NCBI GenBank assembly: GCA_963769935.1
Contig: CAVYNY010000022.1
Span: forward strand, 288,001 to 352,000
Source of the DNA: an uncultured delta proteobacterium
GTDB lineage: Bacteria > Desulfobacterota > Desulfobacteria > Desulfobacterales > JAFDCJ01
DNA: 64,000 nucleotides
Direction: 5' to 3'
Position numbers and translations under genes: made by a program. The notes under the pieces were generated by a model that saw nothing but the letters and a program-made list of their open reading frames with translations, made no database searches and was not told the DNA's origin. Of the stretch, positions 1 to 64,000 are shown piece by piece (the first letter of the stretch is position 1; the number at the start of each line of letters is the position of its first letter).

Positions 1-1813
1 GAATCGAGCGGGCCGCCCGCCGTCCGCCGCCGATGGCAGTCACTACCAGACTGGGACCGGTGGCCGCATCCCCCGCAGCAAAGATGTGGGGAATATTGGA
101 TTGCAGGGTAGCCGGATCAACTTCAATCGTATTCCAGCGGGTGGTTTTGAGTTGCATGACCTGTTCCATGATGCCTTCGGTGAAGGAAACTTCCGGGGAC
201 TGGCCGATGGCTGTAATGACCATATCCGTTTCGATCAGGGTCTCAGAACCTTCAATGGGGACCGGTCTTCTTCTGCCGCTGGCATCCGGTTCTCCCAGCT
301 CCATTTTTAAGTATTCCAGATGGGTGACGTTGCCGTTTTCATCTCCAATGACGCGAACCGGAGCCGCCAGAAACTGAAATTTGACCCCTTCCTCCTCAGC
401 GGCGTCAATTTCTACCTCGTTGGCCGGCATTTCGTTGCGCGTTCGGCGATAGACGATGTAAACGTTTTCGACCCCCAACCGGAGCAGGTTGCGGGTACAG
501 TCAATGGCCGTGTTTCCGCCGCCGATGATAACGGATGATCGGCCGACCGGTATTTTTTCACCGCCGGCCAGACGCGATAAGAAGTCAATGCCCGTGTAAC
601 ATCCTTTTAAATTCTCGCCTTCCACCCGCAGTTTTGAGTCCTGCCACGCGCCGATACCAAGGAAAACGGCATCATAATTTTTGGCTGCCAGGGATGCCAG
701 GTCAAAATCGCGACCGAACTTCATATTGGTGTGGGCCTCGATGCCAAGATTGAGGATGCCTTCGATTTCCCAGTCCAGCACTTTTTTTGGCAGCCGGTAC
801 TCAGGAATCCCATAGCGCAGCATGCCGCCCAATTTGGGCATGGCTTCATAAATCGTTACATCGTGGCCCAGTCTTCGCAAAAAGAAAGCGCAGGTGAGCC
901 CTGCCGGACCGCCGCCGACAACTGCCACATGTTTGCCCGTGGACGGAGCCACCGGCACCGGCACCCGTTTGCCGGCGTTCATTTCATAATCGGCAGCAAA
1001 GCGTTTCAGCTGATTGATGGACACCGGATCGTCTTCGATGCCCCGCCGGCAATTCTCCTCGCAGGGATGCGGACAAACCCGGCCGCACGCCAGCAGCAAA
1101 GGGTTGCGCTCCCGGATGGTATTGACGGCACCTTCATAGTCGCCCTCACGTATTTGAGCGATGTATTTGGGAATATCGATTTCAGCCGGGCAGGTTTGGC
1201 GGCAGGGCGCCAATCGATCATCGGATTGGTTGAAATGCAGAATGCGTTGGGATGCCGTGGTTACATTCATCACGCCTTTCGGGCAGATCAGCTCGCATAC
1301 GCCGCAGCCGACACATTTTTGTCTGTCGACCACCGGATATCCCGCCGGCCCCATCGTTAACGCACCAAACATACAGGCCCGCACACAATCGCCCAAACCC
1401 AGGCATCCGACGCTGCAAACCCGCTGGCCGCCGGACATGGCAGCCTGGGCACTGCAGGTGTTAACGCCCACGTAAACGAATTTATTCTCGGCCCGGTTCC
1501 CGCCGGTGCAGGTATTGTAAGATTTGAGCGGCTCGGCCATGCCGACTTCCATACCCATGACAGCGGCCGCCCCTTGGGCGGAATCCGCGCCTCCAACCAC
1601 ACACACGCTGGGAGCTGCTTTACCTGCTACCACCGCAACCGCTGCTGCCGAGCATCCGGCATACCCGCAACCGCCGCAGTTTGCACCGGCTAAACATGAC
1701 TCGACCTCGGAAATACGAGGATCTTCCCAGACATAAAATATTAGCGACGCTGCGCCGAGCACAATTCCACAAATTGCACCCAGCGCCAGCATGAAAATTG
1801 TTCCTTCAAACAT
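1..1813 (-). CDS. rnfB: RnfB-like membrane-anchored polyferredoxin fused to a GltD/NfnB-like FAD/NAD(P) oxidoreductase (3' end runs off the window)
   Basis: Manual translation from ATG 1813 (RBS AAGGAG): MFEGTIFMLALGAICGIVLGAASLIFYVWEDPRI..LAGANCGGCGYAGC (RnfB TM + FeS motif), CSVGCLGLGDCVRAC and CVGCGVCELICP ferredoxin motifs, then APCRQTCP..CGRVCPHPCE..C, VAVVGGGPAGL, GGMLRYGIPEYRLP, IGGGNTAID, YRR, FAAGD. Absent from the ORF track because it has no stop in the window. Confidence 0.9.
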   Translation of the reverse strand, partial: MFEGTIFMLALGAICGIVLGAASLIFYVWEDPRISEVESCLAGANCGGCGYAGCSAAAVAVVAGKAAPSVCVVGGADSAQGAAAVMGMEVGMAEPLKSYNTCTGGNRAENKFVYVGVNTCSAQAAMSGGQRVCSVGCLGLGDCVRACMFGALTMGPAGYPVVDRQKCVGCGVCELICPKGVMNVTTASQRILHFNQSDDRLAPCRQTCPAEIDIPKYIAQIREGDYEGAVNTIRERNPLLLACGRVCPHPCEENCRRGIEDDPVSINQLKRFAADYEMNAGKRVPVPVAPSTGKHVAVVGGGPAGLTCAFFLRRLGHDVTIYEAMPKLGGMLRYGIPEYRLPKKVLDWEIEGILNLGIEAHTNMKFGRDFDLASLAAKNYDAVFLGIGAWQDSKLRVEGENLKGCYTGIDFLSRLAGGEKIPVGRSSVIIGGGNTAIDCTRNLLRLGVENVYIVYRRTRNEMPANEVEIDAAEEEGVKFQFLAAPVRVIGDENGNVTHLEYLKMELGEPDASGRRRPVPIEGSETLIETDMVITAIGQSPEVSFTEGIMEQVMQLKTTRWNTIEVDPATLQSNIPHIFAAGDAATGPSLVVTAIGGGRRAARSI

Positions 1814-1932
1814 AGACCGACTCCTTGAAATTATTCAGATCACAAGCACGATCGCGCAGCATCCGGCAGGCGACTTTCAGACTCAGCTTGCTTAAGGGTG
1901 CTGCATAGCGACCGTTTTTTTCGAAAGACGGC

Positions 1933-1961
1933 ATATTATCACCATAGATAAAATATTTCAA
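1933..1961 (-). promoter_or_regulatory. Putative sigma70 promoter of the rnfB fusion gene
   Basis: Minus strand TTGAAA-17 bp-TAATAT. Confidence 0.4.
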
Positions 1962-2004
1962 GTTTAAACAAAGATTTTAGTACAAATTTGACCAGCTGGT
2001 CGGC

Positions 2005-2316
2005 AGGCGGTTAGAGCGGCGAAGGCGGGAGACTGGGAAGCGGAAGGGCATGGGGCGCAGGGCATAGAGTATAGGGAATGAGCATGGGGCAAAGGGCATT
2101 GAGCATAGGGCGTGGGGTAAAGAGTTAGAGCGAAGGCCATAGCGTCCATTTGGTCGATTGGATTGGGGCTTACGAACTCCCGAGCTTATGTTATGAGCTT
2201 ACCAGCTTACCAGCTTTCAAGCCTTCCAACTTGCCGGCCTTTCTGCGACTCACTATTAACTCAATAAACTCAATAAACACAACAAACACAACAAACTCAA
2301 AAGACCCAATCAACCA
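2005..2316. repeat. Stack of degenerate 9-, 8- and 7-bp tandem repeats
   Basis: + strand AACTCAATA/AACACAACA x5-6, GCTTACCA-type 8-mers, GGGCATA/GAGCATG-type 7-mers, GCGGGAGA/CTGGGAAG 8-mers. Confidence 0.85.
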
Positions 2317-2320
2317 AGCA

Positions 2321-4039
2321 TCAGCACACACCGCACATCCGGCAGGTATCCACCTGGCAGTCCGGTGTGGCCAGGCCTTTGACAGCGCGCTGCCACTCCT
2401 TTTGCAGAAATGATTTTTTGATGCCGTGATCGATGAAATCCCACGGAAGCAGTTCGTCCGGATCACGTTCCCGCAGAACATAAAAGTCCGGGTTGACGGG
2501 AACAGTTTTAAGCGTCGTGGCCCAGTTGCCTCCGTTGGCATGGGCCAGCGCAAGGATATCGGCGACTTTGCGATCGCCGCGCGACAGCAGAGCCTGAATG
2601 TAGCCCCAGCGGGGGATATCAGAATTTATCCGGAGGTTGGCTACCTTGTTCAACTCACTTTTTATTTTTTTTATTTTGTTCTTCAGTACGCCGACGCCCT
2701 CCATTGCCGCCCATTGAAAGGGGGTAAACGGTTTCGGCACAAATGAGTTGAGGCTGACGGTTATGGTGCCGATTCTTTGGCGGGTGCGGCTGGAAGTTAA
2801 AAAGCGATGTTTGATTTTTTTGACCAACGTAATAATCGCATCGACATCCGCTTCGGTTTCGGTCGGAAGTCCGACCATAAAATACAGCTTTATATTCGCA
2901 ATTCCATTTTCGACCAGAACCGACGCGGCATTCAGCACGTCATTTTCAGTGATGCCCTTGTTGATGACCTGGCGCATGCGTTGCGAGCCGACTTCCGGCG
3001 CGATGGTAGCCGTTTTCACATTGCTTTGTTTCAAGGCTGCGACCAGCCCATCCGTTAAACGGTCGGCGCGCAGGGAACTGAATGAAAGTCTGATATCCTG
3101 ATCCCGGAATTTCTTGCATAGTTCTTCGATTCCGGGCAGATCCGATACCGCCGCCCCCACCAGCCCGATGCGATCGGTGATTTGAGCACCTTTTTTTATG
3201 GTTTGTTCAAGCAGCGGGACGGAGCGAAATCTGGGCGGCCGGTAGATAAATCCAGCACTGCAAAAGCGACAGCCGTGGGGACAGCCGCGGCCGGTTTCGA
3301 CTAAAAATGTTTGATCAAAGGTTGTGTCAAGGGCTACGATCGAGCTGCAGGTGGCCGATTGGTCCAGCTCTTTTGTATGCACGCGTTTTATTTTGCGGGG
3401 CACGTCCGCCAGAGGTTTAAAGTCCGCCAGAGTACCGTCGTCATTGTAGCGGGTCTGGTAAAGCGCCGGGACATACGCACCCGGGACGTTGCGGGCCAGG
3501 TTTATCAAAACGCGTCTTTTTATCTGCAGCCGGATCAAAAGTTTGAATAAAAGGCGGGAGCATCTCTTCGGCTTCGCCGATGAAAAAACAGTCGATAAAA
3601 GCGGACATCGGTTCGGGATTTAAAAAGCATGCCACGCCGCCGGCGATAACCAGCGGGTGCCGGTGATCTCTGTCACTCGGCTTGCAGCGGGATACCGGCC
3701 TTTTCCAGCATGGCCAGCACATTGGGATAGTCGTTTTCAAATGACAGGGAAAAGGCGATGATATCGGCCGCGGCAACGGGCCGGCCCGACTCCATGGTAG
3801 TCAGAAGCGGTCGGCCGAGACGGGCTTTCATCCGGCAGAAAAACCCTTTCACATACCACGTGATCATATCGGTTGAAAAGCCCATACAGGGTCAGAAACC
3901 CGAGGTTGGACATGCCGACATGATAGCGGTTGGGGTACGCCAGGGCGATACTGACTCTGGAATTCCAGGATTTTCGGATGGTTCCGATTTCGGCCTTACC
4001 GTGAGGGCGGTTACGCGTTTATCTGATTTTGCGCGGCAT
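2321..4039 (-). CDS. Radical SAM protein (COG1032-like, uncharacterised); several apparent frameshifts
   Basis: Joined frames give ALAYPNRYHVGMSNLG..CERVFLP..ESGRPV..DIIAFSLSFENDY..GGVACFLNPEP..IGEAE..ETGRGCPHGCRFC (CxxxCxxC)..YFMVGLPTE..FVPKPFTPFQW; C-terminal CQVDTCRMCGVC. Confidence 0.85.
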
Positions 4040-4346
4040 ATTGTCGCCTGTCCGTTTTCGCAGCGAAGATGACCGGATCGTTACAGAACATCAGAGGGGT
4101 ACGTGGTCCGTTGCGTTGGTAAAAAAGGGATAGGACCTCAATTCACTTGCGAACTGATTCCCCAATGGTTGTTGCAGCAAGATTGCATCAAGAAAAGTCA
4201 TTCATTACCGTATAATGATGCTGTTCCGGTCAGCAGTCAACAACCCCAATAAGATGCCGTTTCAGACACTTTGAAAATACTGCCGCATCGAAAAACAATC
4301 CTCCCTTCCGCAACAACAGACATTGGATATTTTAGCGAAGGCCCGT

Positions 4347-4400
4347 GAACATTGAATAATGAACAACAGACGCAAACAGCCGACAACTGACAACGGACAT
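4347..4400. repeat. Degenerate 7-bp repeat directly after the ftsZ stop
   Basis: Sense TCCGTTG TCAGTTG TCGGCTG..TCTGTTG. Confidence 0.6.
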
Positions 4401-4402
4401 TC

Positions 4403-5580
4403 CTAATCAGCTTTTCTTCTTAAGAAAGTCGGGACATCCAAATCGACCGTCATTGACGATCACACCGCTGGTGCCGCGGTAAATGGCCCCCGACGATTCT
4501 CCGACCGCCCTTTTCTGGCGGATAAAGGTCGGCTCATCATAATCGACAATTTTTTCCAGATCTTCAGGGGTGATGTCCCTGATTTTTCCCCGCAGCGGCT
4601 GTACCAGCGGCTGTTCCGTTGACCGGTTCTTTGCCGATGCCGGTTGCGATAACCGTCACCCGCATCTCATCGCCCAGGCTGTCGTCCAATGAGGTACCCC
4701 AGAAAATTTCAGCGTCGTCGCCCACTTCTTTGTGAATGAACTCGGATGCCTCGGCAACCTCTTCGAATTCCATGTCGCTGGTGGCGGTGATATTCATCAA
4801 TACTCCCTTGGCGCCTTTAATGGGAATGTCCTCCAGCAGGGGATGGGAGATCGCTTTTTCGGCAGCTTCCACCGCCCGATTTTCACCCGATGCGATGCCA
4901 ATGCCCATCAGGGCCAAGCCGGCCTTGGACATGGTGGTTCTGACATCGGCAAAATCAAGATTAACCACACCCGGCATCATAATCAGATCCGTGATTCCTT
5001 TAACCGAATGCAGCAGGATTTCATCGGCCTTTACAAACATTTCCATCAAGGTGGCTTTTTTGGATGCCAGACCCCGCAGCCGGTCATTGGGAATGGTGAT
5101 GGCGGTATCCACGACCTTCTTCAGAGCCTCGATGGCATCGTCGGCCACTTTGGCGCGCTTTTTACCTTCAAAGGAAAACGGCCGGGTTACCACTGCCACC
5201 GTCAAAGCCCCCAGGTCTTTGCTGATTTCCGCAATGACTGGGGCCGCGCCGCTGCCGGTGCCGCCGCCGAATCCGGCAGTAATGAACACCATGTGACTGT
5301 CGGCCAACGCCTGTCTGATTGCTTCTTCGTTTTCCAGGGCGGCATCCCGGCCTACCTGGGGATTGGCCCCGGCTCCCAAGCCCTCGGTAATATGTTCTCC
5401 CAGCTGAATCCGGACCGACGCTTTGGAAATTTCCAAAGCCTGGGCATCTGTATTGGCCGCAATGAATTTAACTCCCTGAAGATTAGATGCGATCATGTTG
5501 TTGATAGCGTTGCCGCCTGCGCCGCCAACTCCGATAACCTTGATTTTCGCTGATTTTTCCTTGTCCACATAAGTAAACAT
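4403..5580 (-). CDS. ftsZ: Cell division protein FtsZ (two apparent +1 frameshifts in the C-terminal linker)
   Basis: IKVIGVGGAGGNA, GGGTGSG tubulin motif, NLDFADV; conserved tail DLDVPTFLRRKAD* ends at TAG 4403-4405 in a shifted frame. Confidence 0.97.
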
Positions 5581-5600
5581 GTTTTGCCCTCCTACCGAGT

Positions 5601-5792
5601 ATAGTTATTGGTTATTGGTTTTCGTCGTTTCTGAATTCTATCCTCTATCTTCACGAAGGCTGGGAAGCCGGGAAGCTGGGAGGCTGGGAAGTTGCGAAAC
5701 AGAACCCTTTGCCCCGCATTTTGCCTTCCGACTTCGCACACCTCCGACCTCTGTTCTCTGTTTTCTGACATCTGTCTTCTGTCTGTCTGTCT
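5601..5792. repeat. Stack of degenerate 7/8-bp repeats between ftsA and ftsZ
   Basis: Sense GACAGAA-type 7-mers, CTTCCCAG x4, AGATAGA, AACCAAT x3. Confidence 0.85.
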
Positions 5793-7020
5793 TCAAACCA
5801 CATCATGAAACCACTTCTTCATCGTGGTCATGACACGATTGAATATGTTTTTGTCCCGGATCCTGAAATTTCTTTGAATCGCGGTTGCGGGCACCGAACA
5901 GAACCAACCCCACTCCGGTGGCGTACATGGGATTGTTGACCACATCCACCAGGCCTTTGATTCCCTGCGGCTTGCCCAGACGGGTGGGCAGCTTGAAAAC
6001 CGATTCCGCAACTTCCGAGACCCCTTCCAGCAGGGATGTCCCGCCAGTTAAGACAACTCCGGAATTGATGGAATTCTCCATCCGGGCCCGATAAATTTCC
6101 CGATAAACCAGCTCGAAAATTTCCTCCAGCCGGGGTTCCAGTATTTCTCCAAGGATTTGCCGCGGAAGTTTGCGGGATTCACGACCACCCATTCCTGATA
6201 CCTCTATGGATTCATCACTGCTGATATCCCGAGCCAGACAGGTGCCGTATTTTTTCTTAATTTTTTCGGCTTCGGCCTGAGGCGTGCGCAACCCAATTGC
6301 GATGTCGTTGGTCAGGTTGTTGCCTCCCAAAGCCAGCACAAAGGTATGCTTTATATTTTTTCCGGAAAAAACGGCCAGGTCGGTGGTTCCGCCGCCAAGA
6401 TCCAGTAGGGCGGTGCCCAGTTGTTTTTCTTCGTCGGTCAGGACGGCTTCACCGGATGCCAGTGACTCCAGCACAATATCGGAAACATCGAGTCCTGATC
6501 GATTGGCACATTTCACAATATTGTGGGCCGACGCGACGGCCCCGGTAACGATGTGAATTTTGGCCTCCAACCGCACCCCGGCCATTCCCACCGGGTTTTG
6601 AATGCCCGTCTCGTCATCGACAATAAATTCCTGGGGCAGCACATGAATGACTTCACGATCCATGGGAATCGCAACTGCTCTGGCGGCATCGATAACCCGT
6701 TCGACATCGTTTTCGGTGATTTCCGGACCTTTGATGGCAACAATACCGCGGCTGTTAAATCCCGTGATGTGCCCGCCGGCAATACCGGTACACACCGAAG
6801 AAATCTCACAGCCCGCCATTAGTTCAGCCTCTTCTACCGCTTTTTTAATTGATTCCACCGTCGATTCGATATTGATGACCACTCCCTTGCGCAACCCGAT
6901 GGAAGGGTGCGTTCCAATGCCGATAATGCTGATATCCGCCCCGGATGCTTCACCCACTACAGCACAGATCTTGGTCGTTCCGATATCAAGGCCCACGATA
7001 ATATCGTCTGCTCGCCGCAT
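5793..7020 (-). CDS. ftsA: Cell division protein FtsA (one +1 frameshift near the 3' end)
   Basis: VGLDIGTTKI, DLGGGTT, VLTGG; C-terminal helix IFNRVMTTMKKWFHDVV in shifted frame; ATG 7020 has GAGGAGG RBS. Confidence 0.97.
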
Positions 7021-7093
7021 TCTATTCCTCCTCATGATCCCTGCCGGATTGTCGCATGGCTCCTGTCAATGTCGGCAATAGAACCCGCCCGTT

Positions 7094-7951
7094 TTACTGC
7101 AAGCCCAGGGGGTGCACCACGACACGCTCTAAATTGTTCAGATCAATGCGATCAAAATCCAATATGTTCGGTTGACGTTTAAGATATGAAAATAAATTCG
7201 CCAGCATATGATACTTGCCGGGAAAATCGCTGTATCCAAGATTTATGGCTTTGATGCCGTCAAAGGCGTAAACCGTAAGACCGATTTGCCGATCGACTTT
7301 AATTTGCCGGACGAGACGATTCGGCAAAATGCTGCCCTGCTGCAAGCCCATTTGCAATACCTGCATCACCGCTTTAAACGATGCCGAGTGCCCCGATGTT
7401 CGATTTTTCTCTGATGATTGCGGCTGGTCCCATACCGTCAAATCCGAGACATCGAGGCCGCTGACCACCGGCAGATCCGCAGGATCCGATGGATCCCATG
7501 CTTTAAATATCTGGCCCTGACGGTTGATCAGAAATTTTTGCCCGAAATCCACCATTGCCAGTGCATCTTGTTCTTTGATGCGTATGATCAGCCGGGATGG
7601 AATCTCCCGGCGGACCTCGGCTTCGGCAATCCACGGATGGGCCAGCAGTCGTTTGCGAACCAGTGACAGATTAATCGCCAGGATATTATCGCCCATGCGG
7701 ATACCGGCTTGCCGGGCGACAGTCTCCGGCGTTAATCGCTGTGTGCCTTCAATGCTCATCTGCCGGGCCGCAAAATAATCACATTGGGTTGCCAGATCGT
7801 ACACCAGAATGAAAAAGCCGGTCACCGCCGCCAATACAAAGACTGCCGCCAGCGCCTGGCCTGCCAGCATGATGCCCTGTAAGAATTTATTGCGCCGTTC
7901 GGCTCTCAGGGATTTGCGATAATTTTTGCGCGGCTTATTTCGTAAAAACAA
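7094..7951 (-). CDS. ftsQ: Cell division protein FtsQ/DivIB
   Basis: Basic N-terminus, single TM, POTRA segment (LLAHPWIAEAEVRREIPSRLIIRIKE), position before ftsA. Confidence 0.9.
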   Translation of the reverse strand: MFLRNKPRKNYRKSLRAERRNKFLQGIMLAGQALAAVFVLAAVTGFFILVYDLATQCDYFAARQMSIEGTQRLTPETVARQAGIRMGDNILAINLSLVRKRLLAHPWIAEAEVRREIPSRLIIRIKEQDALAMVDFGQKFLINRQGQIFKAWDPSDPADLPVVSGLDVSDLTVWDQPQSSEKNRTSGHSASFKAVMQVLQMGLQQGSILPNRLVRQIKVDRQIGLTVYAFDGIKAINLGYSDFPGKYHMLANLFSYLKRQPNILDFDRIDLNNLERVVVHPLGLQ

Positions 7952-7964
7952 TTTTAGCAGGCCT

Positions 7965-8172
7965 TTTAGTTGATTCAGTAGACTAAGTTTATTGAGTTCA
8001 TTGGGTTCATTGAGTTGACTAAGTCTATTAAATTAATTGAGTTGATAGGTCCTAGTTGATAGCTTCCAGGCTTCTCAGCCTATCTAGATTCTCAACCTCT
8101 CGCTTTCTTATCTTCTCATCTCCTCTTTGTCTGCCATTCTCTCACCTTCTCACCTTCTCACCTTCTCAACTT
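7965..8172. repeat. 8-bp and 9-bp repeat arms between murC and ftsQ
   Basis: Sense GTGAGAAG x3 plus degenerate copies starting within the murC stop codon, then AACTCAATG/AACCCAATG/AACTCAATA 9-mers. Confidence 0.85.
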
Positions 8173-9554
8173 CTTTTCCCCCCGCCTTCCAACTCCTGCA
8201 GCAGCAACTCCCCCACCTTCCAGACATCTCCGGCGCCAAGGGTCAGCAAAACGTCGGCCGGTTTTAAATTTTGCTTCAGGTAAGCCGCCGCATCTTCGAT
8301 CCCCGCCGCATAAACTACTTCCCTGTGGCCGTGAGCCTGAATGCCTTCACCCAGCAACCGGCCGGATACACCTTCGATTTCTTTCTCGCTGGCGGCATAA
8401 ATCGGCAATACGAGCAGAACATCGCATTGGTAGAATGAACGCGTGAAATCATCAAACAGGGCCCGGGTCCGGGTGTAGCGATGCGGTTGAAAAACGACCA
8501 CTTTGCGTCGGCCGGGCCAGCATTTCTCAACTGCCTCCAGGGTGCTTTTAATTTCGGTGGGATGATGCCCGTAATCATCCACCACCGTGATATCATTTGC
8601 CTCACCCTTGATTTCCAGCCTGCGCTGGACGCCTTCAAGGGTTTCCAGCGCTTTTTTGATGGCTGCGAAAGGCACATCCAACTCGATGCCCACCGCGATA
8701 CTGGCCGTGGCGTTGTAGACATTGTGAAGGCCGGGCAGATTCAGGGTAATGCGGCCAAGCTTCTGCCCGTGGCAATAGACGGTGAACCGGCTTTGCCGCT
8801 TCTCAAACGTCACATCCCTTATCTGGAAATCGGCTTGGGAGTTCATGCCATAGGTTGTATAGCGTTTTTTAATTTTAGGGATCAAATCCTGGATCGGCTC
8901 GTTGTCCAGACAAAGGACGGCCAGACCGTAAAATGGTATCCGATCGATAAAGCTCAGAAAGACAGACTTGATGGCATCCAGGTCCGCATAAAAATCCAGA
9001 TGCTCACGATCAATATTCGTGACCACGGCTATGGCGGGCGAGTATTTCAAAAATGATCCATCGCTTTCATCGGCTTCGGCCACGATAAAATCACCCTGGC
9101 CCAAAACGGCGTTGGATCCGATACTTTTCAGCTTCCCGCCGATGACCACCGTCGGATCAAGCCCCCCACGGGCCAATACCGACGCCACTATCGAGGTCGT
9201 TGTGGTTTTACCGTGCGCACCGGCGATGGCCACACTGTATTTTAACCGCATCAACTCGGCCAACATTTCAGCCCTTGGAATTACCGGAATCGATGCCTGC
9301 TCGGCAGCCAGCACCTCGGGGTTGTCGCGGCTGACGGCCGACGAGGTTACGACCACATCGGCGCCGCTGATCTGGTCTGCCAGATGCCCTTCAAAGATAA
9401 TGCCGCCCAATGCTTTGAGCCGCTCGGTGATATCGGAGGATTTCAAATCTGACCCGGATACCCTGTAGCCCAGATTGAGCAGCAACTCGGCAATGCCGCT
9501 CATTCCGATGCCGCCGATTCCGACAAAATGGATGTGATATTTTTTTCGATACAT
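8166..9554 (-). CDS. murC: UDP-N-acetylmuramate--L-alanine ligase
   Basis: HFVGIGGIGMSG, GAHGKTTT, EADESDGSF, DDYGHHPTE, FQPHRYTRT. Confidence 0.98.
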   Translation of the reverse strand: MYRKKYHIHFVGIGGIGMSGIAELLLNLGYRVSGSDLKSSDITERLKALGGIIFEGHLADQISGADVVVTSSAVSRDNPEVLAAEQASIPVIPRAEMLAELMRLKYSVAIAGAHGKTTTTSIVASVLARGGLDPTVVIGGKLKSIGSNAVLGQGDFIVAEADESDGSFLKYSPAIAVVTNIDREHLDFYADLDAIKSVFLSFIDRIPFYGLAVLCLDNEPIQDLIPKIKKRYTTYGMNSQADFQIRDVTFEKRQSRFTVYCHGQKLGRITLNLPGLHNVYNATASIAVGIELDVPFAAIKKALETLEGVQRRLEIKGEANDITVVDDYGHHPTEIKSTLEAVEKCWPGRRKVVVFQPHRYTRTRALFDDFTRSFYQCDVLLVLPIYAASEKEIEGVSGRLLGEGIQAHGHREVVYAAGIEDAAAYLKQNLKPADVLLTLGAGDVWKVGELLLQELEGGGKRS

Positions 9555-9612
9555 TGTTTCGAGTTCCGTGTTACGGGTTGCGCGTTTTGCACTGCGTGTT
9601 TCGCGCTTTGGT
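9555..9612. repeat. Degenerate 7-bp repeat abutting the murC start
   Basis: Sense CGCAACC CGTAACA CGGAACT CGAAACA then ATG. Confidence 0.7.
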
Positions 9613-9620
9613 TCGACTGG

Positions 9621-10736
9621 TCAACCTTTCAAATCATCAATCAACCGATAACAATCATCCACAATAAGCTTGGCGGCATCCGGCCTGCCGAAACGGCGGG
9701 CCCTGGCGGCCATATCATTCAAAGCTGCCGGGTGCGCGGCATAATACGCTATTTTTTCACTTAGAATTTTGCCGTTGAGATCTTTTTCATAAATCATTTC
9801 GGCGGCGCCTTTTTCTGTGAGGCTGCGGGCATTAAACACCTGATGGTCATCCGCCGCGTAAGGGAACGGGATGAATATGACCGCTTTGCCCAGGGCAGTT
9901 ATCTCGGCAACCGTTGTTGCGCCGGCGCGACATATCAGAAGGTCAGTCCGGCTGTAAATTTCGGCCATGTTGTCGAAAAAGGGTTGAACCGTGCAGCCAA
10001 TTTGATTCCGGCGGTAGGCTTCGCCGACCGTCGCTGCGTCCGTCGCGCCGGTCTGATGGACGAAATGCAGGTGTTCTCTTTCTTTCAGATTCGGCAACGC
10101 TTCCATGACCGCCATGTTTATCCTGTGGGCGCCCTGACTGCCGCCGATAATCAGAATCGTAAAATGCCGGTTGCCGCCGGCGTTTTTTTGCCCGTTTTGA
10201 CTGCGATCGGCACCTGCCAGCAATTCACGGCGCACCGGGTTGCCCGTCCACAGGATTTTTTTCGATTGCAACCGCGATCTAGTATTTTCAAACGAAATGT
10301 AAATACGTTTGGCAAAACGCGATAAAATTCTGTTGGTTATACCCGGCAATATATTTTGTTCATGAACAACAGTCGGTATTCGCTGCAGCCAGGCACCGAT
10401 TATTACCGGTCCGGCAGAATAGCTTCCGAGCCCGATAGCCAGATCCGGCCGGAATTTTTTAATGATCTGCCGAGATTGCGAAATTCCGATGGGAATTTTT
10501 ACGGTCGATTTCAGCTGATTCCATATTCCCCGGCCCTTAATGCCGGCGGCTGTGATACAGTCAAGTTCGAAGCCCGCTTTGGCAAGCACCGATCTCTCCA
10601 GCGGATTGCCGGTGCTTACAAAAATGATCCTGGTTGCTGCATTCCGGCACCGGAACTCCTGGGCAATGGCAATTCCGGGAAACAGGTGGCCGCCGGTTCC
10701 ACCGCCGGCGATCAGGATGCCGAGCGCACGATTCAT
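9621..10736 (-). CDS. murG: Undecaprenyl-PP-MurNAc-pentapeptide GlcNAc transferase
   Basis: AGGGTGGHLFP, HEQN, GNPVR, GGSQGA, CRAGATT; start placed at MNRALG because the longer ORF extension is repeat-derived. Confidence 0.97.
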   Translation of the reverse strand: MNRALGILIAGGGTGGHLFPGIAIAQEFRCRNAATRIIFVSTGNPLERSVLAKAGFELDCITAAGIKGRGIWNQLKSTVKIPIGISQSRQIIKKFRPDLAIGLGSYSAGPVIIGAWLQRIPTVVHEQNILPGITNRILSRFAKRIYISFENTRSRLQSKKILWTGNPVRRELLAGADRSQNGQKNAGGNRHFTILIIGGSQGAHRINMAVMEALPNLKEREHLHFVHQTGATDAATVGEAYRRNQIGCTVQPFFDNMAEIYSRTDLLICRAGATTVAEITALGKAVIFIPFPYAADDHQVFNARSLTEKGAAEMIYEKDLNGKILSEKIAYYAAHPAALNDMAARARRFGRPDAAKLIVDDCYRLIDDLKG

Positions 10737-10789
10737 TGTACTGCCAGCATCATTTAAAGCGCTCTTTTCCTTAAGGCCGGCTTGCCCTA

Positions 10790-10895
10790 TTGCTGATAGG
10801 CTTAAGGATTTTAAAAAAGCTGATAGCCGATAGCTGACAGCTGATTGTCTGAATGATGCAATCCTTGCTTTTCCATGAGCTATGAGCAATGGGCT
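10790..10895. repeat. GCTCATA and GCTATCA 7-bp repeats between ftsW and murG
   Basis: Sense GCTCATAGCTCATG then CAGCTGTCAGCTATCGGCTATCAGCT. Confidence 0.7.
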
Positions 10896-10923
10896 GGAAG
10901 CGTGCATCTTTTAACCTGTACCT

Positions 10924-12078
10924 TTATCTGCTCCGGTCGCCTTTTCTTTCCGCTGGATTTGAATATCGGTTCCCGGCGGCGCTGATATTCATCAAAATTC
11001 CAACCGATGCCATATTCAGCAACAGAGAGGTGCCGCCATAACTTAAAAAGGGCAGGGTGAGGCCCTTGGTCGGCAGCAAACCCAAGGTGACACCCATGTT
11101 GATGCATATTTGGAGACCCATGGCGACCGTCAGTCCGACGGCCATCAGCGATCCAAACGTGTCCGGCGCATGGCGTGCGATTTGAATGCCTTTGAAAAGA
11201 ACTACCACATAAAGCACGACGATAATCAGAACGCCTAACAGACCGAACTCTTCTCCAATAATTGAAAATATAAAATCCGTGTGGGGTTCGGGCAGATAAA
11301 ACAGTTTTTGATAACCTTTGCCGATTCCCACACCCCACAATCCTCCTGTGCCGAATGCCATCAGGGAGTGGACAATCTGATAGCCCTCATCGGCCGAGTA
11401 TTGCCAGGGATGAATAAAACTTAAAATCCTCTTCATCCGGTACTCGGCGCCGATTAAAAAGAAATAAGCAAATGGAATCAACAACAGCAATGATCCGAAA
11501 AGATGCCGGCAGGGCACCCCTCCGACGAACAGCATCAGCCATGTGAGCGTCGCCAGAATGACAACCGAGCCAAAATCGGGTTGTCTGATAATAAGGACGG
11601 CAAACACGGCCAAGACGACAAAATGCGGTATAAATCCAATGGAAAATTTTTTGAGTTTGTCACCTTTTTTTTCCAGTGAATACGCCAGAAATATTACCAG
11701 AGCAAAACGTGCAAATTCCGACGGCTGAAACGAAAATTTGCCGAACCGCAGCCATCTGGTAGAACCACCGGCCTCCAGACCGAGGCCGGTGAATTGAATC
11801 GCGATCAGGAAAATAAGGGCCAGCACCAGCAAGGGGTAGGTCAGCGGGCGATACCAGCGATACGGAAAATGCCGGCAGATGACCAGCCCGATAATTCCTA
11901 TCAGGGCGAAAAGCGCCTGCTTTTTCAAAAATAAATTGTCAGTGCCGAATTTTTTTAAGGCCACCGCCGAGCTGGCGCTGTAAACCATAACAATTCCAAT
12001 CCCGACCAGAAAAAGCACGGGAAAAAGCAGTCCGATGTCATAGGAAATATTATGTGCGATTTGTTTGTCGGAATTCAT
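10924..12078 (-). CDS. ftsW: Peptidoglycan polymerase FtsW
   Basis: MVYSAS, RW, FQPSEFA, QPDFG, LPEPHTDFIF, LPTKGLTLPFLSYGG. Confidence 0.97.
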   Translation of the reverse strand: MNSDKQIAHNISYDIGLLFPVLFLVGIGIVMVYSASSAVALKKFGTDNLFLKKQALFALIGIIGLVICRHFPYRWYRPLTYPLLVLALIFLIAIQFTGLGLEAGGSTRWLRFGKFSFQPSEFARFALVIFLAYSLEKKGDKLKKFSIGFIPHFVVLAVFAVLIIRQPDFGSVVILATLTWLMLFVGGVPCRHLFGSLLLLIPFAYFFLIGAEYRMKRILSFIHPWQYSADEGYQIVHSLMAFGTGGLWGVGIGKGYQKLFYLPEPHTDFIFSIIGEEFGLLGVLIIVVLYVVVLFKGIQIARHAPDTFGSLMAVGLTVAMGLQICINMGVTLGLLPTKGLTLPFLSYGGTSLLLNMASVGILMNISAAGNRYSNPAERKGDRSR

Positions 12079-13514
12079 GATTTTTGCAATTTCAACTTTT
12101 CGACCGCCCGCCGGAAATCATCACCCCGCTGGGCATAATTGTCGTACATATCGAAGCTGGCGCAGCCGGGCGACAACAGAACGACATCACCCGGATTCCC
12201 CGTCTCATAAGCCTGGTCAACCGCGTCCGCCATGGAATCAGCCGCAGACGTTGCTGTGATATCCTCTAAGGCCTTGCGGATAAGATCCGCGGCCCGGCCC
12301 ATGACAATCAATTTTCTGGTATGCCGGGCGACGACCTCCCGGAGTTCCCTGAAATTGCCGCCTTTATCCAGTCCGCCCATGATCAAAACTACCGGCGCGT
12401 CAAAGCATTCCACCGCCCGGGCCACGGCATCCACATTGGTTGCTTTGGAGTCATTGAAAAATTCAACACCGTTTATCTCATCAATGTACTCCAGCCGGTG
12501 GGCACTGCCCTTGAATTGATCCAGGGTGTCCTGAATCGCCTGTGATCGGGCACCCAATGCCAGGGCCGCCAGGCCGGCGGCACAGGCGTTCTCAAGATTG
12601 TGCCGGCCCCTGAGTTTGATATTGGCTAGACTAAACGATATCGGATTGCGGCCTCCGGCCTCAAGGAGCCTGCGCCCGGGTGGAATACCGGAATTTACAT
12701 TTTGGATTCTTGCGGCCTCAGCGGTTAATTCATCCGAGCGCAATGTGATATGTTGATCATTTAAAATTGCACCTTCTTCATCAGGTGCCGGGTTTGGATA
12801 AATCAATTTACGCGCCTTGATATTGCCGGCCAGGGAACGAATTATTGGATCAGCGCCATTTAAAACGGCAACATCGTCGGCCTGCTGGTTTTCAAAGAGC
12901 CGCATTTTAGATGCGGCATAGGCGGCAAAATTCGGATAGCGATCCAGATGATCGACTGTGATATTCAACAGCACGCCAACCTGCGCCCTGAAACTTTTGA
13001 TGGTGTCCAGCTGAAAACTGCTGATCTCGGCTACGATGACATCCACCGGCTGCCTGCCGTTCACGTAGTCGATGAGCGGATTGCCGATGTTGCCGCCGAC
13101 AAAAACCTTAAAACCGGATCGGACCAGCATATCGCCCACCAGCTCGGTCGTAGTCGTTTTGCCGTTGGTGCCGGTGATCGCCACAATGGGCTGCCGGATA
13201 AAACGCGAAGCCAGTTCAATTTCGCCGATCACCGGAATTCCGCGTTCCCGGGCCTGAATGACCGGCTCGATCGTATGGGAGACGCCCGGGCTCAAGACAA
13301 TCAGGTCTGCTGCCTTAAAGGTTTCCGTCCGGTGTCGGCCCAGCTCCATGGGAATGCCCATGGCTTGGATTTCATGCGCCTGAGACGCCAGTTTGCTTTC
13401 GGCCGCCATGTCGGTTGCCACAACCGCCGCCTCCCTGTTCTTCAGGAATCGGGCTACGGCAATACCCGTTTTTCCGAGGCCTACGACAACAATTTTTTTT
13501 CCGGCAAGCTGCAT
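12075..13514 (-). CDS. murD: UDP-MurNAc-L-Ala--D-glutamate ligase
   Basis: VVGLGKTG, SPG, GTNGKTTT, EISSFQL, DHLDRY, NDSKATN, LLSPGCASFD. Confidence 0.97.
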   Translation of the reverse strand: MQLAGKKIVVVGLGKTGIAVARFLKNREAAVVATDMAAESKLASQAHEIQAMGIPMELGRHRTETFKAADLIVLSPGVSHTIEPVIQARERGIPVIGEIELASRFIRQPIVAITGTNGKTTTTELVGDMLVRSGFKVFVGGNIGNPLIDYVNGRQPVDVIVAEISSFQLDTIKSFRAQVGVLLNITVDHLDRYPNFAAYAASKMRLFENQQADDVAVLNGADPIIRSLAGNIKARKLIYPNPAPDEEGAILNDQHITLRSDELTAEAARIQNVNSGIPPGRRLLEAGGRNPISFSLANIKLRGRHNLENACAAGLAALALGARSQAIQDTLDQFKGSAHRLEYIDEINGVEFFNDSKATNVDAVARAVECFDAPVVLIMGGLDKGGNFRELREVVARHTRKLIVMGRAADLIRKALEDITATSAADSMADAVDQAYETGNPGDVVLLSPGCASFDMYDNYAQRGDDFRRAVEKLKLQKS

Positions 13515-13560
13515 AATCAATAATTTTACTAAAATGGTCGATTATTCATGTAGTTCCAAT

Positions 13561-13620
13561 CCGACCGCCTCGCTCTTGCTGGCAGGAGGGCAGGGCCTGA
13601 GCAAGGGCAGAGGCGGTCGG
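13561..13620. repeat. GC-rich inverted repeat (REP-like hairpin) between mraY and murD
   Basis: CCGACCGCCTC-GCTCTTGCT ... AGCAAGGGC-A-GAGGCGGTCGG; no U-tract. Confidence 0.7.
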
Positions 13621-13627
13621 AGCTTGG

Positions 13628-14707
13628 CTATCTGAGTTTCAGCGTACTCATGGCCAAAAGAGCCAGGGCAATGGCAATGATCCAGAAGCGGACGATTACC
13701 TTGGGCTCCGGCCAACCCTTGAGTTCAAAATGATGGTGCAGCGGCGCCATTTTAAATATTCTTTTGCCGCTGGTCATTTTAAAAAAACCGACCTGGAAAA
13801 TGACCGACAGTGCTTCAATGACAAACAATCCGCCCACCAGCGCCAATAAAATTTCCTGTTTAATTATAACGGCCACCGTTCCCAGCGCTGCACCCAGCGA
13901 CAGGGAGCCGACGTCGCCCATAAAAATTTCGGCGGGATAGGAGTTAAACCACAGAAAACCGAGGCCCGCCCCGGCCAGAGCCCCGCAGAAGATCGTTAAT
14001 TCTCCTGCGCCGGCCACGTAGTTTAACTGCAGGTAACCGGCGATTTTGACATTCCCCGTCACATAGGCAAAAATCATATAGGTTGCCGCTGCGATGATCA
14101 CCGGACCGATGGCAAGTCCGTCGAGACCATCGGTCAGATTGACGGCGTTGGACGCGCCGACAATGACAAATATTGCAAAAATTATATAGCCCCAGCCGAA
14201 ATCCGGTGAAATATTTTTGAAAAAGGGCAGGGTAACCTGCGTTGAAAAATTCGGGCTGGCATAAACCAAAATTCCGGTGATCAGAGCGACAATCACCTGC
14301 AACAGCAGCTTGCGCCGAACGGTAAGTCCTTTGCTTTGTTTTTTGACCTGCATCAAATAATCATCGATAAATCCGATCAACCCGAAACCCAGCAGAACAA
14401 GAAGTACGATCCATACAAATAAATTGGTCAAGTCACTCCACAGGAGAACGGAAACCGTAATGGCCAGCAAGATCAATGTGCCGCCCATGGTCGGTGTGCC
14501 GGCTTTGCCAAGGTGGGTTTTGGGACCATCATCGCGTATGTATTGTCCCACCTGCATCTTTGCCAGTTTGCGGATCATCCAGGGACCCAGCAGAAAGCAA
14601 ATGAAAAAGGCCGTCAGACTGGCATAGATGGTCCTGAACGTGATGTAGCGAAAGACGTTCAAGACCGTAAATGTCGTGTGCAGTGGATACAACAGGTGAT
14701 AAAGCAT
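13628..14707 (-). CDS. mraY: Phospho-N-acetylmuramoyl-pentapeptide transferase
   Basis: [42 protein letters not shown]. Confidence 0.98.
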
Positions 14708-14712
14708 TTTTA

Positions 14713-14798
14713 ATCCCTACATTGCCTAAATTGTCTAAAATTAAGGGTGCTAACCATTTTTATGATCGCTGTATCCAATGACTAATAACAAATAACCA
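14713..14798. repeat. 7-bp and 9-bp repeat arms between murF and mraY
   Basis: Sense TGGTTAT TTGTTAT TAGTCAT after the stop; TTAGACAAT TTAGGCAAT GTAGG before the start. Confidence 0.7.
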
Positions 14799-16229
14799 TT
14801 AACTTTTTATCTCTCCCGCCCGATCCTTCAGCCCCTGGACCACCTTTTCCATGGCCATGCCGCGTGAACCTTTTACCAGGACCCAGTCGCCGGGTTGCAA
14901 CCGGGCGATCAGATCTTCGACTATCTCCTCGCGGGATCCGGTGATGAAATCGGCCTCCGGCAGACCTGCATTGCGGGCGCCGGCTGCCACAGAATCGGCA
15001 TATTCTCCGTAGGCATATAATCGGCTGATTCCGGATTGGGCGGCCAGAGCACCGACCTGGCTGTGCAGCGGCGCCGCCTGCCGGCCGAGCTCCAGCATAT
15101 CCCCGGCGACAAAAATTCCTCTGGCCCCGGCGCGCACCGTGTTAAAGGCTGACAGGGCGGCCTTCATCGATTCCGGATTGGCATTGTAGGTATCGTCGAT
15201 AATGTGGATCCCGTTGGGTGTATGATGGATGTTCATCCGGCCACTGACCGGTTCAACCGCCTCCAACCCGGCTTTAATGTCAGCGGCCGACACCCCCAGC
15301 AGATTCCCGACAGCCGCCGCGGCCAGGGCATTGGTCACCATAAAGCGGCCGGGAGAATTCAGGCGGATGGATATGCGCGCTTCAGCAAGCTTCAGCATAA
15401 AGCATATTCCATTTTCTTTCTCGGCGACATCCTCCGCTCTGACTGCGGCATCCGGCGCAAGACCATAGAGACGCACTTGGTGGGCAGTTTGGCGGGCCAG
15501 TTGCCGTACCCGGGAATCGTCGGCATTGAGAACTGCTTTGCCGTTTGGGCGCAGACTATTCAATAGAGACCCTTTTTCCCGTGCGACCCCTTCAATTGAT
15601 CCCAGGCCTTCCAGGTGGGCCGGGCCGATATTGGTAATGACAGCGATATCCGGCATGCAGATTTCGGCCAATCTTGCGATTTCCCCCGGGTTGTTGGTGC
15701 CCAGCTCCACGACGGCCCATTGATGATCGGGCTCAAGACCCAGCAGGGTCAAGGGCAAGCCGATCTGGTTATTGAAATTTCCGGCCGTCGCCAGCGTGTT
15801 GTACTGCCGTGAGATGACAGCGGCGGTCAATTGACGGGTGGTGGTTTTGCCGTTGGAGCCCGTAATGGCCACAACCGAAGCCTTGGAGCGCCGGCGGTTG
15901 AAGGCCGCCATATCACCCAGGGCGCGGGTAGTGTCTTTCACCGCGACGGCCGTAACACCTTTTTGTTTCCACTTTGCGACAGGCAGTTTGCCAGCTTCCC
16001 GGCGGCTGATCACCAACCCCCGTCCCCCCTGTTCGACAACATCCGATGCAAAGGTATGGCCGTCATGAATCTCGCCGATAATGGCTATAAAAACGCCGTC
16101 GGCAGTGACTTTGCGCGAGTCGATAAAGATCCCCGCAAACGACTGCTGCAATTCGCCGCACAAAAGCTTACCACCGGTGGCTTCAAGGATCTCCCTGGTT
16201 GTCCAGGGTATGGGTCTGTCGCTGCTCAT
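14799..16229 (-). CDS. murF: UDP-MurNAc-tripeptide--D-Ala-D-Ala ligase
   Basis: DSR, ITGSNGKTTT, NFNNQIGLP, DDTYNANP, GDMLELG, LVKGSRG. Confidence 0.97.
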   Translation of the reverse strand: MSSDRPIPWTTREILEATGGKLLCGELQQSFAGIFIDSRKVTADGVFIAIIGEIHDGHTFASDVVEQGGRGLVISRREAGKLPVAKWKQKGVTAVAVKDTTRALGDMAAFNRRRSKASVVAITGSNGKTTTRQLTAAVISRQYNTLATAGNFNNQIGLPLTLLGLEPDHQWAVVELGTNNPGEIARLAEICMPDIAVITNIGPAHLEGLGSIEGVAREKGSLLNSLRPNGKAVLNADDSRVRQLARQTAHQVRLYGLAPDAAVRAEDVAEKENGICFMLKLAEARISIRLNSPGRFMVTNALAAAAVGNLLGVSAADIKAGLEAVEPVSGRMNIHHTPNGIHIIDDTYNANPESMKAALSAFNTVRAGARGIFVAGDMLELGRQAAPLHSQVGALAAQSGISRLYAYGEYADSVAAGARNAGLPEADFITGSREEIVEDLIARLQPGDWVLVKGSRGMAMEKVVQGLKDRAGEIKS

Positions 16230-16284
16230 TATATTTTTACTTTTTTGAGGTTTCTCCTCTTCACTTTTTCGGAGAAATTATCAA

Positions 16285-16428
16285 CTATTAGCTGATAGCT
16301 GATAGCTGATGGCAAGATGGATTTTGGCCTGCTTTACTATGAGCTATGAGCTCTTGTATCTCAGTCCTCAGCACTTAGTTCCGAGCTCCGAGCGTCCGGC
16401 ATCGAGAATCAGGTATCCAGCATCAAAC
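16285..16428. repeat. Stack of five 7-bp repeat families between murE and murF
   Basis: Sense GATGCTG, CTCGGAG, GTGCTGA/GGACTGA, GCTCATA x2, GCTATCA x3. Confidence 0.8.
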
Positions 16429-18072
16429 ATCCAGCTTCGCCAGCGCTTTTCTGGCCTCTTCCCGGTCATCAAAGTCTATCGTTTTCTTCCCGATAATCTG
16501 GTACGTTTCATGTCCTTTGCCGGCAATTATTACGGCATCGTTCGGCCTGGATGCCATTATGGCCAGCTCAATAGCGCGTCGACGGTCCGGTTCAACGATA
16601 TATCCTTTTTTATCAATCCCAGTTTTCACATCCTGCACTGAATATTGGATGCCGCCCGCCGCTTTGATCCCCGGTAATATCTGATCGATGATGGCAGCCG
16701 GCTCTTCGGTACGCGGGTTGTCCGATGTCACGATCGCCAGATCGCAAAGCCGGGCGGCAATCTCTCCCATCTGAGGGCGCTTGTCCCGGTCGCGGTCCCC
16801 ACCGCAGCCGAATACGCAGATGATCCCGGCCGGGGCAATTTGCTTTAAGGCGGACACCGCATTTTTCAGGGCATCCGGTGTATGGGCATAATCCACGTAG
16901 ACAAAACGTTCTGTAGCATTTTCGATCCGCTCAAGGCGGCCGGGTATGGCCGATAGTGATTCGACGCCGGCTTTAATTGCGGACAGAGGTATTTTCAGCG
17001 CTGCAGCCGTCCCGGCGGCACTGAGAATATTTGCGAGATTATGTATTCCCACAAGGGGAGTTTTGAAATCAAAACTCCCCTGTGGGGTGGAAACCCTCCC
17101 CTGGGTGCCCGTTAATCCATAGCGGGAGGTTTCGGCCTTAATTTCACAAGCAGGGGTCGATCCGGTTTTAATAATCGGCAATGACAGATCTTTCGCCAGC
17201 TCTGCCCCTTTGGGATCATCACAATTGATAACGGCCACCGCTTTATCTTTTTTGGGTCCGCAGTTCAGATACTCGGTAAATAGGCGCTTTTTGCAGGACC
17301 AGTACGCTTGCATGTCGCCATGAAAATCGAGGTGATCCTGGCTCAAATTCGTAAAGACGGCCACATCAAACCGGCAGTTTCTGATCCGGAATAGCGCCAT
17401 GGCATGGGAAGACGCTTCCATTACGACATGGGTGACTCCGGCCTGCAGCATTTCCGACATAATGCGCTGGAGATCCAGGGATTCCGGAGTCGTCACAGGA
17501 TTGGGGAACGTTTTGTCAGCATAGCGATAATTTATGGTTCCAATTACACCAACCTTAAAATCGGCGGCCGACAGGATACTTTCGATTAAATAAGCGACGG
17601 TGGTCTTACCGTTGGTGCCGGTGATGCCGATCAGGGTCATATGATCCGACGGCCGGCTGAAAAAACAGGCGGCCAAATCAGCCAGTGCCGTGCGGGTATC
17701 CCGCACGTGGACGATGATCGGTTGGCTTTGTGGCAACGTCGACCGGCCTTCTTTAAGAAAGGATCGATCCGGTTTCTTTTGGACCACCACGGCTGCCGCT
17801 CCCCTTGCCAGTGCCTGACCGATAAAATCATGGCCGTCCGCCCTGTGACCCTCAATGGCAACGAAAAGGCCATTTGGCTCCACTTCCTGGGCTCGGCAAT
17901 GAATTGAACTGATGTCGGTATCCGGCGAGTCGGCAGTGGGCATAGGACCAAGGGTATAGCGCACCTTGGCAACGCTTTTTGCGCTTTGCGCTTTGCCTTC
18001 TGCCTTCAGGCTGAATATTCCAATGGGTTCAATCGCTTTTAGTAAGGTTGAAAGCTGCACCTGCTCACCCAT
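16423..18072 (-). CDS. murE: UDP-MurNAc-L-Ala-D-Glu--meso-DAP ligase (with a repeat-derived N-terminal insert)
   Basis: GITGTNGKTT, TTP, MEASSHA, FTNLSQDHLDFH, VDYAHTPDAL, FGCGGDRD, DNPR, AGKGHE. Confidence 0.97.
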   Translation of the reverse strand: MGEQVQLSTLLKAIEPIGIFSLKAEGKAQSAKSVAKVRYTLGPMPTADSPDTDISSIHCRAQEVEPNGLFVAIEGHRADGHDFIGQALARGAAAVVVQKKPDRSFLKEGRSTLPQSQPIIVHVRDTRTALADLAACFFSRPSDHMTLIGITGTNGKTTVAYLIESILSAADFKVGVIGTINYRYADKTFPNPVTTPESLDLQRIMSEMLQAGVTHVVMEASSHAMALFRIRNCRFDVAVFTNLSQDHLDFHGDMQAYWSCKKRLFTEYLNCGPKKDKAVAVINCDDPKGAELAKDLSLPIIKTGSTPACEIKAETSRYGLTGTQGRVSTPQGSFDFKTPLVGIHNLANILSAAGTAAALKIPLSAIKAGVESLSAIPGRLERIENATERFVYVDYAHTPDALKNAVSALKQIAPAGIICVFGCGGDRDRDKRPQMGEIAARLCDLAIVTSDNPRTEEPAAIIDQILPGIKAAGGIQYSVQDVKTGIDKKGYIVEPDRRRAIELAIMASRPNDAVIIAGKGHETYQIIGKKTIDFDDREEARKALAKLDV

Positions 18073-19795
18073 TTGCCTTGATTTCCAGGGATACCCTTAA
18101 TTTGGTTTTGTCACTTTCAGGAGCGACATTTAAATAGTTGAGCGTTTGCTGGGCGATATCTTTAAATACCGGTGCGGCAACTGCGCCCCCGTAATAACTT
18201 TCCTTGGGTTCATCGATGACGACCAGAATCGCTATTTGCGGATGATCGGCCGGCGTAAATCCCACAAAAGAGGCCATATGTTTGCTGTTCGAATATTTTC
18301 CATTTTCATCGAGCTTGCGGGTGGTGCCTGTTTTACCGCAAACCGAATATCCATCCAGAGCGGCATTTACGCCGGTGCCGCCCTCGGTAATGACGGACTG
18401 CATTATTTTTTTTACAATGCCGGCTGTTCGGGCGGAAACGACACGCCGCACCTGCTGTGCCTTGTAGGTTTTAACGGGAAGACCGTTTTGATCGGTCAGC
18501 TCCTTTACAATATAAGGTTTCATGAGGATTCCGTCATTGGCGATAGCCGAAACCGCCGTTATCAATTGAACGGCTGAAACGGCCAATCCATGACCGAAAG
18601 AAATGGCACCGATGTCTATATCCGACCAGGAGGAATAATAGGAGAGACTGCCGGTTGTTTCACCGGGGCAGTCAATGCCTGTTTTCTCGCCAAAACCAAA
18701 GCTGTGAAATGTTTGATAAAGCTTTTTGGCTCCCACCTTTTCACCGACTTTTGCAGCCCCGATGTTACTGGAGAACTTAATGATTTGCCGCAGCGACAGC
18801 CAGCCATGCCGTTCGATATCATGAACGACATTTCTCCCAATTTTATAGGCGCCGTTCTCACAATAAAAAATGTCGTCTGGTTTGATGTTGCCATATTCCA
18901 GTGCTGCCGCCGCGCTGAAAATCTTGATGGTTGAGCCCGGCTCAAATGGATCGGTGATGGCCCGGTTGCGCCAGAGGGATCGGTCGTATTCCAAATAGGA
19001 ATTCGGATTGATCGTCGGATATTGAGCGATCGCCAGAATGGCGCCTGTCTGCGGCTGCATGACAATTGCCAAAGCGGATGCCGCTGAATATTGATCAACA
19101 GCCTGCTGCAGGGCGTTTTCAGTTATATACTGGATGGTGCTGTCAATGGTCAGTACCAGGTTATGCCCGCTGTCGGCCGTCATTTGCCGGTTTTCGGGAC
19201 TAAAACCGTTGCCCAGGGCATCCTGGAAGAACGTAAAATTATTGTGATTTCCTGTCAGCTGACGGTTGTAGAAAAATTCAATACCTTCCAAGCCCCCGCC
19301 ATCCAAACCGGTAAAACCCAGCGCCTGGGCCGCTAAAGTCGTATTGGGATAATAGCGGTTGTATTCCTGGACAAAATCGATGCCCGGCAACTCAAGATCT
19401 TTAACCAGGCTGGTTTCTTTGGCCGTTGTTTGGCGCTTGATCCAGACAAAGGATTTGTCGATTGTGAGCCGTTTTTTGACAGCACGCGCGTCCAACTTCA
19501 AAATTTTAGCCAGAGCCTTGGCACTTGCGTTAATATCCTTTATCCGGGACGGGTAGGCAGCAATCGATGTCACATTCACGCTGACGGCCATTTCCCGCAT
19601 ATTGCGGTCATAAATAATGCCGCGCTTGCCGGATGTGGTTAACGATTTTTCATACTGACCGGTGGCTATCTGCGACAGCCACTGACTCCGATAAACTTGC
19701 AACTGTACCGCTTTGGCGACAATGGCCGCAAAGGCCCCCAGAAAGATGAGACCCACCAGCAGGATTCGCATTTTGAAATATTTATTTTCCATCAC
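18065..19795 (-). CDS. ftsI: Penicillin-binding protein 3 / FtsI
   Basis: N-terminal TM, RGIIYDRN, EPGSTIK (SxxK), SSN, KTGT. Confidence 0.95.
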   Translation of the reverse strand: MMENKYFKMRILLVGLIFLGAFAAIVAKAVQLQVYRSQWLSQIATGQYEKSLTTSGKRGIIYDRNMREMAVSVNVTSIAAYPSRIKDINASAKALAKILKLDARAVKKRLTIDKSFVWIKRQTTAKETSLVKDLELPGIDFVQEYNRYYPNTTLAAQALGFTGLDGGGLEGIEFFYNRQLTGNHNNFTFFQDALGNGFSPENRQMTADSGHNLVLTIDSTIQYITENALQQAVDQYSAASALAIVMQPQTGAILAIAQYPTINPNSYLEYDRSLWRNRAITDPFEPGSTIKIFSAAAALEYGNIKPDDIFYCENGAYKIGRNVVHDIERHGWLSLRQIIKFSSNIGAAKVGEKVGAKKLYQTFHSFGFGEKTGIDCPGETTGSLSYYSSWSDIDIGAISFGHGLAVSAVQLITAVSAIANDGILMKPYIVKELTDQNGLPVKTYKAQQVRRVVSARTAGIVKKIMQSVITEGGTGVNAALDGYSVCGKTGTTRKLDENGKYSNSKHMASFVGFTPADHPQIAILVVIDEPKESYYGGAVAAPVFKDIAQQTLNYLNVAPESDKTKLRVSLEIKANG

Positions 19796-19893
19796 GAATC
19801 AGGTTCTCATTTTTTCTACTCTGATAATTTATAGCCAATGCCTGATACAGAATAGCTTGGGTTTTAGGTTCCTTATTAAAAAGGCTATCATCA

Positions 19894-19941
19894 TTAATTT
19901 TAGGCAATTTAGGCATTTTAGTTCATTTCAGGCATTTATAT
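19894..19941. repeat. 9-bp repeat arm after the ftsL stop
   Basis: Sense AAATGCCTG AAATGAACT AAAATGCCT AAATTGCCT AAAATT. Confidence 0.7.
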
Positions 19942-20253
19942 TTATGGCATCACGATTGTTTGTTTCGCCCTCGGCGAAATCAAACCCAGCTGCTCTCTGG
20001 CTATTTTGGCAATGCGCCGGGGAGATTTAAGACGCGCCAGTTCAATTGTTAAGTTATCCTGCATCGCGGAGAGTTGTTGGACGGTTTGGGCCTGCTTGGC
20101 GATATCATACTTAACCTGGGTGGACTGTACCCGACACCACGTGTAAAAAAGGAGTTCGGCGATGAATACGGCCATCAAAACCAGACAGGTCATAACCATT
20201 TTCGGGTTGCGTTGCTTGCGCTTCCGGTTGCTGATCTTTACGTTTTTGGCCAT
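19942..20253 (-). CDS. ftsL: Cell division protein FtsL
   Basis: Basic N-terminus, TM, coiled coil, LKSPRRIAKIAREQLGL; between rsmH and ftsI. Confidence 0.88.
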   Translation of the reverse strand: MAKNVKISNRKRKQRNPKMVMTCLVLMAVFIAELLFYTWCRVQSTQVKYDIAKQAQTVQQLSAMQDNLTIELARLKSPRRIAKIAREQLGLISPRAKQTIVMP

Positions 20254-20261
20254 CGTATGAA

Positions 20262-20452
20262 AGATTCAGTTGATTCGATTACTGGTTGATGAGTTATAAA
20301 GGATCGTTTAGTACGTTTTGATCGTCCCGGTTAAACAAAAGACAAAAAGGTTTAACGGGATAAATTCGGATCGTTAAGGTCGTCACCGTCTCATCTTCCC
20401 GGCTTCTGATCTTCTCAACTTCTGAGGTTCTAATTTTCTCACCTTCTGTCTT
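20262..20452. repeat. 8/9-bp repeat arms between rsmH and ftsL
   Basis: Sense GTGAGAAA/GTTGAGAA/GATCAGAA purine 8-mers after the stop; GACCTTAAC/GATCAAAAC and AACTCATC/AACTGAATC units before the start. Confidence 0.75.
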
Positions 20453-21391
20453 CTATAACTTCTCCGCGGCCCGCAGACGTGTGCTGCGGGCCATGGGGTT
20501 GGCCGTGATTTCTTCTGCCGTCGGCCGGACCACTTTTTTTGTCAGAATTCGAACCTGCGGTTTTTGACCGCAAACACAGCGGGGCAGCTGCGGCGGACAG
20601 GTGCATCCTTTCTCGAGCGCTTTCAGCCGCTGTTTTACGATGCGGTCTTCCAGCGAATGAAAGGACAGCACACACAGACGGCCCCCCGGGTTTAAAAAAT
20701 CCGCAGCGGATTCCAAAAACGTCTTGAGGGTATCCAGTTCTTTGTTTACGGCGATTCGCAGGGCCATAAACACCCGGGTGGCAGGGTGGATCTTTTGCCT
20801 GGACGCCGCCTGCCGCGGAATTGAATCAACCACAATTTGAGCCAACTGTTTGCTGGTATTGATTTTTTTCTGTCGTCTTACTTTTACGATGTTGCGGGCA
20901 ATTTGTCTGGCCCAGCGCTCCTCGCCGTATTCTTTGAATATTTTTTGCAGATCATCCTGCGCTGAATTGTTGACGAGCATTTCGGCCGTTTCCCGTGTTT
21001 GAATATTCATCCGCATATCAAGCGGCTCTTCTTTGCGGAAGCTGAATCCCCGACCGCTGTCCTCGAGCTGATGCAGCGATACGCCCAGGTCCAGCAGCAG
21101 GCCGTCGACTGCATTAATATTTAATTGTGAAAGAAACTCAGGGAGACGAACAAAATTGCCGTGTATGAGGTGAATGTGTAAGGAATAATTTTGCAGGGCG
21201 GTCTTCGCATGATTGATGGCATCGATGTCCTGATCAATTCCGACAAACACACCGCCCGGGGTTATTTTGCCGCAGATCGCGCCGGCATGTCCTGCACCGC
21301 CCAGCGTGCCGTCGACATATATTTTGCCGGGCCGGCAATTCAGGTAGAAAACCACCTCGTTTAGCATTGCTGGGATATGCCTGTAAGACAT
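20453..21391 (-). CDS. rsmH: 16S rRNA m4C1402 methyltransferase
   Basis: HIPAML, DGTLGGAGH, DLGVS, PLDMRM, HPATRVFMALRIAVN, SFHSLEDR. Confidence 0.98.
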   Translation of the reverse strand: MSYRHIPAMLNEVVFYLNCRPGKIYVDGTLGGAGHAGAICGKITPGGVFVGIDQDIDAINHAKTALQNYSLHIHLIHGNFVRLPEFLSQLNINAVDGLLLDLGVSLHQLEDSGRGFSFRKEEPLDMRMNIQTRETAEMLVNNSAQDDLQKIFKEYGEERWARQIARNIVKVRRQKKINTSKQLAQIVVDSIPRQAASRQKIHPATRVFMALRIAVNKELDTLKTFLESAADFLNPGGRLCVLSFHSLEDRIVKQRLKALEKGCTCPPQLPRCVCGQKPQVRILTKKVVRPTAEEITANPMARSTRLRAAEKL

Positions 21392-21395
21392 CGGT

Positions 21396-21842
21396 TTAAA
21401 TTCCTAACTTGGCAATTTCGTTTCTGAGCTCCTCCTTTTGCATGTTTTTCTGCAAAGCCATTTGCTGCTTTTCCCATTTTTCCAGCGACCAGATTTCAAA
21501 GTGCCGCAATACGCCGACCAGAGCGATCTCTTTTTCTAACTCGGCCTGCTGTCTGAGGGTCGGCGGAATGAGAATCCGCTCCTGTTTGTCGCATAAACAT
21601 TCAAACGCACCGCCGATGAAGACCCGTCTGAATTGGCGCATGTACTCGTTTGTTTCAGCCAGGGATAAAATTTTATTCTCTATTTTGTGCCACTCTTCAA
21701 AGGGATAGGCGAACAGACAACTATCCATGGCCGAGACCATCACGCCGGAATTTTCATCCGATTTAATATGATCACGAAACCGGGCCGGTATAATGATGCG
21801 GCCCTTGGCGTCGATTGTATGATGAGAAGATCCGCGGAACAT
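21396..21842 (-). CDS. mraZ: Division/cell wall cluster transcriptional repressor MraZ
   Basis: MFRG..IDAKGRIIIPARFR, DKQERILIP, FEIW. Confidence 0.97.
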   Translation of the reverse strand: MFRGSSHHTIDAKGRIIIPARFRDHIKSDENSGVMVSAMDSCLFAYPFEEWHKIENKILSLAETNEYMRQFRRVFIGGAFECLCDKQERILIPPTLRQQAELEKEIALVGVLRHFEIWSLEKWEKQQMALQKNMQKEELRNEIAKLGI

Positions 21843-21846
21843 TTAT

Positions 21847-21910
21847 TCCAATATTCTCCACAATTATCCACTTTGCTCCCCATTAAATTACAGATTCCTG
21901 AGAGTGTCAA
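21847..21910 (-). promoter_or_regulatory. dcw promoter with MraZ operator repeats
   Basis: Minus strand TTGACA-17 bp-TTTAAT, immediately followed by TGGGG/GTGGA/GTGGA/TTGGA at ~10-bp spacing, matching known MraZ boxes. Confidence 0.8.
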
Positions 21911-22275
21911 GAGAATTTTGAAATAAATTTTCTAATTTCTAAAATAATTTTGAACTGTTAAAAGATTTAATACCCGCCAAAATAGGGCGGAGTGATTAGG
22001 CTTTTAAATCAGCCTGGGACAATGAGCCATAGATAACGGACAAAACAAATTGACTCGTTTTCAACAATGATTTGAGCGTCAATAATCTGTCGTGACGCTT
22101 CGATATTCATCTTTCCTAATTGTAATCCGCAGGTTCCAACTAAATCCCGGTGATTTCCTAATTGCCCATGGCCGTCTCTAACTTATTTAATTTCAACATG
22201 TTAATCATTGCAGCGAGAAATAGACGGACTCACGAAAAATATTCAATCCACTCTGGATTGCAGAATAAATCCAAT

Positions 22276-22304
22276 AGGCATGTAATTTGCAGTAATTACT
22301 GCAA
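22276..22304 (+). promoter_or_regulatory. Putative sigma54 promoter overlapped by an 18-bp perfect palindrome
   Basis: AGGCATGTAATTTGCA (GG-N10-GC); TTGCAGTAATTACTGCAA at 22287-22304. Confidence 0.55.
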
Positions 22305-22680
22305 TTTGTATACGAACGGCTGATTCATTCTTGTTATGCCCGCTAATCCATCAGCCACGCTTTTCCTTGCAAGCCGGAATCAGTTCGGCGCGAGTACTCA
22401 ATTGCCGTTTAGTACAACCGAGTCAGCCCGGCTAGATTAAAAATATTATTTTAATTCGGGATGATACATCAATTTTTCGGATGTAATTGACAAGGCGGAG
22501 CTGCAATATTTGAGGCAGGTTTCCCTTGGTCTGCCGTGGATATCTTGCAGACCGAATAGCCGGTCCGGTCAACCAAACTCTTCGTCATAGGTTTTTATCC
22601 CATCCTGCCTCTTCAAGGTTTAAGGGATTGATTCTAAACGAACGAATTCGGCTATTATTTTAACAAGCGCTGGGAATCGA

Positions 22681-23761
22681 ATGAATAAGCCAACTTTTCC
22701 ACTCCTATCGGTCATTGTGCCCTGTTATAACGAACAGGATGTTATCAACGCGACACATCAGAGGCTTATGGAGACCCTCGGTGATAATCCTGAGTTTACG
22801 CTTGAGATCATCTATGTGAACGATGGCAGTCGTGATCAGACCGAGGCGTTGCTTTTCGACCTGGCCGGCGGCGACAGTAGAGTAAAGGTGATCTCATTGT
22901 CGCGAAACTTTGGTCATCAACCTGCGGTAACCGCAGGCCTGGCATATGCAACCGGCGATATAATTGGGATCATCGATGCTGACCTGCAAGACCCGCCTGA
23001 GGTGATCCTTCAAATGATAAACAAATGGCGCGAAGGGTTTGATGTCGTTTACGGTATTCGTACCCATCGCAAAGAGGGCCTGTTTAAACGTCTCTCTTAC
23101 GCAAGCTTCTATAGACTGTACCGATCACTTGCCAGCGTTGACGTGCAACTTAACAGCGGGGATTTCGCCCTGCTGGATCGGCGCGTAGCCGATGTGCTGA
23201 ACTCCCTGCCCGAGAAAAACCGGTTCATCCGCGGACTCAGGGCGTGGACCGGTTTTAGACAGACCGGTTTGGTTTATGAAAGAGCGGTCCGTGCTGCCGG
23301 GGAGTCCAAGTATTCCTTCAAAGAACTTATCAAACTCGCTTTTGACGGGATTTTCAATTTCTTCTACCGCTCCACTTACAATCATTTTCATAACCGGAAT
23401 CGTTACCGCTTTTACAGCCGTTGCCGCTGCATTTGTATACCTGCTGGCCCGTCTATTCAATTATACAATCTTTGGCAACAGCCCAGGGGATGTACCCGGC
23501 TTTTCTACCATTATTATCGCAATTTTGTTTTTCAGCGGTGTGCAGCTGATTTCAGTCGGCATTCTGGGAGAATACCTTGGGAGGCTTTACCAGGAGGCCA
23601 AAATGCGTCCTCCATTTATCGTCAAGGAAGTGCGAGGTCTGAAGTCATTAGTCTCAACCCGGAGTGATTTACCGGGTTTCCGCCTCCCGCACCTGTCAAA
23701 CTTACCGGCTGCCGATGAGCCATTCGAAGGATCATCAACTATAGATCAATGGAAAAAATAG
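22681..23761 (+). CDS. GT2 polyprenol-phosphate glycosyltransferase (GtrB/ArnC-like); +1 frameshift near 23360
   Basis: VIVPCYNE, NDGSRD, SRNFGHQ, DADLQDPP, GDF.LLDR; two C-terminal TMs and GEYLGR in the shifted frame. Confidence 0.9.
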
Positions 23762-23867
23762 CACGGATACTGAAGCTGAAACAGCCCCAAATGGTCTTGA
23801 GCGGTCTGAACCATAATTTTCTTTATGGTGTCCTTCCCGGCGATTTCAACTTTTCGCTGATTCCAAG

Positions 23868-25657
23868 TTGTCAATTTCATATCCAAAGAAAAAGTCGCAG
23901 ATAGTGAGAGAAAAAGGATTCTTAAGTTCGAGTAGAAGCACCTGGTCTCTGGTAGCCGTAGGATTGGCGTTATTGGCTCCTATTTTAGTGTATCAAGGTT
24001 TAATGCTGGGCGGCGATGATGTTCTATATGCCAAATTGGCAGCCAATATGGCATCCGGTAAACCCACTTTCGGCATTAACACACATACATTCCGTTTGGG
24101 ATTCATCGCGCCAATAGCAGGCTTGTACGCAATCTTTGGGATCCACGATTGGACAACCCTCGCCTTTCCAATACTGTGCACCCTGCTTGCCGTATTATTA
24201 GCCGCCTATGCGGCCTACAGGTTAAATGGCGTATCAGCTGCTGCCTGGGCGGCACTAATATGTGGGTTTAACCCGATTTTATTCAGAAATGGTTTGACCG
24301 CTATGCCGGATCTTCCGGCTGGCTTTCTTTATGGTTTATTTATCGTGGCCTGGTTGCTGCTGACGGCCGATCGTGTTCAAAAAAGGCGGCTTTGGGCCTT
24401 TATTGCGGGTCTCGCGTGCGCCTGGGCCATTGCCACCCGTATTAGTATGGCGCCGATGGTAATGATGACCCTGCTGGGGTTCTTGGTCTGAGCCGGCGAC
24501 GATCCGCCGGGCGTAAGTTCCCTTTTACTTATTTTTTCTTCGGCGGCTGTTTGGTGGGGATCCCTTTTTTGCTGTCCTTCTGGTACGGCACCGGCACGCC
24601 GTTATATTTTTTAGATGCCGCCCAAGGGGGGTATAATGCTGACGGTGCTCCCTGGCTGAAACCATTAACAGGATTACGACTATGGACCAGGTTATCCGGA
24701 CTATCCATCCTTAAGGCGTCGGTTGAGGGTTATCTGTTCGCAGTCTTCCCGATAATAGTGACGATGATTACCCTCGGCAGAGATCCAACTGCTGCAGATT
24801 TAAACGACGTTCGCAGGCATCTCTTGCTTGCCATTATCTCCCCGCTGCTCATTTTAAGCCATTTTTCAACCAGTTTTTCGCATTGGCAGCCCGTTCACCT
24901 GGATCTTCGCTTCGGCAGCGCCATTATTATTCCAGCTGCAGTATTAGCAGCAGATGCCTGTGAAAACCTGACGAGATTTCGGTTTTCCAGTTTGACGAAG
25001 TTCGCATCGATTTTAGCCTTATTAGTTTCCGCGTTTTTCCTGGCAATTGGTATATTGCAGCATAATTTCTGGACCATTGCAGGGGCGGCGGCATCCCTAA
25101 TCGTCAGCGTAGCGATTTTGAATGCACAACGCTGGCCTGGATACCTTCTTCCCACTTTGGTCGTGATGACTCTGTCGTTAAACTGGGGGTACTACATCCG
25201 TCACGATTACCGGGACGAGATGGCACAGTACCGCAGGATGCGCATTGAGGCTGAGGCGGTGCCATGGGATTCTAAAATACCGATTCTAACCGATAGTGTT
25301 ACGGCACAATATCTTCCGTATTTGAAATCTTTCACCATTGAGCCGAAAGTCGCCCGCTGGAAGGGCGAGGGGGAAACCAGCCCGCCCTTCCAGTGGGCCG
25401 ATCAACGCGATGCCCCCTGGCCGGGGAAATATATTTTAGTGTGGTATCCGCAACGGGCCTATTTTCAAACGAGACGGTGGGGAGGAAATCTGCCGCAATG
25501 GGTATTAGACCAAGCTGCTGCGGGTAAGTTGCTTTATCAGTTCCAATTTGAGTCTGTTGAGTCAACCCACAATGTATTTGATCGTCGCAGGACGCGGAGC
25601 AACGAATACCTGACCTGGCCGCGAGCCGGAATTTATCTGGTCAACGGACAATCATGA
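23868..25657 (+). CDS. Multi-TM GT-C (ArnT/PMT-like) glycosyltransferase, split by a frameshift near 24490-24550
   Basis: DD motif after the first TM (GGDDVLY), many TMs, MPDLP; two consecutive ORFs of the same hydrophobic character. Confidence 0.7.
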
Positions 25658-26436
25658 GCGAGGAACCAAGTCGACAGCTAAAAGCGCCTGATTTTGCAAA
25701 AACGCGATACAACCGGACCATGCGCAAGATCTGGCCCTGGCCGATGGTATTACTGGAGGAAATTGCGGCATTGTTGGATGATCTGCCCGGCGGTTTGTGG
25801 CTAGACGCCGGTTGCGGAGATGGACAACTCGTAGATTTGGCCGGAAGGCATCGGCCGGTTGTCGGTCTGGATTTAGACGAAACCAGGCTTGGACGTGCCC
25901 AAGCTCGTCCTTACCTTTCTGTCGTGCAGGGCTCCGTTGCATCTTTGCCGTTCGCGCAAGAAAGTTTAAGCGGAATTATGTGCATTGAGACGTTAGAGCA
26001 CATTTTGGACCTGACGGCGGTCCTAAAAGAATTCCACCGTTGTCTGCGCCCCGATGGATTTCTCCTGATCAGTATGCCGTCGGTGACTCTGCGCAGCCGC
26101 TGGCAGATGAAATGTTCGGGGAAGCCGGTTTACTGCTCTCCCGCGGAACACGTTCGCGAACTTTCAGCTGTTCCAATATCCGGATATCCAAACCGGTTTA
26201 AGACATGGGAATGGCTGGAAAGAATTATGCTCCAATCCGGCTTTAAAAAGATAAGACAAGGCGGGGTTGGGTATTTATTTCCGATGTGGCGGGGAAAATT
26301 AAGCTGGTGGGAGCATTTTATGAATATTCTTTACCGGGAAAAAATCAATCGATTGATCGGAAAGCTTCCGGCAGTCCGAAATTACCCCTACTATTGTATT
26401 TACCTGTTTCGCCGGAATATCAGCGTCAGTTCCTGA
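25654..26436 (+). CDS. Class I SAM-dependent methyltransferase
   Basis: WLDAGCGDG, LPF, ETLEHI, LRPDG. Confidence 0.88.
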   Translation: MSEEPSRQLKAPDFAKTRYNRTMRKIWPWPMVLLEEIAALLDDLPGGLWLDAGCGDGQLVDLAGRHRPVVGLDLDETRLGRAQARPYLSVVQGSVASLPFAQESLSGIMCIETLEHILDLTAVLKEFHRCLRPDGFLLISMPSVTLRSRWQMKCSGKPVYCSPAEHVRELSAVPISGYPNRFKTWEWLERIMLQSGFKKIRQGGVGYLFPMWRGKLSWWEHFMNILYREKINRLIGKLPAVRNYPYYCIYLFRRNISVSS

Positions 26437-26491
26437 AGGCCTATAAATTTTAAGAAAATTTTTAACCCTCAGCTTATATATTTACTGGTGG

Positions 26492-27142
26492 ATGAAGGCC
26501 CCCGGTTTAGGCTTTCTATGTCAAAGACAGCGTTCAGCCATCCACCTGACACGTTTCTATATGTACCGGCATTTAGAAAAAGTATTGTCTGAATTATCTG
26601 TTGGCGGACAAGTCCTATCCATAAGCGGTCTGGGACCTATTCCTGAGATGCTGGCTACCCGGGTATCTCATATTGTAGAAACCAAGTATCCCGAAGCGGA
26701 TATTCAGGCGTTGCCTTATGAAAATGACAGCTTTGATATCGTAGTATCCGATCAGGTTTTGGAGCACGTATTCGACCCTGTCCAGGCTGTCAACGAGAGC
26801 TTGCGAGTGGTCCGACCCGGTGGGTTGATCATTCACACCACATGCTTTATGAATCCGATTCATCTTTATCCGGTAGACTTGTGGCGCTTCAGCCCAGGGG
26901 CTTTGGCTCATCTATCTCGAAACGCCGAAATCATCGATACCGGAGGATGGGGCAACCGATCGGCGTTGTTATTCGTACTCATGGGCGTCGGCCATCATCT
27001 GATACCGCTGCACCCCCATCATCCGCTGCATCGGATTGCTTTATATAATGACGAGAAATATCCGATCGTATCATGGCTGGTTGCGCGGCGACCTTTGGCA
27101 AACGGCGCGACAACACCCCATGCCGGCCGACAGGCCTATTGA
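26492..27142 (+). CDS. Methyltransferase type 11-like protein
   Basis: LPYENDSFDIVVSDQVLEHV, RPGG, HLYPVDLWRFS. Confidence 0.82.
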   Translation: MKAPGLGFLCQRQRSAIHLTRFYMYRHLEKVLSELSVGGQVLSISGLGPIPEMLATRVSHIVETKYPEADIQALPYENDSFDIVVSDQVLEHVFDPVQAVNESLRVVRPGGLIIHTTCFMNPIHLYPVDLWRFSPGALAHLSRNAEIIDTGGWGNRSALLFVLMGVGHHLIPLHPHHPLHRIALYNDEKYPIVSWLVARRPLANGATTPHAGRQAY

Positions 27143-27268
27143 TGCTGTTTGGGAATCTGCCGACACGCTGCAAAAGAGCATGCAGCACTTCGGCTTTATT
27201 CGCTCCCCATTTTCAATGATGGTGCCCTTTCTAAATAATTTCCATTTTTTTACTGAGGATCATCTAAG

Positions 27269-28435
27269 ATGCGCATCGCCTATACTGCGTTGATTGAGAT
27301 AGATGTATCGAATGCCTGTTTGATTCACACACGTGAGATAACGGAGCAAATTGCTGCTCTCGGCCATGAAGTGATCTTGTTTTTACCGAATCCGCTACGC
27401 TTTCAAAAGTGGAAGCAGATAAATCATGTTTGGGTTAAACAGTGGGGATTTGGCGGTATTAAAGAAGCACTGTTTCATCTCGAAAGTTTTTTGCGTCTTT
27501 TTCAGATTCATTTAAAAAAGCGCTTTGACTTGCTCTATTTAAGGGAAATGTTTCACAATGGCTTGATTCCATATTTGTGCAAGTGGTTGCATCTGCCCCT
27601 GTTTGTTGAAGTGAACGGCTGGCTGCTTGATGATTTGCGGCTTAGAGATGCTTCTCCCAAAAATATCGCGCGGGCCGCCGAAAGGCAGCGGCGGCTCTTT
27701 CATCAGGCCACCGGTATCGTCGCAAGTACCTTCGGCGTTGCTGAGGATATAGCAGAAATTTACGGTGTGGATAGACATAAAATCTTTGTGCAACAACTCG
27801 GTTCGAATCCGGTTCTATTTAAGCCTGGAGATAAAAGGAGGTCTCGTGAAAAACTAGGTCTGCCGGCCGACGCCGAGATATTCCTGTTTGCAGGCAGTTT
27901 CTCGAAGAACCACGATTTAAACTTGTTGCTGTCTGCCTTCAGTCTCTTTTCAAACAACAGGCCGCAATCCATTCTTGTTCTGATAGGTGATGGAACGACG
28001 CGTAAAGAAATGGAAAAGAAAGCCGGCGATCTCGGTACCTCGGAGAAAGTATTATTTGCCGGCTCGGTTTCTTATGAAAATGTAGGAATTTGGATGCAAG
28101 CAGCAGATGTCGGTATCATACCGCTTACCGACTGCAATATACGTCGGCGCAATGGGTGTATGACCCTGAAGCTGTGGGATTACCTTGCTTCCGGCTTGCC
28201 GGTAATTGCCACCGACTTACCCGGCACCCGGACCTATCGTGATCTCATGGATTACGTAATTTCTGTCGAGCCCAATAATGAAAAAATGATGGCTGAAGCC
28301 ATGCTGCAGCTTATGGAAAATTCCGAGAAAAGAAGACGGTTTTCTGAAAAAGGCAGACGCTTGGTAACGCAACAACGATCCTGGAAGCAGGCAGCACTGG
28401 AAACGGATGCCTTCATCCAGCGGCTATTGAGATAA
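27269..28435 (+). CDS. GT4 glycosyltransferase
   Basis: GT-B fold; LKLWDYLASGLPVIAT. Confidence 0.88.
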   Translation: MRIAYTALIEIDVSNACLIHTREITEQIAALGHEVILFLPNPLRFQKWKQINHVWVKQWGFGGIKEALFHLESFLRLFQIHLKKRFDLLYLREMFHNGLIPYLCKWLHLPLFVEVNGWLLDDLRLRDASPKNIARAAERQRRLFHQATGIVASTFGVAEDIAEIYGVDRHKIFVQQLGSNPVLFKPGDKRRSREKLGLPADAEIFLFAGSFSKNHDLNLLLSAFSLFSNNRPQSILVLIGDGTTRKEMEKKAGDLGTSEKVLFAGSVSYENVGIWMQAADVGIIPLTDCNIRRRNGCMTLKLWDYLASGLPVIATDLPGTRTYRDLMDYVISVEPNNEKMMAEAMLQLMENSEKRRRFSEKGRRLVTQQRSWKQAALETDAFIQRLLR

Positions 28436-28521
28436 AGACTTCGGACAAATGCAAAGCAAAATACCATCTCAACCCAACGATTGCGCCAATTCCGCCGCCG
28501 TGGTAAATTGCCTTCCAAGCA

Positions 28522-29970
28522 ATGACTGCTGACCTTTCACTTCAAACCAAGGTGATCAGAGGCGGTTTCTGGATAAGCCTGGGCTATGCTGCGCAGCAAG
28601 GCCTGGCAGTTTTGAGGACATTTGTACTGGCCCGGCTGTTAACTCCGGAAGATTTCGGCGTTATCGGGCTGGCTGTTCTGATTCTCTTTGCCGGCAATAT
28701 CCTGACCGAGTTGAACATCGGCACTGCACTGATCCAGAATCCAAAGCCTTCCGAACGCTTTATCCATACCGCTTGGACTTTATCCCTTCTGCGAGGGGTT
28801 ATCCTGGCCGCCGGACTTGTCGCGCTGGCTCCCTGCCTTGCAGAAATACTGAGATACCAGGAATTGGTCCACTATTTGCGGGTCGGCGCCCTTAATTTTA
28901 TACTGGTCTCTATTCCGGCGGTACCGTTGTCACTTTTAATGCGGCATTTGGAATATAAAAATCGTGTGGTACTGGATATCGTTCGTGAAATGGTCACGGT
29001 CACGCTGTCCATTTTGCTCGCCCTATGGCTGCACAGTGCCTGGGCCCTGCTATTGGGACTTCTGGGAGGCCAATTTGTGGTCGCAGCCGGTATTTGGTTC
29101 ATTGTCGATTACAGGCCCCGCTGGGTGCTCGAGCGCAAATCGTTGAGTGAGCTCTGGAAATTTGGAATTCCTCTCTATATAAGCGGCCTGCTAACCTATT
29201 TAGTCACGCGGGGTGACGACCTGGTGGTCAGCAAATTAAAAGGCGTCACTGTGTTAGGTCAGTACCAGGTGGTGTTCTCCATCGCCGAAATGCTGACCCG
29301 CGGGCTAAGCGACGTAATCTCCAGGGTTGTCTTTCCCGCGTATTCGAGGATTGCCAGCGACAGGAGAGACTTGCAGGAGGGTTTTAGCGAGGTCTGGCAT
29401 GTTTTGGTGCTTTTGATTCTGCCTGTCGCCGGCATCATCGTCGTGTTTCCTTCCGAAATGATTTATATCCTGCTGGGCAGCCAATGGTTAAGTGCGGCAC
29501 CGGCCCTGATGCTTCTTATGGCTGGCGAATCGATACGCGCGATGTGCGTTCCCTTCGGAATTATCATCATCGCCAGCGGTAATACGGCAAACATGTCACG
29601 AATTAAATTAATAGAAGCAGTTGTATTCAGCCTACTCATATTTCCATTGACCTATCGGTGGGGCATTGCAGGCGCTGCGGCATGCCTGATCATCGTCTAC
29701 AGCTTTTCTCTGGCTGGATGCATTTACATGGCCAACCAGGTGGCCCGTATCTTACGCCCCTTGATTTACGGACTCGGAGAGCCTTTATTAATCACGATCA
29801 TCATCGCACTATTGGCCGGCCAAATTCCAAATCCTAATCCGTTGCTGACAGCAATTTCAGCGATGATCTGGGTTTTTTGCTGGGGCATTTACATAGTTGT
29901 CCGGCATGGCGAGCTGGTAGCCAAGATTTTTTCCGCTTTCAGACGAGATCTGGTATTCAACCAGGAGTAA
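28522..29970 (+). CDS. Wzx/PST-family polysaccharide flippase
   Basis: LARLLTPEDFG, ~12 TMs, LGQY, VVFPAYS. Confidence 0.9.
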   Translation: MTADLSLQTKVIRGGFWISLGYAAQQGLAVLRTFVLARLLTPEDFGVIGLAVLILFAGNILTELNIGTALIQNPKPSERFIHTAWTLSLLRGVILAAGLVALAPCLAEILRYQELVHYLRVGALNFILVSIPAVPLSLLMRHLEYKNRVVLDIVREMVTVTLSILLALWLHSAWALLLGLLGGQFVVAAGIWFIVDYRPRWVLERKSLSELWKFGIPLYISGLLTYLVTRGDDLVVSKLKGVTVLGQYQVVFSIAEMLTRGLSDVISRVVFPAYSRIASDRRDLQEGFSEVWHVLVLLILPVAGIIVVFPSEMIYILLGSQWLSAAPALMLLMAGESIRAMCVPFGIIIIASGNTANMSRIKLIEAVVFSLLIFPLTYRWGIAGAAACLIIVYSFSLAGCIYMANQVARILRPLIYGLGEPLLITIIIALLAGQIPNPNPLLTAISAMIWVFCWGIYIVVRHGELVAKIFSAFRRDLVFNQE

Positions 29971-30027
29971 ACCAAATTGCTGAAGTTAAATTAGGGAACA
30001 CAACATCCAACCTGTCAAGAACTATCT

Positions 30028-31890
30028 ATGTGCGGAATTGCCGGAATAATCGCGCCGGACCTGTCGGCAGCTGAGCTGGAAGGTGCGGTGTTAAAAATGC
30101 GCGGGAGTCTTCGTCATCGGGGACCTGACGATGAAGGCTTATTTGCAGCTGATGGGGTTGCCATGGGGCACACCCGTTTGTCGATCATAGATATCGAGGG
30201 CGGCCATCAACCCCTTTCAAATGAAGATGAAACCATTCAACTCGTTTTCAATGGAGAGATATACAACTATAAAGCCTTGCGGCAAAAGTTGTCGTCACGG
30301 GGGCATCATCTGCGCAGCCAAAGCGATGGCGAAGTGATTGTTCACCTTTATGAGGATGAAGGCGAAAGCTGCCTGGAAAAATTGGAAGGTATGTTCGCCT
30401 TCGCTCTTTGGGATGGCCGCCAAAAAAAAATGCTCCTGGTGCGGGATCGGTTTGGCATAAAACCATTATATGCCGCGGTCGCTGACGGCAGGGTGTGCTT
30501 CGCTTCCGAGCTGACTGCCATTATTCACGGCGGTTTGATCAGGGCCGAAGTGGATCCACTGGCAATTTTTGCATACATGGCTTTTTCCTATGTACCGGGA
30601 CCCTTGAGCATATTAAAAGCCGTTCGAAAAGTTCAACCGGCCGAAAAGATCAAGGTGCAGGGAGGTGTCGTCAAAAATGACATTTATTGGAAACCCGGCA
30701 GGGTCCGTGTACCGCGAATCAAATCTCAGGCGGCCGAAGAGCTCCATCAGCGCCTGGAGGAGAGCGTATGTTCACACTTGATATCGGATGTGCCGGTTGC
30801 AGCCTTTTTATCCGGCGGGGTCGATTCATCAGCCATAGTGGCATTGGCACGGAAGCACATGGAATTGGAAACTTTTTGTGCTTCGTTCCTCCAGGCCGGC
30901 GTCGACGAGGCCCCGGTATCGCGGCGGGTAGCGCACCACTTGGGATCACGACACAGAGAGGTCAGCATAGCGATCGATCCCGCGGAGTTGATCGATGAAA
31001 GTATCAAGTTTATGGATGAACCCTTTGGGGATTCGTCGGCGCTTGCTACCTTCGCGCTGTGCCGTGAAGCGCGCAAAGTAGCCAAGGTTGTGCTTTCAGG
31101 CGACGGCGGCGATGAAGTTTTCGGCGGATATACCGGGCGTTACCGGGTCGCGGCCCTCAAAGCCGCTTTGCCCGTGCCCGGAGGCATCGCACGTGTTCTG
31201 CGCCAGCTTCCCCCCTGGCGCACCGGCCGGCGTCGCTCGCTTCCCGCAATGCTGGACCGGGCCGCTTTGTCAGATGAAGAGCGGTATGTTTTCGAAAGGC
31301 AGATTACTTCAGCGTCAGATCGCACCGCGCTATTTGGCCACAAACAGGCCTTTGAATTTGAACCCTATCTGCAGGTATCTGCAAAGCGGCCGCTTGCGCA
31401 ATGTGATCACAAGCACCCGGTCCACCGGGCACTTTGGCTGGATCTTTTAACTTCGCTGAGTGACGATATGCTGTTCAAAGTGGACCGCATGAGTATGGCG
31501 CATGGGTTGGAAGTGCGGGTCCCCTTTTTGGATCATCGACTGGTCGAGTTTGCGCTTTCGCTGCCGCCATCCTGGCTGGTGAGTCCGCTGCCGGTCGAAG
31601 GCAAACGGCTGCTAAGAAAGGTCGTGGCCCCCTATTTGCCCAGGAGTATTCTTAATCGGCCCAAACAGGGATTTGTCGTTCCCCTAAACGATTGGCTGAA
31701 GAATTCCCTGCTGGCAATGTTCGATACATTTTGCATGGATACTAGCTCCTGTCTCGCAGGGCTGCTTGACCGGAAAGCCTTGCAAATGTTGCGCCGCAGG
31801 GGCCTGGGCAATGCCCCCCGGCAAGATCTCTATGCGCTGGTCATACTCGAAATATGGCTGCGCCGGCTGCGCTCAATTCGAAATTCATGA
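30028..31890 (+). CDS. asnB: Asparagine synthase (glutamine-hydrolysing)-like amidotransferase 1
   Basis: MCGIAG, HRGPD, RLSIID, NGEIYN, LSGGVDSS, SGDGGDE, KVDRMSMAHGLEVRVPFLD. Confidence 0.93.
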   Translation: MCGIAGIIAPDLSAAELEGAVLKMRGSLRHRGPDDEGLFAADGVAMGHTRLSIIDIEGGHQPLSNEDETIQLVFNGEIYNYKALRQKLSSRGHHLRSQSDGEVIVHLYEDEGESCLEKLEGMFAFALWDGRQKKMLLVRDRFGIKPLYAAVADGRVCFASELTAIIHGGLIRAEVDPLAIFAYMAFSYVPGPLSILKAVRKVQPAEKIKVQGGVVKNDIYWKPGRVRVPRIKSQAAEELHQRLEESVCSHLISDVPVAAFLSGGVDSSAIVALARKHMELETFCASFLQAGVDEAPVSRRVAHHLGSRHREVSIAIDPAELIDESIKFMDEPFGDSSALATFALCREARKVAKVVLSGDGGDEVFGGYTGRYRVAALKAALPVPGGIARVLRQLPPWRTGRRRSLPAMLDRAALSDEERYVFERQITSASDRTALFGHKQAFEFEPYLQVSAKRPLAQCDHKHPVHRALWLDLLTSLSDDMLFKVDRMSMAHGLEVRVPFLDHRLVEFALSLPPSWLVSPLPVEGKRLLRKVVAPYLPRSILNRPKQGFVVPLNDWLKNSLLAMFDTFCMDTSSCLAGLLDRKALQMLRRRGLGNAPRQDLYALVILEIWLRRLRSIRNS

Positions 31891-32016
31891 CGACCGGGCA
31901 AATTAAATCATTTTAAGAAATACCGGCCTGGATACCAGCTCTACTGGATCTTCGTTTAACTCACTATAATGCAGAACTATATCGGGAAAGTCAGGGACAG
32001 GTGATTCGCGATCGTT

Positions 32017-33927
32017 ATGGCTATTAGCAAAAAAGAAAGCCTCTTCGTATGTCCCAATTGTCAGGGCATGCTGCAAGATAATGAATTATATCTTCATTGC
32101 CGGGATTGCCATGATCGATTTCCCCGGCATTGCGGTATCACTCAATTTTATAAAACAGAAGAACTTTGGGATGTCGGTGGCTTCGATTGTTCCAATAGGG
32201 ATAGTTCACAAAATTGGAAGGATTATCTGCGTGCGGCATTCGCGGACGACGAACGCCGCAGCTGGGTATCTGATGTTTCCCGCACGATGATTCTTGCCCT
32301 GGCCGGCATTGAGCAAGGCATGCGCGTGCTGGATATCGGAACAGGCTGGGGCGTATACGCCATTGCGGCGGCCAAGCTCGGTGCTCAAGTTTGGGCAATT
32401 GATGCAAATCCGGCGGGATTGGGTTTTCTATCCGACCGGTGCCGGCAGGAAGGGTTGAGCCAGGTCAAAATAGCCCAGGGCACAGCTCTTAAACTGCCTT
32501 TTCCCAAGGATTCATTTGACCTTGTCATGATGAACGGCGTCTTCGAATTATTGCCGGAATATATCAATGAAGGATCACCGGAAGAAGTCCAATGCCGGGC
32601 CTTAAAGGAAGCCGGACGAGTTTTGAATCCGCAGGGGCATTTGGTTATCGCCATCGAAAACCGCTATGGCTTGCCATATTTGACCGGCAGCCCCGACGAA
32701 CATACCGGATTGCGTTTTATAACAGTAATGCCGCGTGCAATCGCCTCCCTGTATTCTTACCTGAAACTGGGAAAGCCTTTCCGGATTTATACCCATAGTG
32801 TCCGGGGGCTGCAAAAAATCATCAAAAAAAACGGTTTCTGCCTCACGCAGTGCTACGGTGCGTATCCCAACTACCGCTTTCCAGATTATCTCTATTGCCT
32901 GAACACGCCGTCGGCGGTCAGCGCCCTCAGTGCAGCCCTCCGCAGTCGCAGGGGCAGCTCGGTTTTTAGTCGACTGCAATCCAGAATCTTTCGCTTTTTT
33001 TCGGAAATATCGCGTCTACCCGAAATTCTGCTGAGAAAATACCCGTTTTCCTTAGTGGTGCTGGCTACCAAAAATACTGCTCCCAGGGCAGGTATTCCTT
33101 CCATAACAGACGTGCTTAAGACCCGCCGCAGTTGGCTGGTGCGGCGCACGAATGGAAAAGGTGCATATATTACCAAGTATGCAATCCGGGACGATTCATT
33201 TCAAACGTTTGACCGGGAAGGACAGGCTTTATCCTGCTTTGCAAAATCGGAAAATAATCATTTGGTGCCGAAGGTTGTCGAAGAAGAAATGCGCCCTGGA
33301 AGCAGAACACGGGTTTTTCAAGATTTGGGGACCGCAAATGTGCTGGCACGGCTTCAAAAATTGCACTGGGCTCCGGAGCTGCAGATCAAGGTTTTTGCTG
33401 CGTTTCTGAGCTGGCTAGACTCGGCCCGAAAAGTTCCCGCCAACGGCTTTTCGCACAAATATGAGGTTATGCCAAGAGTCTCTGAGGCTATCCGGCAGAA
33501 CCCGCGCATCGCTGACTTGGCAATTGATTTTCGGAAATCTTGCAGTTCAACGGTATTGAGCAATGCAGATTTTAACCCCACCAATCTGATTCTTTCCGGC
33601 GAAGCGCTTGTGGTTCTGGACTGGGAATGCCCTTGCCGGGAAAATCCTGTTATGGTGTTAGGGCATTTCTTTCTGCATTTGACGTTATTCGCGGATCGTT
33701 TTGCACCCGTTTTCAAGGCGCGCAGGAAAAGACCCGAGCGTTGGATCGGCGAGCAGTTCCGCCGCGCAATTGCCCAATATTCTTCGTTTGATAAAGAACT
33801 GCCGGCTTCGTTGCAGGATATAATTTTATGGATAGCAACAGATTTTTCAGCCCAATTTAATACTGCGCAGCCTCCGGTGCCCCCCCTGAAAGAGATTCTC
33901 CAGAGGTTATCGGGCGTCGAAAGTTAA
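32017..33927 (+). CDS. Zn-ribbon + SAM methyltransferase + APH/kinase-like fusion protein
   Basis: CPNC..CRDC, VLDIGTGWG, IAIENRYG; C-terminal NADFNPTNL..VLDWE. Confidence 0.75.
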   Translation: MAISKKESLFVCPNCQGMLQDNELYLHCRDCHDRFPRHCGITQFYKTEELWDVGGFDCSNRDSSQNWKDYLRAAFADDERRSWVSDVSRTMILALAGIEQGMRVLDIGTGWGVYAIAAAKLGAQVWAIDANPAGLGFLSDRCRQEGLSQVKIAQGTALKLPFPKDSFDLVMMNGVFELLPEYINEGSPEEVQCRALKEAGRVLNPQGHLVIAIENRYGLPYLTGSPDEHTGLRFITVMPRAIASLYSYLKLGKPFRIYTHSVRGLQKIIKKNGFCLTQCYGAYPNYRFPDYLYCLNTPSAVSALSAALRSRRGSSVFSRLQSRIFRFFSEISRLPEILLRKYPFSLVVLATKNTAPRAGIPSITDVLKTRRSWLVRRTNGKGAYITKYAIRDDSFQTFDREGQALSCFAKSENNHLVPKVVEEEMRPGSRTRVFQDLGTANVLARLQKLHWAPELQIKVFAAFLSWLDSARKVPANGFSHKYEVMPRVSEAIRQNPRIADLAIDFRKSCSSTVLSNADFNPTNLILSGEALVVLDWECPCRENPVMVLGHFFLHLTLFADRFAPVFKARRKRPERWIGEQFRRAIAQYSSFDKELPASLQDIILWIATDFSAQFNTAQPPVPPLKEILQRLSGVES

Positions 33928-33932
33928 CGAAA

Positions 33933-35075
33933 ATGAAAATCTGGCTTGACGCAACACCAGTGATCCATGGCCAACGGGCTGTGCGCCGGAATACCAGAAA
34001 TTTACTCGCCGCCTTAATATCACGGAACAGGGCCGATTATGGGTTGCTTTATTTTGACTGGAAAGGGAATACTTCCGGAAGGCTGGCTTTATCCCCCAAT
34101 AAGGACCTGGAAGAAAGAGTCTGCCGGTGCCCGATGCGCCTCCTGTTGCCGTGGTGGCGAAGATTCGGAAAACCTGCCATTGATCGTTTTGTTGGAAAAA
34201 TAGATCTGCTCTATGCCCCGGATCTTTATTTTCCGCCCGTGCGGCATGGGCGCGTTTTGAGCACCATCAGAGGGGTGGCTTACCTGGCCATCGAAGGGTT
34301 GCTCGATCCAAATCATCATCAAATGCTTACAGAGGCCTTTTCCTATGCTTGCAAGCGAAGCGATTATTTTTTGGCAGTGTCGGAAGCTACCCGCCGTGAC
34401 CTTCTGAATTATACCAATCTACCTCCGGACCGGATTTTTGTTGTGACCCATGGCGTGGATCCGGTGTTTAAAAGGATGCCGCGGGAAAGTGCCAGAAAAA
34501 TGGTCCGGGAGAGATTCAATATACACCGGCCGTATTTGCTGTATGTCGGTGCAGTCGCAATTCATAAAAACGTATTTGGTCTCCTGGATGCCTTTGCCAG
34601 GGTTGCTGCTTATGAAAAAGATATTGACCTTGTTCTGGTCGGGCCCGCGGAAACGGCGGCTGTTTCTGCCAAGCAAAGGGTTGCCGAAGAGGATTTGACC
34701 GGAAGAGTTCATTTTTTAGGCTCAATAGATCAAGAAAATTCAGTTTTGACTGAACTGTATAACGCCGCTGAGATGATGGTTTTCCCAAGTTTTTATGAAG
34801 GTTGGTGCGCGCCGCCCCTGGAGGCAATGGCCTGCGGCGTCCCCGTGGTTGGCTCCAATATTCCTGCGGTCACTGAAGTTGTCGGCAATGCTGCAGTTTT
34901 AGCCGATCCGCAAGATCCAGAAGCCATTGCGCATGCGATCAGCAAAGTTCTTTACGATACGAACCTTCGCCGGCAAATGATTCAAAGCGGCTGTGTTCAC
35001 GCGGCCCAGCATACATGGGAGCGCTCGGCACAGCGATTGGAAAACATTTTTGTCGATCTGATGGAGTCGCGGTGA
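33933..35075 (+). CDS. GT4 glycosyltransferase
   Basis: FPSFYEGWCAPPLEAMACGVPV. Confidence 0.9.
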   Translation: MKIWLDATPVIHGQRAVRRNTRNLLAALISRNRADYGLLYFDWKGNTSGRLALSPNKDLEERVCRCPMRLLLPWWRRFGKPAIDRFVGKIDLLYAPDLYFPPVRHGRVLSTIRGVAYLAIEGLLDPNHHQMLTEAFSYACKRSDYFLAVSEATRRDLLNYTNLPPDRIFVVTHGVDPVFKRMPRESARKMVRERFNIHRPYLLYVGAVAIHKNVFGLLDAFARVAAYEKDIDLVLVGPAETAAVSAKQRVAEEDLTGRVHFLGSIDQENSVLTELYNAAEMMVFPSFYEGWCAPPLEAMACGVPVVGSNIPAVTEVVGNAAVLADPQDPEAIAHAISKVLYDTNLRRQMIQSGCVHAAQHTWERSAQRLENIFVDLMESR

Positions 35076-36178
35076 GGTTCGCCGTCGATGCATACCATAC
35101 CCTATTTTTATCGGGGGGAATTGCCCGCTATGCACGCTCCCTGATTTCTGCAATGGCCGCAATGGCTTCGACTGAGGAACTTATTTTGTTTGTAAACCGC
35201 TTCCGGGAGAAAGGTAAAACCTGGCGGCCGGAACAGGGAAAACATCGATTGCGGCCGCTTTACTTTCCCCGCCGGCTGCTGCAAAATATCTGGGATGCTG
35301 TCGAGTGGCCTCCCATCGAATTGTTTTGCGGGCCTATCGATCTTTATCACGGACTTCATTTCGTTCTTCCACCGGTCCGCAAAGCACGCCGGGTTCTGAC
35401 AGTCCATGATTTAACCTATTTAAAATTCCCCGGCTATTTTTCCGACCACAACCTGAATGAGCGTGGGTATCGGCGGGAACTTCCCCGCAGTCTGTCTCTT
35501 GCGGATGCGGTGGTTGCGGTGTCGCAACAAACCCGGCAAGATCTAATAGATATTATGAATGTCCCCGAGGCCAAGGTGAGGGTAATCTATGAGGGCGTAG
35601 ACCCGCAGTTTTTCAATCCTATGGCGGGCAAAGCAGCGGCGGCGATTCGAGAGCGCTACGGCCTGTCAGGGCCATATCTGGTCTTTCTGGTCGGTACGCC
35701 GGAGCCCCGCAAGAATCTGTTGAACACCGTTGCAGCCGCGGGAAAGGCTGCACCTCATCTGCCCCTGGCTTTGATCGGGCCCCAAAAACCGCTGCTGACA
35801 CTTTTAGGAGGCAGTCATCGCAACATTAAGTTTACCGGTGTCGTTCCTGACAGTCATCTACCGGCCCTGCTGTCCGGGGCTGAAATATCATTATATCCAA
35901 GTCTTTACGAAGGCTTTGGCTTGCCGGTCCTGGAATCGATGGCTTGCGGTGTCCCGGTTATTGCCTCCAATCAAGGCGCTTTGCCCGAAATAGCCGGAGA
36001 TGCTGCAGTATTGGTGGAACCGCAGAATGTGGCCCGCATCGCCGCTGCCATTCTGGAACTTCTGCACAACGACGCCCAGCGCAACCGCCTAAAAGGCGCC
36101 GGCAGAAAACGCGCGGCCGAATTTACATGGCAAAAAGCAGCCGAAGCGACACTGACTTTATACCGGGAGTTGGTTTGA
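35072..36178 (+). CDS. GT4 glycosyltransferase
   Basis: TVHDL, EPRKN, YPSLYEGFGLPVLESMACG; GTG start overlaps the previous stop. Confidence 0.9.
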   Translation: MRFAVDAYHTLFLSGGIARYARSLISAMAAMASTEELILFVNRFREKGKTWRPEQGKHRLRPLYFPRRLLQNIWDAVEWPPIELFCGPIDLYHGLHFVLPPVRKARRVLTVHDLTYLKFPGYFSDHNLNERGYRRELPRSLSLADAVVAVSQQTRQDLIDIMNVPEAKVRVIYEGVDPQFFNPMAGKAAAAIRERYGLSGPYLVFLVGTPEPRKNLLNTVAAAGKAAPHLPLALIGPQKPLLTLLGGSHRNIKFTGVVPDSHLPALLSGAEISLYPSLYEGFGLPVLESMACGVPVIASNQGALPEIAGDAAVLVEPQNVARIAAAILELLHNDAQRNRLKGAGRKRAAEFTWQKAAEATLTLYRELV

Positions 36179-38046
36179 TGTGCGGTATTTGCGGATACGT
36201 GGACACCCAGACCGAAGGCACCGTTCTGCCGACGATGGTACGGTCTCTCAAACATCGCGGACCCGATGGGGCCGGGCATTGGATGAATCAAGCCGCTGCG
36301 TTGGGGCACCGTCGACTTTCCATAATCGATCTCAGCGACGCGGCCAACCAGCCGATGAGGACTCCAGATGGCCGCTATGTGATCGTATTTAACGGGGAAA
36401 TATACAATTATCGTGAACTGCGCAGAGAATTGCAGCGAGCCGGCGAAACCTTCCAATCCTACTCCGACACGGAAGTGCTTCTCATCGGCTATCGCAGATG
36501 GGGCCGGCAGATTCTTGACAGACTGCGGGGCATGTTTGCTTTTGGCGTGTGGGATGACCGTCGCCGGCTGTTGTTTCTCGCCCGTGATCGAATCGGAATA
36601 AAACCCCTGTTTTATGCGCCGGTGAAAAGCGGCATTGTGTTTGCCTCGGAGATAAAGGCGCTTTTCAAACACCCCGGGGTCGGCCAAGAACTGAACCATT
36701 CCGCACTTGATACCTATTTTGAACTGGGGTATATACCCGGACCCGCAACTATATTTCACGGAATTCGGGCGCTCATGCCCGGCTGCTGGCTTGAATACCA
36801 TGCAGGCGGTCTCCAAACTCAGCGCTATTGGGAGCCGGATTTCAGCCATGCGAATTTGGACACCAGCGAAGAGGAGCTGATCGACGAATTGGATCAGCAA
36901 CTCAATGATGCGGTCAAAAGTCATCTGGTTGCGGATGTTCCGGTGGGCGCATTTCTTTCCGGAGGAATTGATTCGAGCCTGATTTGCGCAATCGCACAAA
37001 GGTACTGCGATGAACCGCTTCAAACCTTTACGATCGGATTCGGCGGCGCAGAGGATGAGCGTACTTTTGCGCAGGCGGTCGCAAGCCATATAGGTTCCAG
37101 ACACCATGAACACCTGATAACCCCCGACATCGTCGAGCAGCTGCCCCGTTTGGTAAGATACCTGGATCAGCCCTTGTTCGACAATTCAACCCTACCCACT
37201 TATCTAATCTCTGAGCACGCGAGTGCCCGGGTCAAAGTGGTTTTGTCCGGAGATGGCGGCGATGAGCCTTTCGGCGGTTATGACTGGACCCGGTTTGCAT
37301 TGACTCTGCCTGGTTTTTCCCTTAAATGGCAGCCGTCCGGCTGGCAGTGGGCCTACCGGAAGGGCTCCGCCGGCTTGTTGCAGCGGTTGATTTACGACCT
37401 CGCCAACTCTGAGAATGAACGTTACCAACGTCGCGTGGCAGTATCTGAGGCATTGCGTGCCTGGCTTTACCAGCCTGAATTTCTTCGCCGAATCGGCGAC
37501 ACGCTATCGCTTTCTACGGGCAATATGCTTCGCCGCGCTCCGGTGAGCGACGAGCGCGACCGGTTCATGTATGCAGATCTATGCCGCTATCTGCCGGAGG
37601 ACGTCCTCTACAAAGTTGATCGCATGAGCATGGCGAATTCCTTGGAGGTGCGGGTGCCGTTTCTGGACCATCGGCTGCTCGAATGGATTTTACGGCTGCC
37701 GTTCGGCTTGCGGTTTCGTCATGGTCGCGGCAAGTATTTGCTTCGCAAGCTGGCAGCGCGCTACCTGCCGTCTGAGGTTTTAAAGCACCGAAAACAGGGA
37801 TTTACGGTGCCATTGGGTCGCTGGCTGCACGGTAAACTGAGCGATTGGGTCGAGGACATCTTTCGCTCGCCGTCTTTTAGGCAACGCGGCATTGTGAGGC
37901 CCGAAGCTGCGCTGGAAATGCTGGCCATGCACCGCAGCAGACGTTATGAGCTCGGTCACCGGATTTGGAGCCTGGTGATTTTGGAGGCCTGGGCAAGGGT
38001 CTGGCTGGACGGAAGGCATCCTGATGAGGTTTTGCATCTTCAATAA
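36178..38046 (+). CDS. asnB: Asparagine synthase-like amidotransferase 2
   Basis: MCGICG at ATG 36178 (TGATG overlap), HRGPD, LSGGIDSS, KVDRMSMANSLEVRVPFLD. Confidence 0.93.
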   Translation: MCGICGYVDTQTEGTVLPTMVRSLKHRGPDGAGHWMNQAAALGHRRLSIIDLSDAANQPMRTPDGRYVIVFNGEIYNYRELRRELQRAGETFQSYSDTEVLLIGYRRWGRQILDRLRGMFAFGVWDDRRRLLFLARDRIGIKPLFYAPVKSGIVFASEIKALFKHPGVGQELNHSALDTYFELGYIPGPATIFHGIRALMPGCWLEYHAGGLQTQRYWEPDFSHANLDTSEEELIDELDQQLNDAVKSHLVADVPVGAFLSGGIDSSLICAIAQRYCDEPLQTFTIGFGGAEDERTFAQAVASHIGSRHHEHLITPDIVEQLPRLVRYLDQPLFDNSTLPTYLISEHASARVKVVLSGDGGDEPFGGYDWTRFALTLPGFSLKWQPSGWQWAYRKGSAGLLQRLIYDLANSENERYQRRVAVSEALRAWLYQPEFLRRIGDTLSLSTGNMLRRAPVSDERDRFMYADLCRYLPEDVLYKVDRMSMANSLEVRVPFLDHRLLEWILRLPFGLRFRHGRGKYLLRKLAARYLPSEVLKHRKQGFTVPLGRWLHGKLSDWVEDIFRSPSFRQRGIVRPEAALEMLAMHRSRRYELGHRIWSLVILEAWARVWLDGRHPDEVLHLQ

Positions 38047-38063
38047 GAGATCGTGAGCATTTC

Positions 38064-38768
38064 GTGAGACTAAACTTATCAAATTGTCGAAGCAAACTTT
38101 TGGCCTCGCCGCATCCCACCTGGCAGTCCTCCAGGAGCCGCAATCGGGTTTGCCGGTTTTTGGAAGCGGAGGAAGCAAGGGCACCAGGGGGATTAAGACT
38201 GAATGTCGGATCGGGGGGGCGTCGCTTTGAAGTGCCTGCCATCAACCTTGATCTTTTGGCGGGTCATGAGGTTGATGTGCGGGGCGATGTCCTTCGCCTG
38301 CCTTTAAAAGATGAGAGTTTGGACTCCATCGTATGCACCGGCGTGCTCGAGCATGTGGCGGACCCGCCTTCAGCCGTAAAGGAAATCTTCCGGGTACTCA
38401 AACCCGAGGGAAGGGCATTTTTTGAGTTACCCTTTATGCAGACCTATCATGCGGCGCCGGGGGACTACTACCGTTGGACGCCGACCGGGGTGCAGCGGGT
38501 ATTGCAGGCCTTTACACTGCTCGAATGGCATCCGGTAGCCGGGCCTGCGTCTGCGCTGGCTTGGTCTTTCCAGGAAACCATGGCAATGGCTTTTAGTCTA
38601 GAACGCCAAGTTCTTTATAAGATCGGACTGCGAGTTTTTGGATATCTGGCCAAGCCAATATCATTATTGGATATTTTTCTGGAGGGCCATCCCATGGCCT
38701 GGCACGCCGCTTCAGGATTTTCGGTCCTGGCTCTAAAGCGGCGGAAAGCAGATTGCGCGAATGGGTGA
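38064..38768 (+). CDS. Methyltransferase type 11-like protein
   Basis: LNVGSGG, LPLKDESLD, VLEHV, DYYRWT. Confidence 0.85.
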   Translation: MRLNLSNCRSKLLASPHPTWQSSRSRNRVCRFLEAEEARAPGGLRLNVGSGGRRFEVPAINLDLLAGHEVDVRGDVLRLPLKDESLDSIVCTGVLEHVADPPSAVKEIFRVLKPEGRAFFELPFMQTYHAAPGDYYRWTPTGVQRVLQAFTLLEWHPVAGPASALAWSFQETMAMAFSLERQVLYKIGLRVFGYLAKPISLLDIFLEGHPMAWHAASGFSVLALKRRKADCANG

Positions 38769-39738
38769 AACGACGGGTATTGAATCCCGGTTTAAATCAG
38801 ACCCCTGGCGGCCGGCTGCAGACATTGCACGCCCCTTCGTGCGGCATGCCGATCCCGAACCTTCGCCCGGCAGGATCTGGCAGTATCCATCAACCGCACC
38901 CGAGATCCATTTGTCGGTTGTGATTCCCACCTTGGATGGTGATCGGGGCGGCCGACTCAAGCGTTTGCTGGCCCAGGTCGCAGTTCAGGATTTGGTTACG
39001 TTTGAAATCATCATCGTGAAAGGCGACTGCCGCCAGGGGCGGGCAATAAATATCGGGGCGGCCCTGGCGAGAGGCCGCTATTTAATGACCCTGGATGACG
39101 ATACGGCTCTGCCGGATTCCATGGCTTTCAGTAAATTGCAGACTGTGCTGGAAGAACACCGCGACATTGGGATCGCCGGGGGCAACAATATTGTGCCTGA
39201 AGATACCAAACCTTTTGTTCGGCGGGTGATGCAGGAGATTCCGCGGAGGTCCTGGAATATGGTTTCCCGGATCACCGACTCAGATCTGGCCGAGCATCCC
39301 TGCCTGATGATGCGCAGGGCCGAATTTAAGGCCCTTGGCGGAGAAAACGAGCTGATTCCGCGAGGCCTGGACCCGTATCTGCGGCAAGCCTATCGCCAAT
39401 CAAACAAACGGGTCGTGGTCGTGCCGGGTGTCGTTTATCACCATCTGCCGCCGGAAAACCTTCGCCGACTCCTATGCCAGTTTTACCGCAACGGACGGCA
39501 GGCTCATTTCACCACGCACCATTACCCGGATTGGGTCATCGAGACGCCGGCAGTCCATGGCGCTTTTAAAGTTAAACGATCGCCTGTTTTCAGACTCCTG
39601 CGGTTTCCCAGCCGGTTGGCGGCGGCGCTTGTGATCGGAAAACCCTTGTGGTTTCTTGCTGAGTCGGCCTACGGGTTTGGATTCATTCATGAATGGATTC
39701 GGTCCGCTAAGACACCGTTGAGGAGGTATCGCAGCTAA
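38761..39738 (+). CDS. GT2 glycosyltransferase
   Basis: SVVIPT, TLDDD (DxD), GG..E. Confidence 0.8.
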   Translation: MGETTGIESRFKSDPWRPAADIARPFVRHADPEPSPGRIWQYPSTAPEIHLSVVIPTLDGDRGGRLKRLLAQVAVQDLVTFEIIIVKGDCRQGRAINIGAALARGRYLMTLDDDTALPDSMAFSKLQTVLEEHRDIGIAGGNNIVPEDTKPFVRRVMQEIPRRSWNMVSRITDSDLAEHPCLMMRRAEFKALGGENELIPRGLDPYLRQAYRQSNKRVVVVPGVVYHHLPPENLRRLLCQFYRNGRQAHFTTHHYPDWVIETPAVHGAFKVKRSPVFRLLRFPSRLAAALVIGKPLWFLAESAYGFGFIHEWIRSAKTPLRRYRS

Positions 39739-39760
39739 AGAAAAATGAGTGCTTTAGAAA

Positions 39761-40681
39761 GTGACGCGAGGACAAATTTTGGTCGATGCCGATTTGAAAA
39801 TTATAAAGCAGAATCTCAGCTCCGATGCCCGGCGCCAGGAATGGATGGCATCGGAATCCTATTTCGCGCATTCCTGGACCCATATTTTTTATTGCTGGAA
39901 ATGCCGGCGGCTGATGATAGGGCGTACGATTCGGGATATCCTATCCCGGACTACGCCAACGGCTCGGAGAGTGATCGATCTAGGCTGCGGTTCCGGCGGC
40001 AGTATATTTGAGGTCTTTGATTTTTGTGCGGACCTGAAAGGTGTGCACTGGTTTGGACTGGATGTGGATATCGGCGCAGTTTCTTCGGGTTCCGATCGAA
40101 GTCGTTTCAGGCAGAGGGCGCGCAAAACCCAGCCGGTTGAGTTTTCAGCCGGAGATATATCCGCCCTGCCGATCGCTGATGAAAGCATCGATCTCGTCGT
40201 GTGTTCCGAGGTTCTGGAGCACATCGCCCATCCTCCCACGGCCATTGAAGAAATGGCAAGGATTCTAAAGCCCGACGGCTACGCCTTGATAACCACTCCG
40301 AATCCCAACAATTTAGTTGAGCGGATAGGATACGCCCTTGACAGGGTGTCGTTTGGGGGCTTGAAAAAGATTTTTTGGGCCGGTTGTGACGAGATTTCAG
40401 CACCTTCTCTTAAGGCCGATGTCGGCCTCGGGCATGTGTCGGTTTACCCTTACAAGACCTGGTTAAGGTGGCTAAAAGCGGCTGGCATATCGGTGATCCG
40501 TAAGGTTCGGGGCCCCATGATTTTCGGCGGTCCGTTCTTTGATCGCCATCCATTTTTCTCAGGTTGTATGATTGCAGTTGATCCGCTGTTGGACCGCATG
40601 CCTTTTAGATTTTTACTTTCAAACAACTTGGGGCTCTTTTGCCGCAAACAGTCAGAACCGGCGGGGCGAAATTTAGGATAA
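39761..40681 (+). CDS. Class I SAM-dependent methyltransferase
   Basis: IDLGCGSG, LPIADESIDLVVCSEVLEHI, ITTPN. Confidence 0.88.
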   Translation: MTRGQILVDADLKIIKQNLSSDARRQEWMASESYFAHSWTHIFYCWKCRRLMIGRTIRDILSRTTPTARRVIDLGCGSGGSIFEVFDFCADLKGVHWFGLDVDIGAVSSGSDRSRFRQRARKTQPVEFSAGDISALPIADESIDLVVCSEVLEHIAHPPTAIEEMARILKPDGYALITTPNPNNLVERIGYALDRVSFGGLKKIFWAGCDEISAPSLKADVGLGHVSVYPYKTWLRWLKAAGISVIRKVRGPMIFGGPFFDRHPFFSGCMIAVDPLLDRMPFRFLLSNNLGLFCRKQSEPAGRNLG

Positions 40682-40686
40682 CAATT

Positions 40687-41940
40687 TTGAACCTTCTATT
40701 TGTGGCCGATGTTTCCATACAAGATGTCATCGGGGGGAGCGAGAGAGTTCTATTCGAGCAGAGTTACAGGCTCGCCACTAAAGGACATAATGTGCATGTC
40801 TTAACCCGCAGACTGCCAGTCCATGGAAAAAATCAGAACACAATCAGAGGCGTGACCGAATGGCGCTATGCTGTTAATCAGAAAAACGATGTCTTCTTTA
40901 TCTCGTCCACCTGGCGAAATTCTGCCCGTTTGTTTGCGTCGCTTCATCAAAAATTTCATTTTGATTGCATCAATTTTCACCAACCTTTCTCTTGCCAGGG
41001 TGTACTGAATCTACCATTATGCCGGAAGATCCCAAAGATTTACACATGTCATTCACTTTCTTTTGAGGAATATATTTCCAGAAATCAAACGGACGGGGGA
41101 ATTACCCGCCGGGCCATTCATCGGTTGAATGTATTGAGCCGTAAACTGCTGGAAAGACGTGTGTTAACACGGTCGGATAAAATTATTGTACTCAGCAGCT
41201 TTACAGCGCAGAAGCTAAAAGAGATCTACCGTATATCGCCTGCGAAGATCTTTTTATTGCCCGGCGGCGTTGATTTAGACCGATATTCCCCCTCCGAAAA
41301 CAAGGCGGATATTCGGCGCGCCCTTGATATTCCGGTTGGCAAGGTGATATTATTCACGGTGCGCAATCTGGTGCCCAGAATGGGTCTGGAAAATCTCCTT
41401 TACGCCTTTGCTATAGTCGTCAAGACCGTACCCGATATATATCTTGTCATTGGCGGAAAGGGGCCATTGCAAACAGATTTGTCAGCCCTGACCAGGACTT
41501 TGGGATTAGAAAAATTGGTTAGATTTACCGGCTTCATCCAGGAAGAACAATTATGCGACTATTACCGCATGGCGGATATTTTTATCTTACCGACCCGGGA
41601 GCTCGAGGGCTTTGGTTTGGTCACCCTGGAAGCCATGGCATCCGGGGTGCCTGTGTTGGGGACCCCGGTCGGGGGAACCCGGGAGATCATCGGCCGTTTT
41701 GATTCAAATTTTCTTTTCCAGGATACAAGTCCTGATTCAATGGCTGATTTAATTTTAGAAAATTATCACACTATCACCGGAAACCCTCAAAAATGGCAGG
41801 CAATCCGTCACGCATGCCGGCTCTTTGCGGAGGCGCACTATTCCTGGGAAAAAAATGTGGACTCATTAGAGGAATTGCTTGGGAGACTTTCAGACCGTCC
41901 AGAACGGACAGGATCGATCGTGACTAGTCAAGCAGGGTAG
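40687..41940 (+). CDS. GT4 glycosyltransferase
   Basis: GGSER, EGFGLVTLEAMASGVPV; start codon uncertain (TTG 40687). Confidence 0.9.
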   Translation: MNLLFVADVSIQDVIGGSERVLFEQSYRLATKGHNVHVLTRRLPVHGKNQNTIRGVTEWRYAVNQKNDVFFISSTWRNSARLFASLHQKFHFDCINFHQPFSCQGVLNLPLCRKIPKIYTCHSLSFEEYISRNQTDGGITRRAIHRLNVLSRKLLERRVLTRSDKIIVLSSFTAQKLKEIYRISPAKIFLLPGGVDLDRYSPSENKADIRRALDIPVGKVILFTVRNLVPRMGLENLLYAFAIVVKTVPDIYLVIGGKGPLQTDLSALTRTLGLEKLVRFTGFIQEEQLCDYYRMADIFILPTRELEGFGLVTLEAMASGVPVLGTPVGGTREIIGRFDSNFLFQDTSPDSMADLILENYHTITGNPQKWQAIRHACRLFAEAHYSWEKNVDSLEELLGRLSDRPERTGSIVTSQAG

Positions 41941-41946
41941 AAAACG

Positions 41947-43893
41947 ATGTGCGGTATATGCGGTAAAATTAATTATAATGGTGAACCGATCCCACGGGAG
42001 TTGCTCCAAAGGATGTGCAACTCCTTTTCTTGCAGGGGACCTGACGATGAAGGCATCTATTTAGGGAACCAACACGACGAATGGTCTCAGCAGGTCAAGG
42101 TCGGTTTGGGGCATACGAGATTGTCGATCATGGATGTGTCCCCTGCCGGCCATCAGCCGATGTCAAATGAGGACCAATCGGTCTGGATAACCTATAACGG
42201 CGAAATATACAATTTCCGAGAAATCAGAGCTGAACTGAAGCGCAACGGCCACACCTTTATCAGCAACACAGATACAGAGGTTGTTGTTCACCTGTATGAA
42301 GAAGAAGGACTAAGGGCCGTTGAACAATTCAACGGTATGTTCGCTTTTGCCCTCTGGGACTGCAGACTGGAAAGGCTTTGGCTGTGTCGGGACCGCCTGG
42401 GTATTAAACCGCTCGTATATTACTGGGATGGAAGGCATTTCGCATTTGCTTCTGAAATCAAGGCTCTTTTAGCTGACCCGGCCATTCCAAAAGAACTAAA
42501 TCATGACGCTCTTTTTCTCTACCTTGCTTTCAATTACGTTCCGGCGCCGTACACAATTTTTAAAGGCATTAAAAAGTTGGAGCCCGGGAGATACTTGACC
42601 CTTCAGGATAATAATCTTGAAGTAAGGAAATATTGGGACACACATCAAACGATTGAACCGGATATTTCATCTTTAACATCTGCAGCGCAGGAAGATCTAT
42701 ATAAAAAGCGTCTTTTTGAAAGCCTTGATGATGCGGTGAAGGCCAGGATGATTGCCGATGTCCCCTTAGGAGCATTTTTGAGTGGTGGAATTGATTCCAG
42801 TATAATTGTGGCGCTTATGACTCGCCATTCAAACAAACCGGTTAAAACTTTTTCAATCGGGTATGCCGACGATAAGCTCTACGACGAAACAGACTATGCC
42901 GTGGAAGTTTCGAATTTCTGCAACACAGAACATTACAAACTTAATCTCTCATTTCGGGATATGCTGGCAGCGCTTCCGGATATCATTTCTTCTTTTGATG
43001 AACCGTTTGCCGACTCATCTGCGATTCCGGCGTATCTTGTGTCAAGAGAAACAAGAAGGCATGTAACCGTTGCGCTGTCAGGTGACGGCGGCGATGAGCT
43101 TTTTGCAGGCTATCGTTCCTATCTGGCAGAATATTGGTTCGCAAAATATATGTTGATTCCCGGTTTGTTGCGGGAAGGATTAATTGAAAAATTCATCAAT
43201 TTACTCCCTGATTCAAGAGTCACGAGAAGCCTGGAATACATCCGGAGATTGAAGAAATTTATTAAAGGGACCAAGGGATCTTTTCCTGACAGAGTTCTTG
43301 CATTAAAAGAGATTTTCCCAAAAGACATCCGACAAAAGATACTCTTAGAGCCTAAAAAGCATAAGAATGAATCCTTGAAAGATCCGGCTCTGGAATGGGT
43401 TGAAAGATTATTGGATTACGATCAGGGCGATAGACTAAATTCTATCCTTTACTCTGATCTGAAGGATTCCCTGCCAGGCGACATGCTCACCAAAGTAGAT
43501 TGGATGAGCATGAAAAATTCCTTGGAAGTTCGCGTCCCGTTTCTGGATCACCGTCTTGTGGAAATGGCATTTCAGATGCCCGGCTCATTGAAGCTTAAAA
43601 ACGGCAAAACCAAATACATCCTAAAGGAAGCATTTAAGGATCTTCTCCCTCCCAGAGTATACCGGCGCCCGAAGGCCGGTTTTGAAGTCCCGATAAGCCG
43701 GTGGTTGAAGAACGAGCTGAAATTCCTACTCGACCAATATCTATCGGAAAATAAAATTCAAAACCAGGGCATATTTGATCCGGAAATTGTCAAGCATCTT
43801 GTGGAGCAACATTTGCGAGGCAAAACCGATACATCCTGGATGCTCTGGAATTTAATCATATTCCAGTGCTGGTTCGAAACCTATTATTTATAA
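41947..43893 (+). CDS. asnB: Asparagine synthase-like amidotransferase 3
   Basis: MCGICG, RGPD, LSGGIDSS, DEPFADSS, KVDWMSMKNSLEVRVPFLD. Confidence 0.93.
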   Translation: MCGICGKINYNGEPIPRELLQRMCNSFSCRGPDDEGIYLGNQHDEWSQQVKVGLGHTRLSIMDVSPAGHQPMSNEDQSVWITYNGEIYNFREIRAELKRNGHTFISNTDTEVVVHLYEEEGLRAVEQFNGMFAFALWDCRLERLWLCRDRLGIKPLVYYWDGRHFAFASEIKALLADPAIPKELNHDALFLYLAFNYVPAPYTIFKGIKKLEPGRYLTLQDNNLEVRKYWDTHQTIEPDISSLTSAAQEDLYKKRLFESLDDAVKARMIADVPLGAFLSGGIDSSIIVALMTRHSNKPVKTFSIGYADDKLYDETDYAVEVSNFCNTEHYKLNLSFRDMLAALPDIISSFDEPFADSSAIPAYLVSRETRRHVTVALSGDGGDELFAGYRSYLAEYWFAKYMLIPGLLREGLIEKFINLLPDSRVTRSLEYIRRLKKFIKGTKGSFPDRVLALKEIFPKDIRQKILLEPKKHKNESLKDPALEWVERLLDYDQGDRLNSILYSDLKDSLPGDMLTKVDWMSMKNSLEVRVPFLDHRLVEMAFQMPGSLKLKNGKTKYILKEAFKDLLPPRVYRRPKAGFEVPISRWLKNELKFLLDQYLSENKIQNQGIFDPEIVKHLVEQHLRGKTDTSWMLWNLIIFQCWFETYYL

Positions 43894-43975
43894 AATTCAC
43901 CATTTTTTGGCTTTTGCCGGAAAAACCCAAGCCATCCCGCACAAACCAAGGGATGGCGGCTGGTGAACTGCTCGC

Positions 43976-45190
43976 ATGACGAAAATTTTGCATATCATCA
44001 CCCGCCTGGATATGGGTGGCTCGGCGCAGAACACCCTCCTTACCTGCCAAAAATTGAGCGGGAAATATCAAATGGTTTTGGTTCGCGGACTTTCGCTGGA
44101 GTCGAACATGACGGATTCCGAGAAACAGGCCGTTGAAAAGGGGCTTATAAGCGCCCGAGGAAAAGGGGTCAAAATTGTTGCGGTTCCATCACTGATGCGT
44201 CGAATCAGTCCGGTCAATGATATTCGCGCTTTGTATGATCTAGTTCGGATAATTCAAAGAGAAAGACCGGACATCGTTCACACCCACACTTCCAAGGCCG
44301 GCATATTAGGACGATTGGCCGCTAAAATCGCCAGAGTTCCTTACATTGTTCACACCCCCCACGGCCATGTTTTTTACGGTCACTTCAGCCGCACACTTTC
44401 CTTGGTTTTTCTCTGGCTTGAAAGGCTTTTTGCACTGTTTACCGATCGTTTGGTAGCGCTGACCGAAGGTGAGGTGCAAGACTACCTTGACCTTTCGGTA
44501 TATCCGCCGGATAGGATCATTAAGATTCATAGCGGCATCGACCTCCAAAAATTTCAATTCGCTAAAATTTCCATCATCGATAAAAAGCGGTCGCTGGGAA
44601 TTGAAACCAATGGCCATACCGTCGGCTTTGTCGGCTGGCTGCTTCCCATCAAAGGTCCGATGCATCTTTTGCAGGCGATGGAATATGTATGGCAGGAATA
44701 TGATGACACCAATTTAGTGTTTGTCGGTAAAGGAGACCTGGACGTTGATCTTAGATCGGAAGCTCTAAAATTAAACGAAAACGGCAGGGTCAGGTTTCTG
44801 GGATGGCGGGACGATATCGAGGAAATCATGCCGGTTTTCGACATTTTTGTACTTCCATCTTTGAATGAGGGAATGGGGCGGGTGCTGGTCGAAGCTATGG
44901 CAGCCGGAAAGCCGGTGATCGCAAGCCGGGTAGGCGGTATTCCGGATTTAGTACAACACGGCAAAAACGGCCTGCTGGTGCCGCCGGGAGATGAAAAAGC
45001 GCTGGCAGCCTGCATCCGGTTTCTCATCGAAAACCCTGAAGAAGCAGAAATAATGGGCAAGTCGGGCAGGGAATTCTGCCATCAGTTCAGCGTCGAAGCG
45101 ATGGTTGAAAAAATAGATCATCTGTATAGAGATCTGAGCGGATCCGGCATCTATCATTTCAACGATTCTACGAATCAAACATTTAACTAG
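43976..45190 (+). CDS. GT4 glycosyltransferase
   Basis: HIITRLDMGG, HTHTSKAG, SLNEGMGRVLVEAMAAG. Confidence 0.9.
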   Translation: MTKILHIITRLDMGGSAQNTLLTCQKLSGKYQMVLVRGLSLESNMTDSEKQAVEKGLISARGKGVKIVAVPSLMRRISPVNDIRALYDLVRIIQRERPDIVHTHTSKAGILGRLAAKIARVPYIVHTPHGHVFYGHFSRTLSLVFLWLERLFALFTDRLVALTEGEVQDYLDLSVYPPDRIIKIHSGIDLQKFQFAKISIIDKKRSLGIETNGHTVGFVGWLLPIKGPMHLLQAMEYVWQEYDDTNLVFVGKGDLDVDLRSEALKLNENGRVRFLGWRDDIEEIMPVFDIFVLPSLNEGMGRVLVEAMAAGKPVIASRVGGIPDLVQHGKNGLLVPPGDEKALAACIRFLIENPEEAEIMGKSGREFCHQFSVEAMVEKIDHLYRDLSGSGIYHFNDSTNQTFN

Positions 45191-45206
45191 GCTGCCATTT
45201 AAAATA

Positions 45207-47061
45207 TTGAAGACCTGGTTTTCATATCTGAAGCAAGGGCTTGCGCGGCAAATGCCGGAAGACCGAATTGCAGGTGAGCGGGATTATTCGAGCCTGCGGG
45301 TGAATCTTAAAAATCTGCTCCCCTATCTCAAGCGTCACTGGCGCAAAGGCTTTTTCGGTTTTTTGCTTATTGCGGCCGCTTCTCTTTTTGCATTTCCACC
45401 GCCGTTGATCACCCGCTATTTGGTAGATGATGTCATATTGGGTCGTAACGCGGGACTCCTGACCGGAGCCCTCCTTTTGCTGATCGGATGCTTGATGGCT
45501 GAAAAACTCGCCCGGGTGCTGGAAGAATTTTATTTTGCCCGGTTTGAACAACACGTGACCCTTGATATCCAAAAAGATCTTTTCACCCGGATACTGCACT
45601 TGCCCAGGTCTTTTTTTGACAGCAACCAAACCGGCTATCTGCAATCCAGGTTGTCCGAAGAGGTGGACGAACTGCGGTGGTTTTTTTCCAGCACCATCGT
45701 GCATATCATCAGCAATTGTCTGCGCTTTGTCGGCGGTGTTATTTTTCTTTTTTATCTGGAATGGAAATTAACCCTGGCAGTCCTGGTGCTGCTGCCCTTC
45801 ATAGTGTGGTGCACCCGCTATTTCTCATCGAAAATTACATATTTTAAGTCATCGGGCATTGGAACAAAAGGCCGATGCATCCAGCCAGCTTCAGGAATCT
45901 TTATCTGAGACTGAACTGATCAAAGCATTTGCATCCGAGGATCATACGGTGAAACGGCTCCTGGCACCGTTAAGGCAGTTGATTCAACTGTCGCTTGAAA
46001 GAACAACCGTCGGCTCCGTCGCAAATCTGGTGATCAACTCCATGCCCGGGATCGCTAGGATCCTGAGTCTGGCGGTTGGGGCGTATTGGATCATTACAGG
46101 TCAATGGACGCTTGGATCCTTGTTGGCCTTTCAAGCTTATTTGGCCTATGTGTTTGGGCCGGTGCAATTTTTGGCATCGGCGAATATGCAATTTCAAAAA
46201 TCACTGGCGGCGTTGGAGCGAATTTCAGTCCTGTTTGACATCGTGCCTGAGGAGAGTACCGGGGGTAGTCAAAAAATATCGAGGTTAAAGGGTGAAATAG
46301 AATTTAAAAACGTATCCTTCGGATACAACCGTCAGGCACCGGTGCTTAAAAATCTCGACCTGCACATTTATCCCGGTGAGCGTATTGCCATTTTGGGGCC
46401 CAGCGGCGTGGGCAAAACAACCCTGCTGAGTCTGATTTTGCATTTTTATAGTCCGACATCAGGAGAAATTTTGTTTGATGGGTTGCCGGCTTGGCAATAT
46501 GACGTCGGATCTTTGAGAAAACGCATTGGATATGTTGCCCAGCAATCCAGACTGCTGAAAGATACCATTTTCGAAAATCTCCGCTACGGAAACCCGAACG
46601 CCGATTTCGAGCAGGTAATTCAAGCAGCTAAAATAGCAGATATTCATGATTTCATTGAAAGTTTGCCGGAAGGATATGCTACCAGAATCGGAAAATATGG
46701 CCTCAATCTGTCGGAGGGCCAAAAACAGAGAATTTCGATTGCGCGGGCCCTGGTCAAGGATCCGGATATTTTCATTTTCGACGAACCTACAGCGGCCGTG
46801 GACATGGAAACCGAAAAATCTATTTTCAAAGAATTTTCCAAGCTGACTGAGAGCAAGACGCTATTTGTGGTCTCGCATCGGCCTTCAATCATCAAAGATG
46901 CGAATCGGGTTCTATTACTGAATGAGGAACAGGTCCTGGATAGCGGAACGCACCAGTCGCTCCTCGAATCCAATGATTACTACCGGTCCATGATTGCAAG
47001 TCCGAAATCTGAAGACTTAGAAGAGAAAACTTCCTTTTCGGTTTTTGCGACTCGAGCATAG
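45207..47061 (+). CDS. ABC exporter, fused TMD + ATPase (MsbA/MdlB-like); +1 frameshift near 45840-45860
   Basis: TM domain then GPSGVGKT, LSEGQKQR, IFDEPT; two overlapping ORFs. Confidence 0.9.
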
Positions 47062-47086
47062 CCCCGCGAGCGGGGCGCAAGCTCGG
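47053..47086. repeat. Small GC-rich nested hairpin at the ABC gene stop
   Basis: CGAGC-ATA-GCCCCG-CGAG-CGGGGC-GCAA-GCTCG. Confidence 0.45.
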
Positions 47087-47112
47087 GCGGTGATTCAAAA
47101 AAGTGATAAAAA

Positions 47113-48297
47113 ATGAAAGTTCAAGCCTACGGCGACTGGAGTCTGGGCGTTCACCGGCGCCTGTCCACAAAACGAATACCGATCAGCGGCTGTATTGAAA
47201 TAACGCAGCGGTGCAACAATCATTGCGTTCACTGTTACAACAATCTTTCCGTCGGAGACCGGCAAGCCAGAAAGGCGGAACTTGTCTTAGACGAATATTG
47301 CCGGATCCTGGACGAAATTGTCGATGCCGGGTGTCTCTGGCTGCTTTTCACAGGCGGCGAAATTTTTATCCGCCAAGACTTTCTCGATATATATACATAT
47401 GCCAGGCGAAAGGGATTGCTGATTACTCTCTTTACCAATGGGACTCTAATCAGTCCCGAAATTGCCGATCAACTGGCCCAATCTCCTCCTTTCTCAATTG
47501 AAATCACAATTTATGGCCGTACAAAAGCAACCTATGAATCAATTACGAAAATTGACGGATCATTTGAGCGCTGCTTCAATGGCATCCATTTATTGATGGA
47601 CCACAAGCTGCCTCTCAAACTCAAAACCATGGCCATCACACGCTAACCATCATGAAATTCAGGAGATGAGGCGGTTTGTAGAAGAAGATCTTGGTTTGGA
47701 GTTTAAATTTGACGCCATGATAAATCCCCGCCTGGATTGTTCACAAAGTCCGCTCGATGTTCGGTTAACACCGGCTGAAGTGGTGGAATTGGATCTAAGG
47801 TATCCTGAAAGGAGCCACCGAATGGAAACACTTTGCAGAGCGTTTCATCAAACCTGAAATTGAGACTGAATATCCAACCAACCTTTATGTTTGCGGTGCA
47901 GGGAATAATTCATTTGCCATAGATCCTTACGGCAGATTGCGCCTGTGCGTCTTATCATCAACCGACTCATACGATTTGCGCAAAGGTAGCTTTATGGAAG
48001 GGTGGGATAAGCATCTGGCAGCTGCCAGACGGAAAAAAGCCTCACGCCATACCAAATGTACCTATCTGTCGGCTAAAATCCATGTGCGGAATGTGCCCGG
48101 CCAACAGCGAACTCGAATGCGGCGACGCAGAGGCCCCGGTCGATTTCCTCTGCCGGGTGGCGCATTTAAGAGCGTATGCTTTCGACCTTCCGATAGCCCC
48201 GCATGGGAAGTGTGAATATTGTGAGGGGGGGCACCGATATGCTGAGATGATGGAGACGGCCAAAGGCCTGAAGGAGCGCTTCGCCCCGGTGAAATGA
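47113..48297 (+). CDS. Radical SAM/SPASM-domain protein (three +1 frameshifts)
   Basis: CNNHCVHC, FTGGE, FTNG; SPASM-like CGAG..IDPYG..C..KC..C..MCGMCP..C..LC spread over four frames that rejoin. Confidence 0.85.
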
Positions 48298-48483
48298 ACT
48301 TCGTATTTCACTGGGCAAGCTTGAGGAGCTTCGCCTGCGACGAATTGACGAGCGGCACTGCGTGCCTTTATGAGCGTCCTGCAATGCAGGACTTGAGAAA
48401 GAGTTTAAAACGCAGATCTTAATTGTTCCAACCCCACAGATCAAAAATTCCCTAAAGCGAAGCGCTCCGCGAAGCAGTGAGCC

Positions 48484-48975
48484 ATGTTTCCCGAACTCAT
48501 AACAGATCTTTTGCAGGAAGGCTACAAGGTTAGCTTCAGTGCACCAGGTCATAGTATGTTTCCCACCATTATGGCCAATGAAACCATTGTGGTCGAACCC
48601 ATTGATCCCGGAACGGTCAGGATGGGAGACATCATATTATATCGAACAAACGGCCGGCTAATTGCCCACCGGGTTGTCGGCATCAATGTGCCTCTTGATG
48701 ACGGCTCTTCGTCACGCTCAGACCCTGAGGCGCAGTCCTCAGTCCTCAGTCCTCATTGCTTATTCATTTTGCGAGGCGATGCTTCCCCCGCATGCGATGC
48801 GCCCGTAAAAGCCGGACAGATTCTGGGCAAAGTTGTTTCGATCCAAAGAAACGGCCGTAGTATTGAGCCGTATAGTTTTAAATACAAAATAGGCTGCTTG
48901 GCCACTGTCTGGAGTGGTCGTATTAAACGATTACCTCGAAGAATCTTCTCAATTTTTTTCTTATGGGGGGGATAA
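48484..48975 (+). CDS. S24/S26 family signal peptidase-like protein
   Basis: GHSMFPTI, GDIILY, AHRVV, LRGD..D, ILGKV. Confidence 0.82.
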   Translation: MFPELITDLLQEGYKVSFSAPGHSMFPTIMANETIVVEPIDPGTVRMGDIILYRTNGRLIAHRVVGINVPLDDGSSSRSDPEAQSSVLSPHCLFILRGDASPACDAPVKAGQILGKVVSIQRNGRSIEPYSFKYKIGCLATVWSGRIKRLPRRIFSIFFLWGG

Positions 48976-49000
48976 CATATTCAGGTTGGAAAATATTTCT

Positions 49001-50125
49001 ATGAGTAAACTTACAAACGAGCAAAAAATACTGGCATGTGCCGCTAAGCTTGATCCGACTGAGGAACAATTGGAAGAAATCCGCGGCTGTATGTCGACCA
49101 TCAATAAAGCCGATCACTTAATCGCTCTTGCCGTCAAGGAAGGATTGGCAGGCTTCCTTTATAAAAGCCTCTTGAAAGCAGGATTGCTGGAACCGCTTAT
49201 TCCCACCGATAAGCAAAGGCTCTATAATAATTACTATCTTACCATCCGCCATAACCTTAAGCTCATCCATACCTTGAATGAGATTCTGAACCCCTTTAGT
49301 CAAAATGATATTCAAGTGGTCCTGATGCAGGGAATTTCGCTGTTACAGCAGGTATACCGCGATATCGGATTGAGACCGATGACGGATTTGGATTTATGGG
49401 TTTTGCCGCCCAATTATCCTAAATTGATCGAATGTCTTATCGGCCAGGGTTTCCAAAGGAATTCTCTCTATCCCGATACGTTCACTAAGGGCGAAATAAT
49501 GTTGGATATCCATACTCATATAATGTGGGCCGATAGAATTCGTAGTCGAGATTTGTTGCTGACTAAATGCCAGGAAGAAATTTTCAATAATGCTCAGGTT
49601 ATCAATATTGAGAAAACAGCCGCGTTGTGCTTGAGTCCCTCCGACCAATTTTTGTACCTGAGCCTGCATGCCCTAAAACACAACTTTGAACGCCTGATCT
49701 GGTTAGTTGATATCAAATATCTGGTCTCACCCTGGGAACCCCCGGCCTGGACTAGGCTGATGGCTCGGGCTGAAGAATTGGGACAAAAAGCCATACTCAA
49801 TTATATGGTTTATCTTTTGAAAAATATATTCTGCCTCAAATTGCCGTCTGAAATATCATCTTATTTTGATAACTGGAGGCCGGGTTTTTTTGAACGCAAG
49901 ATATTGCAAAAAAGGGTAAATGGAAATTCAATTCCAACCTGGGCTCAGCTGATCCTTATTTCGACCGGCAAAAGTATGCGAAAAAGAATATCCTTTATAA
50001 AAGAAACCCTCTTCCCCCGACCCAAGATATTAAGACAGGTTTTCCCCAACTCTGCTGGTTTATGCGATAGACAGCTTTACTGGAAAAGATTTCTACAAAT
50101 GCTGGGTTCGTTCAAGCTTAATTAA
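49001..50125 (+). CDS. Nucleotidyltransferase family protein (NTP_transf_5-like)
   Basis: LMQGISL..Y..GLRPMTDLDLWV, LDIH, LHALKH..RLIWLVDI. Confidence 0.82.
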   Translation: MSKLTNEQKILACAAKLDPTEEQLEEIRGCMSTINKADHLIALAVKEGLAGFLYKSLLKAGLLEPLIPTDKQRLYNNYYLTIRHNLKLIHTLNEILNPFSQNDIQVVLMQGISLLQQVYRDIGLRPMTDLDLWVLPPNYPKLIECLIGQGFQRNSLYPDTFTKGEIMLDIHTHIMWADRIRSRDLLLTKCQEEIFNNAQVINIEKTAALCLSPSDQFLYLSLHALKHNFERLIWLVDIKYLVSPWEPPAWTRLMARAEELGQKAILNYMVYLLKNIFCLKLPSEISSYFDNWRPGFFERKILQKRVNGNSIPTWAQLILISTGKSMRKRISFIKETLFPRPKILRQVFPNSAGLCDRQLYWKRFLQMLGSFKLN

Positions 50126-50264
50126 ACCGCCCGGAAAATGGTACATTAAGGGTTGCAAATTGTTCTTGGAAGATTGAAGAAAGTCTTTGGATCGAGCATC
50201 CGGAGGATTAATTAATTCATGCTGCGCATTTTGCTTTACGCTGAGCCGCTTTTGCCTGTTTAAC

Positions 50265-50358
50265 CACTTTTCATCTTTTCACCTGCTCACCTTTTCATCT
50301 TCTCACCTTCGTCTTTTCCGCCTTCCCATCTTCTCAGATTCTAACCTTCTCATTTGCC
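50265..50358. repeat. Purine-rich 8-bp repeat arm after the stop of the minus-strand gene
   Basis: Minus strand ATGAGAAG GTTAGAAT CTGAGAAG ATGGGAAG..GTGAGAAG ATGAAAAG GTGAGCAG GTGAAAAG. Confidence 0.8.
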
Positions 50359-50361
50359 TGA

Positions 50362-51180
50362 CTATTCAATCACCCTAAAGTCAATCCGCCGGTTTAGTGC
50401 TCGACCTGCTGAACTCTCATTTGAGGCGCTATTTCTGGCAGAACCATATCCCGCTGCCGTGATCCTATTCGATTCACTGTCTTTTTCTGCAGCAGTGCTG
50501 CTGCTGAATTTTTTTAGCAGCATCTTGGGGGCCTTGAATTGAATTGAGCTTAATTTAGAATGATCCACTGCTAATTGGGCGAAAGAATCCGGTTCAATCC
50601 TTATTTTGTCCGACAGTAGATCGCCGTGGATTAAATCACCATTTGACAACAACAAGGAAGCATTATCAGGCTTATCAGCATCAAATTCAATGCGGTTGAT
50701 GTCAGCGGCCTGATAAATCGCAGTCATATATTCAGTTCGAATCCTGATTTCGGGGTTCAACAGTTTCCCGGAAAATCGATCACCGACGCCCGTTGTAAAA
50801 ATTGTGGTTATCACCTGACGGCTCGGCCCGGCGGTTTCAAAAAAAATCGATTTAAGATCGTTCACACTTACGGTTTCAAGGAATTTATTTGTGAGAAGAA
50901 TTTGAATCTGCCTATTTAATATGGTGCCGCTAAAGAAATCATTGTTTATGGTTTCCAAGGAACCGGCGAATATTTGGTTATCATCTATGGTTATGTTTTT
51001 GCAGAACGGTTTTTTTAAAATGATCTGACCGAAAGACCCCTGAACCGCAAAATTTTCATTCTTTACGTCTCCAGTTAGTTTATCTCCATTTTGCAGCAGG
51101 ACGGTATCTGAGAATCCAATCCCGCCATGCAGGAAAAAACTTATGATTGACCCAGTCAATATTTTCAGGAATAGGTTCAT
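50362..51180 (-). CDS. Secreted protein with repeated beta modules and a truncated OmpA-like tail
   Basis: Signal peptide; repeated L.NGD.L.G modules; tail RITAAGYG..SN....GRALNRRIDF. Confidence 0.7.
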   Translation of the reverse strand: MNLFLKILTGSIISFFLHGGIGFSDTVLLQNGDKLTGDVKNENFAVQGSFGQIILKKPFCKNITIDDNQIFAGSLETINNDFFSGTILNRQIQILLTNKFLETVSVNDLKSIFFETAGPSRQVITTIFTTGVGDRFSGKLLNPEIRIRTEYMTAIYQAADINRIEFDADKPDNASLLLSNGDLIHGDLLSDKIRIEPDSFAQLAVDHSKLSSIQFKAPKMLLKKFSSSTAAEKDSESNRITAAGYGSARNSASNESSAGRALNRRIDFRVIE

Positions 51181-51252
51181 ATCGGGTTTGCCTCCATTTT
51201 GCGTTTACTATTTTAGTAAAATGCAACCTCTTATAAATAAATATACCGTATA

Positions 51253-51281
51253 AGTATAGGAATAAACAGGAGATTTGTCAA
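51253..51281 (-). promoter_or_regulatory. Sigma70 promoter
   Basis: Minus strand TTGACA-17 bp-TATACT. Confidence 0.7.
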
Positions 51282-51338
51282 TTGTAAGTTCTCCCCGCTT
51301 CCTGAATGCCGCCTGAGCGGAAATTTGATCAGTATGAG

Positions 51339-51983
51339 TTATATGAAGATCTTCAGGCTGAAAATGGCGAGGTTGCCAAGGCAGTGAAGGGTTATGGGAA
51401 CGATAAGGTTTTGCTCTTTTTCATAGGCCAGAGCGAATAAGAGTCCGCCGGCGGTCTGGGTCAGGGGTATATTTGCGCCAATGGGATGGAAGAAGACAAA
51501 GATCAGGGTGCTCGAAATTACCGCAACCGCTGCTCCCCATCGTCTGAAAAATCCATAAATGATACCGCGGAAAAAAATTTCTTCAGTTATGGGTCCTATC
51601 ACCCCGCCTACCAGAAAAAAGATATAAATCTGGTGCCGGGACGAGTGCGGTGGTTTTCCAAAAAATCGCAGGGCATTGACGCCCGCAGCCAGCAAGACGA
51701 TATACACAGCTCCAACCAGAATGCCAAATCCCGCCGACCAGATCAAACCTTTCTTGAAACCGGCCGGAATGCGGGAAGGCGCCAGTCCGATGGCGCCCGG
51801 ATCCTTTTCAAGCAATAGCGTAACGGCTATCAGCGAAACGGCTTCCAGGCAGCGAATAAAGCCCAGCGCCGCTATGGGGGGCAGACTTTTCGCGGCCGGC
51901 ACCAGCCGGAAGAGTGCTTCTATGAGAAGAATTGAGGCAATGGCGGCCGCCAAGGTTTTTAAGGTGATTTTGTTTGCTTCCAT
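51339..51983 (-). CDS. CPBP (Abi/Rce1-like) intramembrane glutamic protease
   Basis: EEIFFRG, FVFFH, H..GN motifs; multiple TMs. Confidence 0.88.
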   Translation of the reverse strand: MEANKITLKTLAAAIASILLIEALFRLVPAAKSLPPIAALGFIRCLEAVSLIAVTLLLEKDPGAIGLAPSRIPAGFKKGLIWSAGFGILVGAVYIVLLAAGVNALRFFGKPPHSSRHQIYIFFLVGGVIGPITEEIFFRGIIYGFFRRWGAAVAVISSTLIFVFFHPIGANIPLTQTAGGLLFALAYEKEQNLIVPITLHCLGNLAIFSLKIFI

Positions 51984-53458
51984 CCGAGTGACCTCAGGGC
52001 TTTGTAAGCATACATCTGGCAGTACCATTCCTTGGAAATTTCGATTATATTCAGGATCGGTCGAATGGCGCGGGGATCTTTTCGCAGCCCGAGAGAATAA
52101 AGCGCCATGGTTCGAACATTGAGATTTTGGTCCTGCAGTAATTTCAGCAAATCATCAAAAGTTCCAGGTTGTCGGCTGTAAGCCAAAGTTTTTGCCAGCC
52201 AATAGCGTTCCTGGGGGGACCCGCTGTTGATCAGGTGCGGATATTCCGCATAACCGGCGATGTCCAACTTTTTGTGCTGGATCATTTTTAATGCCGCCAC
52301 CCGAATTTGCCAGCGGTCGGATCGCAGAGCTTCGGCTATATTTTGAATCCGGATACTGCTGCTTCGATTTGACTGGAAATAAGCAAGTACGATGATGCCC
52401 ATAAGCAGACAAATAATTGAAGCCGTCAGGGACGCCGGTTTCCGTCCCATAATGAAGCAGCCCGGATAATAGAAAGCAGCATGCAAAAATGTATAGATCA
52501 ATATCGGAAAGCCTATTAAAATGGATAAAAAAGTCAATTGCCGAAATTTTGCCTGGCGGTCTGTTTTTTCCGAATAGCTTTTCAAGATACTTCGTGGATC
52601 GGATAAAAACCGATTTATGGAAGCCCGGAGAATTTCATGCCCATCATCTTCAAACGATATCTGATCATCCTTCCGATGGATGACCACATCGACCGTGGTG
52701 GTATTATCTAATGGCAGATAATCGTTGTCTATCAACTTTCGATCGAGTTTTATTTTGATTGATCGATCGTGGAGGTCTTTCAAACCGCTGGTTTTGATAA
52801 TCTTTTGATCCAGCGCTTTAAAAGCTTCGGCTGGATAAAGCGTATAAGTATAATAGAAATTACTGAATTTTCTACCATACAAATTGGATAAAAGAAGGTT
52901 GTCCCTAAGATCCAGAAACATCGCATTATCAAATTGGGTGAACCACACCAGGGCAAGCAACGGCAGGGGAATTAAATGAACCAGGAGACGCTTTCGATCT
53001 GATTGCATGTCTGTGATTTCGCGTTTAGCAGTCAATGTAAAAACTACGGGCGTAATAAATAGAAAATACAAGGTGGGCATCAGGCTGAATCCGCGGCTAT
53101 TTACCAAAATCATCAAGCCAATCCATATAAGCTGAAAAAATATGAATGCCGGTTTCCTGCGCAAAAAAATGCGAACCCATATCCAGGCTGCTGCCATTGC
53201 GCCAAGGGAAATGCCGGCCCCGATGGTAAATGTGAAAAAAAGACCGCCCCAAAAGGCCGGAGCAAAATCTCGCAGACCGTTCATCACCAGTTTGTTGGGT
53301 ATGGCAAGATAGCCGGCTGAATTTATGTTGGATAAAGTATGATACAGTTCGAGGTTTGATAGGTATACCTGAATGGTGGCTATAATCTGGGCAATGAATA
53401 GCCCGCCAATGAGAATGACGACCGGGTGAGATGTGTATAAGGGTTTCAGTTTAATCAT
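51959..53458 (-). CDS. Multi-TM membrane protein with C-terminal HEAT repeats
   Basis: About 7 hydrophobic segments; LLQDQNLNVRTMALYSLG-type HEAT repeats. Confidence 0.75.
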   Translation of the reverse strand: MIKLKPLYTSHPVVILIGGLFIAQIIATIQVYLSNLELYHTLSNINSAGYLAIPNKLVMNGLRDFAPAFWGGLFFTFTIGAGISLGAMAAAWIWVRIFLRRKPAFIFFQLIWIGLMILVNSRGFSLMPTLYFLFITPVVFTLTAKREITDMQSDRKRLLVHLIPLPLLALVWFTQFDNAMFLDLRDNLLLSNLYGRKFSNFYYTYTLYPAEAFKALDQKIIKTSGLKDLHDRSIKIKLDRKLIDNDYLPLDNTTTVDVVIHRKDDQISFEDDGHEILRASINRFLSDPRSILKSYSEKTDRQAKFRQLTFLSILIGFPILIYTFLHAAFYYPGCFIMGRKPASLTASIICLLMGIIVLAYFQSNRSSSIRIQNIAEALRSDRWQIRVAALKMIQHKKLDIAGYAEYPHLINSGSPQERYWLAKTLAYSRQPGTFDDLLKLLQDQNLNVRTMALYSLGLRKDPRAIRPILNIIEISKEWYCQMYAYKALRSLGWKQTKSP

Positions 53459-53602
53459 ATTTAATCATTTTTTCGTAATAAATGAAAAGAGTCAAGTGCC
53501 GAAAGTGATTAGCGGTCGATAGAAAATTTGATAAATACCCAGTATTATGATATATTTTGAAGAACTTGAGGTAACTTTGGGATTCGGTTTTGATCTGAAT
53601 AA

Positions 53603-55051
53603 ATGCAACTAAGCAAAATTACAACCATTGCCGCGATTTTTCTAACTTTATCTATCATCAGCAAGGCTGTTATCGCCGGTGAACTTATTCAGCTCGCCGG
53701 GGTTATGCACGTCCACTCGACCTATAGCTCGGGTCGGTATTCCATTGAAGCGCTGGTTGCCAGAGCCGGGGAGAAACACCTCGAGGTCCTGGTTTTAACC
53801 GATCATGACTTGGTAGCTATGGAATACGGGCTTTTTCCTTTCAGAAACCTCATTAAAAAAAGAGAGGAAAGAAAATCGGTTCTGCAAGCCGGACCGCTGA
53901 AGTTTATATCAGAGATCGAGCGATTAAACAAACAGCAGCAATCCGTATTGATTATCCCCGGGGTTCAATCTTCGCCTTTCTACTACTGGGAAGGAAATCC
54001 TTTTGGCAAAGGGCTTAGCGCCCATAATTACCGCAAAGAACTTTTGCTCGTCGGCATGTCTTCCCCTGATGACTACGATAATTTGCCCCTGTTGCACGGC
54101 GGATTTTCAATCCGTTATGTGAAGGATCTCCTGCCCAGATTCATGATTTTTTTTGCGGTTTTCATATTATCGATTTACCTTATATCCCAAAAAGGCAAAA
54201 CCAGATTATGGGGTTTGGTCATTGCATTATTGAGCATTGCTCTGATGGTTGACCATCACCCCTTTAAAAGCTCCCGATTTGACGCGTACCATGGAGATCA
54301 GCGTACGGCACCCTACCAGGAGGTTATCGATTACGTGGGTTCGCGCGGTGGGCTTGTATTCTGGGCTCATCCGGAATCCAATTATTCTAAAGCCGGTGTT
54401 GAACTGGGCCCAATTAAGATGGTGACGGAACATTATCCGGCTGACCTGGTTGAGTCGAAAAACTACACCGGTTTTGCCGCTATATACGGAGACAGCTCGA
54501 GCGCAGGCAAGGCCGGCAGGTATTGGGACCAAGTCTTGCTGGATTACTGCAAAGGGAATAGGAATCATCCTGCCTGGGCCATTGCAGGGGCGGATTTTCA
54601 TGAAGAACAAAAAGGATTTGATCTGGATACGTTTCAGACGATATTCCTGGTCAAAAATAAGCGCCCCAAAGAGGTGCTCCAGGCCCTTGAACACGGTCGC
54701 ATCTATGCCGTGAGAAAATCGGAAGGCATGCGGCTCGCCCTCGATCAATTTCAGATAAAGGATAAAAGTACCGGCAAAACGGTCATCATGGGAGAGGAAA
54801 TGAACGCCAGAGGAGCACCCGTTGTCGAAGGACGATTATCAGCCTCAGACAACGGCAGGCATGCGGTGAGCGTTTCCGTCATAAGAGGCGGCCAGCAAGC
54901 CTGGTTCTTTGAGGGGCAAACCCCCCTCGATTTTCAGTTGGCGGATCAGGGCCAATGGCGCGGCAAGACCTTCTATCGGCTGGAAGTGAAGGGTCGGGAA
55001 GGAGGGTATTTGCTGTCAAATCCAATATTTGTAACGCGGACTAATGATTGA
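53603..55051 (+). CDS. Exported PHP-family metallohydrolase with an internal TM hairpin
   Basis: Signal peptide, HVHSTYS.G, TDHD, WAHP, GADFH; two TMs mid-protein. Confidence 0.75.
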   Translation: MQLSKITTIAAIFLTLSIISKAVIAGELIQLAGVMHVHSTYSSGRYSIEALVARAGEKHLEVLVLTDHDLVAMEYGLFPFRNLIKKREERKSVLQAGPLKFISEIERLNKQQQSVLIIPGVQSSPFYYWEGNPFGKGLSAHNYRKELLLVGMSSPDDYDNLPLLHGGFSIRYVKDLLPRFMIFFAVFILSIYLISQKGKTRLWGLVIALLSIALMVDHHPFKSSRFDAYHGDQRTAPYQEVIDYVGSRGGLVFWAHPESNYSKAGVELGPIKMVTEHYPADLVESKNYTGFAAIYGDSSSAGKAGRYWDQVLLDYCKGNRNHPAWAIAGADFHEEQKGFDLDTFQTIFLVKNKRPKEVLQALEHGRIYAVRKSEGMRLALDQFQIKDKSTGKTVIMGEEMNARGAPVVEGRLSASDNGRHAVSVSVIRGGQQAWFFEGQTPLDFQLADQGQWRGKTFYRLEVKGREGGYLLSNPIFVTRTND

Positions 55052-55070
55052 TATTTGAAGAGGAAAAGAC

Positions 55071-55763
55071 TTGATTGTCGCAGTCCATCAACCGCAGTAT
55101 CTTCCCTGGCTCGGCTATTTTGACAAAATCCGACAGGCGGATGTGTTCTGTTATCTGGACGATGTGCAGTACAAAAAGAATGATTGGCAAAACCGCAACC
55201 GGATCAAAACTGCCCAGGGTTGGCAATGGTTGACGGTTCCGGTGCACTATCGCTTTCCGCAAAAATTAAACGAAGTGACAATCAACAATGCTGTCAACTG
55301 GAAGAATAAACATCTTCAAACGCTGGTCACCAACTTTAATCGTGCGCCGTTTTTTAGAGAGTTTGCGAAACTTTTTGAGCAGGTCTATTCAGAAGACTGG
55401 AAATTTCTGTCGGCTTTAAACATTGCTTTAATTGAACGCCTGAAGGCAGCGTTCGGCGTTGGGCAAGTGCCGGCGGTTAAATCCTCAGAATTCAGCCTGA
55501 GACAAGATCCCACGGATCGGCTAATCGATATATGTAAGGAATTAAAAGCCGACACCTATCTGTCGGGACCGGACGGCGTCAACTATATGGATCTGGATCG
55601 CTTTGAGCAAAACGGTATTCAAGTTGTCGTTCAGGAGTTTACGCATCCGGTCTATCCGCAGATTTTCAACGAATTCCAGTCGCATATGTCGGTCGTGGAT
55701 CTATTGTTTAACTGCGGCTCAGAAGGCCTTGAGAGAATAGTTGAGGTAAATCCGATTAACTAG
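55071..55763 (+). CDS. WbqC family protein
   Basis: HQPQYLPWLGYFDKI, DDVQY, WQNRNRI, YLSG, SVVDLLFN. Confidence 0.9.
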   Translation: MIVAVHQPQYLPWLGYFDKIRQADVFCYLDDVQYKKNDWQNRNRIKTAQGWQWLTVPVHYRFPQKLNEVTINNAVNWKNKHLQTLVTNFNRAPFFREFAKLFEQVYSEDWKFLSALNIALIERLKAAFGVGQVPAVKSSEFSLRQDPTDRLIDICKELKADTYLSGPDGVNYMDLDRFEQNGIQVVVQEFTHPVYPQIFNEFQSHMSVVDLLFNCGSEGLERIVEVNPIN

Positions 55764-55829
55764 ACATATTAGAAGATTCTCAACTGGTCAACTTTTCAAC
55801 CACTTACGGACATTTCGAACGAGGGTCTT

Positions 55830-56453
55830 ATGGAGAAAGTCAACATTCTGGCAATCGGCGCCCATCCTGATGATATAGAATTTGGTTGCGGCGGTGCTTT
55901 AATCAAATATACCCGGAAAGGCCACCGATTATTTTTGCTGGTGATGACCGGTGGAGGCCTGGGAGGGTCATCTTCCGTGCGGATGAAGGAACAGCAGGCT
56001 TCCGGGAAAATACTGGGTGCCGAAAAAATTTTCTGGGGCGGCTATGAAGACACCCACCTGATTGTGGATATAGATCTGATCGGCAAGATCGAAGCCGTAA
56101 TCGCTGAGGTCAAGCCGGATTTCATCTTCTGCAGCTTTCCGGACGACACCCACCAGGATCACCGCCACCTTGCGCAGGCGATCATGTCGGCCACCCGTTA
56201 CATTCGAAACGTATTATTTTACGAGGGACCGACGACCCAAAACTTCAATCCCCAGGTATTTGTGGATATATCCGATACTCTGGAAATGAAGGTTGAAGCT
56301 TTAAAAGCGCACAATTCCCAGGTTATGAAAACCAACATTGAAGATTTATCCATTGTCGAAGTCGCGCGCTCCAGCGCCAATTTTCGCGGTATTCAGGGGA
56401 GGGTGAAGTATGCCGAGGCGTTTCATTCTCTGAGATTATTTATTAACATTTAA
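55830..56453 (+). CDS. PIG-L family deacetylase
   Basis: AHPDDIEFGCGG, HQDH, HNSQ. Confidence 0.9.
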   Translation: MEKVNILAIGAHPDDIEFGCGGALIKYTRKGHRLFLLVMTGGGLGGSSSVRMKEQQASGKILGAEKIFWGGYEDTHLIVDIDLIGKIEAVIAEVKPDFIFCSFPDDTHQDHRHLAQAIMSATRYIRNVLFYEGPTTQNFNPQVFVDISDTLEMKVEALKAHNSQVMKTNIEDLSIVEVARSSANFRGIQGRVKYAEAFHSLRLFINI

Positions 56454-56487
56454 TTTCCGAATTGGCCGATAATCGAATTGGTAGCAA

Positions 56488-57606
56488 ATGAATTGTCTAT
56501 TAACTGAACTAGTATCCAGTGTGGATCCAATCGTGATTAATCAAGGTAAAGTAGAAAAAGATATTATTCCGCATTCCAAGCCGACATTAGGGACGGAAGA
56601 ATCCCGGGCTGTCGCCGAAGTTATCGAGTCGGGCTACATCGCGGAGGGGAAAATTGTAAAAAAATTTGAAAGGGCCTTTGCGGAATTCTTAGGGGTTGAA
56701 TATGCAATGAGCACCGGTTCGGGTACCTCAGCGCTGCACTTAACGCTGCTCGCAATGGGGGTGGGGCCGGGGGATGAGGTGATTCTGCCCAGCTATGTTT
56801 GCAGTGCCTTGTTAAATGCGGTTAATTATACGGGGGCCACCCCGATTCTGGCGGAAATTTCCCCCGCCACCTATAACCTTGATGCGGCGGATCTTAAAAA
56901 ACACCTGAGCAAACGCACCCGTGCGATCATCGTCCCCCACCTTTTCGGACTGGCCGCGGATTTGGAATCGATCCTTGCACTGAATGTACCGATTATAGAA
57001 GATTGCGCGCAGGCCGTCGGCACCGTTTATCACCGGCGACCGGTGGGGACTTTTGGTCAAGCGGCGGTCTTCTCTTTCTATGCCACCAAAGTGATGACCA
57101 CGGGGGAAGGCGGCATGGTGGTTTCAAATTCGAGGAAAATCGCCGATCGGATCAGGGACCTGAAATCTTATGACCGCAAAGAATATTATAAAATCCGGTT
57201 CAACTACAAAATGACCGATATCCAGGCGGCCCTGGGTTTGGTTCAACTGGGGCGATTGGAATACTTCATACGGCGTCGCCAGGCGATTGCCCATAAATAC
57301 AGCAGCACATTTAGTTCATATGACCTGAAGCTTCCCCCGGCCGAAAACGGGCATATCTATTTTCGTTATGTGCTTGGTTTAAATAATAATTCAACACCCT
57401 GGATCCAGGCGCTTTCCCAAATGGGAATTGCCAGTGATCGACCGGTGCATCTTCCTCTTCACCGCTACCTGAATTTACAGGGATATCCCCTCACAGAGGA
57501 TGCCTGGCGAAATTCGATTTCGATTCCTATTTATCCCAGGCTCACTAAAGAAGAAATTAACCGGGTGGTGGACGGCGTAACGACTTGCCATAAGAAATTC
57601 TGTTAA
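56488..57606 (+). CDS. DegT/DnrJ/EryC1/StrS aminotransferase (start uncertain)
   Basis: SGTSALHL, EDCAQA, SFYATKVMTTGEGG, NYKMTDIQAALG. Confidence 0.92.
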   Translation: MNCLLTELVSSVDPIVINQGKVEKDIIPHSKPTLGTEESRAVAEVIESGYIAEGKIVKKFERAFAEFLGVEYAMSTGSGTSALHLTLLAMGVGPGDEVILPSYVCSALLNAVNYTGATPILAEISPATYNLDAADLKKHLSKRTRAIIVPHLFGLAADLESILALNVPIIEDCAQAVGTVYHRRPVGTFGQAAVFSFYATKVMTTGEGGMVVSNSRKIADRIRDLKSYDRKEYYKIRFNYKMTDIQAALGLVQLGRLEYFIRRRQAIAHKYSSTFSSYDLKLPPAENGHIYFRYVLGLNNNSTPWIQALSQMGIASDRPVHLPLHRYLNLQGYPLTEDAWRNSISIPIYPRLTKEEINRVVDGVTTCHKKFC

Positions 57607-57749
57607 ACCTATCAAGTAATTTTAACTACCACATTCTTTAATTTTTCGGTCAGTTAGAAGAATATCACCAGCATCCTCATAACTGGCATAAAAATGACCT
57701 TCCTGTAAATAATTCGCCACATTTTTGACAACCTAAAATTGACCGGCTA

Positions 57750-57831
57750 ATTCAATATTTTTCATTATTTATAAAAATATTGAATAGTTACATGTCAGAT
57801 TCGTATAAGGATAAATGGCACGAATTGTGCA
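57750..57831 (+). promoter_or_regulatory. Sigma54 promoter with an upstream 13-bp inverted repeat
   Basis: TGGCACGAATTGTGCA (GG-N10-GC) at 57816-57831; ATTCAATATTTTT-N10-AAAAATATTGAAT at 57750-57785. Confidence 0.65.
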
Positions 57832-58037
57832 AAAAAACCTAAAGTATATCGATGTTCCTGAATTTTGCGAGTTTGAAAAATTTTTGCTATTTTTTTCTTA
57901 ATATTTTAGCAAAGTTGCCGATAACAAAAGTGATGACGAAAGGATTTCCGGTTGTTCATCAGCAAGACCTGTCAAATGCTACTGAAATCATTACCAATTG
58001 AACGATAACCTCTAAATCGATCCGGTAAAATCCGGTA

Positions 58038-59339
58038 TTGAGAATTCGTAAAATTCATTTAATTACAATGAAATCCAGCACCTTCGTCGATCACTGGGAA
58101 ACCGAAAACAATCGCATTGCGCTTGTGGTGCAAAACAGCACCGATGAACTCGATGTGCGATCGAACCCTTTGGGCATTCGCTGGTATTTGTTCCTACCGC
58201 CGGTGGTCCTGACCGGTGCACTGCTGATACCCCAGGTTAGAGAGTTATTCCTGCAAGCCGGATGGCGGTGGGCCCATGTCATGTTGCTGTCGTTTGGAAT
58301 TTCATTTAGCCTGAACCCGGTATTTGCTAAAATTGCTTTTAATCTAAACATGCTTGATCGGCCCAATCAAAGAAAGTCTCATCAGGCGGCCACGCCGCTG
58401 CTCGGTGGGGCTGCCGTATTTTCAGGGTTTTTAGGCGCCTTGTTGATAAACGGGATTTTTTCCGTTGAACTGGGTGCCATCCTGATTGCATCACTAATCC
58501 TTTTCGCAGTCGGGGTTTTAGATGACTATAAAGAAATCTCTGCCGGAATAAAACTGCTGGCGCAGATAATTTGCACACTTCTGGTCGTAAGCTGCGGAAT
58601 TGTTTTACGGGTCATTCCAACTGATTTCGGTATTTTTTCTCAAATGGGCAATACGGTGTTAACCATCATCTGGGTCATTGGAATTACCAATGCCATGAAC
58701 TTTTTTGACGGAATGGACGGCCTGGCCGCCGGCCTGGGAGCCTTAATCGCATTTTTTCTTGGTGTGGTCGCGTTCCAGACCGCCCAACCATTCATCGGCT
58801 GGATCGCGGTTGCCATGATGGGAGGCTGTATCGGATTTCTACCCTATAATTTCAAAATCAAGGGCAATGCAGCCATTTTTCTTGGAGATGCAGGAAGCAC
58901 CATCATCGGATTCATCCTGGCCTGTGTCGCCGTTTATGGGGACTGGGCGGAAGGCAATCCGGTTGTTGCGTTGATTTCTCCTCTTTTAATATTCTGGGTA
59001 CTTGTTTTTGACATGGTACATATTACCGTGGATCGCATCATGAGCGGTAAGGTTCTCAGCTTTCGACAGTGGATTGAATATGTGGGACAAGACCACCTTC
59101 ACCACCGACTGGCGCATGCGCTGGGAAGCAATAAGCGGAGCGTGCTCTTCATTTATTCGCTCAGCCTTTGTCTGGGCATCAGTGCCGTAGCACTGCGTAA
59201 TGCGCGGGTCGTTGATGCGGTTTTGCTTATTTTTCAAGCAGCTATCCTGGTGGTGCTGATTACTTTTCTGGAAAGAAGGAGACGGATGCCAAACAGACCG
59301 CTGGATTCAAACATCCAACCGGGATGTTGGTTGAAATAG
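58038..59339 (+). CDS. WecA/TagO-like undecaprenyl-phosphate GlcNAc-1-P transferase (start may be ATG 58068)
   Basis: TPLLGG, GVLDD, NAMNFFDGMDGLA, FLGDAGS, DHLHHRL. Confidence 0.92.
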   Translation: MRIRKIHLITMKSSTFVDHWETENNRIALVVQNSTDELDVRSNPLGIRWYLFLPPVVLTGALLIPQVRELFLQAGWRWAHVMLLSFGISFSLNPVFAKIAFNLNMLDRPNQRKSHQAATPLLGGAAVFSGFLGALLINGIFSVELGAILIASLILFAVGVLDDYKEISAGIKLLAQIICTLLVVSCGIVLRVIPTDFGIFSQMGNTVLTIIWVIGITNAMNFFDGMDGLAAGLGALIAFFLGVVAFQTAQPFIGWIAVAMMGGCIGFLPYNFKIKGNAAIFLGDAGSTIIGFILACVAVYGDWAEGNPVVALISPLLIFWVLVFDMVHITVDRIMSGKVLSFRQWIEYVGQDHLHHRLAHALGSNKRSVLFIYSLSLCLGISAVALRNARVVDAVLLIFQAAILVVLITFLERRRRMPNRPLDSNIQPGCWLK

Positions 59340-59489
59340 GTCTATTGAAATTATCGCGCGAGTGAATGTTTCGATATTTGTGACGAAATTTTGTCATAAC
59401 GCCGCCGCCTTGCGGCAAAATTGATGTGCTTGGAAATGCTATCTTTTTTAAACCTAAATTGGAGAAGCTGGCTATAGCGTTGGTGGATC

Positions 59490-60564
59490 ATGAGCCTGGT
59501 AGAATTTCGCAACATGGATAATAAAGCTCAGAATAAAAGCAATCCCAAGGCAAAGCAGGATCTGAAGTTGAGCTTTAGCAAACTTGCTGCCGCCCGAGGT
59601 AAACTCGCTGCAGCGAGTCGGCCAACGGTCACTGCGCCCCCTCAACCAACCAGCAACAACCATAACCGCAAAGATCTGTACGGTAAAGCCAGCGTTTATT
59701 TAAACCAGGTGCTGAGCGCCGTTAAAAACCGCAGGAGTTTCGCGCTGGAGCCGGGATTTCGAATTTTGCAGAAAATGGCCGCGGGGACCCACCCAGGTGA
59801 CGAACTGTTTATCATGGCGATTCATCTGGATGATCGGTTTAAGTATGTGATCCACCACAGTATTAACGTTGCTATTTATTCCCTTAAAATGGCGGATGAT
59901 TTGGGGTTTGATCACTCCCGCAAACTGGAACTATCCATGGCGGCTTTATTGCATGATATCGGCATGGCAGTTATTCCGGATAAAATTCTTTACAAGCAGG
60001 ATGAACTCAGCCCGCAGGAAATTAACATCCTCAGGGAACGTCCCAATTACAGTTACAAAATTCTGCGATCATTTGGGGATGGGTTCGCATACCTGGCTGA
60101 AAGTGCTGCCCAAGTTTATGAAAGAATCGATGGGTCGGGATATCCGCGAGGAGTCTGAAAGGGAGACGAAATTCATGAATATGCCCAGATTATAGGACTG
60201 CTGGATATGTATGAAGCGCTTATTCACTCCCGACCCCAGAGGGACAAATTGACGCATTTTACTGCCGTCAAGGAGGTGATCAATACCTGTAAAAATCGGT
60301 TTCAGCGCAAGCATCTGAAGTCTTTATTGAGCATATTTACCGTTTTTCCGATTCACAGCTATGTTCGCCTCAACTCCAACGCGATCGGCAAGGTGATTGA
60401 GACCTATGCTGATCAACCCATGCGTCCCAAGCTTCAGATCATATACGATTCACAGCGACGAAAAGTTTTAACGGAAAGAATCGTTGATTCTACCGGAAAA
60501 TCCACTTTTAAATATTGTCGATTCGGTACCTGAATCTGAAATTCAGGAACTTGGCAAATTATAA
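59490..60564 (+). CDS. HD-GYP domain protein, degenerate motif; interrupted by apparent indels at ~60150 and ~60490
   Basis: HSINVA, LLHDIG, QVYERIDGSGYP, KGDEIHEYAQIIGLLDMYEAL..RP.R; C-terminus in a +1 frame ending TAA 60564. Confidence 0.82.
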
Positions 60565-60678
60565 TTTTTCAATAAGGGATCGGCCGGCCTCAGGGTTAAG
60601 CAAGTATAGCGATTACATATGGATGGATTGCTTTGCTCTGCAGGTTTTTTCATCCGGTATCAGAGCAAAGGTGTTTTT

Positions 60679-61479
60679 ATGTATTTAGAGCATTGGGAAC
60701 TTCAAAAAACGCCTTTTGGGAATGTGCCGTCACGCAGTGTTTTTTACCGCTCGCCTCAACATGAAGAGGCGCTCCGTAGGCTGCTGTATGTGGTCGAGCA
60801 CCGCAAAGGGGTTGCGATGTTGACCGGTGAGGTCGGTTGCGGCAAGACAACCGTCATCCGGGCCCTCGAAGAGCACCTTGACAAAGACAAGTATCAATTT
60901 CAGACGATTTCCAATCCCGCCCTGCAGCCAACCGACCTGATCAAAGCGATTTTGTTAAAGCTGGGTGGAAGCTCGGATAACGGCTCCAAGACGGACTTGC
61001 TTGAGCGGTTGCACCAGCATTTATTTCAAAACGCCGCGAAGGGGGTCAATACGGTTCTGGCGATAGATGAAGCCCATGTTATCGGCAATCAAGCCACGTT
61101 GGACGAACTGCGGATGTTGCTCAACATTCAGTCCGATGATGAGTTTTTGATTACCCTGATTTTGCTCGGACAACCGCCGCTGTTGAAAAATATCTCCGAT
61201 TTGCAGCCGTTGAAGGAGAGAATCAGCATCAAGTTCAACCTTGAACCGATGGATATGCGCAACACTCTCAATTATGTCGTGCACCGTTTAAAATGGGCCG
61301 GGGCGACGCGCGGTATTTTTTCCCGAGAAGCAATTGAGGCCCTTTATGAATTTGCGGGGGGATTGCCGCTGCGCATCAACAACCTGTGTGACCGCTGTCT
61401 GCTGGTTGGTTTGATGCGCCAGGCCAGAATTGTAGATACTAAAATCGTGCACGACGCCATCGAAGACATGGAATCATAG
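60679..61479 (+). CDS. ExeA/GspA-like AAA ATPase
   Basis: MYLEHWEL.K.PF, GEVGCGKT, IDEAH, LLGQP, GLPLRINNLCD. Confidence 0.9.
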   Translation: MYLEHWELQKTPFGNVPSRSVFYRSPQHEEALRRLLYVVEHRKGVAMLTGEVGCGKTTVIRALEEHLDKDKYQFQTISNPALQPTDLIKAILLKLGGSSDNGSKTDLLERLHQHLFQNAAKGVNTVLAIDEAHVIGNQATLDELRMLLNIQSDDEFLITLILLGQPPLLKNISDLQPLKERISIKFNLEPMDMRNTLNYVVHRLKWAGATRGIFSREAIEALYEFAGGLPLRINNLCDRCLLVGLMRQARIVDTKIVHDAIEDMES

Positions 61480-61481
61480 CC

Positions 61482-63732
61482 ATGAAATGGACACCAAAAA
61501 AATACCTCTCAGGTAATATCCTAAAGTTGTTAAAAATTCTGCTTTTACTGGCAGCATGGATGACTGCCATTGGCGTATCCGGTTGTACCCGGAACATTGA
61601 ACAATCTGCTCCACCGCCGGTTATACCGAAAGCGGACGGATTGGCCTCGGCCGGCAGGTTTCGCACGGTGGTAATAGCAGATATGGACAACGACGGTAAT
61701 TTGGATATCGTGGGAGGTGCCTCATCGCCCGGAATGGTGACGATTCATTACGGAGATGGCAAGGGCGAAATATCAAGCCCCCAGAATTTGCCGGTTGCCG
61801 GAGATGTGCGCTCGGTCGGGGTGGCGGATATCAATGAAGACGGATTACCTGATATCGTATTTTCCGTTCAAAAGGAGTCCTCGGGGATCAGAGTTTTTGT
61901 AAATCACTCCCGGCGCCAATGGAAACTCGAAAAGGGTCCCATCGAAATCAATAAATATGAGGGAATAAGAACCGCCGACATAAACGGTGACGGTCATCTG
62001 GATATTATTGCCGCAAATGCGACATCCGCCACCCAAGGCGGAATTCAGGTCTGGCTGGGCGACGGCCGGGGAAACTGGCCGATTGAATCCGGCCCCACCA
62101 TCAGCGGGGTTTACATGGATGTTCTGGCGGCTGATCTGAACCAGGACGGCAATCTGGATCTGATCGGGGCCGGCTGGGGGACTCACGGCGCCTTAAGGGT
62201 CTGGCTGGGCGACGGCGCCGGCAGTTGGTCATCGATAAATCCGCTGGAAAACGGCAGTTACTATGGCTTGAGCATTGGAGATTTGAATAACGACGGGCAT
62301 TTTGACATCTTGGCAGGGTCTCATAGAAAAGGAGTGCGGATTTTTCTGGGAGACGGTCGGGGAGATTTTCATAGGATTTTGAGCCCCGACGAGGTTCTGG
62401 AACGTCAGGTTAAGGGGCAGTCCAAAACGGCGGCCGGTGTCGGTAAATTACCAAGCCCTGGAAAAAACAGGAGTTTCTGGCAGGTACTCGCGCTTGATCT
62501 GGATGGAGACGGGCGCGATGATATTTTAGCCGGCTCACTGGATTCACAAGGCATAAGGGCCTGGCGCAATTTAGGGAATAAGGGCTGGAAGGCTATCGAT
62601 GGTGCATTTCCATCCAACGGCAACTATTATGGGATGGCTTTTGGGGATCTGGACCGGGATGAGAGCCTTGATATCTGCGCTGCCAGTTTTGGAGAAGGAA
62701 TAAAAATATGGCCCGGAAAAGGCGGTGCTTTTAAAATAGACCAGCAGCAAATTGAACGGTTGCAGACCTCGGATTCTCGCAACAATTCGACAGCACCGCT
62801 AGAAAACGATGTCTACAAGACTATCGGAGGGATAGCAGAATATAAAATTGATCCCGGTGACACGCTGGAAATTACGTTTATGGGAGGGTACGGCGGCCCA
62901 AAAAGAGGAAATCCTGGTTCGGCCGGATGGCAAGATTTCTTTCGGTTTCGTTGAAGATCTCGACGTCAAAGGGCTTACCGCTTCCGAACTGGATCGGAAG
63001 TTGACCCACAATTTAAGGGAATATGTCAAAAATCCACGCCTTGACGTGGTCGTAAAGAAATTTAACAGTAAATTTGTTCAGGTAGTTGGTGCCGTCGAAT
63101 CTACCAGGGAGGGCACAGGCCCCGGCAAATACCAGCTGAAAGGCAAGTCTACTGTACTGGAGATGATCGCTCAGGCCGGAGGGCCAACCAGGGATGCCAA
63201 CCTGAATGACGTCAGAATTCGTCGCAGCAACGGCCAGATAGTTTCTTTAAATCTTTTTAAGACGATCAATCAGGGAGATCTCAGCCAGGATCTGGTAGTC
63301 AATAACGGCGATCTGGTATTTATTCCCACGCTGGCCGAAAAAGGCAATCGGGTTTACGTCTTCGGCGAGGTCGAAAAACCGGGCGCTTATACATTTAGCG
63401 GAACCAATTTTCGGCTGTTTGATGCGATTTCCGACGCCGGAGGAGCCACCGTATTTGCCTCGACTGAGAATACCAGGGTGGTTCGCGGTGATCCAACCCG
63501 TCCGGAGTTCATTAGTGCGAATCTTAAAAACTTGATCGAAGAGGGCGATCAATCGCAGAATATGGTTCTGGCCAGCGGAGATCTGGTCTATGTGCCGCGC
63601 AGCGGGTGGGGGGATATCAACGTTTTAAATCAACGCATCCGGCCGCTGTTTGAACTGATATTGTGGCCGGCGCGCACTGTTATAGATTGGTATAATGCTT
63701 CGGATATCATTAGCAATGGAGGCAGTAATTAG
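61482..63732 (+). CDS. Lipoprotein with FG-GAP/VCBS repeats fused to a Wza-like polysaccharide export/SLBB domain; +1 frameshift near 62880
   Basis: Lipobox VSGC; seven D.N.DG..DI repeats; YKIDPGDTLEI..VRPDGKISF..V.GLT; VVGAV, VFGEVEKPG, GDLVYVP. Confidence 0.82.
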
Positions 63733-63751
63733 AGTTTAGGGAATTTGCACG

Positions 63752-64000
63752 ATGGCACAATATGATGTCGATTTAAGAGACTATTGGCGTATCATTAAAA
63801 AGAGAAAAACCTCGATCATATTTATGGTCCTGCTGGTTGGCATTTGCAGCTACGGGTTTGCCAAACTCAAGGAACCGACTCCGCTTTATGAGGCCAGCTC
63901 TGCCATCAAGATCGATCGGTTTTCCAACATGGCCTCCATATTAACCGGTGAATACTGGCGGCAATCGGAAAACATGGTAACCCATGCCTATATCATCACA
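63752..64000 (+). CDS. Wzz/Wzc-type polysaccharide co-polymerase, N-terminal part
   Basis: MAQYDVDLRDYWRIIKKRK + TM + PLYEASSAIKI; runs off the window. Confidence 0.85.
   Translation, partial: MAQYDVDLRDYWRIIKKRKTSIIFMVLLVGICSYGFAKLKEPTPLYEASSAIKIDRFSNMASILTGEYWRQSENMVTHAYIIT

Follow-up and report, generated by a model that had tools for sequence, protein, structure and literature searches.

Intergenic heptamers have been described in Xanthomonas and Nostoc where, in the parts of PMC4692102 cited here, they lie after stops and as the complement before starts, often in convergent pairs and rarely between divergent genes, a placement that the arrays reported below share; for the GGGAATC heptamers of Xanthomonas, the left-after-stop/right-before-start pattern is already in print. 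For the TAACTGA repeats of Beggiatoaceae, the start-side half of this polarity is published (PMC4679880, likewise cited in part). Another point of reference is the intervening sequence (IVS) of 23S rRNA, represented by that of Coxiella with its S23p protein, whose function and origin are given as unresolved in the cited portion of PMC4990558. For the IS91 family of transposons, we follow the relevant sections of 10.1101/2025.01.24.634351 in the definition of IS91 ends, the terIS of IS801/IS1294 and the position of orf121. The present analysis unites heptamer-type repeats and the rRNA-intervening-sequence protein, neither of which has been given an origin or a function in the cited parts of the literature, in one element.

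The window, by which we mean the whole 64-kb stretch of DNA analysed, carries a dcw cluster on its minus strand with a radical SAM gene next to it. Apart from ftsQ, ftsL and the radical SAM gene, the dcw genes bear names presumed from sequence features, and the labels REP-like, murB and S24 used in the analysis are assumptions of the same kind. The first-pass annotation had reported degenerate repeats of period 7-9 in ten spacers. This is borne out: 10 of the 12 dcw spacers tested are more periodic than 300 dinucleotide shuffles, of which 0-4 reach the observed value, TRF lists the arrays, and the quoted motifs, together with the stop-codon overlaps at murC and murE, are all present in the sequence. 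In the mraY-murD spacer, which holds a non-periodic hairpin, periodicity does not exceed chance (174/300 shuffles reach the observed value), nor does it in the ftsQ-ftsA spacer (229/300), where nothing was found. The features of the window are as follows.

2005..2125, minus strand: two right arms (first the 7-mer CCATGCC family, next the 8-mer CTTCCCAG family) ahead of the Fe-S oxidoreductase promoter region
2190..2312, minus strand: left arms after the radical SAM stop, of the 9-mer ATTGAGTTT family (that of the filled cassette at G000 C16) and then of an 8-mer family
4350..4402, minus strand: 7-mer left arm, about 3 nt past the ftsZ stop (the stop after allowing for an assembly frameshift)
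5598..5795, minus strand: ftsA-ftsZ spacer with left arms GACAGAA, GGTCGGAA and GGGCAAA, then right arms CTTCCCAG and AACCAAT
7965..8200, minus strand: murC-ftsQ spacer with the left 8-mer arm GAGAAGGT, which starts within the last murC codons and provides the murC stop, and the right 9-mer arm AACTCAAT
9560..9612, minus strand: murG-murC right arm of the GCGCAAC family (filled form: L040, L104)
10810..10890, minus strand: ftsW-murG left/right pair of a single 7-mer family (GCTCATA / TCAGCTA), common to several relatives
13520..13590, minus strand: GC-rich non-periodic hairpin 3' of mraY, in most genus relatives; no arm
14712..14800, minus strand: murF-mraY spacer with a TGGTTAT left arm at the stop and a right arm of a different family, TAGGCAAT
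16285..16435, minus strand: murE-murF spacer with left arms GATGCTG (overlapping the stop), GGAGCTC/CTGAGGA and GCTCATA, then right arm TCAGCTA
19890..19940, minus strand: ftsL-ftsI left 9-mer arm AAATGCCTA (filled form: L041, L105)
20300..20452, minus strand: rsmH-ftsL spacer with a left 8-mer arm, then a right AACGATC arm, within which lies a small hairpin that the genome has in 13 dispersed copies
48298..48483, plus strand: decayed cassette, made up of a left-arm relic, a gene remnant and a right-arm relic
48733..48755, plus strand: 7-mer array, in frame within a signal-peptidase-like ORF and missing from the G008 orthologue
50140..50352, minus strand: left 8-mer arm after the 50362 gene, then a dispersed cargo-free element (25 copies, in both orientations)

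Core operons have been remodelled by the elements: most dcw junctions have been struck, with arms as the source of new stop codons and C-termini. The arrays are also a property of the 8-Mb genome as a whole. At a TRF score of at least 40, its arrays number 581 at period 7, 328 at period 8 and 248 at period 9 (551, 323 and 222 of them non-coding), with 5 at the neighbouring period 6 and 66 at period 10; at a score of at least 34, 1,712 of 2,020 arrays are intergenic. Left arms start no more than 10 nt from a stop in 220 of 527 cases, by the calls of a simple in-house gene caller whose stops are reliable and starts less so, and assembly frameshifts create false spacers. Short-read contigs indicate that the radical SAM gene, ftsZ and ftsA are frameshifted by what are likely single-base assembly errors. 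Contigs of this kind, from public DNA runs that may include the source sample, also span two arm-bearing spacers: at murF-mraY 1 of 1,011 letters differs, at ftsL-ftsI 11 of 946. The arms at these two junctions are therefore not assembly artefacts, and repeats whose absence from raw reads would have refuted the first-pass annotation are recovered there almost letter for letter.

Filled, decayed and empty cassettes

But what do the arms enclose? The genome has seven genes of the PF05635 family, all of them over the Pfam cut-off (7/7), and each of the three proteins scored passes that of TIGR02436 (3/3); the only PDB match of this four-helix-bundle protein is 2rld, with five chains. Complementary arms that start at the upstream stop flank six of the seven genes, and the seventh, on C27, has same-sense repeats on either side. 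The family occurs in all 23 genus genomes searched. Out of 164 PF05635 matches, 89 loci were analysed as the cassette set (14 matches, and L082, are among those outside it), and inverted arms beat 20 shuffles in 71 of 78 distinct filled loci. The flanks of the cassettes are protein-coding genes and one tRNA-like gene; none of the cassettes lies in an rRNA gene. The proposal that the arms are the left and right ends of elements with four-helix-bundle cargo is thereby matched by filled cassettes in the genome and its relatives, and we hold with high confidence that the arms are cassette ends. By sequence comparison, the arm motif tracks the protein subfamily: the arm unit is common to 27 of 47 protein pairs at least 65% identical and to 18 of 1,384 below, some of the pairs being orthologous sites. 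When compared with the arms of filled cassettes, every arm segment of the window (19/19) scores highest in the orientation expected, some by small margins.

Other cargo was considered and set aside. GxxExxY proteins, which the first-pass annotation had also named, do not fit, as the intact copy has long direct repeats. A search for further genes between cognate arms gave 34 left-gene-right cases, only six of them with arms of one family; one of these six is a known cassette and four are ordinary long genes.

The relatives hold these cassettes in all stages of loss. When 48 filled loci are mapped onto the 28 orthologous junctions of G000, three of the junctions are empty (0-7 nt), five have the gene (one of these is G000's own locus and one is without a start), four have gene fragments, and the rest have other arms or none. 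At C16:272195, N- and C-terminal codons are joined, and the arms on either side are those of L040/L104. Cargo loss, as had been proposed, is thus visible in internally deleted genes between kept arms. The window itself contains such a case outside the dcw cluster: positions 48402-48422 are the last ~20 nt of a four-helix-bundle gene, and the orthologous junction of 48298..48483 in G008 (L072) holds the whole cassette gene. Here, the left arm scores above all 200 shuffles, the right arm ties the shuffle maximum and the whole-ORF score is not above the maximum. At the dcw junctions, no match to the four-helix-bundle gene at E<0.05 was found in the window or in 60 dcw loci of relatives (20 from one set and 40 of the 149 positions of another, some of which end at contig edges), where the junctions carry other arm families or near-zero spacers. 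The expectation of filled alleles in relatives therefore held for the genus, with filled, deleted and empty alleles that include the orthologues of 48298-48483, and not for the dcw junctions.

Recognisable gene DNA is retained in only 4 of 192 left-right centres, which means that most footprints are old or stem from cargo-free copies. In their untranslated flanks, filled cassettes carry motifs that are also found on the inner side of empty pairs, with matches for 56 of the 192 centres and also at L105. The dcw arrays are likely relics of such cassettes or of cargo-free derivatives.

An IS91-family carrier

A presumably mobile form of the cassette is found in G007, which has six near-identical copies of ends, arms, gene and transposase. 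The order is fixed left end, 8-mer left arm, gene, IS91-family transposase, small ORF, right arm and fixed right end, and the transposase begins 5 nt downstream of the four-helix-bundle gene. Of the six, four are truncated; the other two span the entire transposase gene, with a small palindrome interrupting it. The enzyme has the domains PF14319 and PF04986, i.e. it is a Y2 HUH transposase with a Zn-binding domain, and half of it scores 197 bits on NF033538 (cut-off 125). The two fixed ends are unlike, the left with GAAC and a palindrome, the right different. The right end has 34 matches in G007, some of which are cargo-free copies of 225-342 nt. Left flanks of the copies vary; the right flank reads TTWAATTA in 30 G007 loci and 28 metagenome matches, the exact position of the end being provisional. 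No target duplication is seen, as the left and right flanks of the copies differ. One copy lies directly after a stop codon, and another is nested in the AT-rich loop at the centre of another family's element, of which the uninterrupted form was found. G000 has only a deleted relic of the armed transposon, at C13, plus 18 right-end relics. The IS91-family transposase most probably moves the 8-mer arm family. A transposase that can be recognised as such, fixed ends, recent copies and derivatives without cargo make the element a testable route by which the repeats may spread.

This subfamily of transposases is widespread, with 265 proteins and 80 loci. Those at least 69% identical to the transposase of L150 mostly come with ends, arms and gene. 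At 54-58% identity, the ends are often similar and there are neither arms nor gene, except in L293 and L301. In these two, the gene lies on the strand opposite to the transposase and comes from two further subfamilies (with 33-43% identity between them and to the first), and arms of other motifs enclose gene, transposase and small ORF. The closest chromosomal relatives in our set are L063 for L293 (67/108 identical) and L022 for L301 (57/114), whose arms have motifs that are the same as or similar to those of L293 and L301. Of 53 metagenome loci of the subfamily, 24 have the gene and 29 do not; complementary arms exceed shuffles in 20 of the former and in 1 of the latter, counts that overstate independence because the loci are kin; the sole arm-positive locus without the gene is a deletion derivative. 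The trees are quick and midpoint-rooted and cannot order events, such as whether gene and arms are ancestral. Thirty distant IS91-type loci showed no arm pairs around the transposase, and none of the genome's 11 matches to Y1 transposases (PF01797) had arrays nearby (0/11), so that both were rejected as carriers for lack of arms. Carrier status thus covers three arm families, with multi-copy evidence for one only.

How does this carrier relate to the arms of the window? Their families have fixed inner motifs and ragged outer ends, no conserved outer end was found for them, and among transposase-free filled loci the right-end motif of the transposon occurs in 1 of 83 and the left end in 0 of 83. 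A carrier for the window families is only inferred because their arms are without a conserved outer end or IS91 ends; that HUH enzymes moved them is possible, and we advance it tentatively. For the arrays as a whole, we consider it probable that those of the window match the paired end-arrays that bracket PF05635/TIGR02436 genes in the genus, and that the dcw copies are relics of repeated DNA-level insertions, of cassettes or of cargo-free derivatives, likely moved by rolling-circle (HUH) transposases. Newcomer elements would land in the AT-rich centre of older ones, and such nesting would leave left arms stacked before right arms; one G007 copy, which lies after a right arm, runs contrary to this rule. 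The protein would bind its own arm motif and act on the element ends, with its gene in the position that orf121 takes in IS91.

A bolder proposal, which we consider doubtful, is that the protein dictates its own flanking repeats, each subfamily reading, or having written, a 7-9-base array at both ends of the unit that expresses it, while rolling-circle transposases spread the armed unit. If so, a single end-marking system coded by a protein would account for the thousands of heptamer-type arrays in such genomes, and a family that has gone 30 years without a function would gain a role in transposition. Another explanation, which we regard as unlikely, is that the protein specifies its repeat and has it added at DNA ends or breaks, by itself or together with a polymerase of the host or a reverse transcriptase (RT); arms would then arise around whatever unit or break it acts on, and many empty pairs would never have held cargo. 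Fixed inner and ragged outer ends, the absence of gene DNA from most centres, and the arms of L293 and L301, which enclose the whole unit despite inverted genes of other subfamilies and match L063 and L022 in motif, would all suit such addition. However, filled cassettes have the inner motifs of empty pairs in their untranslated flanks, inspection of cassette flanks revealed no gene for a polymerase or RT, the arm score of L293 is level with its shuffle maximum, and copy-number change in arms (L027, L029 and G000 C11) is accounted for by slippage.

Orientation and RNA pairing

The first-pass annotation had read the polarity of the arms as insertion in transcription orientation. A genome-wide scan of periodicity and orientation agrees in that orientation is non-random, the pattern being significant in most large array families. 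Across all spacer types, 369 of 371 pairs have the left arm ahead of the right arm, an order that is partly built in because 'left' is defined by position in the spacer, and 131 of the 249 spacers with both arms have same-family pairs (25 expected). The stop-proximal and start-proximal pattern is real. It is no evidence of transcription-oriented insertion, though, since an inverted pair reads identically on both strands and left arms near stops and right arms near starts are expected in either orientation. Indeed, 23 families with 1,288 arrays are polarised on the plus strand alone, and those cargo-free elements whose interiors are asymmetric occur in both orientations (12:17 and 3:8; in a further element 8:2, p 0.11). 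The single skewed case (10:1) is a hairpin within a right arm. Clear co-directionality is restricted to gene-bearing cassettes: out of 66 assignable cases, which include many orthologous sites, 65 have the upstream gene co-directional with the cassette gene.

This last count is what an RNA-level element similar to the 23S rRNA IVS would predict, in which the arms pair in mRNA, RNase III excises the gene, and an RNA intermediate spreads along transcription. Arrays are also scarcer between divergent genes, with 3.7 per 10 kb against 10.9-13.1 elsewhere (about one third of the density), families differ in their sense-strand left/right ratio (chi-square 54.8, 22 df), the genome has 10 RT matches, and in Coxiella the same protein family sits inside a stem excised by RNase III (PMC4990558, in the part cited). 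Nevertheless, we consider this explanation quite unlikely. Base-pairing of the arms in mRNA, also claimed by the first-pass annotation, has left no sign of selection: stem mismatches on the sense strand are G-U and A-C in ratios of 153:142 in 99 empty pairs and 293:321 in 73 filled ones, hence without a G-U excess, and the sense strand has no duplex-energy advantage. Moreover, cargo-free elements are oriented both ways, in two transposons the gene and the transposase lie on opposite strands, and the sole carrier found is a DNA transposase. RNA joints that skip the C9 cassette were rejected as signs of excision, as the same joints occur in DNA runs and match cargo-free paralogues. A Rho-type account of the asymmetry between families was likewise dropped, since this asymmetry correlates significantly neither with G-C skew (p 0.43) nor with purine content (p 0.07). 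Very improbable is a third alternative, that the arms are simple repeats of the host, born of slippage and kept as regulatory stems, with gene and transposon merely between them: polarised heptamers in Xanthomonas, Nostoc and Beggiatoaceae have been described as possible regulatory features (PMC4692102, PMC4679880, both in the parts cited) and one ftsW-murG pair is common to many relatives, but the same junction is occupied by different families across relatives or is empty, the motif tracks the protein subfamily, and multi-copy elements with precise ends exist.

Under DNA-level insertion, which we prefer, the placement of the arms could reflect what an operon tolerates. Insertion at junctions would be tolerated only between stop codon and ribosome-binding site, and a gene-bearing cassette would persist in an operon mainly if translated in the operon's direction.

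Comparison with known systems

Finally, we would like to place the armed element among known ones. Its carrier is the new part; IS91 elements and MITEs on the one hand and the IVS protein on the other are known kinds, and no title or abstract that joins protein, arms and IS91 element was found in what is mainly the open literature, subscription journals lying mostly outside. Bacterial MITEs and REP/TnpA-REP elements are short, many-copy, intergenic, non-autonomous and nested in one another, as are the arms described here. In contrast to them, the arms are periodic and go with a passenger protein; none of the genome's Y1 transposases adjoins arms, which separates them from REP/TnpA-REP (RAYT), and the window's arm families are without the terIS/oriIS ends of an IS91-derived MITE.

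With the IS91 family (IS91, IS801, IS1294), as set out in the cited sections of 10.1101/2025.01.24.634351, the carrier shares a Y2 HUH transposase, unlike ends, the lack of target duplication, a small ORF immediately upstream of tnpA and a left end starting with GAAC (GTTC on the opposite strand) by a short palindrome, which corresponds to the terIS of IS801/IS1294. It differs in that the upstream ORF encodes the four-helix-bundle protein instead of orf121, that periodic complementary arms lie inside both ends, that an extra ORF of ~86 aa follows tnpA, and that the right flank, with the end as provisionally drawn, is the AT-rich TTWAATTA instead of the GTTC/CTTG of the IS91 type.

The heptamers of Xanthomonas and Nostoc (PMC4692102) and the TAACTGA repeats of Beggiatoaceae (PMC4679880) amount to one or two motifs per genome, and the cited parts of the two papers describe no carrier element; by word search, neither 'helix bundle' nor 'intervening sequence' occurs in PMC4679880. 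The 23S rRNA IVS, judged by the cited part of PMC4990558 on Coxiella S23p, has the same protein family between terminal inverted repeats. Unlike it, the cassettes are at mRNA gene junctions and inside a transposon instead of an rRNA gene, their arms fall into 20 or more families of degenerate 7-9-bp arrays, and the cassettes are known from DNA sequence, with no sign of selection for RNA pairing. A parallel to the proposed role of the cargo protein may be found in Avd of diversity-generating retroelements, a pentamer described as S23-like in the cited part of 10.1101/2023.10.23.563531: Avd contacts a defined RNA element as an accessory to a mobile-element enzyme, which in its case, unlike that of the cargo protein, is a reverse transcriptase.

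Spacers and frameshifts of the dcw cluster

At the murC-ftsQ junction, three relatives, all from outside the genus (dcw loci L017, L019 and L020), carry an insert of about 930-1,000 nt that contains MurB-like motifs; no such insert is present at window 7952-8165, nor at that junction in the fetched relatives of the genus. A GC-rich, non-periodic hairpin lies 3' of mraY (window 13520-13590) and is retained by most genus relatives, while the surrounding arms are variable. The dcw spacers of L001, L003, L004, L008 and L009 hold tiny hairpins and REP-like palindromes within arms or element centres.

Three genes of this region are interrupted in the window sequence:

Window 3513, 3677, 3809, 4618 and 5865: single-base insertions, which disrupt the radical SAM gene, ftsZ and ftsA

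These insertions are absent from the short-read contigs of three or four runs and are therefore likely assembly errors.

Repeat arms within reading frames

Arms can also be read as protein. In relatives L007 and L016, MurG has a new C-terminus encoded by an in-frame arm, as does MurC in relative L002, and one arm lies in frame within a window ORF:

Window 48733-48755: in-frame repeat arm within a peptidase-like ORF

Dispersed elements and insertions within them

The window's own genome (G000) contains further elements on other contigs:

C8:55780-56496, C9:131535-131997 and about 40 more: young element free of four-helix-bundle cargo, in both orientations
C8:188562-188912: GxxExxY gene, flanked by several direct repeats of about 150 bp

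Copies of the young element are 97% identical over 268 nt, and it adjoins CAGGTGT arms. In G007, a relative, the armed IS91-family transposon (L051-L056, L111) has itself received three or four insertions of a small palindrome, one of them in frame within the four-helix-bundle gene and one within the transposase. Deletions in truncated copies run between palindromes; one copy contains an IS110.

Neighbours of the four-helix-bundle cassettes

In three cassette loci (L027, L029 and L108), the cargo gene's own stop codon is followed by a second left-type array and then by the right arm. At cassette locus L127, an armed cassette follows the end of an integrase-like gene, and that end is broken by an unrelated IS91-type element. 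One locus of the transposase subfamily (L150) carries a further ORF:

L150:1848-3173, minus strand: reverse-transcriptase-like ORF next to the armed transposon, whose small ORF it directly follows

This ORF is presumably of the group II intron type.
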